DNA from: Mizuhopecten yessoensis
Lineage: Eukaryota
NCBI RefSeq assembly: GCF_002113885.1
Contig: NW_018407364.1
Coordinates: 1,767,456 to 1,831,455, forward strand
Direction: 5' to 3'
DNA: 64,000 bases
Every line of letters begins with the position of its first letter. Within the stretch, counting starts at the first letter, position 1. This document shows positions 1-64,000 of the stretch, piece by piece. Under the pieces are notes generated by a model. It did not search any database. It was not told the DNA's origin and saw nothing but the letters and a program-made list of their open reading frames with translations. The position numbers and the translations under genes are program-made.

Positions 1-118
1 AACTAGTCTTCTTGTCTCATCCGAAAGGTTTTGGAAACTGAGCCTTCAATTTTGCTATGACATATTCCAGGGGTGCAGGGAGTGAAAGTGAACGTAACCC
101 CTGGGGTAGTGAGGATGG
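1..118. mobile_element. Right end of a MITE (family also at ~8940-9300 and 34114-34396)
   Basis: Shares aactagtcttcttgtctcatc and the TIR ...ctatgacatattccagg...cgtaacccctgg...gaggatg with the other copies. Confidence 0.65.
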
Positions 119-449
119 TCTGCAGGAGGAAAGATACTTTAGGAAATGTATCAAATCGAGTATTTTAAGAGAAATTATGATGGCCCAAAACTAACACCTT
201 TAGAAAAAAATTGTGAGACTGCAAGGAACCTTCATGAAACGTACGAGTAATATAAGCTGCAAAGGAAATTGACATAATGGTAATTGGCTACAAGGTAATC
301 ATTACATAATGAAAAACATATTACTGGGGGTAGGCTACATGAAACAAGGCAACTCCAGAATGTATGCTATAGGCTATGTGCAAAATGGGTCAGGTGCCTT
401 CAGGAATAATTCATGAAAGTTTGACTGTATTTACATCCATTGTTTCAGG

Positions 450-3400
450 ATGGAAGAGACGAATGACCAATTCAACTACAATATGAACTGTGTCAAACAT
501 AAACTCGCATCAAAAGACAATGAGATCCAACGCCTGGAGGAGGAAAAGGCAGACGCCTTAAGAAGGTAAGATATGCTATTTTGATATGTCATAGTTCTGA
601 ATAGCGCTATAAAAATATGAAAACTCTGGTCCCGAGCATCGCCATCCGCCAGTGGCTTCACTCGAAAGAAACTCAAATGTGTACCAGTATGTACCTTTGT
701 AGGAGTAAACTTTTATCAATTAATCACATTATGTGTACACATAAATATGTTGTGGCCACTTATATTTAAGTGTTGTTTTTACATGGACTGCCTAGCTGTC
801 CAGTGGTAATCTGATTTGAGTTCAATTAAGCTTGCATAACAGCGTTGGGTTATAAGTATTTTCAACATGTTGTGATAAGGTCCGTAAAAGTGGTTAACAT
901 TTTCGATAATTTCACTCGTGTTTAGAATTCGCGAATATTAGTCAAAGCGCGAATATGGAGAAATAAAAAAAAACGCAAAGTATAACTGCTATACAGTACA
1001 TAAAAAAAGTACTGTCTTGTGGTATTTATAAAAAATTACGCTGACCAAATCAATTTGAGACACCATTATCAGGCCGAGGTTAACATATGTAAATGGTCAT
1101 GCTATATATTGACCAATCAAAGATTCTCTTTCAGAAAGCTTTTGGTGGTATAGCAGACATGGATAAAATGGTTGAGGAGGTTTAGGAGATATTTCCAATC
1201 GATTGTTTGAAAGCTGATCAGAGAAATTATCATCCAGTCCCTTCTGCTTTAATCTCATTTCCAACAATAGAAAATTCCTGCAATTCTCATTTATTGCCCA
1301 AAGGATGTTTTTATTTGCTTCAAAACAGTCATTAAATAAGGCAAACACTATTATTGTTTATTAAAAGTCTTAAAATATTTGCTAAGGATATTTGCTAGCA
1401 GCATTTTCAGAAGTTCAGGTATAGTACATAGTAAATGAAGCTATATGTAAATGATAATTTAAGCAGGTTGCCCGATTGTTTCTTATAGATACGCGAAACA
1501 GATTGGTTCGGAGATATCAAACAAAGTACATTAGCAACATTACGATTTATGCAAGTACATATATATATACCCAGTATATCCTGACAAAAATATTGGCTCT
1601 CATGCAGAAGACTATTCACCTCAATTCTTCATTAGGTTTTCACAGCAACATAACAATGGTATTTCTATCTAAGAATACTACTATCTTGTCATCTTCGGTG
1701 TTGCTTACCAAACACACATTAATGTTTCACATTTGAAAACAATTTTCCATCAATGGTTATGATGGATGTGACCAACGATTTGACCTGCAGTTATGGTTAT
1801 TACTGCTGGTAAAACTTCCACAATTTTAACTGTTAGAGTTATAAGTCCCCCACCAGTTGTCGGGGGCGGGGGGAGGGGGGGGGAGGTATAGGATTAGGAT
1901 TGTCTCTATATTTGTCCGTCCATCCATCTTTCTGTCTGTAGAGTTTGTTGGGGCATATCTTATGGTACTGTACTATTTTGCCTTGAGTAGCCAGATTTAG
2001 CGTGCATGTACATCTTGGAATGGCAAATTTTCAAGTACAAAAAGTAGGTCACTGTGACCTGTTGTTTGACCTTCGACCACAACCTTTGAACAAAATATCC
2101 AGGGCATATCATCTATACTGTTTCATCTAGAGTAACCACATTTTGTATGCAAATACATTTTTGGGATGACAGAGTGTCAAGTAAAAAAAGTAAGTCACTG
2201 CATGTGACTTATTCTTTGACCTTTGACATTATCCTTTGAATAAGTAATATGCTATTTATACTTTTGACTGTAAAATATTGAGAAGTGAAAATGTTTGCAA
2301 TCAGACACTTAAAGCTTTTTTTCACAAAATGCACTTTCAAATGAAATATATTCACTGTTTTCTTCCTGTGATATAATTTATATTCAGTGGTGATAATGGC
2401 CAAATAAAAGTTAAATATCTGTTTTAACAATGTAACTGTTTAGTTGATTGTTAAGTACATAAAAGAATCCTCCATGGTACATGTAGTTGATCTGTATAAA
2501 AAGAAATTAACAATAGAGAAATATTATCACAAAAAGAAGCCATTCATATGTCTAAAGACTCTTTTGAAAAAATGATCAATCTATAGAACTAAAAATCAAT
2601 TACTCTTTCCAGAAATCTTCGATTATGTGTTTACTTTAATTATTTAGGCTGAGCACTTTGGCAAGTGCCAAGTTGTCCGACAACAATCCCGACATCACTG
2701 ATTTAAGTGACATGAACCGACCTCAGAAGATTGCGGAGAAGTATTCCGAACTTTACGACAATGAGTGGACCGACGCATACGAGTATCTCACCGCCAACGG
2801 ACAGGATCACCAGAAAACTGTTGCCGACTTACTCAATGTGTTAAAGGTAGTCATGGGGCTACTCACTATATTAGAGAGAGATTTAGGGTTATTCTACTCC
2901 ATATGTTAGAGATAGTCATAGGGCTGCTCACTATATTAGAGAGAGATTTAGGGTTATTCTACTCCATATGTTAGAGATAGTCATAGGGCTGCTCACTATA
3001 TTAGAGAGAGATTTAGGGTTATTCTACTCCATATGTTAGAGATAGTCATAGGGCTGCTCACTATATTAGAGAGAGATTTAGGGTTATTCTACTCCATATG
3101 TTAGAGATAGTCATAGGGCTGCTCACTATATTAGAGAGAGATTTAGGGTTATTCTACTCCATATGTTAGAGATAGTCATAGGGCTGCTCACTATATTAGA
3201 GAGAGATTTAGGGTTATTCTACTCCATATGTTAGAGATAGTCATAGGGCTGCTCACTATATTAGAGAGAGATTTAGGGTTATTCTACTCCATATGTTAGA
3301 GATAGTCATAGGGCTGCTCACTATATTAGAGAGAGATTTAGGGTTATTCTACTCCATATGTTAGAGATAGTCATAGGGCTGCTCACTATATTAGAGAGAG

Positions 3401-6400
3401 ATTTAGGGTTATTCTACTCCATATGTTAGAGATAGTCATAGGGCTGCTCACTATATTAGAGAGAGATTTAGGGTTATTCTACTCCATATGTTAGAGATAG
3501 TCATAGGGCTGCTCACTATATTAGAGAGAGATTTAGGGTTATTCTACTCCATATGTTAGAGATAGTCATAGGGCTGCTCACTATATTAGAGAGAGATTTA
3601 GGGTTATTCTACTCCATATGTTAGAGATAGTCATAGGGCTGCTCACTATATTAGAGAGAGATTTAGGGTTATTCTACTCCATATGTTAGAGATAGTCATA
3701 GGGCTGCTCACTATATTAGAGAGAGATTTAGGGTTATTCTACTCCATATGTTAGAGATAGTCATAGGGCTGCTCACTATATTAGAGAGAGATTTAGGGTT
3801 ATTCTACTCCATATGTTAGAGATAGTCATAGGGCTGCTCACTATATTAGAGAGAGATTTAGGGTTATTCTACTCCATATGTTAGAGATAGTCATAGGGCT
3901 GCTCACTATATTAGAGAGAGATTTAGGGTTATTCTACTCCATATGTTAGAGATAGTCATAGGGCTACTCACTATATTAGAGAGAGATTTAGGGTTATTCT
4001 ACTCCATGTGTTATAGGTTGTCATGGGGCTGACCTTATCAATATCTTAGAGAGAGAGCTAGGGTTATTCTACTCCATATGTTAGAGATAGTCATAGGGCT
4101 GCTCACTATATTAGAGGGAGAGCTAGGGTTATTCTACTCCATGTGTTAGAGATAGTCATGGGGCTACTCACTATATTAGAGAGAGATTTAGGGTTATTCT
4201 ACTCCATATGTTAGAGATAGTCATAGGGCAGTTCAATATATTAGAGAGAGAGAGAGCTAGGGTTATTCTACCCCCTATGTTAGAGATAGTCATAGGGCTG
4301 CTCACTATATTAGAGAGAGATTTAGGGTTATTCTACTCCATATGTTAGAGATAGTCATAGGGCAGTTCAATATATTAGAGAGAGTTCTACGGTTATTCTA
4401 CCCCCTATGTTAGAGATAGTCATAGGGCTGCTCACTATATTAGAGAGAGATTTAGGGATATTCTACTCCATATGTTAGCGGTAGTCATTGGCCTCCTTAA
4501 TATATTAGAGAGAGAGCTAGGGTTATTCTACCCCCTATGTTAGAGGTAGTCATGGGGCTACTCACTATATTAGAGAGATCTGTTTTATATGTAACAGGAG
4601 AAAGAGAAATGCAACAGCCAGACCAGGATTCAAACTCAATTGGGCTTCCTGGTTTCCTGGCGACCAATCCAGTCAGGTTCAGATACAAATAGATCATATT
4701 TAAGTGATTAGATGATATAATTTTGGATCAATACATCACCAAAGCTCATTATATTTCCAATGAATTATCACAATGATACATAATACTGAATGTCTGGTCA
4801 ACTTATCTGTGGTTGAATCCAAACTTTTTTGGATATAAAAATCATCTTCAGTTGATATAAATTATATACTCTGTGTATAGCATGTACATGTACCATGTTT
4901 ATCCAGTTACAATTCAATTTTCCCTAAACAAAAGTTCATTTTCTACTTTCAGGGCTGTTTCCAGTACTGTAAGACTGTGGGCAGACGACAGTATGAGCAC
5001 CTTTTAGTTATGGCTTGTTCCCCATCGTTTGAACAAAAGGTAAGGTCATCCAATTTTACATGTATTCCATAGCTGTACATGTGAAAATATCTCATAAAAT
5101 GGTTATATCTATTGATGCCAATTCCAAATGTTAATAAAAAAGATTTGAGTGTCAGCATAGTCAGAAAAAGTCTGCTTGTCTGATCGCCGGACTCTGGCTG
5201 GTACATAAGTTTTACCATGATTACACTTGTCAGTTCTTTGAAATTTAGATATTTGTATGACTGGACGAGTACAATCTAAGCAGAAATTAAAGCCATGGTC
5301 TGTTCTGGTTACTGATCATTTGTCAACACTAGGACCGTGTTAGTTTATCGTGATCCATACGGTTGAACCAGTTGGACAAAAGTTGTTCGCTTATGAAATA
5401 AGGTCGAACCTAGTAATCCGATACTGCTTTCAGGCAAGGGCTTGCGAGGCCTGCATAAACATTTGCAGGCCCGCTAGGTTTTATACTCGAATTGTTATGT
5501 TTAAAAACAGTCAAAATGGTTAAACCAGATACATGAAAGGGGCCTAGATGTACTATTTTGTGATGCAAAGTCCATTGAACCCTCAGGTGACAATGTATAT
5601 GTTGAAATCCATCTTGTGGTGCAACTCTTAGTATATATATAATGCACCATCCAAATGAAGAAAAAGATATTGTTTTGCATGATCTGTGAAAGGATCTTGG
5701 AAATGGTTGAAATCCCACAATATAACTGTAATGCAACTCCTGTGAGTGAAGAGACAGATACTTATCAATCTAATCAAAATTAGATTTTCCCATCCCTCCC
5801 CTTTACTGATATGTGGTGTGAAGGCAACATGTTAGCAAACAGCTAGGAGAGATGCGAAGATTTGATTTCAATTAGATGGAATACAGATTATCCTAATGGG
5901 ATTGCCGTCTGTGTCAATCTCCATCCTTAGTTCCTTTGTAATAATATGGAAAGTTTGAACTATTACATGTGAAGAGAGAAATTCATATATGCCACCTGCA
6001 TTGACTCCTTGGTCCAGACCCACCTTTAGGGACTTCATTTCTTCTTATCTTTGAAATAGTGGCGATCCCAATCCCCTAACTATTAATGCAATGGCTTGGC
6101 TAGAAGATGTGAACATAAGAATACTTTAAACATCAGCCCCGCCCTTGGGGACTTGGTCCCTAGTTCAGAACATCGACACAGTTGATATCTCAACCCTGTT
6201 ACTATATAATCATACAACTATAGAGCATGGAGATTTGCATATCTTGACATTTGTAGCTATAATTGACCAACACAGGAATTAAGTACAACTGAAGAAAGTA
6301 ATAATAAAACCTATCATCTATTTGATAAGGATCAAGGCTTGGGAGCTGTCGGTAATGCACAGGCTGTACAGACTTATGGACAAACCATCACCCAGAAAGT

Positions 6401-7410
6401 GATTGAGTTGAGGAAAGTGGCATTCCAGCACTCACTTAATACCATTAAACAGGTAAGTGCTTAAAAAATCAAAACAAATCCTCTGACTGTCTAAACCTAA
6501 CACCACCATGTCACACAGGTTTTCTTCAGGTACTCCTGTTTCCGCCCACATTAAGACCCCAGACACTTGGCTAACTTCTGGGCCACAAGAGTTGAAATAA
6601 CTTAAAATATATAAAGTTTGTATTATATAACCCTTGCTGCAAAGGGAATGTGCCCAATAGAGGAACACTAGGGTAACTCTTAAGGACTCTCATTTAGACT
6701 AAATATTGTCTGTTCGTAGTTGGTATTTATTTTGCTCCTTTTAATACATACATCAGATGTACCACACTCAACATATAAACGTAGAGATATTAATGACTGA
6801 GCCTGTTACATATATTAGGTTTGTTTATACATACTTATATATAGAATAACACTAGTTCATAAGAAGTCGATTCTACATTGAATCTAAGTTTCCATATCAT
6901 GCATATATTTTGCCTGAAAATAGCGAACCTTGACCGATAGTGGCCAGTAATCTCTAAGTTTAATTCATGACATCAGAATCACCAGAACCAAATCAAGATT
7001 GATAGAATGACATGATAAAATCATATACTTATTACACTGGTAAACATGTAGTTTTATCTAACCAGGCGTACCAGACTGACAGGGGGAGAGATATAGACCA
7101 GTCGACGTCCCAGGAGATATCTATATACATGGATAAGTGTCTGGATGTATCCTGGCTGGCCTGTATTCAGGATCCACCCTTGGAAATCGTTTCAGACTTT
7201 CCGCCCTACTCAAGAGTTGATTTGAACATCGTTCGAAAGTACACTAAGAGTGGAGAGTTTGTAGAATACGTCATCTGGCCAGCTCTGTTGCTTAGCAATA
7301 ATGGTGGACTGTTGTCCAAGGGAGTAGTTCAGTGTACGTCTCGGCCCCATGATGTTGGCGCACAGCAGATGCGAAGGCCCAGCGACTCAAACCAAGAGAG
7401 TGATTTTTAG
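450..7410 (+). CDS. MIEAP C-terminal-domain-like coiled-coil protein, paralog 1 (5 exons seen, 289 aa from ATG 450; may extend 5' beyond window)
   Basis: Exons 449/450-565 (MEETNDQ...LEEEKADALR), 2648-2846 (LSTLASAKLSDNNPDITDLSDMNRPQKIAEKYSELYDNEW...), 4953-5039 (GCFQYCK...), 6330-6452 (...KVIELRKVAF...), 7066-7410 (...CLDVSWLACIQDPPL...YTKSGEFVEYVIWPALLL..GGLLSKGVVQ, stop TAG). All junctions are GT-AG and phases join (2,0,0,0). The LSDxNRP..I...YxELYDNEW and W...IQDPP/YxxSG..VxYxxWPA motifs are those I recognise from invertebrate MIEAP-domain proteins. Confidence 0.85.
1838..2240 (+). mobile_element. Degraded HINE/Helentron-type non-autonomous element
   Basis: ttataagtcccc start, GTCC/TCTG microsatellite, repeated aagtaggtcactgtgacct...tgacctt units. 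Confidence 0.55.
2831..4578 (+). repeat. 65-bp minisatellite, ~27 copies, intron of paralog 1
   Basis: Unit gatagtcatagggctgctcactatattagagagagatttagggttattctactccatatgttaga; near-perfect to ~3960, then degenerate. Confidence 0.97.
4590..4687 (-). mobile_element. Solo terminal repeat of a TRIM-like element
   Basis: TGTAACAGGAG...ggattcaaac...ccagtcaggttcagatACA resembles the terminal repeats at 7717-8105. Confidence 0.5.
5331..5488 (+). repeat. ~155-bp dispersed repeat, inverted copy at 10551-10716
   Basis: tatgaaataaggtcgaacc...ctttcaggc...gcaggcccgctagg is the reverse complement of cctagcggacctgc...gcctgaaag...gaccttatttcata. Confidence 0.75.
6510..6690 (+). mobile_element. SINE fragment (conserved ggttttct..ggtactcc.gtttcc.ccca core)
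   Basis: ggttttcttcaggtactcctgtttccgcccaca resembles the Meta/V-SINE central motif; no tRNA head visible. Confidence 0.45.
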
Positions 7411-7716
7411 ACTGTGCGAGTGAATGTAATCATTACATGATAATTGCATGAATGAATGTAATCATTAGAGGAAGACTGTCAGAGTGATTGGGATTTTTAT
7501 GTGCTGATAGAATGAATGCAATCATTACAGGGGGACTCGAGGTAAGGGCAAGCTTGGTTGGACGCAATACTCAGTAAGGAAAATGTATCTCTTGACATAT
7601 CAGTAATAGTGGTAACGTATTCAAACATCAATGACCCATCAAACCATAGGTCATCTCCCATTGGCCAGGTCAACTTTGAAAATAAACATTGAAAATATCA
7701 AACAATGCATTACGAA

Positions 7717-8105
7717 AATTACAGGTAAAATAAAAGGAGCAGAAAGATCGGGACTCGAACCTGTGACCCTCTAAACTCTAGACATATGCTGTACTAGTGG
7801 AGCTACCTGGTCGCCGAAGATCAACCCTGTCCAGTTCCGCTACATTCCTTCCTTCTTTTTTCTCAGTCTTTGCCTACGAAGACATTAACTTTTACAACCC
7901 AGGTTCTGATATTCCCTTGCCAAGCATTCACCAAGCATTCACCAAGCATTTGAAACAGGGGTTTGTCTCTGGCACCAAATGTTATTAGAAAGCATGGCCA
8001 GACCACCCGGATTTGAACGCAGGACCCTCTGAACTCTAGACGGATGCTCTAACAATTGATCTACCAGCTGGTTGCTGATGATCGACCCAGTCCAGTTCTG
8101 CTACA
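7717..8105 (-). mobile_element. TRIM (miniature LTR retrotransposon) with tRNA-like terminal direct repeats
   Basis: Two ~125-bp direct repeats (~7717-7844, 7980-8105), both ending ccagttc.gctaca. On the - strand a PBS-like TTTGGTGCCAGAG follows the first repeat and a PPT AAAAAAGAAGGAAGGAA precedes the second. Confidence 0.75.
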
Positions 8106-8939
8106 CAGATATGTGCAGTACTATGGAAAATAACAAAATATGTAAAACAAACTGAGATGTAGATCGTAAATGATGTCATTCTAGCACTACATTTCAACTA
8201 TTTAATTACATTAATTATTTTTGTGATTTTATTGTAAAATTTGAGTACATAATTATTTCGCAGTTAATATTTAGATTTTATAATTCTTTTACCAGAACGT
8301 TATACCATAGTGTGATAGTTTAGTGAGATATTAAATATGTTGTTCAAAGAAGCCTATAGTTACATCTAAACACCTGCAACAGTGCAGTGTTTTGTGAAAC
8401 AATGATATAAAGGTAATTGTACCTGGTATTTTGCTTGACACTGAGAGGTGAGTATGTGAAGGTATCATCAACGGGAGGTATATATGGCTGATCACAGCTT
8501 CTGACATAAAGGATCTTACATGAGTTTCCATTTCATATGAGATTTATGCAATGAGTCTTAAGAATTTTTCAATTTAGCCAGTCTATGGCGAGCTAAAATG
8601 AAAAAAAATGTGATGGGTTTCATAAATTTCATATGAAATGAAAACGAGTGTAAGATCCTTTTTATCACATAATCAAGATTTGTGGCATTTAATCGTGTAA
8701 AATGATAATTTTTATACAACCTTGAAATGTAAAATGCCTCCATTTTGACTCCAGTGCATAAGTCTGTGATGTCATAAGTTAATGCGCAACAAAATATGAC
8801 ATGGGTATATTCACTGGATAACACAGTACATAATGTGATAAAATGTGATCTTACTCTAGGGCTAGCTGCATTAGCAATAACATAACAGCATAAACATACA
8901 GTTGAGAAATTGAAAGGCACAGCAGTCGTATTTAATGAT

Positions 8940-9300
8940 GTCATCCTTCTCCTAATATTCCTCGATACTCCACTCACCAGGGGTTACGCTCACTGTTCCT
9001 CTCAAAACCCCTGATATATGTCATAGCAAAATTGAAAGCACAAAGATAGCTGTTTGATTGGTCTCGGGTAAAAAAAAACCTGACCAATCACTAGGCTGAT
9101 ACATGTCATTCGAAGATTACAGAGAAGAGACACCCGACTTCAAAGCCAGTCCATTTTTACTGCTACCCGATCGACAGATTCTTTTGATGTACATCAAAGG
9201 ATCGAACTAGTCTTCTTGTCTCATCAACAAGGTGGCACACATCGAGCCTTCCATTTTTGTTACCACAAATTCTAGAGGTGCAGAGAGCCAAAGTGGAGAG
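8940..9300. mobile_element. MITE, same family as 1-118 and 34114-34396
   Basis: ccaggggttacgctcact...tatgtcatagcaaaatt left end; shared internal ctgaccaatcactaggctgatac. Confidence 0.7.
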
Positions 9301-10017
9301 TGTATATCTATATATATATATATACATATAAAATATGTATTGATGTAGGAATTTTTAATTTCGGGCAATGTAAATATGAAGCCGCCAATTTGGGGAAATG
9401 TCCACAAAAATAACCTGCCAAAGAGTATATTTATATATGATAAGAAATGATCTTTAGACAGGTGGAAAATGACAGATGTAATTTTAAATAGCTTTATGTG
9501 GTCGTTAAATTTTTACTTGTAAATACAAGATAAATGTACTTTCCTTTTAATGAGCATGCATAATCATTATTTTACATTATCCGGTTTTAATTTATTGCTT
9601 TGCATTTTGTCGTTTGTTTTTTTGGTCATTTTTGTCGAGTGTGTTTCTGTAAGAAGGGAAGTGCTTTTTCATACATTACTATGTTTTTATATAAAGACAA
9701 ATGTTGTACATGTATTTTAAAATGGCTCTAAAATATTTTTCAATTTATAATCATGCAACTACGAAGGTGTAGCAAGAAGGAGTGAGTATATTGGATTCAG
9801 GTTGTCTGCCTGTCTGTAGATAGAATGTTATCATTAATTCTCACGAAGTACTACCCCACTTCTAATGAAACCTATCTTGATTTTACACATACACATTATC
9901 AGGATGTATAATTACCTTGTTGCGTCCATTGATAAAAAAAGAATTATGACCCTTGTTTTACTTATAACGTCTTATCCAGGGGCCTGTTCGTTTATGCGAA
10001 ACATCTGGTACGCTCAG

Positions 10018-10530
10018 GTTTTTGTGTCGCCTGCGAAAAGCTGGTGACACAAAGGTATTGCTTTGTCGGCGGCGTCGGCGTCCGCACAGAGGTTTTCGTG
10101 CGATAAGGTCACTGTTACTATAAATAGAAAATCTGTTTTCGTGCGATAACTTGAGTTTCCTTTGGCCGATCAAACTCAATCTTCATGCAGTGCTTTTTAC
10201 CAAAAGAGCTTGCTTGGGATTGCTTTTCAGGTCCGAAGGTCAAAGGTCAAGGTCACTGTACTATAAATAGAATATCTGTTTTCGTGCGATAACTTTGAGT
10301 TTACTTGGGCCAATCAAACTCAAACTTCATGCAGTGCTTCCTTACCAAAAGTGCTTGCTTGGGATTGCTTTTCAGGTCCGAATGTTATAGGTCAAGGTCA
10401 CTGTTACTATAAATAGAAAATCTGTTTTTGTGGATAACTTGAGTTTCCTTGGGCCGATCAAACTCAAACTTCATGCAGTGCTAAGCAAGTCCTGCGCAGG
10501 CGACACATCCACTTCCGTGGAATTCTTATT
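10018..10530 (+). mobile_element. Complete HINE/Helentron-type element with three ~145-bp internal repeats
   Basis: Subterminal IR gtgtcgcctgcg/cgcaggcgacac, GCGTCG microsatellite, 3' hairpin ccacttccgtgg, T-rich flanks. Confidence 0.8.
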
Positions 10531-11007
10531 TTTTAAATGCATTTTTTTTGTATAAATCCTAGCGGACCTGCAAATGGTGATGCAGGCCTTGCAAGGCTTC
10601 GTCAAGGCTCGCCTGAAAGTAGCATCAGATTAATCGGTCCGACCTTATTTCATAAATGGACAACTCTGGTCCAACCGGTTAATCTGTTTTGACCGTGATA
10701 AACGAAAACGGCCAGTATTCTACTACTAAATTATACGTTGGATTTCAACATATCCTGCATGTGTAGATGCCATGTAGTTTCATACCTCTTGTGAAGATAC
10801 CTATGAACCACACCCAATATTATGTTGTTACTGTCCTTTTATTTAACTGCGATCATAATCAACGTCAAACAAATGCAAACAACTTCAAAAATTAATAATA
10901 AAGGCTAAGTTTGTTTTGAACACAAACAGAAATTGAAAAGTTATTTGTCTGTTTCCTTGTCACGCAGAGAGCGTTAATGACCAGTGTCACGACTCTGAAC
11001 CGCTTAA

Positions 11008-11090
11008 CCCTTTCACCATTGTAGACCAGAATGGACTCATCCAGATACATGTTTGGTAGAGTCTACTAAAGTTACCTAGGGGTGAAAGGG
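11008..11090. mobile_element. 83-bp piggyBac-like MITE
   Basis: TTAA-CCCTTTCACC...GGTGAAAGGG-TTAA. Confidence 0.8.
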
Positions 11091-11800
11091 TTAAAATATA
11101 TCATTAGGGCCTAGTGTGCTGAATCAGTAAATTGAGTTGTTAATTTCGCCCCGTTGCACTCTAATACTGCAGAAAGTCAGGGGGATGGGTAACATGTTTC
11201 CCCATTCCGCCCCTTAATGGATGTTTAGAACACAAACAGAAATTGAAAACTTATGTTGCGAGCTTTCGAAAATATTTGTTTCCTTTGTGGTGCAATGAGT
11301 GTAAATGACCGGTATCTTGAATATTACAGGCTGAAACAATTAACAAAGACACAGTGTGCCGAATCAGTAAAGTAAGTTGTCAAAATTATTACCATTGAAT
11401 CATTGGACTGTTATACAAGTACTTTCTGTGTCTTTATTTCAACTGTATATTGTGGTATAGATATTCATTTTAATTGTATATAATTGCATACCACATTATC
11501 ACATCTTTTCAAAGCATAGTGATGGGTGTAGCCTGATACATGTGTATATATACATGATTGTTTATATTAAATTGAATTCAAGATTTATTTAGTTTGATAT
11601 CAGTCGCAGTGAAAATCCTGGAATTTATGAGCAGTTGGCCATTTTCAGCAATTTTCAGTCAATATCAAAATTAAGAGGGGCCATTCTATGTAAAATTAAA
11701 AGAATATTGGAACATGGAGGGGTCAATTTAAGTTTTGAAGGGTCAATGGCCCCAACGCCCTCTCCAGGGTTATCCTCTAGTCAGACTAGATGATTTATAA

Positions 11801-11980
11801 TCATGTTCGAGGAGACACGAGTCCCCTCTTATCATGTTTAATGAGACACGAGTCCCCTCTTATCATGATCAAGGAGACACGAGCCCCCTCTTATCATGTT
11901 TGATGAGACACGAGTCCCCTCTTATCATGTTTGATGAGACACGAGTCCCCTCTGATCATGTTTGATGAGACACGAATCCA
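11801..11980 (+). repeat. 31-bp minisatellite, ~6 copies
   Basis: Unit tcatgtttgatgagacacgagtcccctctta. Confidence 0.9.
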
Positions 11981-13177
11981 CTACACCTTGCACATGAAAG
12001 GTATCCTATCAATCCACAAATGCAATTTATTCATTCATCTTACCCCCCCCCCCGGGTATTTAATTTGTAGTGATTTGTATCAGTTTGAATCATTTTCTCA
12101 AAAGTATTGAACATTTGCGAGGGACTTGAATTTGTAAAAAATATCTCTCAACATGCGCTCCATAACATCTTATATCTTATTACAATTAGTATAACTCTAT
12201 GTCTGAAATATAATTACCTCAAGTAATTTGAATTACAAAAGACATGGAAAAGAAGAATCTTTTTCTTAGCATTATATACACAATGTACAGTGAATTCCAA
12301 GATATGAACTTAGTCAGTAAAGATGTCCACACTTGGTGTTTCTAGTTAATTTGTAAAATAAAGCTTTAAAATATCTAAACCAGTGATTTGTGTTGGGGTT
12401 TTTTACGGACATATAATGGTATTTGGGGCGTCGGTCCGTCGACACTTTTGATCGTTTCAACAAAATAACTTGCTTAAATATCACACTCAATTTTGATGAA
12501 ACTTGGTGAGCACATACTTTATATGAGGACAGAGGCTAAGTGTGAAGTTGAGCCGAAACCATGCATATCTAATTAGCATACTGCTCCAATTGGTAAAGTT
12601 CAAAACTTAAGTTTTAAGTTAAGTTGATGGACACACTGGTGTGTTGTGTAAATACTATATAAACATCATACATGTATTAGCACCTGTGAGTTTGGCCTTA
12701 GACCTTAACATGTAGGGTGGGCGATAATTATATCTGTATAGCCCACATAGGAACGTCGTAGGTTAAGTAGAATATATTTGGTCCAACGAATATGTGGTTT
12801 TATATATTACTCGGTTCATGTGTACAGTGTATGCAGTGGGAGTTTCCTCTGGCCCTGACATGTACACCAGACTTGGACATTTTAACAGATAGATGTCTTT
12901 AGGTTGGCCAGAGGAAACTCGATCAAGCTATTAATGTTTGTCGTCGCCTACTAAAATATGGATCGGGATGTCTTGCGTATAGATATATGGATTCAGTTAT
13001 AGTCTTGGGGTTGTCAACTATAGAGATCATGCTATCGTTATAATGAAGAGCATAGTATATTTTCATGTATAAAGAGAAGAGTAAACATACGAAGCGTGTT
13101 ACCCAGCGCCATTTTGTGGCTTTAGAAGGTGCAAAGACGTGAAATGTCCTCGGCTAATTGCTGCGAATAGCAATCGG

Positions 13178-13303
13178 TAGCCCGAGTTTCCTTTGGTCCT
13201 GACATCAGACTTGGACATTATGACAGATAGATATCTGCCACACCCGACATCTGTCTGTCAAAATGTCTAAGTCTGGTGCCAGGGCCAGAGGAAACTCGGG
13301 CTA
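13178..13303. mobile_element. Foldback MITE (partial second copy 12838-12921)
   Basis: tagcccgagtttcc...ggaaactcgggcta; near-complete palindrome. Confidence 0.75.
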
Positions 13304-13385
13304 AGCAATCGGGAGCAGGAAGTTGGCTGAGAGGACACCTTCATATCGAAGGAAGATAGCTAAAGGCTTAGCCAATTCAGGATAA

Positions 13386-14370
13386 TTAGGGCCCCGTATC
13401 GGAGATACGGGTGCCCTATAGTAATCTTTCTGTCTGTCTGTCTGTCTGTCCGTCCACAAATTTTGATCCTGGCTAATAACTTTGTTATTTATTGACCGAT
13501 GTACTTGAAACCTGGTCAAGATGTTCAGTTTACAAAAATACACATTGAGGTAAAAATTAAAGGTCAAAGGTCAAGGTCATTAGGTTCAAAGGTCAAGGTC
13601 AAATTTTACATCTTTTCACTGATAAACATTTTGTTATGACATGATGAAGCAAAGTTGATCAGAATTAAACAAGGAGTCAACTGACCAAAGGTCAAGGTCA
13701 TTGGGTCAAAGGTCAAGGTTTAATTTTGTATCTTTTCACTGGTGAACATTTCGATATGACACTTTGAAGCAATGTTGCTCAGAATTAAACAAGGAGTCAA
13801 TTGACCAAAGGTCAAGGTCACTAGGTCAAAGGCGAAGGTTAAATTTTGTATCTTTTCCCTGATGAATATTTTGTTATGACATTATGAAGCAATGTTGTTC
13901 AGAACTTAACACAGAGTCAACTGACCTTAGGTCAAGTTTTGTATTTTTCACTGAAGAACATTTTGTTATGATATTAAGAAGCAAAGTTGGTTGGAATTAA
14001 AGAATAAGTCAACTGATCAAAGATCAGGGTCACCGGGTTAATGGTCAAGGTCATTTGGGTTCAAAGGTCAAAGACAAAGTGGATCTCTGACTTTGACCCT
14101 AGCTGGCTCTTGATGGAGGAGGTATATAAGGTGAAATAAAACAAATCAAAGCTAACAAATGAGTATTGCACCAGTATTTACATTTCTGTTAGCCAAGCAA
14201 ATACGGAGGTGGAAGGAAACAAGACTCACATCATAGTACATGTAAAATGTTTATTTTGCTTCCCAATGTCAAACGTCAAGCTCAGCTATATGGGCAGATT
14301 GCTTCTTGATGATTATGGGGGATATATTGCCACAAGACGGGGCCCTTACTAACCTGTCAGTGTTCTAGTT
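13386..14370 (+). mobile_element. HINE/Helentron-type element with ~120-bp internal repeats
   Basis: Subterminal IR agggccccgt/acggggccct, (TCTG)n, aaggtcaaggtca-rich repeats, 3' ctagtt. Confidence 0.8.
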
Positions 14371-14992
14371 TCAATGGCAATTCTGGAAGAGAATATGTTT
14401 GTGTTATTGTTAGCTGAAAGGGCGACACAGCTAACGAGAAACAATATAATACTTATGTACATCATTATATATACATGTTTAATTACAGAAAGGAGGGACA
14501 TGTTCATCAGGCGTCTCTCGATGTTTGAAGTATGCCTGGGTAGTCGTCCAAATTATCAGTGAGCTTATTTACCACCAATGCGACATAGTTAAGTCAAGTC
14601 CAATCCAGTACAAACTTTTTTTAACAGATTTCGTTCTATATATCGGGTAACTGTCCGCCCTGTCAAACATTTGCCTATGATATCACTGGTAAAATCCATA
14701 TGCACCCGGCATTAATTTCGCTCTGTACATGCTATGACTACATGTAGTATGTCGTGTATAAATATTTTCTTTCAGAATAAGTGTATCCTCATCAAGAAGA
14801 GCGAAAAAGGCGAAAGTACGACAGCAACGAAAATTTCCCGGTTTGCAGTATTCAGCTTAACGCGGGGGAAACATGTCATTGATTGTAAGTTGGAGAACCA
14901 TTTCGGTGATACGTTTAGCAGCAGATTATCTAATGATCAAGTCGAAGAAAAAACCGATCGAAGGATATGAATGATAGCGAGAGTATAGATGT

Positions 14993-15267
14993 TAGAAATG
15001 CAACGATGTATCGTATCGTATTGTATCGCGAGACTTTCTTGTGTATCGTATCAAATTGTTTTGTTTGCCTGCATCGCGATACAACTAACAGTACTGAAAT
15101 TAACCATCAATTTTTATCCAACTTGAATAAAGTGTTCTTATTATTATTACTCCTGAAGCCTTTTACAATATTCGATGAAATCCTGCACTCAATCATTACT
15201 ATCGTATCGTAAGTATCGTACCGCGACGCGTATCGTATCGTGAGGTATGCGTATCGTTGCAGCCCTA
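14993..15267. mobile_element. hAT-like MITE
   Basis: Ends tag...tgcaacgat / atcgttgcagcccta, subterminal (TATCG)n. Confidence 0.65.
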
Positions 15268-16542
15268 AATTAGATGTACCGGCCTCTAATTAACCAAAGT
15301 GTCAAAGTGTTCATTGATCAAACGGTCGGGATTTTCGACGATGACAATGGACATGTTTGATAAGTGAAGGAGTTGCAGCAGCTTAAGGAATTGGAGGAAA
15401 TAGCACTTTACCTTGCTCCAATGAGAAGGTGTAAAACAACGAAAACTGACTTGATGCCATCTTGATTTTCTTTTAAGATCTGTGTATCACATACTCCTGT
15501 CTCCTACATCAAAGTCTAGCTATATATGGACCTATTTAAACCAAGGTGTTCAGAGTAATTTAAACGTGTAAAATTACAGTGAACACCTTAGTTTAGGTAC
15601 AAATATACAAATATATCTGTAACGAATTCTCAGGTCCCTGTGTCTAGAGGGGCCACATGTAACCTTTGCTACCGGGTAGAGAGTGTGAAAAGAAAGATAT
15701 ACATGGAGACACCAAGTGTTGCCATGGGGACAGAGACTCAACTTTGACCTTTTCAATATCACCTAAGCAGAAGACGCACACGAAAACCCTCGTTTCTGCA
15801 GAGGTCCCACATAAGCGGCTTATTATTATAACATGCACAGTCGACCAGGCGGTTCAAGAGAGAGAGTAAACCAACTGTCAAAATGACAGAAAAAAACTTC
15901 GATTCCCCATTAGATATTACGTCACATCTACATCACTAAGACAAGGCTATGCGTTAAATGATAGGACAGTTGTCATTATTTAGAAAAATACTAGGGAAAG
16001 GAATAAAAGCTTCGAATTTCATGGTTCATTTAATATGGCAAAATAAGCTTCATTTGCAGACAACACATAAGAAACTGAAAAGGCCTATATATTTACAAAG
16101 TTATTTCGCTATCTCCAGAACTCTCGCTATCAACCTAAGACCTAATGTTGTATGATATGTACTGCCCTGCAAACCATCTCAGCAACGTCCTAAATATATT
16201 ATGAAAGTTGTACCAACTTATGTGTAGCACATCACGTGATGCATTTTTTTGGAGAAGCCGCTATATGTGACGAATTTGAGGTCGCGTATATAATACATTA
16301 TACCAACATAAATGAACATGTTTATTCACCTTAATTTACCATCGTATGGCATTGACACTTTTTATAATCCTACTACATTCAGATGGCATTTATATCAGCT
16401 ATGAATGCTATGACCCGTTGGCATCATTATTATGACGTATCAATTGTAACGTATACGTAGTGTACCACTGATCGACTTTTCCTGAACATATGGTTGTTCT
16501 GTTCATTGAACAAGTAAACACGATACATACACAAATTTTAGC

Positions 16543-16751
16543 TACTGTAAAATCATACATTTTCGTGGGACATTAAATTTCGTTTATTTCATGGATAACA
16601 AAAATCCACGATATTAAATCCCCACAAATACATAAATGGTATGATATAAATAGGGGAAAATTAGAAATCAGCAAAATATGATTCCTTGAAACAGGCCAGT
16701 ATATGAAAACCACGAAATTTTAAGCACGCGAAAATAAATGATTCTACAGTA
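16543..16751. mobile_element. Tc1/mariner-type MITE (TA-flanked)
   Basis: tactgtaaaatcat...atgattctacagta; a related right end lies at ~910-998. Confidence 0.75.
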
Positions 16752-16799
16752 ATTGCTGAAGTTTGATATGATTTTTAATTTTCTACAAGATTAACATAT

Positions 16800-18429
16800 T
16801 CCAATGGTGAAAATAATAGTAAACTGTACTCTTGCTTCCTGGATGCGGCGAAAGCCTTCGACTGTGTTTGGCACGAAGGTTTATTTTTTAAACTTGTTCT
16901 TTTGGGCTTTAAACGTGATACTGTCAATATGATAGTTTCTCTGTATAAAGAAATGTACAGTGCAGTTCTTTGTCAATGTTTAATTTCTAAATGGTTCCCA
17001 ATATCCCAGGGAACCCGTCAAGGGCTTATTCTCTCGCCTTGGCTTTACTCTGTCAACATTAATGACTTGTTGAATGAACTTTGTATTTCAAAATTCGCAC
17101 TTTCTGTCCATGACATTAACGTTACTTGTCCTACCCAGACATATGATATCGTCCTACTTTCACTTTGCAAAAGCGACTTGGATAATTTGATGTGTATCTG
17201 TTATCTATACAGCGGTAAATGGAGATTTAAGTACAATGCATCAAAATCTGTTGCTATTGTTTCTAATGAAAGAAAAATGCCTACACTAATTCAAAGCGGA
17301 AGTAGTATCTTGGGCCAACTGAAGTACAGGGGTCAACTAGTACTACACATGTCGGTATATTTGTAGATACATTCAGTCCAGGTCGTCCAGAGCTGGATGA
17401 AGTTGTGCATAAGTTACGTGGGGAATGCTTTGCTCTTATGTAGTGTAACTTACTTGGTTCAGGACTTAGTCCTTTAACAAGTTTGAAACTCTATAAATCA
17501 ATCGTGCTTCCAAGAGCGTTATTTGGCTGTGAGCTCTGGTTCGCGCTTTCCTCTACTGAATGGCGTCGTTCAGAGACCACACACCATTTCTGTGCAAAAC
17601 TTATGCAAAATTTCCCAGTTCGCACTAGGTCGGTTATTGTACTGGGAAAGTTAGGTTTACCATCACTTTCTCTGTATGTAGAACAATGCAAACTACGATT
17701 TTCGCTGCTTTGTGTAATGTAAAATCTCAATGTACTGCAAAACAGTTTTTTTTGTTACGTATATAGCATATGTATCTTAGTATTTATAAGTCCAAAAGAG
17801 GGTTTATACACGATGTATGGAATATTTTTCATAATTACGATTTGCAGTTTTACTTGTACGATTATTTACAGTCTTCCTGCATGCCTAACAAACTAATGTG
17901 GAAGCATATTGTGAAAAATGTATTGCTTTGCAAAGAAAGTGAACAGTGGACACAACGTCTGGGTCTGAATTGTGATTTATGCAGGTTTAGGAATATTCAT
18001 ACAGAACTTTCACCTTCCATTCTGTGGCATGTGTCAAAATTATCTCCAAACTTAGCTGAGATCTGTAAACGAGTTTCTAAACTATGGATTACCCCACTTG
18101 ATTGCGAACTTCATTGTGCTAAATGTAATTTGTTTTTCTCTGACGCTGTCGCCCATTGTATCTCAGAATGCAACAGTGTTGAATTAGCTTCGCTTAGAGA
18201 TGTCTTTTATACAAATATAGTTAATGTCTATCCCGTACATGTATATGCGTATTTAGATCAAGTTGAAAGGGAACAACAGATTTCCACTGTACTTGGCTCC
18301 AACGATATTGCTCTCGCCCTGGGAGAGGATCATGTAATGTTTTCCTTTATCCGAGACTGTCTGATATTTCGCTTAGAGAGCTTCAGCTCTAACATTTCAG
18401 TAGATCTAATATCCTTATATAGTCTATAA
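16800..18429 (+). mobile_element. 5'-truncated, frameshifted non-LTR retrotransposon (RT and C-terminal region)
   Basis: CFLDAAKAFDCVWHEGL, QGTRQGLILSPWLY, CPTQTYDIVLL (degenerate catalytic motif), YKSIVLPRALFGCELW, C-terminal CAKC...HCISEC; several frameshifts and stops. Confidence 0.9.
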
Positions 18430-18937
18430 ACCTTTTTTATGTAATTTAAATCGCTTTCTAACATGATTGTCAATTCACAGTAAGGTTCACGTATATATAT
18501 ATATATTGCGTTCCTTTGTTGACTCGTCTAATATAAATATTTCATTATCACCAACATTAATTAAAAACAATTGCCTCCAGGATAGTGACGTGAACAAGGA
18601 TAATTTAGAGAGGTTGGAGGTACAGTGAAAATATGTACATGTACACAAGACAATGTTTTATGAGTGCATATGCACTATATATATATATTGTCACTGACAA
18701 TAATTAAGTCATTGTTTTGTCTCGTATTTTTTGTGTTTTATAATTATACTGCTTGCAGTTCCTTTAGGACATATATAAATCAGTCAACGTTGATGAATAT
18801 ATTGCCAAATGTTCTACATATATTCAGTTACTTTTTTTTAAAAATTTCGCCGTTTGTCAACCTCTTCATAGGACCACCTGTTAACCCATTTGGGCCCCTC
18901 GAAGAGATTTAATCAATACCAGGTACGTATAAGTAAT

Positions 18938-19057
18938 GCAAGATGGCGACGTGTTCCGCCTGTGATTGCTTTGGTTACCGAACTGCAATCTATGGAGAAT
19001 GACTTGTTTATCTATTTATAGTGAATGAAGTAATCAAGTAGAGAGATTCGGATTCAA
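18938..19057 (+). other. Candidate non-coding first exon / promoter of MIEAP-like paralog 2
   Basis: YY1-like AAGATGGCG at ~18940 and a strong donor CAA|gtaagt at 19057/19058. The ATG exon at 22367 begins with an acceptor (tttcag|GATG), so an upstream exon is required. Confidence 0.35.
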
Positions 19058-20193
19058 GTAAGTATGTGTAAATGATTAAATTACAATGTCAAATATGTAT
19101 AATATACATTAATATGTTATACACGATAGCATACCCGTACACTGCTACTTGTGAAGCGGCTACAGATCGCTTGACCTAAATACTTGACGAGGGATATCAA
19201 GTATAGGTCATACAATGCATTGTGTTAATTGTTAAATACGGGTTTAATTTCATTTCAATATATATATAACTACGTTTAGACCAAATTATATCGACAACAC
19301 ACTAACTAGGCGTAAACCGAAAGTAGATGTAAGCGCTTTATTGACCCAGAATACATTCCTACCGGACCGCTATGCATGTTCGTAAAAACATGTTATGGGC
19401 AATCGTAGCAGGGACTCAGATGTAGAGACACACTAAAACACAGAATGAGACAATACGGAACAAAACTGTACTAAATACGGACAAAAAAGATTGTATCGAT
19501 AACGTCTGTAAGACAGGTACAGACAGCATTTTCTGTTTACACATTTAGTTGATTACATGGGAACCTATTAACAAAAAATGAAATAAAAATCGGACTTAAG
19601 CAGGACTACGTGCTACGTACTGTACGTGTATTTTTTTCAACAAAGTGAGACACATATTGCTTTAGTCTAGTTACCTACGTTTAAGCATAAATTACATACA
19701 GAAATGTCCAAAGCTTCCTAGACTACGATAAACATTAATCTGTCTTTTTTTTCCTGTGAAATTTTCCTTTCGAACAGTAGAAATATGTAATACAAACATT
19801 GAGTACAAACAAATTATATATATATTTTTGATAAAAAAAACCAATAGATTATCGAATTGATATCAATCATTAATCTATGCAGTATTATAAGTTCCCATAA
19901 CCAGTAAACATGGAGTGAATTCGGTCGGACCAGAAACTCGGATTGCATGCGGGATGTGATCGGGTAACCCCCCTCCACCTTTACCAATTTTAATTGTTAC
20001 AGTCAATATGCATGCAAGTAAATTGTTTTTAAATTTGCAGCCTACCGTAGACCTTTTCATACATTTTTAGATATAACAAAAATGCGTTTGTAGTGAATAG
20101 TATCGTTACGAGTTTATAGTTTGGATGAAATATTAATCAACGGCTTATGCACTATAACTATTTATAAAAAGGGTGACTCATTCCAGTGTCCTG

Positions 20194-21178
20194 GGCCCGT
20201 ATTCATGAAACCGTCTCTCTTACTCAAGATTGGGTTCTGTACTCAAACCATATTTCTTATTACTTGCTTCGATCACGTGACAGGGTCAGAAAGTCAAGGA
20301 TACTTATTGTTAAACGTATTTTGATTAAAGTGTCTTCAAAATTATAAAAAAAAAAACATTGACAAAATGTGATTTTTCTTTAATTTTTCACTGGAATGTG
20401 ACTTAAACAAATACTTACTCCAACAATGTTAGAGGTTTTACACGGCGAAAAACTTTTGACAGGCGCCGCGTAACCTCTAACTGTGCCCATAGCTGATTTT
20501 CCCCATGCTGACTATCACATTTTCAAAGTTCGGATTAAGAAAGAGTATATCGTGTTTACATACATTTAAATGGTCAAAAGGGTCCAATAAATATTCCTTT
20601 CCATAAATCCATGATTATATAAGAAAAATTTCATGTCAAAGACATAAATAATGAGTTTTTCCTCACTCGAAGCGAAGCAGACAGCATTTGCCATGATTTT
20701 TCCGGTTAATACAAAAATGGATTACATGTAATGTTTCACAAGCGGAATACAAACAAACTCCGTATCATTTCGTTCCGTTTGAAATCCCCCCTGATATTTT
20801 GTATTAATCCAGAAGCCATGTTTTAAATGTAGGTCAGAGATGTGCTACAACGACATGGACATGTATTTTGAGTGTTGTATTCCGTAATATACTATATATT
20901 TGTGTCTGTGACATATATATGAGATCTATATTATATCAACCGTGAGTAGACATCGTTGTCATGAACTGTTAACCACTGATGTGAGTTTTTCAAGCCGATT
21001 TTGTTCCGCCCGGATTTCGGGCGGAAACTGCATCAAAGAATTAGTGCTTCGGAAATGAGAGGTCGCAGTCGGCAAAATCATATCCGATTGAAAAAAGGCC
21101 GACCAGCGGCCTCTCATGTTATGGGAGTAAACAAATACTGTGAGTTTAAGTATGATTATAGTTTCATGGATACGGACC
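20194..21178. mobile_element. PIF/Harbinger-like MITE with a probable nested insert
   Basis: TIR ggcccgtattcatgaaac/gtttcatggatacggacc with CTG on both sides; related shorter copy at ~53085-53305. Confidence 0.7.
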
Positions 21179-21592
21179 CTGGTGTAAAAAATAAGACAGT
21201 TTCATCATTTTAAGTCGTCAATAAAGGTTACTCGTCAGAAATTAGTATTTTATAAATATTTAACACGTTATCATCATAGTCGGTATAATCGGTTCCTCTT
21301 ATTCAGCATTTCGAGATTTTTCCGTTCTGCAAAGTGCACCATGTTACATCCTTATTAACTCCGCTTACTGTACACGTACAGTTGATTGCGTGGTATCTAA
21401 CGTTTACGGAATGTCGGAGATCTAATTCCATATGCAATCTATTAGCTAAGTCCTGCATAAACTTCCAATAAAAAGTATACCCGAACTTTTGCGACGAAAG
21501 ACAAAAGGACATCGTCATTATCACTGTCAACACATATTATCTGTCAAATGTTTATGCTATTAGCAATGTCTGCATGGTTGGCCTCGTAAAAT

Positions 21593-21846
21593 CACAGGTA
21601 CTTGTGGACAGGAGTGTGATTTTCCCATTAAAATGTTACGTAACAAACGAATAAATTATTGTATAACAATCACATGCTAAATTTCAAAAGTGCATCCCAC
21701 CTAATAGCCTTCTAAATACATGTTTATAAGGCCATTAGGTGGAATGCACTTTTGGAATTAAGCATGAGATTGTTATACAATAATTCATTCGTCTGTTACG
21801 TAACATTTTAATGGAAAAATCACACTCCTGCCCACAAGTACCTGTG
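21593..21846. mobile_element. 254-bp palindromic MITE with 8-bp TSD
   Basis: CACAGGTACTTGTGG...CCACAAGTACCTGTG; arms pair almost to the centre; CGTAAAAT duplicated on both sides. Confidence 0.9.
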
Positions 21847-22367
21847 CGTAAAATATGCCGTAATGATTTCTGTGTCTGAATCTAAAGTACCGAAGCGTTT
21901 ATTTCAACACATGTGACTAACGTATCTGGCTGCCATTTTTTCCAAACTCTTTGTATTCATCTCATTGAAACCTCCATCATTAAATCATTGTATAGGTACA
22001 CCATAATGTCAATTGTAATGATTTCAAACTTTCTCGATATTTTCTTTCGTTTCTGACTATAAATAGTTTGAAGAAGGACAGCTAGAACTCTAACATTTAC
22101 CCATGTGTGCTGTAGGTTGAGGTAGGTGCATGTACGATTCTTGCAAATCATCAGCGCCACTGGCTGTCTTCTAATGTATGATATATATATAATTAATAAT
22201 GTAATCCGGACCATGATTTAGCATATTGGCAATTTGCAATATGCATTCCACATGTTAAGAATTCAAGTCTAGTAGCTTACAAATAAAACCATACTTTTTT
22301 TTTATCGATGTGTGTTTTGCTTTTATGAAAATCTTGTGATTTGAACTCCTTTGATTTTTATTTCAGG

Positions 22368-25300
22368 ATGAGTAGAAGTTCAAGGCCACTATATACGTAA
22401 GTTCTCTCTTTTTTTTGTTCCACTGTTTTGTTGTTTTCTATCAATCATGTATAGATCAGAGGAACAATAATCGTTATACCCAGTGTAGCAGTTCTGAAGG
22501 GTTTTTGTTCTTCACCCCCCCCCCCCCCCCCCCCCTTAAGCGGTGAAAAGTTCCATTTAAGTGCGAGGTAATGTTAATATCGTTCAAGTTAATCATTGTT
22601 ATGCCAAGTTACATATCATTCTTGTTAATGATAGTCAGAGAAAACGTTCTTTCACATAAACCCATTTCATATCATCAGGATTATTATAAAAAGGATATTG
22701 TTCCATTTCATACGGAGATGGATATTAAAATGTACTGAAGCTAATTCCTATGATCTGTTTTCATATTTATGTATTTTGACAGTTTATTTCTGGCGTCCTA
22801 ACCAAACCATACATTGTGTTATGATTATTAAGAATAAGGAAACCATACAACAATCATTTCGTTGAACTTATGCTTAGTTTCGTTGTAATAATATTCCAAT
22901 AATAAGAACTCGTAACAGTTGTTATGTGCAAATCTTATAATTGTTGCACAATTATAACTATTATTATTATCCATATGTTGTAAAGCGCTTTAGAGTAATT
23001 TTACAAATTATATAGGGCGCTATATAAATGTTGTATATTATTATAGTCAGGAAGTTCTTACATCAGTTAACGTAATTATCACAGCTTGTATAATGCAAAT
23101 ATACAGTCTATTTTTTTTTTATTTAAAAAGTATAGCCTAGACACCACTTATGTCTTATCAAAGTTTTACTTGACATACAAACAATGTATGTATTAAACGT
23201 GTCGCGACGTTTCAAGACCGACTGGTCCCTTTGTCAAGCTATGACTGAGGGAACGATTTGTATTGTTTACCTGTACAACAATGTGATGAAATTGCATATT
23301 TCATATATCACTCGATTCCGGACGTTTCGAAAATATACATTATCGTCACATCGTTGTACATGTGAAAGAGAGGCCAGACGATGGTAGGGCTCAAATTCTT
23401 AATCAGGAACAAAGAAGATCACATAAAGTGTCCTTTTTTTCGATGGTTGAGAAGGCTGTAGCTGTTATAAAATGCATATACAAATATTGAACACTGCAGT
23501 ATTTTGTCCAAGGTTATTGTACAATATTATAGATGTACATTCCATCAGATCAGAGACCTAGATAAATCATACACATTGTTTGGGTATCTGATCAGATTTA
23601 AATGATTTATTTTTGCAAATCATTTTGAACTGTTATTACAAAATGGACTAAGTGGACACCATTATTGAAAAAGCACATCTGTTAAATTCATCAATAACTG
23701 AAAATGTATTGTTAAAAGTATTTTAGCCATATCATTTATTTCTTATTCTTTGGAACTAAAACCAGGAAATTGACACTCAAAGAGATCGAGGGACATTAAA
23801 ATATAGAGTAGACACTTATTTTAGACATGTTTGCATAAATTCTTGTGAAAAGATTTCTTCCCCGACGAAATGCCATTGCGAATTTAATTTGAGATTTTTT
23901 CCTGTTTTCACATGAACGGAATTTTGTAGGTTTTCAAAATGACAAAAGATCTTAATGATTCAATAACTATAATATCAGGGCACCTGGACGTCCAACCAAG
24001 CCTCCAGGCAAGGCATTGTCAGCAACTGGTGTTACTCATCCCACTTACGGTCGACCTGCTGTCCATTCGGTCTCGGGTGGTTATGCCATGCATGGTACAA
24101 CAACAGGACAAAACAGTTATACAATAGAACATCGTGCAGCATCCAAGCCAACTTTGGAATATAAATGGGACTCTTCAATGATAACATTAGCAAAAGAGAT
24201 TCCGGATTTCGACAGGTGGATGAAGACAAAAGGGGGCTTCAAAGATGCTGTGTTATCAGTAAATGATAAACTTTTTGAGGTGAGAAAAATAAGATCTCAT
24301 AGATGCGGTGTATTATGTCTCCTCTTTGAATAAAAGTTCAAAACGGGACGACTGTAACTTTTAGTCTGTTTTCTAATAAGGGGACACGTATTTTCTCTTA
24401 CCCTGGACATGGATATCTACACTCTTCCCAGTGTGAGATATTCTCGTGTCACCGTAGGGTTGAGACGGGGAAAACAATTGTATGACGTCATGTTAACAAT
24501 ACAATGACGTCGCGTTAACAATGCTTTATCGTTGCACCAACAATGCATTTAACATTGCATAATGTATATGACCAAGCCAAGAAGTGTAAGAGAAAAAGAA
24601 TCATTCACCCCCTTGAGATGAGATGAAGAATCTCAACTCTCGGAGAAAGATATTTAAGTTGTCAAACACTCGGCAAGCCTCGTATTTGGTAACTTTAGAA
24701 TCTTTAACCGAGGTTTAATATTCCACCATCTCAACCCTATGGAGGTGAAAGATTGTATAAGTCCAAAAACCAAATCTCCCGTCAAACATAAGTTTCACTG
24801 TTCATTTTATTTCAGTAGGACAAACCCTTTCATTCTAGTATTTTTATTTTTTTTTCATCTCATTGAGAAAAATATTCTTATTTATCGGTTGTTAATCTTT
24901 CATCTTTTAAGCTCAAACAAACTGCTCGTGGACAGCACACAGATTACGGTCAAAGTAGAGAGTAAGTATCTTGAGACCACTTACAGTTTATTTCTTGAAT
25001 GTAACTAGTCAGCAAAATCGAAAAAAAAAGATCAAATCGAAATCTTTTTTTGTTGTTTCGAAATTTTTAAGTTTCTTTTTTATGCTCAAACTAATTCATT
25101 ATTTTTTCTGTGATCAGATGGCAGACAAAGGAGGAGAAATATCATAAAGAGATTACGCAGCTGACTGAACAGGTACAAATGTTACAAAGTCAGTCTCGGG
25201 CCTCTTATAATGACAAGGGACATGTTGGCTCTAGTAAATATGAGAAAGAGTTGGACAGGTTGAGGCAAGAAAACGAGAAAATCAAGTCACAGCTACAATC

Positions 25301-28300
25301 AGCAAAAACAGAAAAGGACCAACTTCTATATAGGTAAATACTATTATTGTAACTCTTATATCAGGATTTTCTACAATGAATCAAAGAATACACCGCCCGG
25401 AATATAGATTCTTCATTAGAAGTTCATTGCTCATAGCGACAAGGGAACCATTCGCGTTTTCATGCGCATATTTGTGGAGTACTTTGGAGTGTTTTCTCGT
25501 TATATTGTTGTAAACCTGGAAGCGTTTAGTCATTTACTAGTGCATTCATTTTATTGAATGTCCCCGAAGCTGTGTTCATAAACTTGGCGCGTATTTTGAA
25601 AGACAGAGTTTTCAACATAAATCTATGTTTGATTAACTTTTTGATACCTAATATCTCTTCTGCCACAAACTACTTGAATATTTTCACCTGTGCTTTGAAC
25701 TTGCAAAATATAAATATTCTGATGCACTTGTTAACGTCTATATGGTTGATTGGGATATCCTTTGAATATCCTAAATCTAAATGAACATCAGAGCTCAATG
25801 TAAAGGTGGGTTATCAATTTCAATGAATTACCTTGGCAATTTTTTAATATAACAACTGCTAAATGTGTTAATATACGGAATTAGGGAATAACTGATGTCC
25901 TTCTGTCTTTTAGTTATCCGATGCGATCGACACCAAGCCATATCTGATTATGATTAATGACTTTTGACGTGTACCTTTTACCATGTGTTATCAGGTTGAG
26001 TAAGCTGGCAGGGGCCAAGTTATCGGACAACAACCCTGAAATTACAGATCTCAGCGATCCCAACCGTCCACAGAAGCTGTCTCAGATATACAATGAACTG
26101 TACGACAACGCATGGATGGAAGCCATTGATTCGATGCCTAAGACGAATGACAAAGGAAACATTCACGTTCTCCTGAGCATATTTGTGGTATATCTTTACA
26201 GCGTTATTTTCGTAATACTGTTTTTAACGTGAAGGAGCTGAATCTTGAACTAGCGCGTTCTGTGTTATTTTATATGGACAATTTGTATATGACACTTGTT
26301 CGGTTTTATTTATGTATTTGTTTTGTTAGGTGATATGAAGGCAGTGTCGATATATGATTACCTCTTTTATTTTTGTGATGACACAACATTCCTAGGAAAT
26401 GTGCAAACAAAACCGAACAAGTGTAGGAAAACAAATATTCTGTATAGTCAAATATTAATATAAGGAAATCGGTTTCTGTTTATCAGCTTCTGTCATTTAA
26501 ATATATTTGTTAACTTTGTTTCATTTTCGTGTTTGTTAAGCAGCGTTATGCGCTATGATTTCGTACAATATTCACATTATAATTTCACACAACTAAAATA
26601 TATTAATTCAGGAAATCTGGAAGTTTTGTGAGAATCTAGGAAAACATCAGCTGACAGCAATGGAGAATATAATGCTACAACCATGGCAGACCTCGCATAC
26701 GGTATGGTAACTTTGGTAGTAGTCCGAATTATTCTGACGTTTTATCGACTTTTTGACCATATCGGTCTGTCGTCGATTAACGTCAGAACTCCGGTCCTCT
26801 ATAATATGCGGGAAATATGCGACCCGTGCCCGGAGCGCACTTCAAACTGATATTTTGGAAACAAATCGTGGTACTTTGGTAGAAGCTTTACACTTAACGT
26901 ATCTTAATAGTACAGTTAACGTGTGCTAAGTTTGTCCATTTTGTCCAATAGTTACTAGAAATACGAATTAAGGAAACGCCTGTTTGAAGAATTATAGTGT
27001 TGATGCATTTAACAATTTCCTTAAAATTAAAAATTCAAGATTTTTAAATATGTAAATTAGCTAAGACCAAAACAAAAATCATAAGTCATTACCCAACACA
27101 AGGTAAACCATTTTGAATAATTCCTTTTGATGCAGACCGTTAGTATTGGGAACGATTTGAATTATATATAATATTATTATATGTGTAATGCGACTTGCGG
27201 TTTGTGAACAAGTAAGTTCCAGCATTACTTCATGAGATGTGATTTAATAATGGCATTCTTGCATTTAGTTATTTAATGCCACTTAACTTTATCGTTCCAG
27301 CATCAAATATTTGTGAACTGTGAAGTGACACTTGATGGTTTGTGTATTAATAAGAACTGATGTCACTCTAGCGTTAATTCATTAATTTGGATTTGATAAT
27401 GTCATTCTTTCACTTATTAATGTCGTTCGAGCATCGAATGTTTGTGTAATGAGACTTGGTGGTTTGTGTATAAATGTGACTCTATATGATGCCACTCTAG
27501 CTTTACTTCATTAATTGTGATTTGCTAATGTCATTCTTGCTTTTAGAGGTTTAATGAATCCTAATGATGTCGTTCCAGCATCAGTGAGACTTGTTGGTAT
27601 GTATGGAAATGAGATGTGGTGATGTTTCCCTAGGATTACTTGACTAATTGTGATTTAATCTTATGTCATTCTTGTACTACTTTGTTTACTGACAACTTCT
27701 GATGTCGTTCTAGCATCCGTTAGGATCCAGTGAGAATCGGTACCACATAGAGTTAATGAAAAGCATTAAAGATGCTCGTAAGATAGCTGCCATAGAGACA
27801 AGGAAGAGGCTGTTTAAGGTAAACTGTGTTTATTTCTACAATTTTCTTATGTCTTTGTGTGGCTGTTAAAGACGTCAACTTTCTGCACAATATCTTTTCA
27901 ATGTGATTGAGATTATTTAGCCTGTCTTAAAATGCACACAGGTAAACTTAACTCTTAAGGGGCTTTCCGTACCATATACATTTTTAGCTCACCGTGGCGT
28001 CCGTCAGTCAACAATTTCTATTAACGACTTCTACTTCTTAACCACTGATTGGAATTTAACTAAATTTGACTGGAAGCATTCCAAGTTGGTGGGAATTCAA
28101 AATTGTGCAAATGGTGGGGCTGACCCCCAGGGGGCTGAGGGGCGGGGCCAAAAGGGGGCAATTTGGCTATATTGCTTTAAGCGACTTCTCCTCTGGAACT
28201 AGGAGATGGATATAAACCATATTTGACTGGAAGCATCCCTATGTGGTGGATATTCAAAATTGTACAAATGGTTGAGCTCACCCCGCAGGGGGCTGAGGGG

Positions 28301-30748
28301 CTGGGCCAAAAGGGGACATTTTGGCTATATTGCTACAAACGACTTCTTCTGTAGAACTATGCACTGGATATCAATCATATGTAATCAAAGGCATTCATGG
28401 GAGGCAGGGATTCAAAATTTACAAATGGTGGGGCTGATCCCCGGGCTAAGGGATGGGGCGAAAACAAGTTTATTACTTGGAAGTGGTTGAGATCCCCACA
28501 ATATAACCATATATACAATTGCTGAGTATAAAGAGAAGAATGCACATTTGCTTCCAGGATGGCCCTACCCTTGGAGACATAGTCCTTGGGCCATACCTTT
28601 AAAACGGTTGAGATTCCCACCCCAAACTATATATACAAACGCTGGGCATAAAGAGACGAATGCTGTCATGATATCAGAATAGACCCAGGGGTCTGACCGA
28701 ACCCCTAGGGACCTAGTTTCTTAGTCACAGTTTGGAAACGGCTGAGAGCCCAACCCTATAACCATATATGCAATTGCTGAGTATAAAGAGATGAATGCAC
28801 ATATGCTTCCATAATGGCCTTGGGGACTGCCCCAACCTTGGAGACTTAACCCCTGGGTCATAACTTCGAAATGATGAAGATCCCAACCCCAAAACTATAT
28901 ATACAATTGTTGGGCATAACGAGACGAATGCAGTCATGATATTAGAATTGACCCTCGGGTCTGCCCCACCCTTGCAGACTTAACCCCTGGGTTATAACTT
29001 TAAAACTATATATACAATTGTTAGGCATAACGAGACGAATGCAGTCATGATATTAGAATTGACCCTCGGGTCTGCCCCACCCTTGCAGACTTAACCCCTG
29101 GGTCATAACTTTAAAACGGTTGAAATCCCCACCCCAAAACTATATATACAAATGCTGGGCAGAAAGACTCAAATGCAGTCATGATATTAGAATTGATCCT
29201 GGGGTCTGGCCACAACCCTATGGACCTAATTTCTGAGTCACAGCTTGGAAACAGTTGAGATCCCACCCCATAACCAAACATAAAACTGCTGGGCATGACA
29301 AATCTAATACAGATATGCTACAAGGATTGGCCTTGGGGTTTGGCATATTCCCTTAGATCTCATTTGGAGAATATTTGCCATGATTGCTTAGATATCCATG
29401 TGAGCTATAAGGCCCTCTGGGCTTTTTGTTAATATTTTAACTTTGTACATGAACATTCTGGAAACAATAAAGATTTATAATATAACAACGCGATACATAC
29501 TGTTATGAATATATCACTTTTGATATGTGGTCCGATCAGAAAAGTAGTTTCTTTCCACTGCATAGACTTTCAGTTTCAAGTTAAAATGAAGCGACGGCAG
29601 AATGAAGGGCTGTTTTGCGACATATGGGTCCCAATAGGGGAAATATAGGTAAAACCTTTATAATCCTTCTTCTACCATAGGGATTAAGGGAATTTAGGGC
29701 ATAGGGGTGGGGTTCTGTTTGAAGTTTGTTCTCGCTATATCTCAAGTACTGGATGGATCTTTCTGAAATTTCAGCACCTACCATGGAGTGTTATATCTTT
29801 ACTTCATACCAATTATTTTAAACATATTTAGGTGAGCGATACAGGCCCTCTGGACCTCTTGTTAAAGTATGGCACTCTTATGGCAGAATATACCGATTTT
29901 GTCAGAAAATTTATTTTAACAATTTCCTTAAAATTTAAAATTCAGGATTTTTAAATATATAAATTAGCTAAGAGCAAAACAAAAATCACAATTCATTACC
30001 CAACACAAGGTAAACCATTTTGAATCATTCCTTTTGAAATATTATATTTTGATACACAGAAGGAATCGATACTTAGTGCGAATTACCCTGGTTGTGGCTT
30101 CCGGAAATATGATGCGCTTCAGGAAAAAAACCCTTGTATTTCTCTACTGCAATGTATCCGGGCAGGGCATTGTCAATCATACTGAAAACAATTATAGAAA
30201 GAAACATTATGTTGCCCATTGTTGGGCAATAATAGACATTTTCCCAAAGGGCGATAATATTGCCAACACCAAATTGGAAACTCCGAACTTTTTCACTTGG
30301 TGTTTTGTCAACTTTGAAACTCGTGTTGACGCGAGCTCGTGCTGACGCGAGGTATCAAGGTTTCCTGGTCGTACGATGTGTTAACATGAATAAGATGTAT
30401 GGTCAAATGTATGAGGTATTACTATAATGCTGTCATGCGTTCTTATCTTTTCGTTTTGATTTTCAGCAATTCCTTCAAGAAAATCCCCAGTACGGAACTC
30501 ATAATGAGAAAGTAAGGCAATATGCCGAGGCATGTATAAACCTGTGTTGGCTCTGTGCCATTCAAGACCCACCTATCGAATTTATATACAATGTCAAGGA
30601 GGGGGAGAAGATAGACTCTGGATACTTCAAGCCGTATGAACGATCAGGAAAAACTGTCGAATATCTAGTGTGGCCAGCAATGTTGCTGCATAAAAGCGGG
30701 CCAGTTCTAACTTACGGTGTAGTACAAGTGGTCAAGGGAAAAAAATGA
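22368..30748 (+). CDS. MIEAP C-terminal-domain-like coiled-coil protein, paralog 2 (8 coding exons, 421 aa)
   Basis: Exons 22368-22396 (MSRSSRPLY), 23979-24279, 24912-24961, 25118-25333 (coiled coil), 25995-26187 (LSKLAGAKLSDNNPEITDLSDPNRPQKL...ELYDNAW), 26612-26701, 27714-27818, 30467-30748 (CWLCAIQDPP...YERSGKTVEYLVWPAMLLHKSGPVLTYGVVQ, TGA). Total 1266 nt in one open frame. The last four introns have the same positions and phases as in paralog 1. Confidence 0.87.
23177..23330 (-). repeat. Dispersed repeat with hammerhead-like core (Penelope-like remnant); second copy 56231-56387
   Basis: Two ~155-bp copies; the - strand reads CTTGACAAA-GGGACC-AGTC-GGTCTT-GAAACGTCG. Confidence 0.55.
24380..24760. 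mobile_element. Non-autonomous DNA element remnant (related ends at ~35200-35353 and ~47100-47390)
   Basis: Shared gagaaaaagaatc...ccctcgg...gatt(g/c)tataa-type terminal block with tgacgtca motifs. Confidence 0.45.
27170..27720 (+). repeat. Degenerate tandem repeat ending at the 27714 splice acceptor
   Basis: Recurrent gtcgttc(c/g/t)agcatc and aatgtcattcttg motifs at ~130-145-bp spacing. Confidence 0.7.
27981..29430 (+). mobile_element. HINE/Helentron-type element with internal tandem repeats
   Basis: tttttagctcac...gtgagct subterminal IR, 3' hairpin aggccctctgggct, two internal repeat types; a second 3' end lies at 29620-29863. Confidence 0.8.
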
Positions 30749-31676
30749 GTATTTCCCCATAAACATGTGTACACGTCTTCACGGACCACATCAAATCCCT
30801 TTCACAGACTGTATTGATATGGCATCCAGGACATCTTCAGGGTTCATGTTTGTTGATTTTTATCCAAACAACATTTTAATACTTAATTCATTTAAACATT
30901 TAACGTTAATATTTGATGGGCTTGTCTTATGCAGACAGTACTAATCTTTGATACGCCTGTACGCTAAAACCACATTAATGCGTTCAAATGCATGTATGTA
31001 TAGTTTATTATCATGCATAGACGATATTTGTCAACAAACTCGTTAACAAATAATTAACTCGAAGCATTCATAAAAGGAGCATGTTTTAAAATGTGCATTT
31101 CAAAGCCAAGTAACACAAAGTTTTACATTGTTCTCTAACAATGACATTTTAAACCAGCTGATAAAACGTTGTAACGTTGTTTTTTGTCTGATTTCGGATG
31201 CATTTGTACGATCAAATCGTGGTCGTATTTTATTATTTTATATTTTTATTTTAGATATATTTTATTATTGCTTTTAAGTATTTGTACGTTCAAATTGTTA
31301 AAATTCATAAAGGAAAGAAACGCTTGTCGACAGTATATATATGCATCATGCAACAATAGCAAAGTGGTTCTGATATTTTTATATATTTTTGGGGTATTAC
31401 CTAACCGCGATATTTTTAGCTTTCCCTTCGAAAACAACCCTTTCCGTCGCTCATGTATAGATATTTGTCGAGTAGAATCGATACTAATCCAGTTTCTGCA
31501 GAAACATTGAGGTTTTCAAACGGCTCATTTTTCTATTTATATATATATGTGTGTATTGCAAGATAATGAGATAAAACCCAAACCAACTCGACAAAGACGA
31601 TGCTGCTGATGATGATGACTAAACGAAGTCTTTATTTTATCGGCACGGATTGATTGTAGATTATAGGACCATGAGA

Positions 31677-32520
31677 GGCACGGTTTGGTTGTATTCTTAG
31701 GAAGCATACTGACGAGAGCCCCACATGTATTGGCATGGTTTCGTTGTATTCTTAGGAAGGATACTGAAGAGAGCCCAACTTTTATTGGGATGGTTTGGTT
31801 GTATTCTTAGGAAGGATACTGAAGAGAGCACCACATTTATTGGCATCGTTTCGTTGTATTTTTAGGAAGGATACTGAAGAGAGCCCAACTTTTATTGGGA
31901 TGGTTTGGTTGTATTCTTAGGAAGGATACTGAAGAGAGCTCCACATTTATTGTCATGGTTTGGTTGTAGTCTAAGGAAGGATCCTGAAGAGAGCCCGACC
32001 TTTATTGGCATGGTTTGGTTGTATTCCTAGGAAGGATACCGAAGAGAGTCCCACTTTTATTGGCATGGTTTGTTTGTATTCCTAGGAAGGATACTGAAGA
32101 GAGTTCCACTTTTAATGGCATGGTTTGGTTGTATTCTTAGGAAGGATACTGAAGAAAGCTCCACTTTTAATGGCATGGTTTGGTTGTATTCTTAGGAAGG
32201 ATACTAACGAGAGTCCCACTTTTATTGGCATGGTTTGGTTGTAGTCTAAGGAAGGATACTGAAGAGAGCCCCACCTTTATTGGCATGGTTTGGTTGTATT
32301 CCTAGGAAGGATACTGAAGAGAGTTCCACTTTTAATGGCATGGTTTGGTTGTATTCTTAGGAAGGATACTAACGAGAGTCCCACTTTTATTGGCATGGTT
32401 TCGTTGTTTTTTAAGGAAGGATACAGAAAAGAGACCAACATTTATTGACATGGTTTGGGGGTATTTTTAGGAAGGATACAGAAGAGAGCCCCACTTTTAT
32501 TGGCATGGTTTAGTTGTATT
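31677..32520 (+). repeat. 55-bp minisatellite, ~15 copies
   Basis: Unit ~ttggcatggtttggttgtattcttaggaaggatactgaagagagcccacttttat. Confidence 0.95.
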
Positions 32521-34113
32521 ATATGATATGCCGAGGGAACATTTCTTTTATTGCTGCTTACTTAAAAGCACGTCCACAGTTATTCGCACCCTCCCCCACC
32601 TCCACCCACACCCGCCGACCCCACCTCACAAACCATCGATTTATGTTTTTATTTTACATCTATTAGTCCCCTTACAATTACAAATTTAGGTTGATGGTCT
32701 GCATCACATAAACTCTGTGTTGTTACCTTTAGAATGCGATTCAATAGTGACTGCAGATTAAGTCCCTGCGGTGGACACGATGTTGAGTTACGCTGATGTT
32801 AAAATTTGAGTGGTATTATTTTAAGTTTTTTAAGCCTCTTTTTTAATGTCTATGGAATATTATCATCTTTTAAGTTTACATGATGATTGATGATCTACCA
32901 TCGAATTCTACGAATAGTGTGTTTTTGTTGTTTTGTGCATAAAGACCATTTGCATCCGGAGATAACTAACAACCTTCTTGATTTCCAATAGGAGCATACC
33001 TCTCTTACACGGTTTGCATTTAGATCCATTGAGGTATTATCTTATCACTGTATGACGGCACTCGTGTAGCTAGTGAAGCGTTTCTCTTCTGATGTCCTAT
33101 AACATTGCGGAAGGCCTGTTGGTCTTTTTCATTTACCTTCATGATATGGTTGTGACAGGTTTTACTTTTAAACACGAACACCAGAAAATATGTAATTATG
33201 TGTTTTTTTTAAAATTATTTTGAATAAAATTCGCTAGTTAAAAATGCGTTTGCTTTAATATCTCTTCCTTCATCATTCCCAAATTAGTTAACTGCAATTG
33301 GCTTAGATTCCACATTTCCGGGTCAGGATCTAATAAAATGTAAATAGATGGATTCTTTCAATTTCCTTTGTGAGTTTGACGGCTATAATGTGGATATGAC
33401 AATCCTTTCAGAAAAAGGACAGCTTACTGAGGACCACGACGCGCCACCTTCTAAAGTGAGCGCATTCTCATTGAATTATCTTGATTGTTTATTTTGTCAT
33501 TATGACAAAATTTATTTACCATCTGTCAGATTTGTGTCTAGCCTACCGAAGGTACCGATGACCATCTCATAGAAATGCAACTAAACCGTTGGAAAGAACC
33601 AGCAAGCTAAATGATAAACGAATACTCACATAAGAGGACAAACCTTGATTGTATCAAAAAGATTCGCTCATTTCATGTCATGACAAACTCGTCATTCAAA
33701 TTTGATTTTGATTCCTTAAGTAGTCATTTAAAAAACAAATGGCGTTTTAAACCAATCGATAGCGAGTGTATTTCCAAAGAACTGCGTGGACTCTTTTTAT
33801 GGTTGAATTACGAAAAAGCTGTTCTATATTCAACATGCAACAGCAACGCCAACATACCGATGCTTAACGGATGAATCGTCCTATATCTTATCCTTCTTTT
33901 TAACGTGTCACATAATTATTCTGTTGGAGAGAGGTCTAGGCTATTAGGGGGCATGCTTGCTAAACGAGGCCCCGCGCTGTCTGACTGGAACACAGTCCTC
34001 ACTGCTGTACCAGAGGAACAACACACGGCGCTATAACCTAGTTTCTGTAGCTGATGGAGGTACCATTTATCACAATAATGACAGTGAGTCATGGTGCCAA
34101 GTATAAGCTTTCC

Positions 34114-34396
34114 CACCCTCAATATCAAGGGGTTACGCTTACTTTCGCTCTCCGCACCCCTGGAATATGTCATAATAAATTTAAAGACACGCGGCTAGCT
34201 ATTTGATTGGTCTCGATTAAAAAGAACTGACCAATCACTAGGCTGATACCTGTCCTTTGAAGATTACAAAGGAGCGGCACTCGATCAAATTGGTCTTCTC
34301 GTCTCGTCCAAAAGGTACTGCGCATATTGATTTTGCTATGACATATTCCAGGAAGGAGAGATCGAAAGTAAGCGTGACCCCTGGATATCGAGGATG
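34114..34396. mobile_element. Complete MITE with ~65-bp TIRs
   Basis: caccctcaatatcaaggggttacgctt.../...aagcgtgacccctggatatcgaggatg. Confidence 0.8.
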
Positions 34397-35410
34397 AAGA
34401 TTTCTTAACACAATGATGAATGCCCTCCAAGCGGCTTTCTTTTAATGAACTCTCTTAAATGTTTTTTAATGTATATTAGCCAAATGTTAAATCGTCAATG
34501 GCTGAGTTTTGATGAGCTCCCTTATCTTATTTGATCTATTTATTTTTCTCTTGTTTATTATGCTATTGCTGTGTGTTGCATAAATGAGGTAAAGAAGACA
34601 GCATTGGGGAAGTTTTGATGGATTGTTTATTTTCATCGTTTTATTGTTTACACATCGCATTATTCAACTTGTACACACATATATAATATCGATGTATGTA
34701 TACATCTTTTTATACATGCACATATATGTATCAGCGTTTTCTCCCACCTCGGCGTATACCAGATACACATATACCACGTGGAACACCCGTTTTATATAAC
34801 TCTTTTTCACATAGATGTACAACGTGTTCCAGATTTGAAAACTTATTTCTAATTCTTGACTAAAGAGTGCATAAAAACAAACATTTGATTTCAAAGTGCT
34901 CAGTATCATACTGACTAATGTTCTAAAACGTAACGTCATTTTGATGCAATTAGTGACGTCATTAATTGACATTTTGGTCAACGGAAGAATAATCACCTGC
35001 AAAACACAATCAGTATCTGACTCGCCTAAAGGATTTTTTTTTTTAAACAAACTTGATGTGAAACGTTTCAAACCCTTTTGAATTATTCGGTATACCATAT
35101 TATCACAGCTCTTTCTAAATATTTTCATTGTACGATTTCTAGATATTCTACTTTATTGTTGCATTCTCGCTGTCATAATCATTTTTTTAACAATTTCACG
35201 TGTAAGAGGTGAGAGAAAAAGTGTCAATCATTATTTAGGTATATGAAATAGGGTAATTCTACCCTCGGGTGGATAAGTTGGGCTCAGACCTAAATTCTGC
35301 ACCCTCGGGTAGAAATTCCTTCTCCCACATACCCACATATGATTGAATCTATAAGTAGGAAATTGATATGAAAATCATTAATACAAAACATGCAGCATAT
35401 TCAGTTTAGA

Positions 35411-38400
35411 TCAGTCTAGACGTCTTGCAATATCAATGACAGCCTCCATTGCGTAGTTGTTTCCATTTGCACAGAGATTTTCTAAGGTGGACTTGACTCC
35501 TGCTGGTACCTTGATTGGCTCAAACGATCCTGTAATGAAGACAATATGCTATAGGGTATTGGAGAGACAATATCAGTATTGAGTCCGGGTATATTGCAGT
35601 TCATATTGCTATGGTATACTGAATCACCGACTCATACACTATTTTCGCTTTTTATCACATCCCTGGTTTAACATGGATTCTCGCAGATTTTTTCGTTATA
35701 TTTAACGGTTGGGAAAACAAAATGATTATTCATGGTACCAGCATACTTCATACAAATACAACACACTTTGGAGCGTATCAAAAGCATTATTGTTAATCCG
35801 TGTATCATACTTCCACCAGGTTCTGTGTTGTGAAGAAGTCGTTTTTGTTTTGTTGGTTTTGCATTTTGCCTAATATATCTAATCATGTTTAACCATATTT
35901 TATTTTACAACAACAGGAAAATGGTAAACGAAAATCATTTTACAATAGTTATACGAAATCAGCGTAAACCTTTCATTATGTGTAAAGTTGAAATATAAGA
36001 CTTACCGTTCTTGGTGACAACAGTATATTGAACCATGGAGTCTGCCATTGCGTGGAACCCCATACAGTTATAGCCAGACCTATCAGGTGTTCTGTCAATA
36101 CGAATATATGAAATGCTAACATATGTGACGTATTTTCATTGTTTACAATGGTTAAAGTACAGTTTGATTTCTGCCAATATGTCAGAATATAGCGCCCTAA
36201 GTCAGAATATAGCCAATTTGTTGACTGCATGCGCAATAATCTGAAAAATTGTTAAAAATCGAACTTCTGTTGTGCAACAGATTTGCCTACTGGAAACAGG
36301 TGAATAAGTTTTTATAAGTAAACTGAAAAGCCACACTGAAACTACATCTCCACGGTATGAAAAGTTCATAAAAAATTATGCAACCAAAATATCTTTTACA
36401 AATTCTGAATAAATAATTTCAATCTTTTCTTGAAAAATTAGTTTCGATTTTTTTCTTTTTGATCATGGTTAATTGCATTACAGTTAGATATGGGTTTTTG
36501 TTTTGTCAAAACGCCAGTTAGTTATTGATTTTTATAATTAATTATTGGTGAATAAAGAGACAGGGTACATTAACCACCGATTATATAAAAAATATTACTT
36601 ACAACAACAAGAAAAACATATAGTATTCATCAGATTCCTCACACTTGTACACGTTTGTGACGTCATTTAAAGTTCCAATGACTTCCGACCCCTCTATCTC
36701 TATACTGTCGTCCGTTCTGTGTGTATGGTCCTGCACACCGTCCCAATCCCCTCCGTATCTGTCACCAATATTGCAGGAACCTAAATGCACCAACAAAAAG
36801 TTAATAATAAAATGTCTGAAGATGTCTGAAGTAAGTCGTGATCTTGAAAACCACAGTAATTACTATGCGTACTTAACCCCTTAAGTAATTTGAAATAAAC
36901 CAGTACTTCTTTCTTAAATTTAAAATTATTATAATTACAATTCTTATGCACTTCCCTTTCTGTTTCAAGAATAATTTTCAACCAATTTTGATTGCCAAGA
37001 TTTTTTGCCCCTAACATCACCAATGAATCCTAAAGGGACCAAACAGCTGGATGATGCAATGTGATCAAATTTAGCATACTGTATCTGTTATCAATATCAT
37101 TTAAATAAGCTGCACGTGTTTGTGTTATGTTCATCTTTAACTTTGGCATTTTTTATGAATTATTTCGGTCGGTATATGTTCTCCATCGATAATATGAATA
37201 TGGATCATCCCGTCTAATTCTAATAAAATCAATAAATCAATGTTAAAGGGGCAAGCAAATAAATACAACATACGTCTACATGAATTACTATTCGAACAAG
37301 GGTATTAAGAACACATGAATCCTAAAATTATATTGGAAGAAATGACCGTCAGCTGGGACATGTATGTTATTTTATTTTGTTCACATTTTTGTCAATAAAA
37401 TTCACCCCTTCATTTTATTTTGAGAATAGAGAAGAGATACATTATACCTTTCTTAGTATTATTTAATCAATGGGGATACCTTGTAAGAAGACGTTATGTA
37501 TTTTGTGTATATTGAAACTCTCCCCAACAATAACAAAAGTGTAGTTCCTTTTACATTCTGCGTTCATTCCCGTCCAACCCCGATCCGCTCCTTTCAATTG
37601 CAGTGAAACATCTATTCTTGCCATTTAATCTAATGAATCACAAAGTTACCGAAATGACTATTCAACCTAGGTTTTCAAGAACATATGGATCCTCTGGCAA
37701 AATGACCTTGAGCGGGGACAACTCTGCCTTAATTTTCTGCTTAAAATGTATGCATATCTTCATATAAAAAATATATCCTTATTTTTTTGGGGAGAATGAG
37801 TCCATCAATCATGCCGTACTGTTATATCAACAGTTATTCCAGGCTAAGTAACAGTAACTTGAATTCCTTATTTTAGCTATATTATTATCGATATTATTTT
37901 GACATATGACGAAATAGAATCGTTACATATCCGAGTATTTTAGTAAAGAAGTATAACACTATGTCAAGCATTCCGACAACATAGTGAGTGCTTTTGATTA
38001 ACCTCACTACCTGTAAGTTTGAACCCTTGTGCGTATATAACATCCTGTCAAGAAAACTTTAATAGCTTAGACTAAATGTTAGTTACTCACCATAGACCGT
38101 CGTCGATAACACCGCCATACTAAACAGCATAAACAATTGCGCTTGAAACTGAAAAAAAATGGGAAAAAATGATAGTTACTTACGAATAAATAAAGGCCCA
38201 TTGTACTTTTGATATAATAGAAAATAACAGCCTCTCTAATTATTCGCATTTGTTTTGCTGGACGGAGTTATTCATCTGTTTGCAAAAGAAGTAAAATCAA
38301 CAAAAACTTGCGAACTTGTAGATTTTATATAATAAAGCATATTTCATTATCAATAAAAACGCGATAAAAATGTATGGTGCCTGGACAAAGTCACAATTAT

Positions 38401-38562
38401 ATTTCACTCGTCAAATAAACTGACATACAAAGTAAAACAACATTGAAAAACAGAGACGAACTATAATTTCATAAAGATAACACTAGCTTTAAGTTTACAG
38501 TATTTGAATTATCAATTAGGTCAATGGTATAAGTAGTACTATTGGCACTCTTTACTTACCAT
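35411..38562 (-). CDS. Secreted 4-Cys protein, paralog A (143 aa)
   Basis: Exons 38562-38560 (ATG), 38148-38091 (signal FQAQLFMLFSMAVLSTTVYG), 36780-36603 (SCNIGDRYGGDW...YKC...), 36079-36006 (SGYNCMGFHAMADSMVQYTVVTKN), 35529-35411 (GSFEPIKVP...LENLCANG...IDIARRLD*). GT-AG junctions, 432 nt in frame. Confidence 0.82.
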
Positions 38563-38631
38563 GGTGACGTGTTGAAAAGTCGAGGAACAGTTACCAATAA
38601 GTATCTGCTTTGTATGTACAAAACATCCGCC

Positions 38632-38639
38632 TTTATATA
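38632..38639 (-). promoter_or_regulatory. TATA box of paralog A
   Basis: TATATAAA on the - strand, 70 nt upstream of the ATG. Confidence 0.6.
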
Positions 38640-39235
38640 GCGATCAGCTGCAGCAGCATCTGTTATCCATATGGTCACCACACATTGAACAGGTCAATCA
38701 TAGGTCATGAAAAATAGCCACCAGCGATTTCAAGTATATTCTTATAATGAAATAAGTGCTACCTAGTAGAAACGCTTGAGGATCTTTGACATTAATATAA
38801 CCTAGTACACATTCTAGATGATATTTGTTGACACCGTAGATGTGTGAGTTATGTATTATTAAAGACTATAGTATCCCAAGCAGTTACCAGACAGGGAGTA
38901 CAAGAGCATTGTTCCTCAATATTTTGTTGGGTAGTTTTTTTATGTTTTAAAAGGAATCACATCTCATATAGTGGTACCTTAAATTTAGTTAGAAAAATAC
39001 ATGACGTTGATATAATATTGGGCGTTGCCGTTGATGGAATATATGATGATGCTATAGTCTTATACAGTACCTGTATCCGTGTATCATAATAACTTATATG
39101 GTCTACGGTATGTACGTCGATTTATATGTTATCCCATAATAGTTACCAGCAGATTTTACAACCAATTCGTTCTCTTTTAGTGTATTTTCCTTTAGATTTG
39201 TACACTTTTAACCTATTTTAGGTTAAAAACCTGCT

Positions 39236-39330
39236 GATGCGTCCTAAATGGATACAGGTCATGATGCGTCCTAAATGGATACAGGTCATGATGCGTCCTA
39301 AATGGATAAAGGTCATGATGCGTCCTAAAT
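39236..39330 (+). repeat. 27-bp tandem repeat, ~3.5 copies
   Basis: tgatgcgtcctaaatggatacaggtca. Confidence 0.9.
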
Positions 39331-40471
39331 GTAAAAATATTGACTTTGTTTGGCTTGCTCAAAAGGGTGTTTCCTTTCTTTTGTATATCCAATGATTATT
39401 TTATATCAGATACAATCACTGAATAATTTAATACATGTACAAGTGTACTTGATACATCTAGTGACGTACCTTTAATCTAACAATTTACATAAATTTTGAT
39501 TAACTAATACTGTCTGATCAATTAGTATAAAAACAGCATGAATGTATTGTTGCATACTTAGTAACGCATATTGTGCCTGCAACATTTTTCTCGCACAGAG
39601 CCGAAATAATACATATAAAAATAAATCACATTGTCATTCTAAAAAGTGAAAGTGGACAACAGGTCATTTCAACAGAGGCAACAATGCAGCAACTATTCAG
39701 ATAGCTTTCCTTTGATGAGCAGGTTTATATGTACATTTATGTAAAACCTTCCGTTAAAATGCTTCTTTTCTCATAACAAAGTTAAGGTTATTATAGGAAT
39801 GCAGCGGTTTGTGTGCTTGATCAGAGGATCGTGATCATGAATTTTAAACATAAATACATTTCTGTTGACATTGTTCTACACATATCACCGCTCTTTTCAG
39901 CTTATACAATTCAAGTGAACGTTCAATCAAGGAAACCCCGAGGGGTAAATGTGGTAGTTATATAAACCTTTGTCAATCTGTCGCCGCACAATATGTGTGT
40001 ACCATATTGTCCCGATGTGCCGGTAAGTATTGAGAACCGCAGGCAAAGTAGGACATTTACGTCGTGTTATACATAAAATGTGTGACGTAAATAATTTGCT
40101 ATTAGGGACATCAGATTGATTGGTAGGTAAAACTTTTCAAATCTCCATTCTAGAAAGATGATGGTAGCTAACGGAATGGCTTGTTACCATGTTGAGTATC
40201 TATAGTATGGTATATTCCTTAGTAGACTTGAACACCCCAGACGTAATAGAAGAGAATTCTTATAATCACGGCTCGAACTCACGACGGTTAGCGAGAAGGC
40301 TGATATACTCTCTACTGTTGTATTAAGTAACAAGTTCGCGGACATTGTTTTTGGTGTGTATTAATGTTGGTTTTTATGTCTCTATAGTATGTCGAAACAA
40401 TGTGATGATTTTAACAGAAACTGGAGTTTTATCATTTGTGTTGATGTTGACGTAGGCTTGTATAGATATTC

Positions 40472-41302
40472 AATTAGCTGAAACGTTAACTGAAACAGGC
40501 AGGCACTGTAAGGAGATACACTTTATATTTAATTAGCTGAAACGTTAACTGAAACAGGCAGGCACTGTAAGGAGATACACTTTATATTTAATTAGCTGAA
40601 ACGTTAACTGAAACAGGCAGGCACTGTAAGGAGATACACTTTATATTTAATTAGCTGAAACGTTAACTGAAACAGGCAGGCACTGTAAGGAGATACACTT
40701 TATATTTAATTAGCTGAAACGTTAACTGAAACAGGCAGGCACTGTAAGGAGATACACTTTATATTTAATTAGCTGAAACGTTAACTGAAACAGGCAGGCA
40801 CTGTAAGGAGATACACTTTATATTTAATTAGCTGAAACGTTAACTGAAACAGGCAGGCACTGTAAGGAGATACACTTTATATTTAATTAGCTGAAACGTT
40901 AACTGAAACAGGCAGGCACTGTAAGGAGATACACTTTATATTTAATTAGCTGAAACGTTAACTGAAACAGGCAGGCACTGTAAGGAGATACACTTTATAT
41001 TTAATTAGCTGAAACGTTAACTGAAACAGGCAGGCACTGTAAGGAGATACACTTTATATTTAATTAGCTGAAACGTTAACTGAAACAGGCAGGCACTGTA
41101 AGGAGATACACTTTATATTTAATTAGCTGAAACGTTAACTGAAACAGGCAGGCACTGTAAGGAGATACACTTTATATTTAATTAGCTGAAACGTTAACTG
41201 AAACAGGCAGGCACTGTAAGGAGATACACTTTATATTTAATTAGCTGAAACGTTAACTGAAACAGGCAGGCACTGTCAGGAGATACACTTTATATTTAAT
41301 TA
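40472..41302 (+). repeat. 59-bp minisatellite, ~14 near-identical copies
   Basis: aattagctgaaacgttaactgaaacaggcaggcactgtaaggagatacactttatattt. Confidence 0.97.
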
Positions 41303-41329
41303 TTGAAACATATTCACATTTAAAAAATG

Positions 41330-42060
41330 CTTTATATACTAATGATAATTATTCTGGCACTAGTTGGAAGTTACCTTTTAATTCTTCTCAACAAACCTAA
41401 GCCTCTATTTTTTTCCCCAACAAGTAGTTAACATGGTCTTCCCTACTTACACTTTTGTCAACCTTTACACCAAGCAACTTAGCAGACTGAACCTGGTCAA
41501 GATCTGTGTTGTTTAAAGAGTGATCTTTTGTTTTGTAGATATAAGCATACAATTTGATTTATCTGTATTTATTAACATTTTATTGTCTAAACCCCGGTTC
41601 TTACTTGATTGGGGTTGGTTTGTAATTTAAGAGAGGAATCAGTAAGCATTAAAACTTTCGTCGATTTCAGTTTTATCAAATGTTTTACTGTTTGCCATAT
41701 GTTTCATGTTTGGTGTAGAGGTACACTTTTTTGGAGCAAGTTCCCTCACAAATTTACTTGGACTGTTAAGGACTGAAAGTATGTCGTTTTGGCCTCGTGA
41801 ATTTACGGTAATAGTTAATGTAACGAGCCGATTTAAAATGGTCTCTAATGCGCATTCCCTGAATGATGTCGTCGGTCATCCAGTTTGACTGAGAAGCCTT
41901 TTTAACTCGACGTATGCAAAAGGGTGCTTGTTCGTCAACAATGTTGCTGAACAATTTTAAACTTGAGTTCAAGACAAAGGGTTTCCATTTTGGCAGATTC
42001 AATATCACGTCTTCTAGTGAATGGGATGCTGGATTTTACATAGTTTTACACACTCCTCGA
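41330..42060 (-). mobile_element. Degraded CR1/L2-like LINE ORF2 fragments (RT core deleted)
   Basis: IVDEQAPFCIRRVKK..SNWMTDDIIQGMRIRDHFK (endonuclease-RT linker) and DQVQSAKLLGVKVD...EDHVNYL...LGLLRRIK (RT thumb region). Confidence 0.7.
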
Positions 42061-42647
42061 TGACATTGACCATCTTCTCTGTCTGAACGTTCCAGCATAA
42101 AACCCTTTATGGACATTAAGAATTTAACCAAGTCTCTGATATACATGGTGAGAAATTTAGGGTAATTTATTGTATATACTCCTGAAATTTCATTATAGGA
42201 AACAAAGACCACCTGGCATAGTGAAGTTAGATGAATTTTTTGAATTGCCGTATTAAACAGGTAAAGGTAAATCTATCTGGTGACTGCTCAGATGTGACGC
42301 CCGGTTTCCCCATACTGTACCTCTGCTTTATAGACCTGTACACAAAACTATTGTGGAATTCTGCATCTATAGTCACTTAAATTACACATTTCACATCGAG
42401 GTTTTGTAGTGACGACATACATGTATGTACGATAGTCTGCCAATTTTGATTGAGAAATGCGGATTTTGGAACCAGTAGTATCAAAAAGTTTGACAGAACA
42501 TAAATACTAAACTGTGTAGTGTCGGTGAACACAGCACGCTTCATGAATGATGAAGAATTAGTATTAAACAAACAAACTCATTAATCTTTCTTGATGCCTT
42601 GCATTTTAATTTCGAAAACAGGCAATGATATCTTTATCTATTTCATT

Positions 42648-45600
42648 TTATCGGTGATTCTTATTTCCCCTCTTCAGTTTTAGCCCTCCGCTCACAAACT
42701 CATCTGAACACAAATTTAAATATTCGTGATCTGTCTTTTCGGGGATTTCTTCCGGGTTGAAATTGCCTGGAAAAATAATTATGGGTATCATAACACGGAG
42801 GAAGCCATTTTGTACAGGTAAAAATGCATTATTGATTTGTCTATTTAAAAGATTTGCCTCGATCTGTACCCAAAAACATATCTAACCAGTTTATCTCAAA
42901 AAGAGAACATGCGAAATACTTGAAGAAGCAACTTTGTTTATTAAGGAAATAAATATCCATATATTGTCAAGAAACTCTCATATTTGTTTGTTGAAGCTGG
43001 GGTATATTTGTGTCTTTATTTCATTTTTTCTTATTGGTTATGAAATCGTCATACATTTCATTTGCTATAGTATAAAATTGTTCATCTTATATATGAAGTT
43101 CAAAACTGACGTATTCTCTTTTAATGTGATTTATGTTGTTACTCTTCGGGAAATTCTTTTCGAATAAATTGATATGTTAAATGAAAGTTCTATGCAAATG
43201 TACACGAGAGCAGGAACTGTTTCTATCGAGATCAGAGATTGAAACTTACCAGTATGTGTTTTAATCATCCTTTGAAATATATTTCTGCCAACATCAGTCT
43301 TGAGCACACACAGAAAATTATCAGGAATGTCATTGCTTCTGAAAACAGCATTACAGTTATTGTGAGTTAATTATAACGTAAAGATATGACACGTTTAATA
43401 TTTCACAAAGCATTGGCCAACACTCTGATGCAATACATTTTTTTCTCCATAAGATTAGTTATCATCACACCATTTTGACATCTTCACTCTTAGCTGAAAT
43501 CTAACATAGGTCAGGAAGCGACACGGTACTTACGACACGAAAACTGACTTTATGTTGGTATATGTCGCTGTTGAATGACACTTTTATTAAAGTAAAATAA
43601 CTGAATACTTTGTTTCATACCAAACATCACCAATACAGCATTGTTACATTGTCATACAAGATATTTAAGCCAATCAAACGAATGGTAAAAACTGCGAAAC
43701 AGGTTTAAATAAACATTTTCTTACTATAGGAAAAACATGTGTATTACGAAGGGTGGGAAGTCCTTAATATAGGTCAGTGTTAGATGAATGACTCCTTAGT
43801 AGTCTTTCAGCATTTATCTTGGAAGGAAATCATTGTTATGGTAGATCATTTCGCAATATTTTACGAAGCGATAATTGAGCGTTTCATTTTTTGTTATTTT
43901 TTTAGTGTTAATGATGTATGACGTACCTTTCTTTTACACGATTTTTGCAGCTTGCAAATAAAGCAGAACTTGGCAAGCGTAAGAGCAGTAGGTAAAGCAG
44001 AAATTTAAACTGATACTGTAAAAGCTGTAATTTGAATATTGTGAGACTTATTCGTCGTTCCTTTACGTAAGTCAAAAGGTAAACAAACACAGACAAGCTT
44101 GAAAACAGCAAGTAATGCAGACATTTTAAATTGAATTAGTAGAAGCTCATCTTTTGAATATTTTGAGACTTATTCGTTCCTTTACTTACATCCAAAAGCA
44201 AAAGAGAAACAGACAAGAGTGAAAACAGCCAACTGCAATAAAGCAGACATTTGAAACTGAATTTGCAAAAGCTCTTCGTTTGAATATGTTGATACTAATT
44301 CGTGACTTTACTTACATACAAAGGTAAAAGCGAAAAGGACAAGCTTAGATACAACAAATAAAGCAGACATTTGAAATTTGTAGAAGCTCTTCGTTTGATT
44401 ATTTTGAGATGTATTCGTTCCTTTACTTACATCCAAAGGTACTCGCCGTAGAAAAGTCCTTTATCGATACACTTGAATGCTCTTGTGACCCAGTCTGTGG
44501 TCACCTCAATGTTGTTTCCATCCACCACAACTGTGTCATTCGTATTTTGTAAATCATCCGACAGAACAGTCCATTTTCCCTGCATACTTCGACTGATATC
44601 ACAATCATCTGTATCTATATCTGAATCTATGAATTGATGAAAGTTATTTTATGATGTGACAGTAAACGATTATTAAAAGGTAATGAACGGAATGTTTGCA
44701 GTGTCATTGGTGGTGTGGACAAACATAATTTGCATGCATGTAACTTGGTTCTTGACCAATAGGAAATATATGAATTGAACAGAATTTTGTCAATTTGATT
44801 GTTGGTGTCAAAATATATGCATGTGACTGTCAATGTGATATAAGAGTTTATGATACTGACTTTTCATATATTGCGATAAAATAATTTACTGTCAATATGT
44901 TATACAAGATAATACAATGGACATGTTACTGTCAATATGATATACAAAGGTAATACAATGGACATGTTACCGTCAATATGATATACAAAGGTAATACAAT
45001 GGATATGTCACTGTCAATTTGATATACAAAAATAATACAATGGACATGGAACTGTCAATATGATATTCAAGATAATACAATGGACATGTAACTGTCAATA
45101 TGATATACAAGATAAAACAATGGACATGTAGATGTCAATATGATATACAAGATAATACAATGGACATGTAACTGTCAATATATACACAAGATAATACCAT
45201 GGACATGTAACTGTCAATATAATATACAAGATAATACAATGGACATGTAACTGTCAATATGATATACAAAGGTAATACAATGGATATGTCACTGTCAATT
45301 TGATATACAAAAATAATACAATGGACATGTAACTGTCAATATGATATACAAAGGTAATACAATGGACATGTAGATGTCAATATATACACAAGATAATACA
45401 ATGGACATGTAGCTGTCAATATGATATACAAGATAATACAACGGACATGTAACTGTCATTATAGATACAAGATAATACAATGGACATGTAACTGTTAATA
45501 TGATATACAAGATAATACAACGGACATGTAACTGTCATTATAGATACAAGATAATACAATGGACATGTAACTGACAATATGATATACAAGATAATACAAT

Positions 45601-48600
45601 GGACATGTTACTGTCAATCTGATATACAAGATAATACAATGGACATGTAACTGTAAATATGATATACAAGATAATACAATGGACATGTTACTGTAAATAT
45701 ATACACAAGATAATACAATGGACATGTAACTGTGAATATGATATACAAGATAATACAACGGACATGTAACTGTCAATATAGATATAAGATAATACAATGG
45801 ACATGTAACTGTCAATGTGATATACAAGATAATACAACGGACATGTAACTGTCATTATAGATACAAGATAATACAATGGACATGTAACTGTCAATAAGAT
45901 ATACAAGATAATACAATGGACATGTAACTGACAATATGATATACAAGATAATACAATGGACATGTAAATGTCAATATGATATACAAGATAAAACAATGGA
46001 CATGTAACTGTCAATATGATATACAAGATAATACAACGGACATGTAACTGTCAATATAGATACAAGATAATACAATGGACATGTAACTGTCAATATGATA
46101 TACAAGATAATACAATGGAGATGTTACTGTCAATATGATATACAAGATAATACAACGGACATGTAACTGTCAATATACATACAAGATAATACAATGGACA
46201 TGTAACTGACAATATGATATACAAGATAATACAATGGACATGTAACTGACAATATGATATACAAGATAATACAATGGAGATGTTACTGTCAATATGATAT
46301 ACAAGATAGTACAATGGACATGCTACTGTCAATATGATATACAAGATAATACAATGGGCATGTAACTGTCAATAGGATATAAAAGATGATAATATAGATA
46401 TGTTATTGTCAATATGATATACAAAGATAATACAATGGATATTTCACTATCAATATGATATACAAAGGTAATACAACGAACATGTTACTGTCAATATAAT
46501 ATACAAGGGTAATACGATGGGCATGTTACTGTCAATATAATATACATATAAAGCACTAGTTTCTGTCAATTTGTTGATAACACGTGCGTCTATTATCACT
46601 ATGAATTACATATAAAACGATATCATACGTGTCATTGTTAGTTACCTTATCCCCTACACACATACCTGATTTCGTAGTCACACATAGAGCAGCAAACAGT
46701 AAAAGAGAGGCTGCCTAGAAAAGATAAGTAAATCGCTTATAAGGGCAATGGTCCCATTATTGCCATGTTTGCTGGGTCTTTTTTCATTATCCTCTCCACT
46801 TCGACGACATCACGCAGCTGGAGGATGATTTTTATTATGTATAATCCTCCCAATATTCACAGAATTATCTCGCGGTTTATCAGTTGAGGATTTTTCTGTC
46901 ACCCCTTTGAATATGATTTCTCTGTCACCCCTTAAGACATGATTTTTCTTTCAGGCCATAAAGGTATGATATTTCTGTCACCACACCAAGGTATGATATT
47001 TCTGTCACCACACCAAGGTATGATATTTCTGTCACTACACCAAGGTATGATATTTCGGTCACCACACCAAGGTATGACTTTTCTGTCAGCATACAGGGTA
47101 CGATTTCCCTGTCATTCCCTAGGGTATGACAGATAGCACGTGACAAAATATATACTATGGCGTCACGGGAAAAATTAGACATGACGCCAAAATCAGCTGA
47201 AACCTGTTGTTTTCAAACACAGGATTGAAAACCGGAAACATAGCCATCCCCTACCTTGAGAGTGTTAAAGAGAAATTTCCAACACTGGTGGTTATCATCT
47301 GGTTGTCTATCCCTTGGATTAAACAACCACAAATGCCAGCATGGTTGAAGATTTCTCTATCATACCCTCAAGATAGTGGATGATTCTATTAGTCAAACAT
47401 AATTAATATGTGTGGATTAGTAAACACGTTATATCTATTCAACTAAAATATTTCATTATGCAGATTCTGATAAACAACAACTTAAGATCTCGCAAGATAT
47501 TGTCAGCATACATGCTACGCCATAATTAACGTCATCATAAATGTCTAATTATAACAACACCTCTCTTCTAAAATTGCCTAAAATATTAATTAATTATATA
47601 CCCCCTCATGTCTCTCAGACACTGAACCCTCGTACAAACTGACTATTCTTAAACATGACTCTCAAACCTATTGGTCTCTGCATTCTAGGCTCTTTGCACA
47701 GACGTCATGTATATGTACATACCACCCTTTATTTATTCATTTATATGCACATTGAGATGCTTATCTTCTTGCTTAACGGGTAATGGTGATTGTATGCCTT
47801 TTTAGTTGTATCAAATTGTATAGGGCGCTATACACATGTTGTATATCATTATTATTATTTTGATGAAAAATAAAATTAGTAAACAATAGTGTCAAAACAT
47901 CACCACAAAGTAAACCATAACGTCACATAAACACATGGACTTACCAAATGGTTTACATATAAGGATAAAAAGTATAGCACAGTACCATAACCTCACAAAA
48001 CATTTAACAGCGGCAAACCACACGGCCAAACTTAAGTGGATATCAACAATTAGGAACAGAAAAGCACAAGAAACAAACGTACCGAAACGTTCACACTCCA
48101 AGACAAGGTATCCAACAGCATCATCACACCACCACATAAAATACCACAGCGTTAATACACAAGCACAGAAACTTATCAAATGTTATACAGAATAGGATAA
48201 AAAAATATACCAAATGTTTGTATACCATTACACCAATACACACCATGACAAAATATTAAACAGCGTCAACACATACGGCCAAAATAAAGCGGATATCTGC
48301 ACATAGGGACAAAAGATACCTCAAGATTGAAACGTACCGCAACGTTAAAGCACCAGGACAAGGTCTTCAACAGCATCATCACACAAACACAAAATATATA
48401 TCACAATGTCAACTCACAAGGACAAAATATACTTCAAGATTGAAACGTACCGCAACGTTAAAGCACCAGGACAAGGTAATCATCAGCATATTCACACCAG
48501 GACAAAATATACCACAATGTCAACTCACAAGGACAAAATATACCACAATGTCAATTCTCAAAGACAAAATATATTTCAAGATTGAAACGTACCGCAACGT

Positions 48601-49120
48601 AAAAGCACAAGGCCCAAGACCAGGTCTTCAACAGCATCATAACACCAACACAAAATATATATAACAATGTCAACTCACAAGGACAAACTATCCTTCAAGA
48701 TTGAAACGTACCGCAACGTTAAAACACCAGGACAAGGTCTTCAACAGCATCATCACACCAACACAAAATATATATAACAATGTCAACTCACAAGGACAAA
48801 ATATACTTCAAGATTGAAACGTACCGCCACGTTAAAGCACCAGGACAAGGTAATCAACAGCATATTCACACCAGGACAAAATATACCGCAATATCAACTC
48901 AAAAAATATATCCCAGCGTTAATATCTCTGGACGAAATTTCATTTACGAAAGACATAAACAGCGACCGAGAGATAAAGCGCTTTCTGTACCAACACGTGA
49001 CCGCTGTGGTTACGTCTCTTGAAAATATGAAAAAATGACAAACCTTTAAGATATCTCTCAAAAAATAATCTTTTGACGTCAATATAAAAATTCTAAGATA
49101 TCACTCACCTTGTACTGCAT
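42648..49120 (-). CDS. Secreted 4-Cys protein, paralog B (148 aa)
   Basis: Exons 49120-49109 (MQYK), 46714-46666 (AASLLLFAALCVTTKS), 44608-44431 (DCDISRSMQGKW...FKCID...), 43338-43250 (SNDIPDNFLCVLKTDVGRNIFQRMIKTHT), 42766-42648 (GNFNPEEIP...YLNLCSDE...LKLKRGNKNHR*). 447 nt in frame, same phases as A. Confidence 0.8.
43955..44440. repeat. ~120-bp degenerate tandem repeat containing the paralog B exon-3 donor
   Basis: Four units with aaataaagcagac...ttcgttcctttacttacatccaaa. Confidence 0.8.
44815..46545 (+). repeat. 40-bp minisatellite, ~43 copies, intron 2 of paralog B
   Basis: atacaagataatacaatggacatgtaactgtcaatatgat. Confidence 0.97.
46885..47110 (+). repeat. 27-bp tandem repeat
   Basis: atttctgtcaccacaccaaggtatgat. 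Confidence 0.9.
48300..48900 (+). repeat. ~115-140-bp tandem repeat, ~5 copies, intron 1 of paralog B
   Basis: caagattgaaacgtaccgcaacgttaaagcaccaggacaagg recurs. Confidence 0.9.
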
Positions 49121-49209
49121 GGCGACTTATGGATGAATACAACTGGTTATTGCGAATCATATAGTGTGAAATGCAAAATTGAATTGCGCAGTGGATGTAA
49201 ACATCTAAA

Positions 49210-49215
49210 TTTATA
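49210..49215 (-). promoter_or_regulatory. TATA box of paralog B
   Basis: TATAAA on the - strand, 90 nt upstream of the ATG. Confidence 0.5.
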
Positions 49216-50984
49216 GGGGATGCTTTGTAACATGTTGTAGCAATTAATACCACTTGTACGTGCTGTTGGTCAATATCATTGACAACACGATTAGTTACCA
49301 ATGAATAATTGGTAGTAATATATCAATCCTAAAATTGATTCTTATAAGAGTTGACAGATGATTCTTTAAAAAACACATAACATTTTGTCATTTTAAAAGC
49401 GTTTTGATTTTTTAATCCCGTTGCCTTCGGAAAATAATTATTTAGACATAAAACATGTTTCATATTTATACCCTATGGTGATTCTAGATGACCGAGGAAC
49501 GCCCGGAATATGACCTATCGCTTACAGTAATGAAATAAACTGTTCAAATCTCCCTGAAGAAAATTGAGATGACGGAGTAAATAGATCATCAGTTCAAAAT
49601 TAATAGTTAACCCGGTTATCACGTGCAGGCCTGCAGTGTTAAACAGCGAAGTAACTGATTTATTACATAACGTCACGCTACCACATTTGGCACAATTTTG
49701 ATGGTTTTTCAAAGTTTTCAAAATCCATAGATTGTATCTGGAATGTTTATTGGGTCTTGACAAAGACTACCCATGGTGGTTAATTTTCAGGAAGGTTTTG
49801 ATTATAAGGCATTTGTTTTTAAAAATGTAACGCTAAACTTGCAGTAAGAGTTTTCAGCCCTGATTAGTTAGTACCCTACTTGGTACATCATATCACAGAC
49901 TCTGAACTTTAATTTTAATTCAAGTAGTTTTTTTTATACCACACTGAACTACAATTGCATATATGCATTTTTATATCCGGTTATAAGAACCAGGAATCAA
50001 CACTTTAAAATGCCTATAATTGTCCCCTTCAAAATCCTCCAAAATTTCGTCGACATACGTCGTTCTTTCTGGTTTTCTGACGAGTTTTCTTTGCAGTTGT
50101 CGCATACTCCTAAAATGTTGCTGTTAACAAAACTATTTAGTGGAAACGCTGATAGTAATCTCTATTGTTTTACCAACAGTGGAAAATATACAAATTCAAT
50201 TTTACAGTCCAATTCAAAACATATTCCAACTGTGTACCAATTGCGTACCAATTGTGGTGTAACGTGACGTTACCTGGTGGATCATTATGTAGTACCGCAG
50301 CCTGATTTCAGGTCTGTTAACACATACTCTGTATTTTACACTGTGATATAAGACAAGATGTTCTTTAACTCCAGTTTGAATTTATCAGTTGTTATCAATT
50401 GATCAAATCAACGAATTTAAACAGGAACGGGTTTAAAATACGGTTAGCTCGATTTTACGTTACGGTAATGTGGTGACCATATTCCGTCATCGACGTCATT
50501 TTGACCACCATAAATGTGCTGCTCATTTCTTTTCGGGAACAAATTGATTATTGATCTGGGGTTATTATGAGCAATAATTTTAAGTGCATATCAAATAAAA
50601 TTTAATAAAAATATGTAAAGAATGTTCTATCTTCACATATTAAGACGTCCCTTTTTTAACACTGACTAATAAGCACGGTAATTTCTGTCCATAGTAATCA
50701 ACGCCGTACAAACAAATGAGTGGTTGTGTTGTACATATTTGATACAGTAAGTATATCTGACCTGAGGTAATAGCAGAAAACAATAATATGGTTTCGAGAA
50801 ATGGCAAATAGACTTGTTGTCAAGCGTGACATCATTAACTTCTGACGTCAAATACTGTACATATAATTTCGGCAATTTTCGAGGCAGCAATATCTTATTT
50901 GTTCTAATACAGAATAACATAAATAGAAAAACCAATGTTTCTTTTTCATTCGTGAAAAGTATTCGGTATTCCACCATACTCATG

Positions 50985-51480
50985 AATAATTGCACGGGAA
51001 ACTATGTCAGGTAGTGAATAAAATGTCACGTGACGAGCGTTGCATGTAGTATATACGATAATTTGTCATATGATTAGCGTGTCAGGTAGTGAATACACAA
51101 TTTGTCACGTCACAAGCGTTGCTTGTAGTGAACCAAACAATAGGTAACTTGACTTGTGTGCCATGAAGTGAACACAACAGTTTGTCATATGATCAGTTTG
51201 TCACGTAGTGAATACACCAATATGACACGTGGCTAGCTTTGCATGTAGTGAATCAACTAATTTGGCACATGACTATCGTGTCACGTAGTGATTACACCAA
51301 TAACTAATCGTGACCAGCTGTGCATGTTGTGAATACAAAAAAATTGTACATGACTAGCGTGTCATGTAGTCGATACACTATTTTGTCAAATGATTACTAT
51401 ATTTTCTAGCGATAACATCAAATTGCCGCATGACTAGCGTGTCATTTTTTGAATACACACATTTGTCACGTGACTAGCTT
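50985..51480 (+). repeat. Degenerate ~41-bp tandem repeat
   Basis: tgtcacgtgactagcgtgtcatgtagtgaatacac-like units. Confidence 0.7.
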
Positions 51481-52048
51481 TTTAGTGTTATTTTTGAAAC
51501 ATCACCAATTATGACGTCATTATTAAGAGTTGGGTCAATGGTATTATGATGTCACATTGACGAGAATTACCATGATGACAAGATGTCAACGTAAAATGTT
51601 TGAAGATCGTAAGAGAAAACATATTTGTCAAGGCAATTTACACAAAGGGATATTATATTCTCGCATAACCTCATCATAAGCTAGCATCATAAATTATTCA
51701 TGAAACGGAGGCAGATTTAAAGTGATACATTGTCATTGCCATTTATATATGCATGTGGACAATATATCACGCTCACACAGAGAGTGTGAACATATAATTA
51801 ATTAGTGTTTAGTGTAGTAACATATGCCAGCGTTTCATTTATAGACAACGAAAGTTTACAATTTTACAGTCACTGCTTAAGTAAACACATATCTTAGCAT
51901 CTTGTGTTTTGTGTAATGGAATCTATTTTTTTTGATGACGTAGACATTGTGTTATTACCTACACAAATATGACGTCACAATATAAGGAATGATTTCAAAC
52001 ATATGATGGCATTACCACTACGCAAAAAATGCAAGAATATCGTTCGTA

Positions 52049-52369
52049 CTATTACACATACGAAATGACGTAATTACATAGAGAATACATAAGCACTGCT
52101 ATTATTATTACAATTGCAAAGACGATGTCAATATACGACAGACATACATGAGCATTATTAAAAGTGTAGCATACATAACGATAACTTCCGTTTTAAACGG
52201 TGTAATCACATGCTTAAGTTAATGTAACATAAAGAGAAGTTACGTTATGTATGTTACATCTTTAAAACAAAATGCTCATGTATGTCTGTCGTATATTGAC
52301 ATCGTCTTTGCAATTGTAATGATAATAGCAGTGCTTGTGTAAACGTCATTTTCTTATGTGTAATAATAG
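52049..52369. repeat. Long inverted repeat / foldback element
   Basis: aagcactgctatt...gacagacatacatgagcatt paired with aatgctcatgtatgtctgtc...aatagcagtgctt. Confidence 0.85.
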
Positions 52370-53521
52370 AGCATTTAATATATATATTGCGATGACACAG
52401 GGAATAAAAAAATAACTTCAAGAATTCAAATATTAAAATAGGGATAATATAAAGCGTAAACTTTATTTTTGTCTCCGACTTTTTTCTGACGATCTCTTAT
52501 CAGCAGAAGCTCTAACATGTAAGTAATGACAATCTTGATTGAGCAATTGTTATACCATCTAACATACTTCATGTATGAGTGTTATGCATATGATACTGTT
52601 TTTATGAATTGTTGTGATTTTGCATACAATGTTTGTATAATTTTGTATTTACACTTATAACATACAAATCTCAATCATATTTAGCTGATATAAACCAATG
52701 AATTTTGTTAAAATAATTTTAATCACTCATTAACATAACCATGAAAATGAATCATTTTAGCTGATATAAACAGATGAATTTTGATATATTTAAAACAACA
52801 CTTATTAGCATTTTCTCAATCAGTATTTCTTGTTAATAAAACACGCTTCCTAATTTGTGAATAAAAAAGCGTGTTTACCTGATATTTTAAAATATTACCT
52901 AGAAAATAATATCGTATTTGAAAATAAAATCGAAATAATAATAATAACAAAAACCTCGCCAATCGCGTAATTTACAAATCTGGAGTCTTAAAACTCTAGA
53001 AAAACAAGGAAAACTTAATATGTCCCATATAAGGTTAAAAGTAACCGAAACAACTTTCCATTTGATATGGACCGAATATATAGGCGTATTGCCTGTTTTC
53101 TGAAACCGTTCTCATGCTCAAGCAAGGATTGTATGCTCAAGTCTAGTTTCTTGTTCCGCTTATCAATAATTTAAAAAGTTTTATTTTGTCAATACAATTG
53201 CCTTTTTGATCGATTGACATGATTTATGTGAGTTACAAAAAAAATTGGTTTAAGCAAGGAATTCATACTTGAGCATGAGAACGGTTTCATGAATACGGGC
53301 CCAGGTCTTAGAAATAATTAAGCATTATTCGAAACAGACGTTCTAAGTATTTTATTGAAGAAAGTGTGACATCGTATAATGTACTTGTACATTACTGGAG
53401 ATATACTGTTATCAATACCAGTACATTGCCACTAAAGCCGTTACGCGGTTTTGTTGATTTCGTTTTGATATACTCCATCAGACATGGTTATTGCGTGACA
53501 GTTGTATCGTCCAAGGCATGC

Positions 53522-56500
53522 TTAAGCATGTAACTGGTGTTCATAGGATCGTCTAATGTCCAATGCAGGTCGTCTTCTTGCGTTACCACATAAGTGTTCG
53601 ATGGTGTGGCCACCTCTTCCTGGCAAATCTTTTGGAGCAAATTCACCTGTACCAATAGATCAAGATTGGTTATAAACAGAAGCAAACAAGACGTAAATAA
53701 TCTTATTGTAATGTACCACACAGATAGATCTAGATTTGTTATAAACAGAAGCAAACAAGATGTAAAATAATCTTATTGTAATGTAACACAGATATATCTA
53801 GATTTGTTATAAACAGAAACAAACAAGACGTAAAATAATCGTAATGTAATGCAACACACAGTATTGAGGATATCTTACAATATCTCAAAGCAAAATGTTT
53901 ATCAGTGTAGTTTATTTAACAATATTGGAAATACTTGTACTGTCAAGAAAAGACTAAACCCACTGCATTTTACAAAATAAATCAAAATACATGCACTGAA
54001 TTGGAAGCCATCGTGTACACATTGAGCTCTATATTTGACAATTAATTGCCCCCCCCCCCCCCACCCCCACCCCTTAAATTTAACACAATTTTTTTCAGTC
54101 CGCTACAGTGAATTAATGTGTATACAATGACATCATTTTATAACATGCAGTCGTATCAATAAGAGAAATCATGTTATTATTTAAACACATAAATTGCAAG
54201 TAATTAATACAAAGCATTTCGGAATATTTAAATAATAAAAATGTTTTAGAGAATATTCAATTTAAAAGTTTTTATTTGCTAAGAATTCCAACATACCAGT
54301 GTTTGTTGACAACGAGTACTGAACCACGGAGTCCATCATGATAGCTCTGTATACACAAAGGTACTTACTACCATTCTCAGTCCTGTAACATTTTGACAGT
54401 TCAATCAGGTTTTAGATTCTTTCGCAAACGACTTTTCAATCTATCTAAATTTCTAATTGAGAGTTTTTTTTTTAATGTTTCCAATATTTCACATTGCAAT
54501 CAAACACAAAAGTCACGCATGCACCTAGAAACAAACATACGTGAGCAGATGTATCGACAGTGCTTAAAACCATTTCAGTGTGGCATGAATCAGTACGGTG
54601 ATTATCTTTACGACGGCTTGCTTTAAAGCTAATATTAGGCGGCACAAAGTAATGCTTCTGACCTCACATGACGAATCTCTTAACATTATTACTGTATGGC
54701 AACATTGATTAAAATGTTAATTCACCTAATCTCGTTTAAAATTTTTGATATCGTGAACTGAATATTCAACTGGTTTTTTTACAATCATTGTCACAATTTA
54801 GTTTCATCATTGCACATGTAAGTCTCCTTCGAAAATCTCATAGCTTCAAATATAAACATAAAAATGCACTTCATATAAGCAAGAGTAACTTAAATAGCAA
54901 GTGACATCAACAAGAGTTTTTTACATAAAAAATAATTTTGTAATCTCCGTCGAAAAGTGTAACGTAACATCAACAAGAGTTATTTACATAAATAAATGTA
55001 ACCTACGTCGAAAGGTGTAACTTAACATCAACAAGAGTTATTTACATAAATAAATGTCATTTCCGTCGAAAAGTTTAACTTAACATCAACAAGAATTTAT
55101 AACATAAATAAATGTAATCTCCGTCGAAAAGTGTAACTTAACATCAACAAGAGTTATTTACATAAATAAATGTAATTTCCGTCGGAAAGTGTCACTTAAC
55201 ACCAACAAGAGTTATTAACATAAATAAATGTAAGTTTCGTCGAAAAGTGTCACTTAACATCAACAAGAGTTATTAACATAAATAAATGTAATTTCCGTCG
55301 AAAAGTTTAACTTAACATCACCAAGAGTTATTTACATAAATAAATCCAATTTCCGTCGAAAAGTTTAACTTAACATCAACAAGAGTTATTAACATAAATA
55401 AATGTAATTTCCGTCGGAATGTGTCACTTAATATCAACAATTTTGACTTACATCCACAAGGAAGTACTGCCGTATTGATTCTCTCCTTTACACACGTATG
55501 TCGCTTCTGCATCCCGCACGTTGACATGAATTGTATTACTTTTCATAATAACGATCCAGTCGTGTGTGTCCATGTGGTCAAGAACTCCGATCCATACCCC
55601 GTTCATCTGCTTTCCAATATTACACAACCCTACACAATGTAGCCAAACATATTAAGGAGAGCAAGTATTAAATGAAAGACCAAAAATTCACTTATGGATG
55701 TACAATTGAACTGATGTCTAATAGTTCATGAAAAGTAGAATTTTGTGTGAATGTTTTTCATTTTGTTCTTGAAAATATTTATTAAACACCTTCTTGCAGG
55801 AAAAAAAGTCAAATAACAAAAGAAAAAGATAAACGTTTTGGTTATGGATGAAAAAATATTAACAAACATAAATGTAGAATTTCTTTAACAATAAAAAGAA
55901 CATACTGTATTTACAAATAACATGAATAAGGAAACGATATCTATTAACATTAAGTTATAGTTTCTGAATTCTTCAGTCTGAAGAGCTATTCGGATTCGAC
56001 TACCTGTATCCTGAAATAACTCTGACTTTCAAGTTACCAAACATCTTACTTTTTGACGCTGTGCCTGCAAACACGCTGCCTTCGACAGCAAATATTGCCC
56101 CACTTAGGAAGACACAAAGACCAATCAGGATCTGCAAGCAAACGGCATGAGATAAGCTATATATTATATTAACATATAAAATAAGAGACATCAGTTTAGA
56201 AATTTGCAAAATCAATATTTTATTTTATACACAAACATTGTACGTATTTAACGTGTCGCAAAGTTTCAAGACCGACTGGGCCCTTTGTCAAGCTATGACT
56301 GATTGAGCGATGTGTGTTGTTTACAGGTCTGCTGAACGTTGTGACGAAATTATATATTTCTTATGTCACTCGATCCCGGACGTTTCGCCTATCGATAGAG
56401 AACGATACACACACTGTATCGAATAGTATGTTAAATGTGTAATACGTACATTGTTTATTTATAAAGTCACACTTTAATTGTATGTACTAATATTTTGATT

Positions 56501-58171
56501 CTTGATCGAAAACAGAAGTTCATCTATTACAAGCAGGCATGAGGGTAATGGTAATGTGTAATGGTAATTAATTGCAATTAATTACATTTTGTTAAGTAAT
56601 TGGATGTAATGTGTAATTGAGGATTTTTTCAATTACATGTAATGGTAATTTAATTAATTACATTGAAAAATGTATGTAATGCCCAATTACTTTTAATTAC
56701 TTTTAATTACTTTAATGTTGTGTGTTGATGTTTCATGATCCTTTATACAATTTAATCAAATAGAAAGTTTCCAAAGTAAATATTTATTATGTAAGGACAC
56801 AGGTAATAAGAGGTTATACCTGTATTGATCCTAATCCCCTATTCATAGCTTAGCTATTGTCTCCTTCACAGAGACCAGGTAACTTGTGATTTTGATATCA
56901 AAAGATTGCCACACAGTGAGTACATGTATCATAACAGGGTTGACCATTCAGAACATTCAGAACATTCTATCTTTGTAAGGTTGAAGTTATAGTGAACAGT
57001 ACTAACACTGAATTAAACTTTCACTTGAAAACTTGAACAACCACATTTGAGCCATTTTTAAATTCCCAAACACACAACAGGGTATTTTATGGCAATATGC
57101 ATGGATTTCTTCAGTTTTCTGCGAGCAACCCGAAGGAAAAGACACCAATCTGGGTTGGCACCAAAGGAAGTAGAGAAATATCTCGAAAACCTTTGTATTG
57201 ACATGGAGGATGACCCAATGTCATTTTAGCAAACAAATCCTGTCCAAAAACCTGTTCTGTCAAAACTTGCTATCAACTATTTGACTATCACATCATCTTC
57301 AGCTTCAGTCGTGAGACTATTCAGTTTTGCCGGGAAGATGGATTCCGCCCAGACAGATGCCGTCTAAATGACGAAACTTTTGAACATCTGATGATGATCA
57401 AATGCAATATGCATGTTTACATATATGTAGTGTACGCTGTCTGAGCAGAACATCTTCCCAGAGCTGAGTACATGTACATACCATGCGAGTGTATACATAC
57501 ATTTTGTATATATGTAGTGATGTAAATTCCCTATATGAAACACAAACAACAGGTTCATAACAGATAAAGGTAAATATGTCATTTAAACTTGTATTTTTAT
57601 TGGCTTGGATTAAAAATAATATACCGAGAATATTAAATAAAGTAATGTGTCATGGTAATTAATTACATTGTCATGGTAATTAATTACAATGTAATTAATT
57701 ACCATTACAATTACATTAAGAAAACCATGTAATGGTAATAGTAATGGTAATGCTACTTTTCCAATGTAATGTGTAATTTAATTAATTACATTACCAATGT
57801 AATTGCCCCATACCTGATTACAAGCATGATTAACTTTTGTGGTCATATATGTTTTTATGATAATCTCACAAACAACAACTGGCTCATTGCCATCCTCATT
57901 TCTGATAATTTCTGATAATAACGATAAAAATGAATACGCACTATTGCGTTTATTAAAGTGAAACGCTCAAAAACTGTTTAAAGTCTCCATTAAATAATCG
58001 GTAGTACCCATATGATAACACATGTTGGTTGAAATGTGATTTAGATAATACAAAATGTATATATGATCACCAATATCTCCACGCTGAATCAGCATCTATC
58101 ATTCAATATAGTTTACTCATGTATATACTTGTTAACAATTTAACTGTCAATGAGATACTTACTCGTTCCAT
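53522..58171 (-). CDS. Secreted 4-Cys protein, paralog C (159 aa)
   Basis: Exons 58171-58163 (MER), 56131-56050 (ILIGLCVFLSGAIFAVEG...ASK), 55629-55452 (LCNIGKQMNGVW...YVC...), 54382-54297 (TENGSKYLCVYRAIMMDSVVQYSLSTNT), 53646-53522 (GEFAPKDLP...IEHLCGN...ALDIRRSYEHQLHA*). 480 nt in frame. Confidence 0.82.
53648..53865. repeat. ~65-bp x3 repeat abutting the paralog C last-exon acceptor
   Basis: gttataaacagaagcaaacaagacgtaaataatc repeated three times. Confidence 0.85.
54885..55460. repeat. ~59-bp tandem repeat abutting the paralog C exon-3 donor
   Basis: acttaacatcaacaagagttatttacataaataaatgtaatttccgtcgaaaag, ~9-10 copies. Confidence 0.92.
56534..57816 (+). mobile_element. Internally deleted hAT transposon in intron 1 of paralog C
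   Basis: CAGG...CCTG ends, 8-bp TSD ATTACAAG, (GTAAT)n subterminal arrays, residual dimerisation-domain peptide PVLSKLAINYLTITSSSASVVRLFSFAG...RPDRCRLNDETFEHLMMIKCN at ~57240-57410. Confidence 0.9.
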
Positions 58172-58246
58172 GTTGCGAGATACAATGCCTTTCAGTCTTT
58201 TTGTCGCTTTATGTAACAACCCGTGTGTTAAATCAAATACATCGTC

Positions 58247-58253
58247 TTTTATA
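58247..58253 (-). promoter_or_regulatory. TATA box of paralog C
   Basis: TATAAAA on the - strand, 76 nt upstream of the ATG. Confidence 0.55.
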
Positions 58254-59274
58254 GAAACAGTTGATAGATGCAACATTTGGCTGATGCATATATTATGGTT
58301 GTCATCCACGCAGAACACCAATCACAAGTCCTTAGCATAATTGTGATGTCGTAAGCGCTACATGCTAGTCAATACTACATGTATGACCGAGTACTTTAGT
58401 AAAACAATGTTGATCTTATCTAAGGTAAGCCTATAATAAACTTTTTTTTTTTTTTTTTACAGTTTTGATACATGTAATATTACAGGGGTTATTCATTGAA
58501 CAAAAATAACACCCATGGCCACCGTACGCTACTGTACACTGCTACCTATAATCCCGACTATGTTTGTCGTCCGTTTGTGATGATTTCTAACTACGTATCT
58601 TTGACTATTTTACGTACACTGTACTATCACTTACCAAAGTTAGTAGTAACTTTGTACTTGGAACTGGAACGTTTTGGGGAAAACAACCTTCCTCTTTTAG
58701 CTGTATGTTTTGTTTAGACGAATAAATGGTAAATCTTAAATAGACGAAATACTTATATGGAGCAGTGAAATGTTTCCTTTTTATATTTTGGCTCTCAGCA
58801 TCAGCAATTTAATTTTTGACAAAGGTGATTTCTGCTTTGTGTTCATGGATATTTCCTGTCTGTACCTTTTGCTTTGTTCTATTTGTTTTCTCTCAGTTAT
58901 GTAACCTCTGCTGTTTTTACTGCCATTTGCATTTATTCCGAGTGTCTAGTGTCTGTTTTGTCTGTTTGCTGTGATCCTGGCTGTGTGCCAGTCCGTGTGT
59001 ATATAACAAATGTCTATTTTTAAAAGCAATTCGACCCTTTCTCAAGACACGTGTATGATACAACCATGTACAAAATACGTTTCGAAGCGACAAGTATTAA
59101 AAATGTAAAGATGTATAACTTCTTTTAAAAATTATGAGAATGACGTAAACAGATAAAACAAAAGGAAAACAAAAACGATCATGAGGTTTGGTAAATCTTT
59201 AATGTTAAGTCTAGACATTGTAACAATGACTCTATAATTATTAATCAACTATTTATATTTATCCTTCGCGTAGA

Positions 59275-62200
59275 TTATCCGACAAAGTCTTGTAGCACTG
59301 CTGTGTCAGTATAGTCCCTCTGTAAGTCCAATGCTACCGACCCGTCAGTAAAGTTTCCACACGCGGCTTCAAATGTGAGAACTTCAGGTAAGGGACTTAA
59401 TCCTTCAAATGTACCTGTTAATAGAAATAATAATTTCAAGATTAACTGAAGAAACAAGCGTAATAGAGAATAGATATTTGAGTACTAAACCTGACTTCGA
59501 AATCGATAAGGTAAGACAACAACAGGAACCGTGTAGAACCAAAACAAGTGGAAAGATGTCCCGCACTGAAAACGGAAGTAACACTTAAGATATGACATCC
59601 GTCATGGCGTCTCCCGTCAAAATCAACCCTCAACTAACATTAATCTTAACCAATAGCATGTTCGTGTCACTAAAGCAATAAAAAAATTTATCGTAAGAGG
59701 CTTTATTTTTATTTTTAATTTTGTTTGTTTAAATCAACATCGGGGGAAACATTATTCATGTCACATATTTTACATGGAATTATTTTGTTGATATCTAATA
59801 TTAATATATGTAGTATGAGGCCTTCACAACTGTTTCGTTGTTGTGTATGTTATGTATTTTGTTTTATCTTCCAAATATATAGTATTCATACAATTCAATT
59901 TTCGATTCTACATACCACTATTTTTTACCGACAGACTTAATCAATACCCACCTAATAGCAATCGCTAACAATATATTACGGATTCGTAGTAAAGTATAAT
60001 AATTAATCGTAAGAGATATGTTTTATTTTGTTTGTGTTCCCAAAACAAAGTTGCACTATTGCCCTACCATTGTTGGTAAACACGGAGTAGTCAATCCCGG
60101 AGGAGTCGTCTCGGAACTTGAAGGCAAGACAAAGGTAGGAGGAACCGTTAGAAGATCTGTTGGCATAACAATAAGTAAAATATGTTTAAGCAGAGTCGAC
60201 TAATAACAACAACGAATGGCGTACTTCATTGATATGTGTTAATATTAATGATAAGTCGAGGTTCTTATATACTGCTTTATCACGACCTAGTTCGTAGGTC
60301 GTCTCAAAGCAGTTCAACAAATATCATCCGTGGTTACAAGGCCTTTGCAACCAGCCAATATATTTCTCAACTCCCTGGGGAGCATACAGCCGGTGCTGCC
60401 CTTTCGGCGCTCACAGCTAGCGTTCAACAATTCTAGCACTGCCCAACCACGTACTCATTTACAGTTGTTGAGTAGACTAGAACAAACGGAGTAAAGTATC
60501 TTGCTCAAAGATACAACACAGCGCCGTTTCGTGACTCGAACCCGCAACCCTTCGGTTACCACGAGCCCGGCGTCCTACCACTAGACTACCGTGCCTCCGT
60601 GTAGTAGGTTTTCGTCCTTCATACTTGATTTGTTGCGATCACACAAACAACTGACTAGATTGACGGATACATTGGATTACTGATTTTCACGATATAACCA
60701 CTATCTGTTAAAATGTTTTTGAGATTGCATTTCAAATCAGTTTTTTGCGTGACTGTTAATTTTGATAGTTATGAGAGTTTTTAAGAGTTAACAGAAATTG
60801 AACATCTATCAACAACACTGTATGCACTAATTGCAATAGGGGCTTGAACGACTTCCAAAGTTCATTCATGCATGAACACAAGTGGCAGCATTGAATTTTT
60901 CAACTTAGACTTTGTAAAATACAACAGAAAGATGTACTACAACTATTATCACGCTTGTCGTAACGTGATGTTGGACACTTTCAGTATAATGTGATATTAT
61001 AAATGTATACTGATGTAACATGACGTTGTACTACTTACAACATAAGGCTGTTGTATCCCTGTGCATCACCATCTATACAGTCAAATGTCTGTGTTATTCC
61101 ATCTATAGTGACCTCCATCTCGTTATCATCGATGATCACGTGATCATCTGATACCTTGTCATTCAGGATCCTGTTCCATTTCCCCTCGTAATATTGTTCG
61201 AGCCAACATGATCCTTTAAGCAAAGTAAGAGAACTTAAAATAGATATAGCTAGAAGAATGACAATAATAACTGCATAAAAACCTGATCATGGTTTGTCGC
61301 AGTTGATTAGATATTAATGCTAATTTAAATTGGCTGTTTAATCTGCATGACATTAACCTTACAGTACTTGTACATTACAGCACGTGCTCCGTACAACACA
61401 CAGTTATATGGCAGAAACTTACTTTGTCTGAGTAACTGCAACAGTTAAATTTAGCATTCTTTCTTCTAAATATGATACTCACTTTCCGAATCGTCTTCCT
61501 CTTGATCCGCTGGAAAGGAAAAAGACACCGTTACTGATGCTTACCAAAAAAAAAAAAAAAATGATGACGGCAAAAGCAATTTAAATAAATGTGTATTTAT
61601 AATGAACCGTCAACATTCCCTCCACAACAGTAATTTTACAACACTAACGTCCAGGTAAGTGCTGTTTCATTCAAAGCGAAAAACAGTGTAATTTTCGTAT
61701 TGCATTTACATGAATAGCTTGGCAATATAGTATAAACTGACCTGACTGATCTAGATCTAAAAAGTAGGGGAAAACATCACCAAGTTTGTCTTTAGCGTTG
61801 TATCATGACGCCAATTGTGTCTTTATCACGAAGTTAAAGCACCATATGTCTGATATAGCAATTCTGTGGTATACTCACACGTTACTGTAGATGACAGTAA
61901 CAGCATCACAGCAAAGGTAGCAAATATCTTGAAACATAAAAAAGAAGGATGTAGAATTTAATTTCAGCATTTGAGTAGTGTAAAACCAAATAAAGACAAA
62001 TTAACCCAATACTGACAAAGTTAGCCTTATACAGTTAGATAAATTACAAGGGAAACATAAACCAAATAAAATCGAGTATATCATCACTGACAACAAAACT
62101 GAAAAAAGTTAAGTATATAACAGCTTACAATGTTAACTTGATACAGGCAACTGTATTACAATATATATGACAATATAACGCATTATGTAGCCAACTGTTT

Positions 62201-62796
62201 TACAATGTATACTAAACGATTTAGGAAATGACAAAACAATTTACTGGTCATTCCGTGTGTCTGAATAAAGACTCCACTGGTTTGCAAACGCAAAGCTTAT
62301 CGTTAAATGGGCGGAATTTGTTTAGACATATACCGCATAACAAGTAAAAATATTCCTTATGCATGCATTTGAAAGACAAACAAATCCTTTTGATATGTAG
62401 TTACATATCTCATAGAAATGTTTACAATGTTTGTAAAAGTTTAAATCGAATTAATGTTCGGAACACAATATCGTATGGTCGTTAATAACTATTTGTAACA
62501 TATTAAGGCCTTTGTCGACTGTCGATCTGCATCTTCAGTCTATTCCGCCGTTCCTGGTTATTGTAATATATATTTTATCAAGGCTTTATTTAATTCCATG
62601 GTTTAATAAAACATCGTAACTAAAGAGAACTTTATAAAATATTATTTATGTTCTTATCAATATTATATTCATAATTAATTAGGTCTGAATCATGTAAATA
62701 GTTGCACAAATAAATAAACAGTAAATTGAAATATACAGTGTATTTTCATATTATGGACACACCAATTAGCTCGCCCATTCAACTTACCGTGTACAT
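59275..62796 (-). CDS. Secreted 4-Cys protein, paralog D (162 aa)
   Basis: Exons 62796-62788 (MYT), 61927-61879 (IFATFAVMLLLSSTVT), 61509-61483 (27-nt microexon, SDQEEDDSE), 61213-61039 (SCWLEQYYEGKW...FDCID...), 60156-60068 (SSNGSSYLCLAFKFRDDSSGIDYSVFTNN), 59414-59275 (GTFEGLSPLP...EAACGN...ALDLQRDY...*). 489 nt in frame. Confidence 0.82.
60330..60598 (-). mobile_element. tRNA-headed SINE with Nin/Deu-type core, intron of paralog D
   Basis: The - strand has A box GGTAGTCTAGTGG, B box GGTTCGAGTC, ttgagcaagatacttta and CTGTATGCTCCCCAGGGAGTTGAG. Confidence 0.8.
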
Positions 62797-62848
62797 GGTG
62801 TCCGGTTCTTTGTTTTCACCTGATGTCCACATGTGGTCAGTGCGTACA

Positions 62849-62855
62849 TTTTATA
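62849..62855 (-). promoter_or_regulatory. TATA box of paralog D
   Basis: TATAAAA on the - strand, 53 nt upstream of the ATG. Confidence 0.55.
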
Positions 62856-64000
62856 ACCAGACACTGTGATGGTATTATGACAGCAGATGATGGTTAATTC
62901 ATTATTGGGTTAACACGGAATATTCTGCGTAATGCCTGTTCATTCGATTCCGTCATACAATTTCGTCATATATAAAGATATAGCATATCAGGCAAACCGT
63001 ATATTTTTATATGCAATGTATAGCAGTGTATATATTAAGACAATTAATATAAGCGACCCGTAAGTCTCACGAATGCTGTGGGGTTATTTCATTCGTTATG
63101 TACGTTTTTATTGTAATATGTATCATGATTTTATCACATATTTCCCCATGACAAGCACTGTTGTGCAACAAATTTAAAACATAAATTAAAAAATCACGAC
63201 ATCATTTAAAGCTCTTTTCATATTGGAGTTATATTTTCCTATAATTTCTCTCGATAAAAACAGATATTAGAAGTTTAATATTGATATACAAATGAAAAAT
63301 TATCACTCGCTTATTGTTCAGCTTATTATGCATTATTTACAAACAGATTTTTTCCGTAATAAAATGTATTTTAAACGTATGTTTAGCATTAGAAGTTTGC
63401 ACTTCCTCTTTTTCACTTATAACCTGTGTTATTAGCTCAAAGACAGAAGTCAGCTACGCATCTGGTTTGTCAAAACGTAGATATTATTCAATTCACAGCA
63501 AAATTATGATGTATGTAAATATGGAGAATCATGACACTATGCATTTTCTTTATTGCGACTCCGGTTTGTGTCATGTATGACAGCAGAGGTAACTTGTAAT
63601 TAAATAATTACCACTTCTATGGACGAACTCCTTTATACCTAGACTTTTGAATACCTTATGATATTAACTATATTTATTTCATAACATATTTAAATTCTAG
63701 TGTTAAAAAAGTCTTGAACAAATACACAAAGGCATCAATCCATACATATCAGTTATCACTGACTTGAGTGATAATCCACCGGGGGCGGTAAATGTAACAG
63801 CTGGATTTGTATAGCCACTGTCCATCGGGTCACATATGGTCAAATCCTGGTCTGGTAATCTGTGTATACATTTATACGATTGTCCGTAAGAATAACCTAT
63901 CTTTGCAATCTGACCCCTGATCACTTGATTTATAGAGAGTCGATTGGCTAATTTAAAATTAAGTACAATCATACATGAAAAAAGTTGATGACATTTGACA

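Follow-up and report, generated by a model that had tools for sequence, protein, structure and literature searches.

Tandemly arrayed genes for small, putatively secreted proteins with a predicted calycin-type barrel in the scallop Mizuhopecten yessoensis

The window of Mizuhopecten yessoensis DNA analysed here, a stretch of 64,000 nucleotides on scaffold NEDP02004037.1, carries four intact paralogous genes on the minus strand, referred to as A, B, C and D (Table 1). Together with a fifth, two-domain paralog they are read here, with a probability of about 0.55, as a tandem array of secreted calycin-type barrels that would probably bind ligands outside the cell, a reading drawn from predicted structures. 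The four genes are real; the public annotation already carries them, as uncharacterised, and what they represent is a modest family and not a new kind of system. A preliminary description of this DNA had proposed four intact minus-strand genes sharing an exon plan and a set of motifs, and the gene models bear this out; the array does not stop at four, however, as the fifth gene, encoding 272 aa, lies just past the window end. The same description held that the genes were largely missed by the open reading frame track, which is true of a prokaryote-style track but not of the NCBI annotation, where a product is called at all four loci, those of A, B and C being RefSeq LOC proteins.

Table 1. Positions of the four genes, their coding exons and selected exons, numbered from the first nucleotide of the window
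Feature	Position	Strand	Remarks
Gene A	35411..38562	-	LOC110454851, 147 aa; spliced translation identical to the RefSeq protein
Gene A, coding exons	38562-38560 (ATG only), 38148-38091, 36780-36603, 36091-36006, 35529-35411	-	introns GT-AG, phases 0,1,2,1
Gene B	42648..49120	-	LOC110454870, 154 aa; translation identical to the RefSeq protein
Gene B, coding exons	49120-49109, 46714-46666, 44626-44431 (196 nt), 43338-43250, 42766-42648	-	
Gene C	53522..58171	-	LOC110454865, 159 aa; translation identical to the RefSeq protein
Gene C, coding exons	58171-58163, 56131-56050, 55629-55452, 54382-54297, 53646-53522	-	
Gene D	59275..62832	-	174 aa, free of internal stops; same length as the NCBI product called there
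Gene D, coding exons	62832-62788, 61927-61879, 61509-61483, 61213-61039, 60156-60068, 59414-59275	-	six exons
Gene D, micro-exon	61483..61509	-	27 nt, phase 1; acidic linker between signal peptide and barrel
Core exon 3	A 36603..36780; counterparts B 44431-44626, C 55452-55629, D 61039-61213	-	exon 4 in D when the micro-exon is counted; C-x7-G-x-W at start, [YF]-x-C near end

The introns of all four genes have GT-AG borders, and the genes follow a common plan in which a tiny first exon ending in phase 0 is followed by a hydrophobic signal exon, a large exon carrying C-x7-G-x-W ... [YF]-x-C, a small exon carrying a further [YF]-x-C, and a last exon carrying G-x-F..P..C..[LI]-x-[LI]-x-R. Intron phases of 0,1,2,1, which had been assigned to every gene, hold for A, B and C; gene D has phases 0,1,1,2,1. 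The exon sizes first given were likewise right in part, exon 3 of gene B measuring 196 nt (acceptor at 44626) instead of 178 nt and exon 4 of gene A 86 nt instead of 74 nt. The NCBI range for gene A spans 3152 nt. In gene B, the second exon was located by mapping the RefSeq protein; a hydrophobicity scan for this exon was discarded, being swamped by open reading frames of a minisatellite inside intron 2, in which a 40-bp unit is repeated about 41 times. When the gene A protein was compared with the window by tblastn, the core exons of B (E 1.2e-5) and C (E 9e-6) were recovered, and the search yielded no extra family copies across the whole window; a weak match at 50839-50768 (E 0.92) was treated as a chance match.

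Gene D departs most from the plan. It needs the micro-exon because exon 2 ends in T and the following core exon starts with GA, so that joining the two directly, as in a five-exon model, reads TGA, and that model was rejected. The Ylistrum balloti ortholog (P0006), 73% identical to gene D, also has six exons (51/46/27/175/89/140 nt), with a 27-nt exon at the same position. RNA mapping covered positions 57300-63200, and the expression evidence concerns gene D alone: junctions 59414|60068 and 60156|61039 are spliced in RNA contigs of two studies, in agreement with the splicing first proposed, and in one contig of one study (X1) the micro-exon donor is joined to the core exon (61213|61483), the micro-exon acceptor of that contig being unspliced and the contig reading through to 61837. 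The depth of the gene D contigs is low, about 8-12, and a PolyA raw-read run (X22) gave no reads over the gene D exons. An Rfam search of the high-depth repeats returned a chance-level match alone (60164-60256), beside a repeat. The coding start had been placed at the ATG at 62796, which is the second, in-frame Met of the NCBI model; that model starts at 62832.

The proteins themselves are small and alike in layout. At the N-terminus of each, about 13-20 hydrophobic residues, encoded by an exon of their own, follow a short leader and precede the first conserved Cys; these segments were called as signal peptides by eye, each protein has a single hydrophobic segment, and the N-terminus is unstructured or of low confidence in the AlphaFold2 models. 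A compact domain of about 125-133 aa follows, with exactly four Cys in each mature domain and one to three N-x-S/T sites per protein. Across 16-20 family sequences the four Cys show little or no variation, and they are presumed to form two disulfides; a Gly, a Leu and a Phe are also invariant across scallops and oysters. The first strand opens with G-x-W, of which the Gly is invariant and the Trp nearly so (Phe in P0011), and the Arg of the last strand is mostly conserved.

Identity between the paralogs over whole proteins is 22-35%, and their relation is far beyond chance because pairwise BLASTP gives E values of 2e-14 to 2e-5 (for a notional database of 1e8 residues). The joined gene D protein was used for frame, length, identity, dN/dS and tree, while the database and fold searches used exon sequences together with the proteins of A, B and C and the Y. 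balloti ortholog of D. The order D-B-A-MIEAP is kept in Y. balloti and Argopecten irradians, in whose syntenic arrays no ortholog of gene C was found, and the duplications that gave rise to A, B and D are older than the split of the compared scallop genera. Purifying selection has been maintained on each copy: dN/dS against orthologs, a comparison suggested from the outset, ranges from 0.19 to 0.30 for A and from 0.11 to 0.14 for D, and the initial picture of small four-Cys proteins with an apparent signal peptide under such selection thus stands (0.11-0.30 overall).

By sequence search, family members were found in scallops and oysters only. This apparent confinement to shell-forming bivalves, together with the acidity of the mature domains of A, B and D (pI 4.0-5.1) and an Asp/Glu-rich stretch between signal peptide and barrel in B and D that recurs in their Pecten and Ylistrum orthologs, might point to structural or secretory-product components of shell matrix, mucus or byssus, in which acidity would serve interaction with mineral or matrix. 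We consider such a role improbable, as the C domain is near neutral (pI 7.2), the A protein has no acidic stretch, low-complexity and repeat regions are absent from the proteins, and matrix proteins are not typically compact, well-ordered barrels under purifying selection of moderate strength; nor was any shell, mucus or byssus proteome paper found with these accession numbers. One bivalve shell-proteome paper mentions a lipocalin, for another clam only.

The family had first been described as lineage-specific, a view that proved incomplete. Faint but consistent resemblances link it to the DUF7042-7045 barrel domains of protostomes: DUF7043 is matched in 8 of 16 family members and DUF7044 in 7 of the 16, mostly below threshold and in one register, protein residues 22-106 aligning with profile positions 2-82. 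For DUF7043 (PF23070), whose Pfam gathering cut-off is 27 bits, the scores are 19.8 bits for A (E 1.1e-3), 13.2 bits for the Y. balloti D ortholog and 22.2-24.5 bits for the A orthologs; B and C gave no DUF7043 match in the Pfam scan, the fifth paralog gave a faint one, and the cut-off is exceeded by a single relative, the two-domain P0011 (30.2 bits). The window proteins reach the Pfam cut-off of no family, their DUF scores being 13-20 bits, and an exon-by-exon scan returned DUF7044 at E 0.19 (B exon 3) alone and nothing usable. Among predicted structures and language-model neighbours, too, DUF7042/7043/7044 proteins come closest to A and B; the nearest ESM Atlas structure for both is an arthropod DUF7042/7043/7044 protein, with a TM score, by query, of 0.65 (A) and 0.59 (B). 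It is this pairing of a consistent sub-threshold register with structural similarity that indicates remote homology to DUF7043/7044, and the models support placing the family among the protostome DUF7042-7045 barrels, as a divergent bivalve branch of stand-alone domains and not as an orphan. The proteins belong to no characterised family, in line with the first description, in which no named gene was recognised: Pfam gives them sub-threshold DUF matches, no strong match to a characterised family was found, and a literature search returned no paper naming DUF7042/43/44 or the LOC/XP numbers of the family's scallop and oyster proteins.

AlphaFold2 models were obtained for A (pLDDT 85.8) and C (81.7), and their strand order is identical. 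Both show the eight-stranded antiparallel up-and-down barrel that characterises calycin or lipocalin-like folds, with strands in A at residues 31-37, 41-50, 53-58, 61-70, 76-80, 86-94, 102-106 and 137-144 and equivalent strands in C; exon 3 of gene A spans barrel strands A-D of the model. Between strands G and H the models have a helix of 4-5 residues (residues 124-127 in A and 134-138 in C), and nothing follows H. Foldseek gave weak matches, all of them calycins, and the top matches of the fold comparisons are without exception barrels of calycin type. The best solved match for both models is Tp0751 (PDB 5jk2), with Z 9.3 for A and 10.1 for C over 98-100 residues at an rmsd of 3.3-3.5 A, followed by many lipocalins at Z 5-7, a range labelled 'a common arrangement' by the structure-search tool. 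The domain is thus predicted to be a barrel of calycin (non-canonical lipocalin) type.

What such a barrel does can be approached through its fold. After secretion it would bind a ligand in the manner of lipocalins, the likeliest kind being a small molecule of hydrophobic or amphipathic character. In that case the paralogs, strongly diverged (22-35% identity) around a conserved scaffold, would differ in specificity. Among the roles first suggested for the family, the modelled fold favours that of ligand carrier. It counts against a carrier that the domain, at about 125 aa, is smaller than that of kernel lipocalins, and that Tp0751 is reported to work by binding protein and matrix, without a pocket. 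Scallops and oysters accumulate dietary carotenoids, sterols and algal lipophilic toxins. It is conceivable, though we hold it only tentatively, that the bivalve barrels carry ligands, for instance of this kind, outside the cell, each paralog its own.

About equally tentative is the proposal that the barrel is a closed scaffold that carries no small ligand but binds proteins or matrix, for instance in adhesion, in the inhibition of proteases or toxins, or in immune recognition. The top fold match, Tp0751, has been reported to mediate adhesion to the extracellular matrix (PMC5040251), and among the matches ranked after it are BtaiB, an immunity protein of the T6SS (Z 7.6), and potempin E, which inhibits proteases (Z 5.0-6.4); a small domain leaves scant room for a calyx, and tandem paralogs that diverge fast are typical of immune and effector families. 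Tp0751, BtaiB and potempin E share only the general barrel with the scallop proteins, at 4-10% identity, however, and G-x-W with an Arg in the terminal strand recalls the ligand-binding lipocalins.

Should the bivalve barrels indeed be extracellular carriers whose ligands differ between paralogs, they would offer the first functional handle on the uncharacterised protostome DUF7042-7045 superfamily. The array shows a small, putatively secreted barrel scaffold that was duplicated and then long retained in scallops, and an unnamed bivalve family is now tied to DUF7042-7045 and to a lipocalin-like fold, which supplies a testable idea for proteins listed as 'uncharacterised LOC'; the practical gain is better annotation.

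The kernel lipocalins (ApoD, RBP4, epididymal RABP, nitrophorins and insect salivary lipocalins) are secreted, disulfide-stabilised eight-stranded barrels, as is predicted for the scallop proteins, and likewise occur in tandem arrays of fast-diverging paralogs. In these proteins G-x-W is the motif of the first structurally conserved region, at strand A, and an Arg lies in the last strand. The scallop proteins share both motifs and, in the models, the eight strands, and UniProt automatically names an oyster relative 'Salivary lipocalin', features that would fit diverged true members of the family (PF00061). This identity is very unlikely and was rejected: when eleven proteins of the family, A, B and C among them, were scanned against Pfam, neither PF00061 nor any other lipocalin family was matched (E <=10 for A, <=1 for the others), and a search of PDB sequences with the family profile gave no meaningful match, no lipocalin and no APCDD1 chain. 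The domain is also some 40 residues shorter (about 125 aa against 160-180 aa), its fold matches to lipocalins reach Z 5-7 at most (5-6.6 for the kernel lipocalins named above), three exons with phases 1,2,1 encode the barrel, and a short helix precedes strand H in place of the long C-terminal helix after it.

The ABD1 and ABD2 domains of APCDD1 (PDB 8e0p, 8e0r) are extracellular, disulfide-bonded barrels distantly similar to lipocalins, and ABD2 binds lipid (PMC10193966). The scallop barrels would resemble them in being extracellular and disulfide-bonded, and the models match their fold at Z 4.7-5.8; the ABDs, in contrast, contain a helix-and-loop insert, their superposition extends over about 160 residues, and APCDD1 is a two-domain protein anchored in the membrane. 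An APCDD1-like identity has no specific support, this Z being no better than that of many calycins and no sequence match being found. Tp0751 is itself a compact eight-stranded non-canonical lipocalin (PMC5040251), and the scallop models share with it the compact antiparallel barrel and the short capping helix; it is, however, a bacterial lipoprotein of Treponema pallidum, 8-10% identical and devoid of all four Cys, and the likeness does not imply common descent. DUF7043, DUF7044 (PF23071) and DUF7042 (PF23069), protostome barrels of uncharacterised function, provide the only consistent sequence-family matches; the best-matching arthropod clusters measure about 615 aa and contain all three domains, whereas the window proteins are single-domain, predicted to be secreted and 147-174 aa long.

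The gene models of A, B, C and D, four minus-strand paralogs, are established, as are their conservation and constraint. Window position w corresponds to position 1767455 + w on NEDP02004037.1 (assembly GCA_002113885.2); the window holds zero N bases, and a RefSeq protein of Mizuhopecten yessoensis is 100% identical to the exon-3 query. Public proteins were found by exon-wise queries and a profile search and then mapped back onto the window. The preliminary description had proposed a five-exon plan for all four genes, with a C-x7-G-x-W motif in exon 3 and another motif in the last exon of each; a motif scan of stop-free minus-strand stretches recovered the first at exactly four places across the array and the second in four occurrences, and AG/GT-bounded candidates were present for exons of the proposed sizes. 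Once spliced, the models of A, B and C yield exactly the sequences of P0001 (LOC110454851, 147 aa), P0007 (LOC110454870, 154 aa) and P0005 (LOC110454865, 159 aa), respectively, and every intron in the models of A-D has GT-AG ends. NCBI already calls a product at all four places, those of A-C being named 'uncharacterized protein LOC...'.

Genes of the array and its neighbours (window positions)
Feature	Position	Strand	Coding exons (nt)	Intron phases	Remark
Gene A	38562..35411	-	3, 58, 178, 86, 119	0,1,2,1	
Gene B	49120..42648	-	12, 49, 196, 89, 119	0,1,2,1	
Gene C	58171..53522	-	9, 82, 178, 86, 125	0,1,2,1	
Gene D	62832..59275	-	45, 49, 27, 175, 89, 140	0,1,1,2,1	
Fifth family gene	~65633 to beyond 68171 (equivalent; 1-2539 of L002, the stretch beyond the window end)	same as D			upstream of D
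MIEAP-domain gene (PF16026), 421 aa	25411 or lower to 30748	+			downstream neighbour of A

For D, the five-exon plan does not hold: the last base of the signal exon (61927-61879) is T and the first two of exon 3 are GA, which gives TGA in a direct join, and a sixth coding exon is needed. A 27-nt exon at 61509-61483 restores the frame and codes for an acidic linker, which is shared by P0006, the Ylistrum balloti ortholog, whose gene has the same six-exon plan, 27-nt exon included. The joined protein, assembled from window coordinates, has 174 aa, the same length as the NCBI product at that place, the NCBI start at 62832 lying 12 codons upstream of the ATG at 62796 chosen previously. RNA contigs and reads were placed on one stretch (57300-63200). 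Contigs of two studies (data sets X1 and X2) cross the junctions 59411-59414 to 60065-60068 and 60156 to 61039, whose ends are GT..AG on the minus strand, the latter being also crossed by two raw reads of X17; exons 3, 4 and 5 of D (175, 89 and 140 nt) are therefore spliced as modelled. In addition, the donor of the micro-exon is confirmed by one X1 contig, in which 61213 is joined to 61483; this contig continues unspliced to 61837, so that RNA confirmation of the predicted junctions extends to exons 3-4-5 and this donor, the micro-exon acceptor and exons 1-2 resting on the models. The D exons are thinly covered (contig depth ~8-12), and not at all in the raw-read PolyA run X22.

The only RNA contig upstream of D exon 3 is that of X1, which keeps the intron 5' of the micro-exon (61482-61837); further X1 contigs lie on intronic DNA at similar depth (e.g. 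62148-62694 and 59599-60094), and X1 therefore holds pre-mRNA or genomic DNA. Very high RNA depth, up to ~79,000 in X1, was seen at 60255-60648 (D intron 3) and 58285-58678 (between C and D). In the two raw-read runs, 85-89% of the reads there continue into unlike sequence, and both stretches are therefore copies of a dispersed repeat, abundant and transcribed from other loci; an Rfam search of these repeats gave only a chance-level match, beside the 60255-60648 copy. Tandem repeats are also present. Most of B intron 2 is occupied by a 40-bp minisatellite (44888-46546, ~41 copies, 89% match), which yields many spurious minus-strand ORFs, all with the same starting short peptide. A 126-bp repeat (43992-44437, 3.7 copies, 75% match) takes in the last 7 nt of B exon 3, where it starts, together with the splice donor of that exon, so that donor-like copies recur inside intron 3. 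The 59-bp repeat between A and B (40466-41309, 14.3 copies) is very homogeneous (99% match), and its expansion is therefore probably recent.

The whole A-D proteins share 22-35% identity, with pairwise BLASTP E-values of 2e-14 to 2e-5 (for a notional 1e8-residue database). Among 1.84 billion representatives, a profile search matched only 11 proteins, ten of them from scallops, oysters and transcript assemblies; the eleventh, a bacterial Ig-like protein (E 7.5e-4), was taken as a chance match. A word search that took the family alignment as query brought in only further oyster and unnamed members. The gene order is 272-aa gene (outside the window), D, C, B, A, MIEAP in M. yessoensis, 273-aa gene, D, B, A, MIEAP in Y. 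balloti and D, B, A, MIEAP in Argopecten irradians; the shared MIEAP neighbour (391 aa in Y. balloti, 423 aa in A. irradians) anchors synteny across the three scallops. The 272-aa NCBI product of the fifth gene has a faint DUF7043 match, and tblastn with the second domain of P0011, a two-domain relative, reached it at E 9e-7. In the tree, orthologs from other scallop genera group with A, with B and with D in three separate clades, and the duplications that gave these genes therefore predate the split of the genera compared. The purifying selection suggested earlier for the array is supported by dN/dS values of 0.19-0.30 for A (three species pairs) and 0.11-0.14 for D. Gene C is intact and shares only 22-35% identity with its neighbours; the syntenic arrays of Y. 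balloti and A. irradians lack an ortholog of it, and the search of 1.84 billion proteins gave no close relative. It also sits on a long branch, and C may be either old and lost elsewhere or young and fast-evolving.

Sequence features suggest that the A-D proteins are secreted and carry two disulfides. The mature domains (126-133 aa) have exactly four Cys each, invariant or near-invariant in the family alignment, together with invariant Gly, Leu and Phe and a near-invariant Trp. The AlphaFold2 models of A (pLDDT 85.8, pTM 0.76) and C (pLDDT 81.7, pTM 0.71) are confident and share one succession of elements: first a short helix, then seven strands in a row, then a loop whose 4-5-residue helix bears the fourth Cys, and last one further strand. 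The fold searches concur in predicting a calycin-type barrel. Foldseek returned no match to the models at E 1e-3 or better, its weak matches being Tp0751, C8 gamma, ZinT/YodA and salivary lipocalins; an exhaustive structural aligner placed Tp0751, described as a compact, eight-stranded, non-canonical lipocalin (PMC5040251), at the top for both A and C (Z 9.3 and 10.1; 98-100 residues, rmsd 3.3-3.5 A), followed by BtaiB (Z 7.6) and many lipocalins (Z 5-7). A kernel lipocalin was rejected, as a PF00061 match and a long C-terminal helix are both absent and the domain falls ~40 residues short; a link to APCDD1 likewise received no specific support. By fold analogy, the secreted barrel may bind a small hydrophobic ligand, and the diverged paralogs would then differ in ligand specificity. 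The chief alternative is a closed barrel that works by binding proteins or matrix, as the best structural matches are reported to do; a less likely role in shell matrix or mucus could apply to the acidic members (mature pI 4.0-5.1 for A, B and D, 7.2 for C).

Whole-protein Pfam scans gave DUF7043 and DUF7044 matches, always in the same register. All matching window proteins miss the Pfam cut-off (the best, A, with 19.8 bits vs 27), and P0011 passes it (30.2 bits vs 27). Moreover, the nearest ESM Atlas structure to A and B is an arthropod DUF7042/7043/7044 protein, and all named language-model neighbours carry DUF7042-7045. On these grounds the family was filed as a divergent, stand-alone relative of the DUF7042-7045 domains, not a member by Pfam's rule; a literature search found no paper mentioning the A-D proteins or the DUF domains. 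What is new here is the exon structure of D in its corrected, partly RNA-supported form, the assignment of the fold, the remote DUF7043/7044 link, and the synteny and selection data for the scallop array; secreted calycin-like barrels of the DUF7043 type are themselves a kind already known, not a new one.
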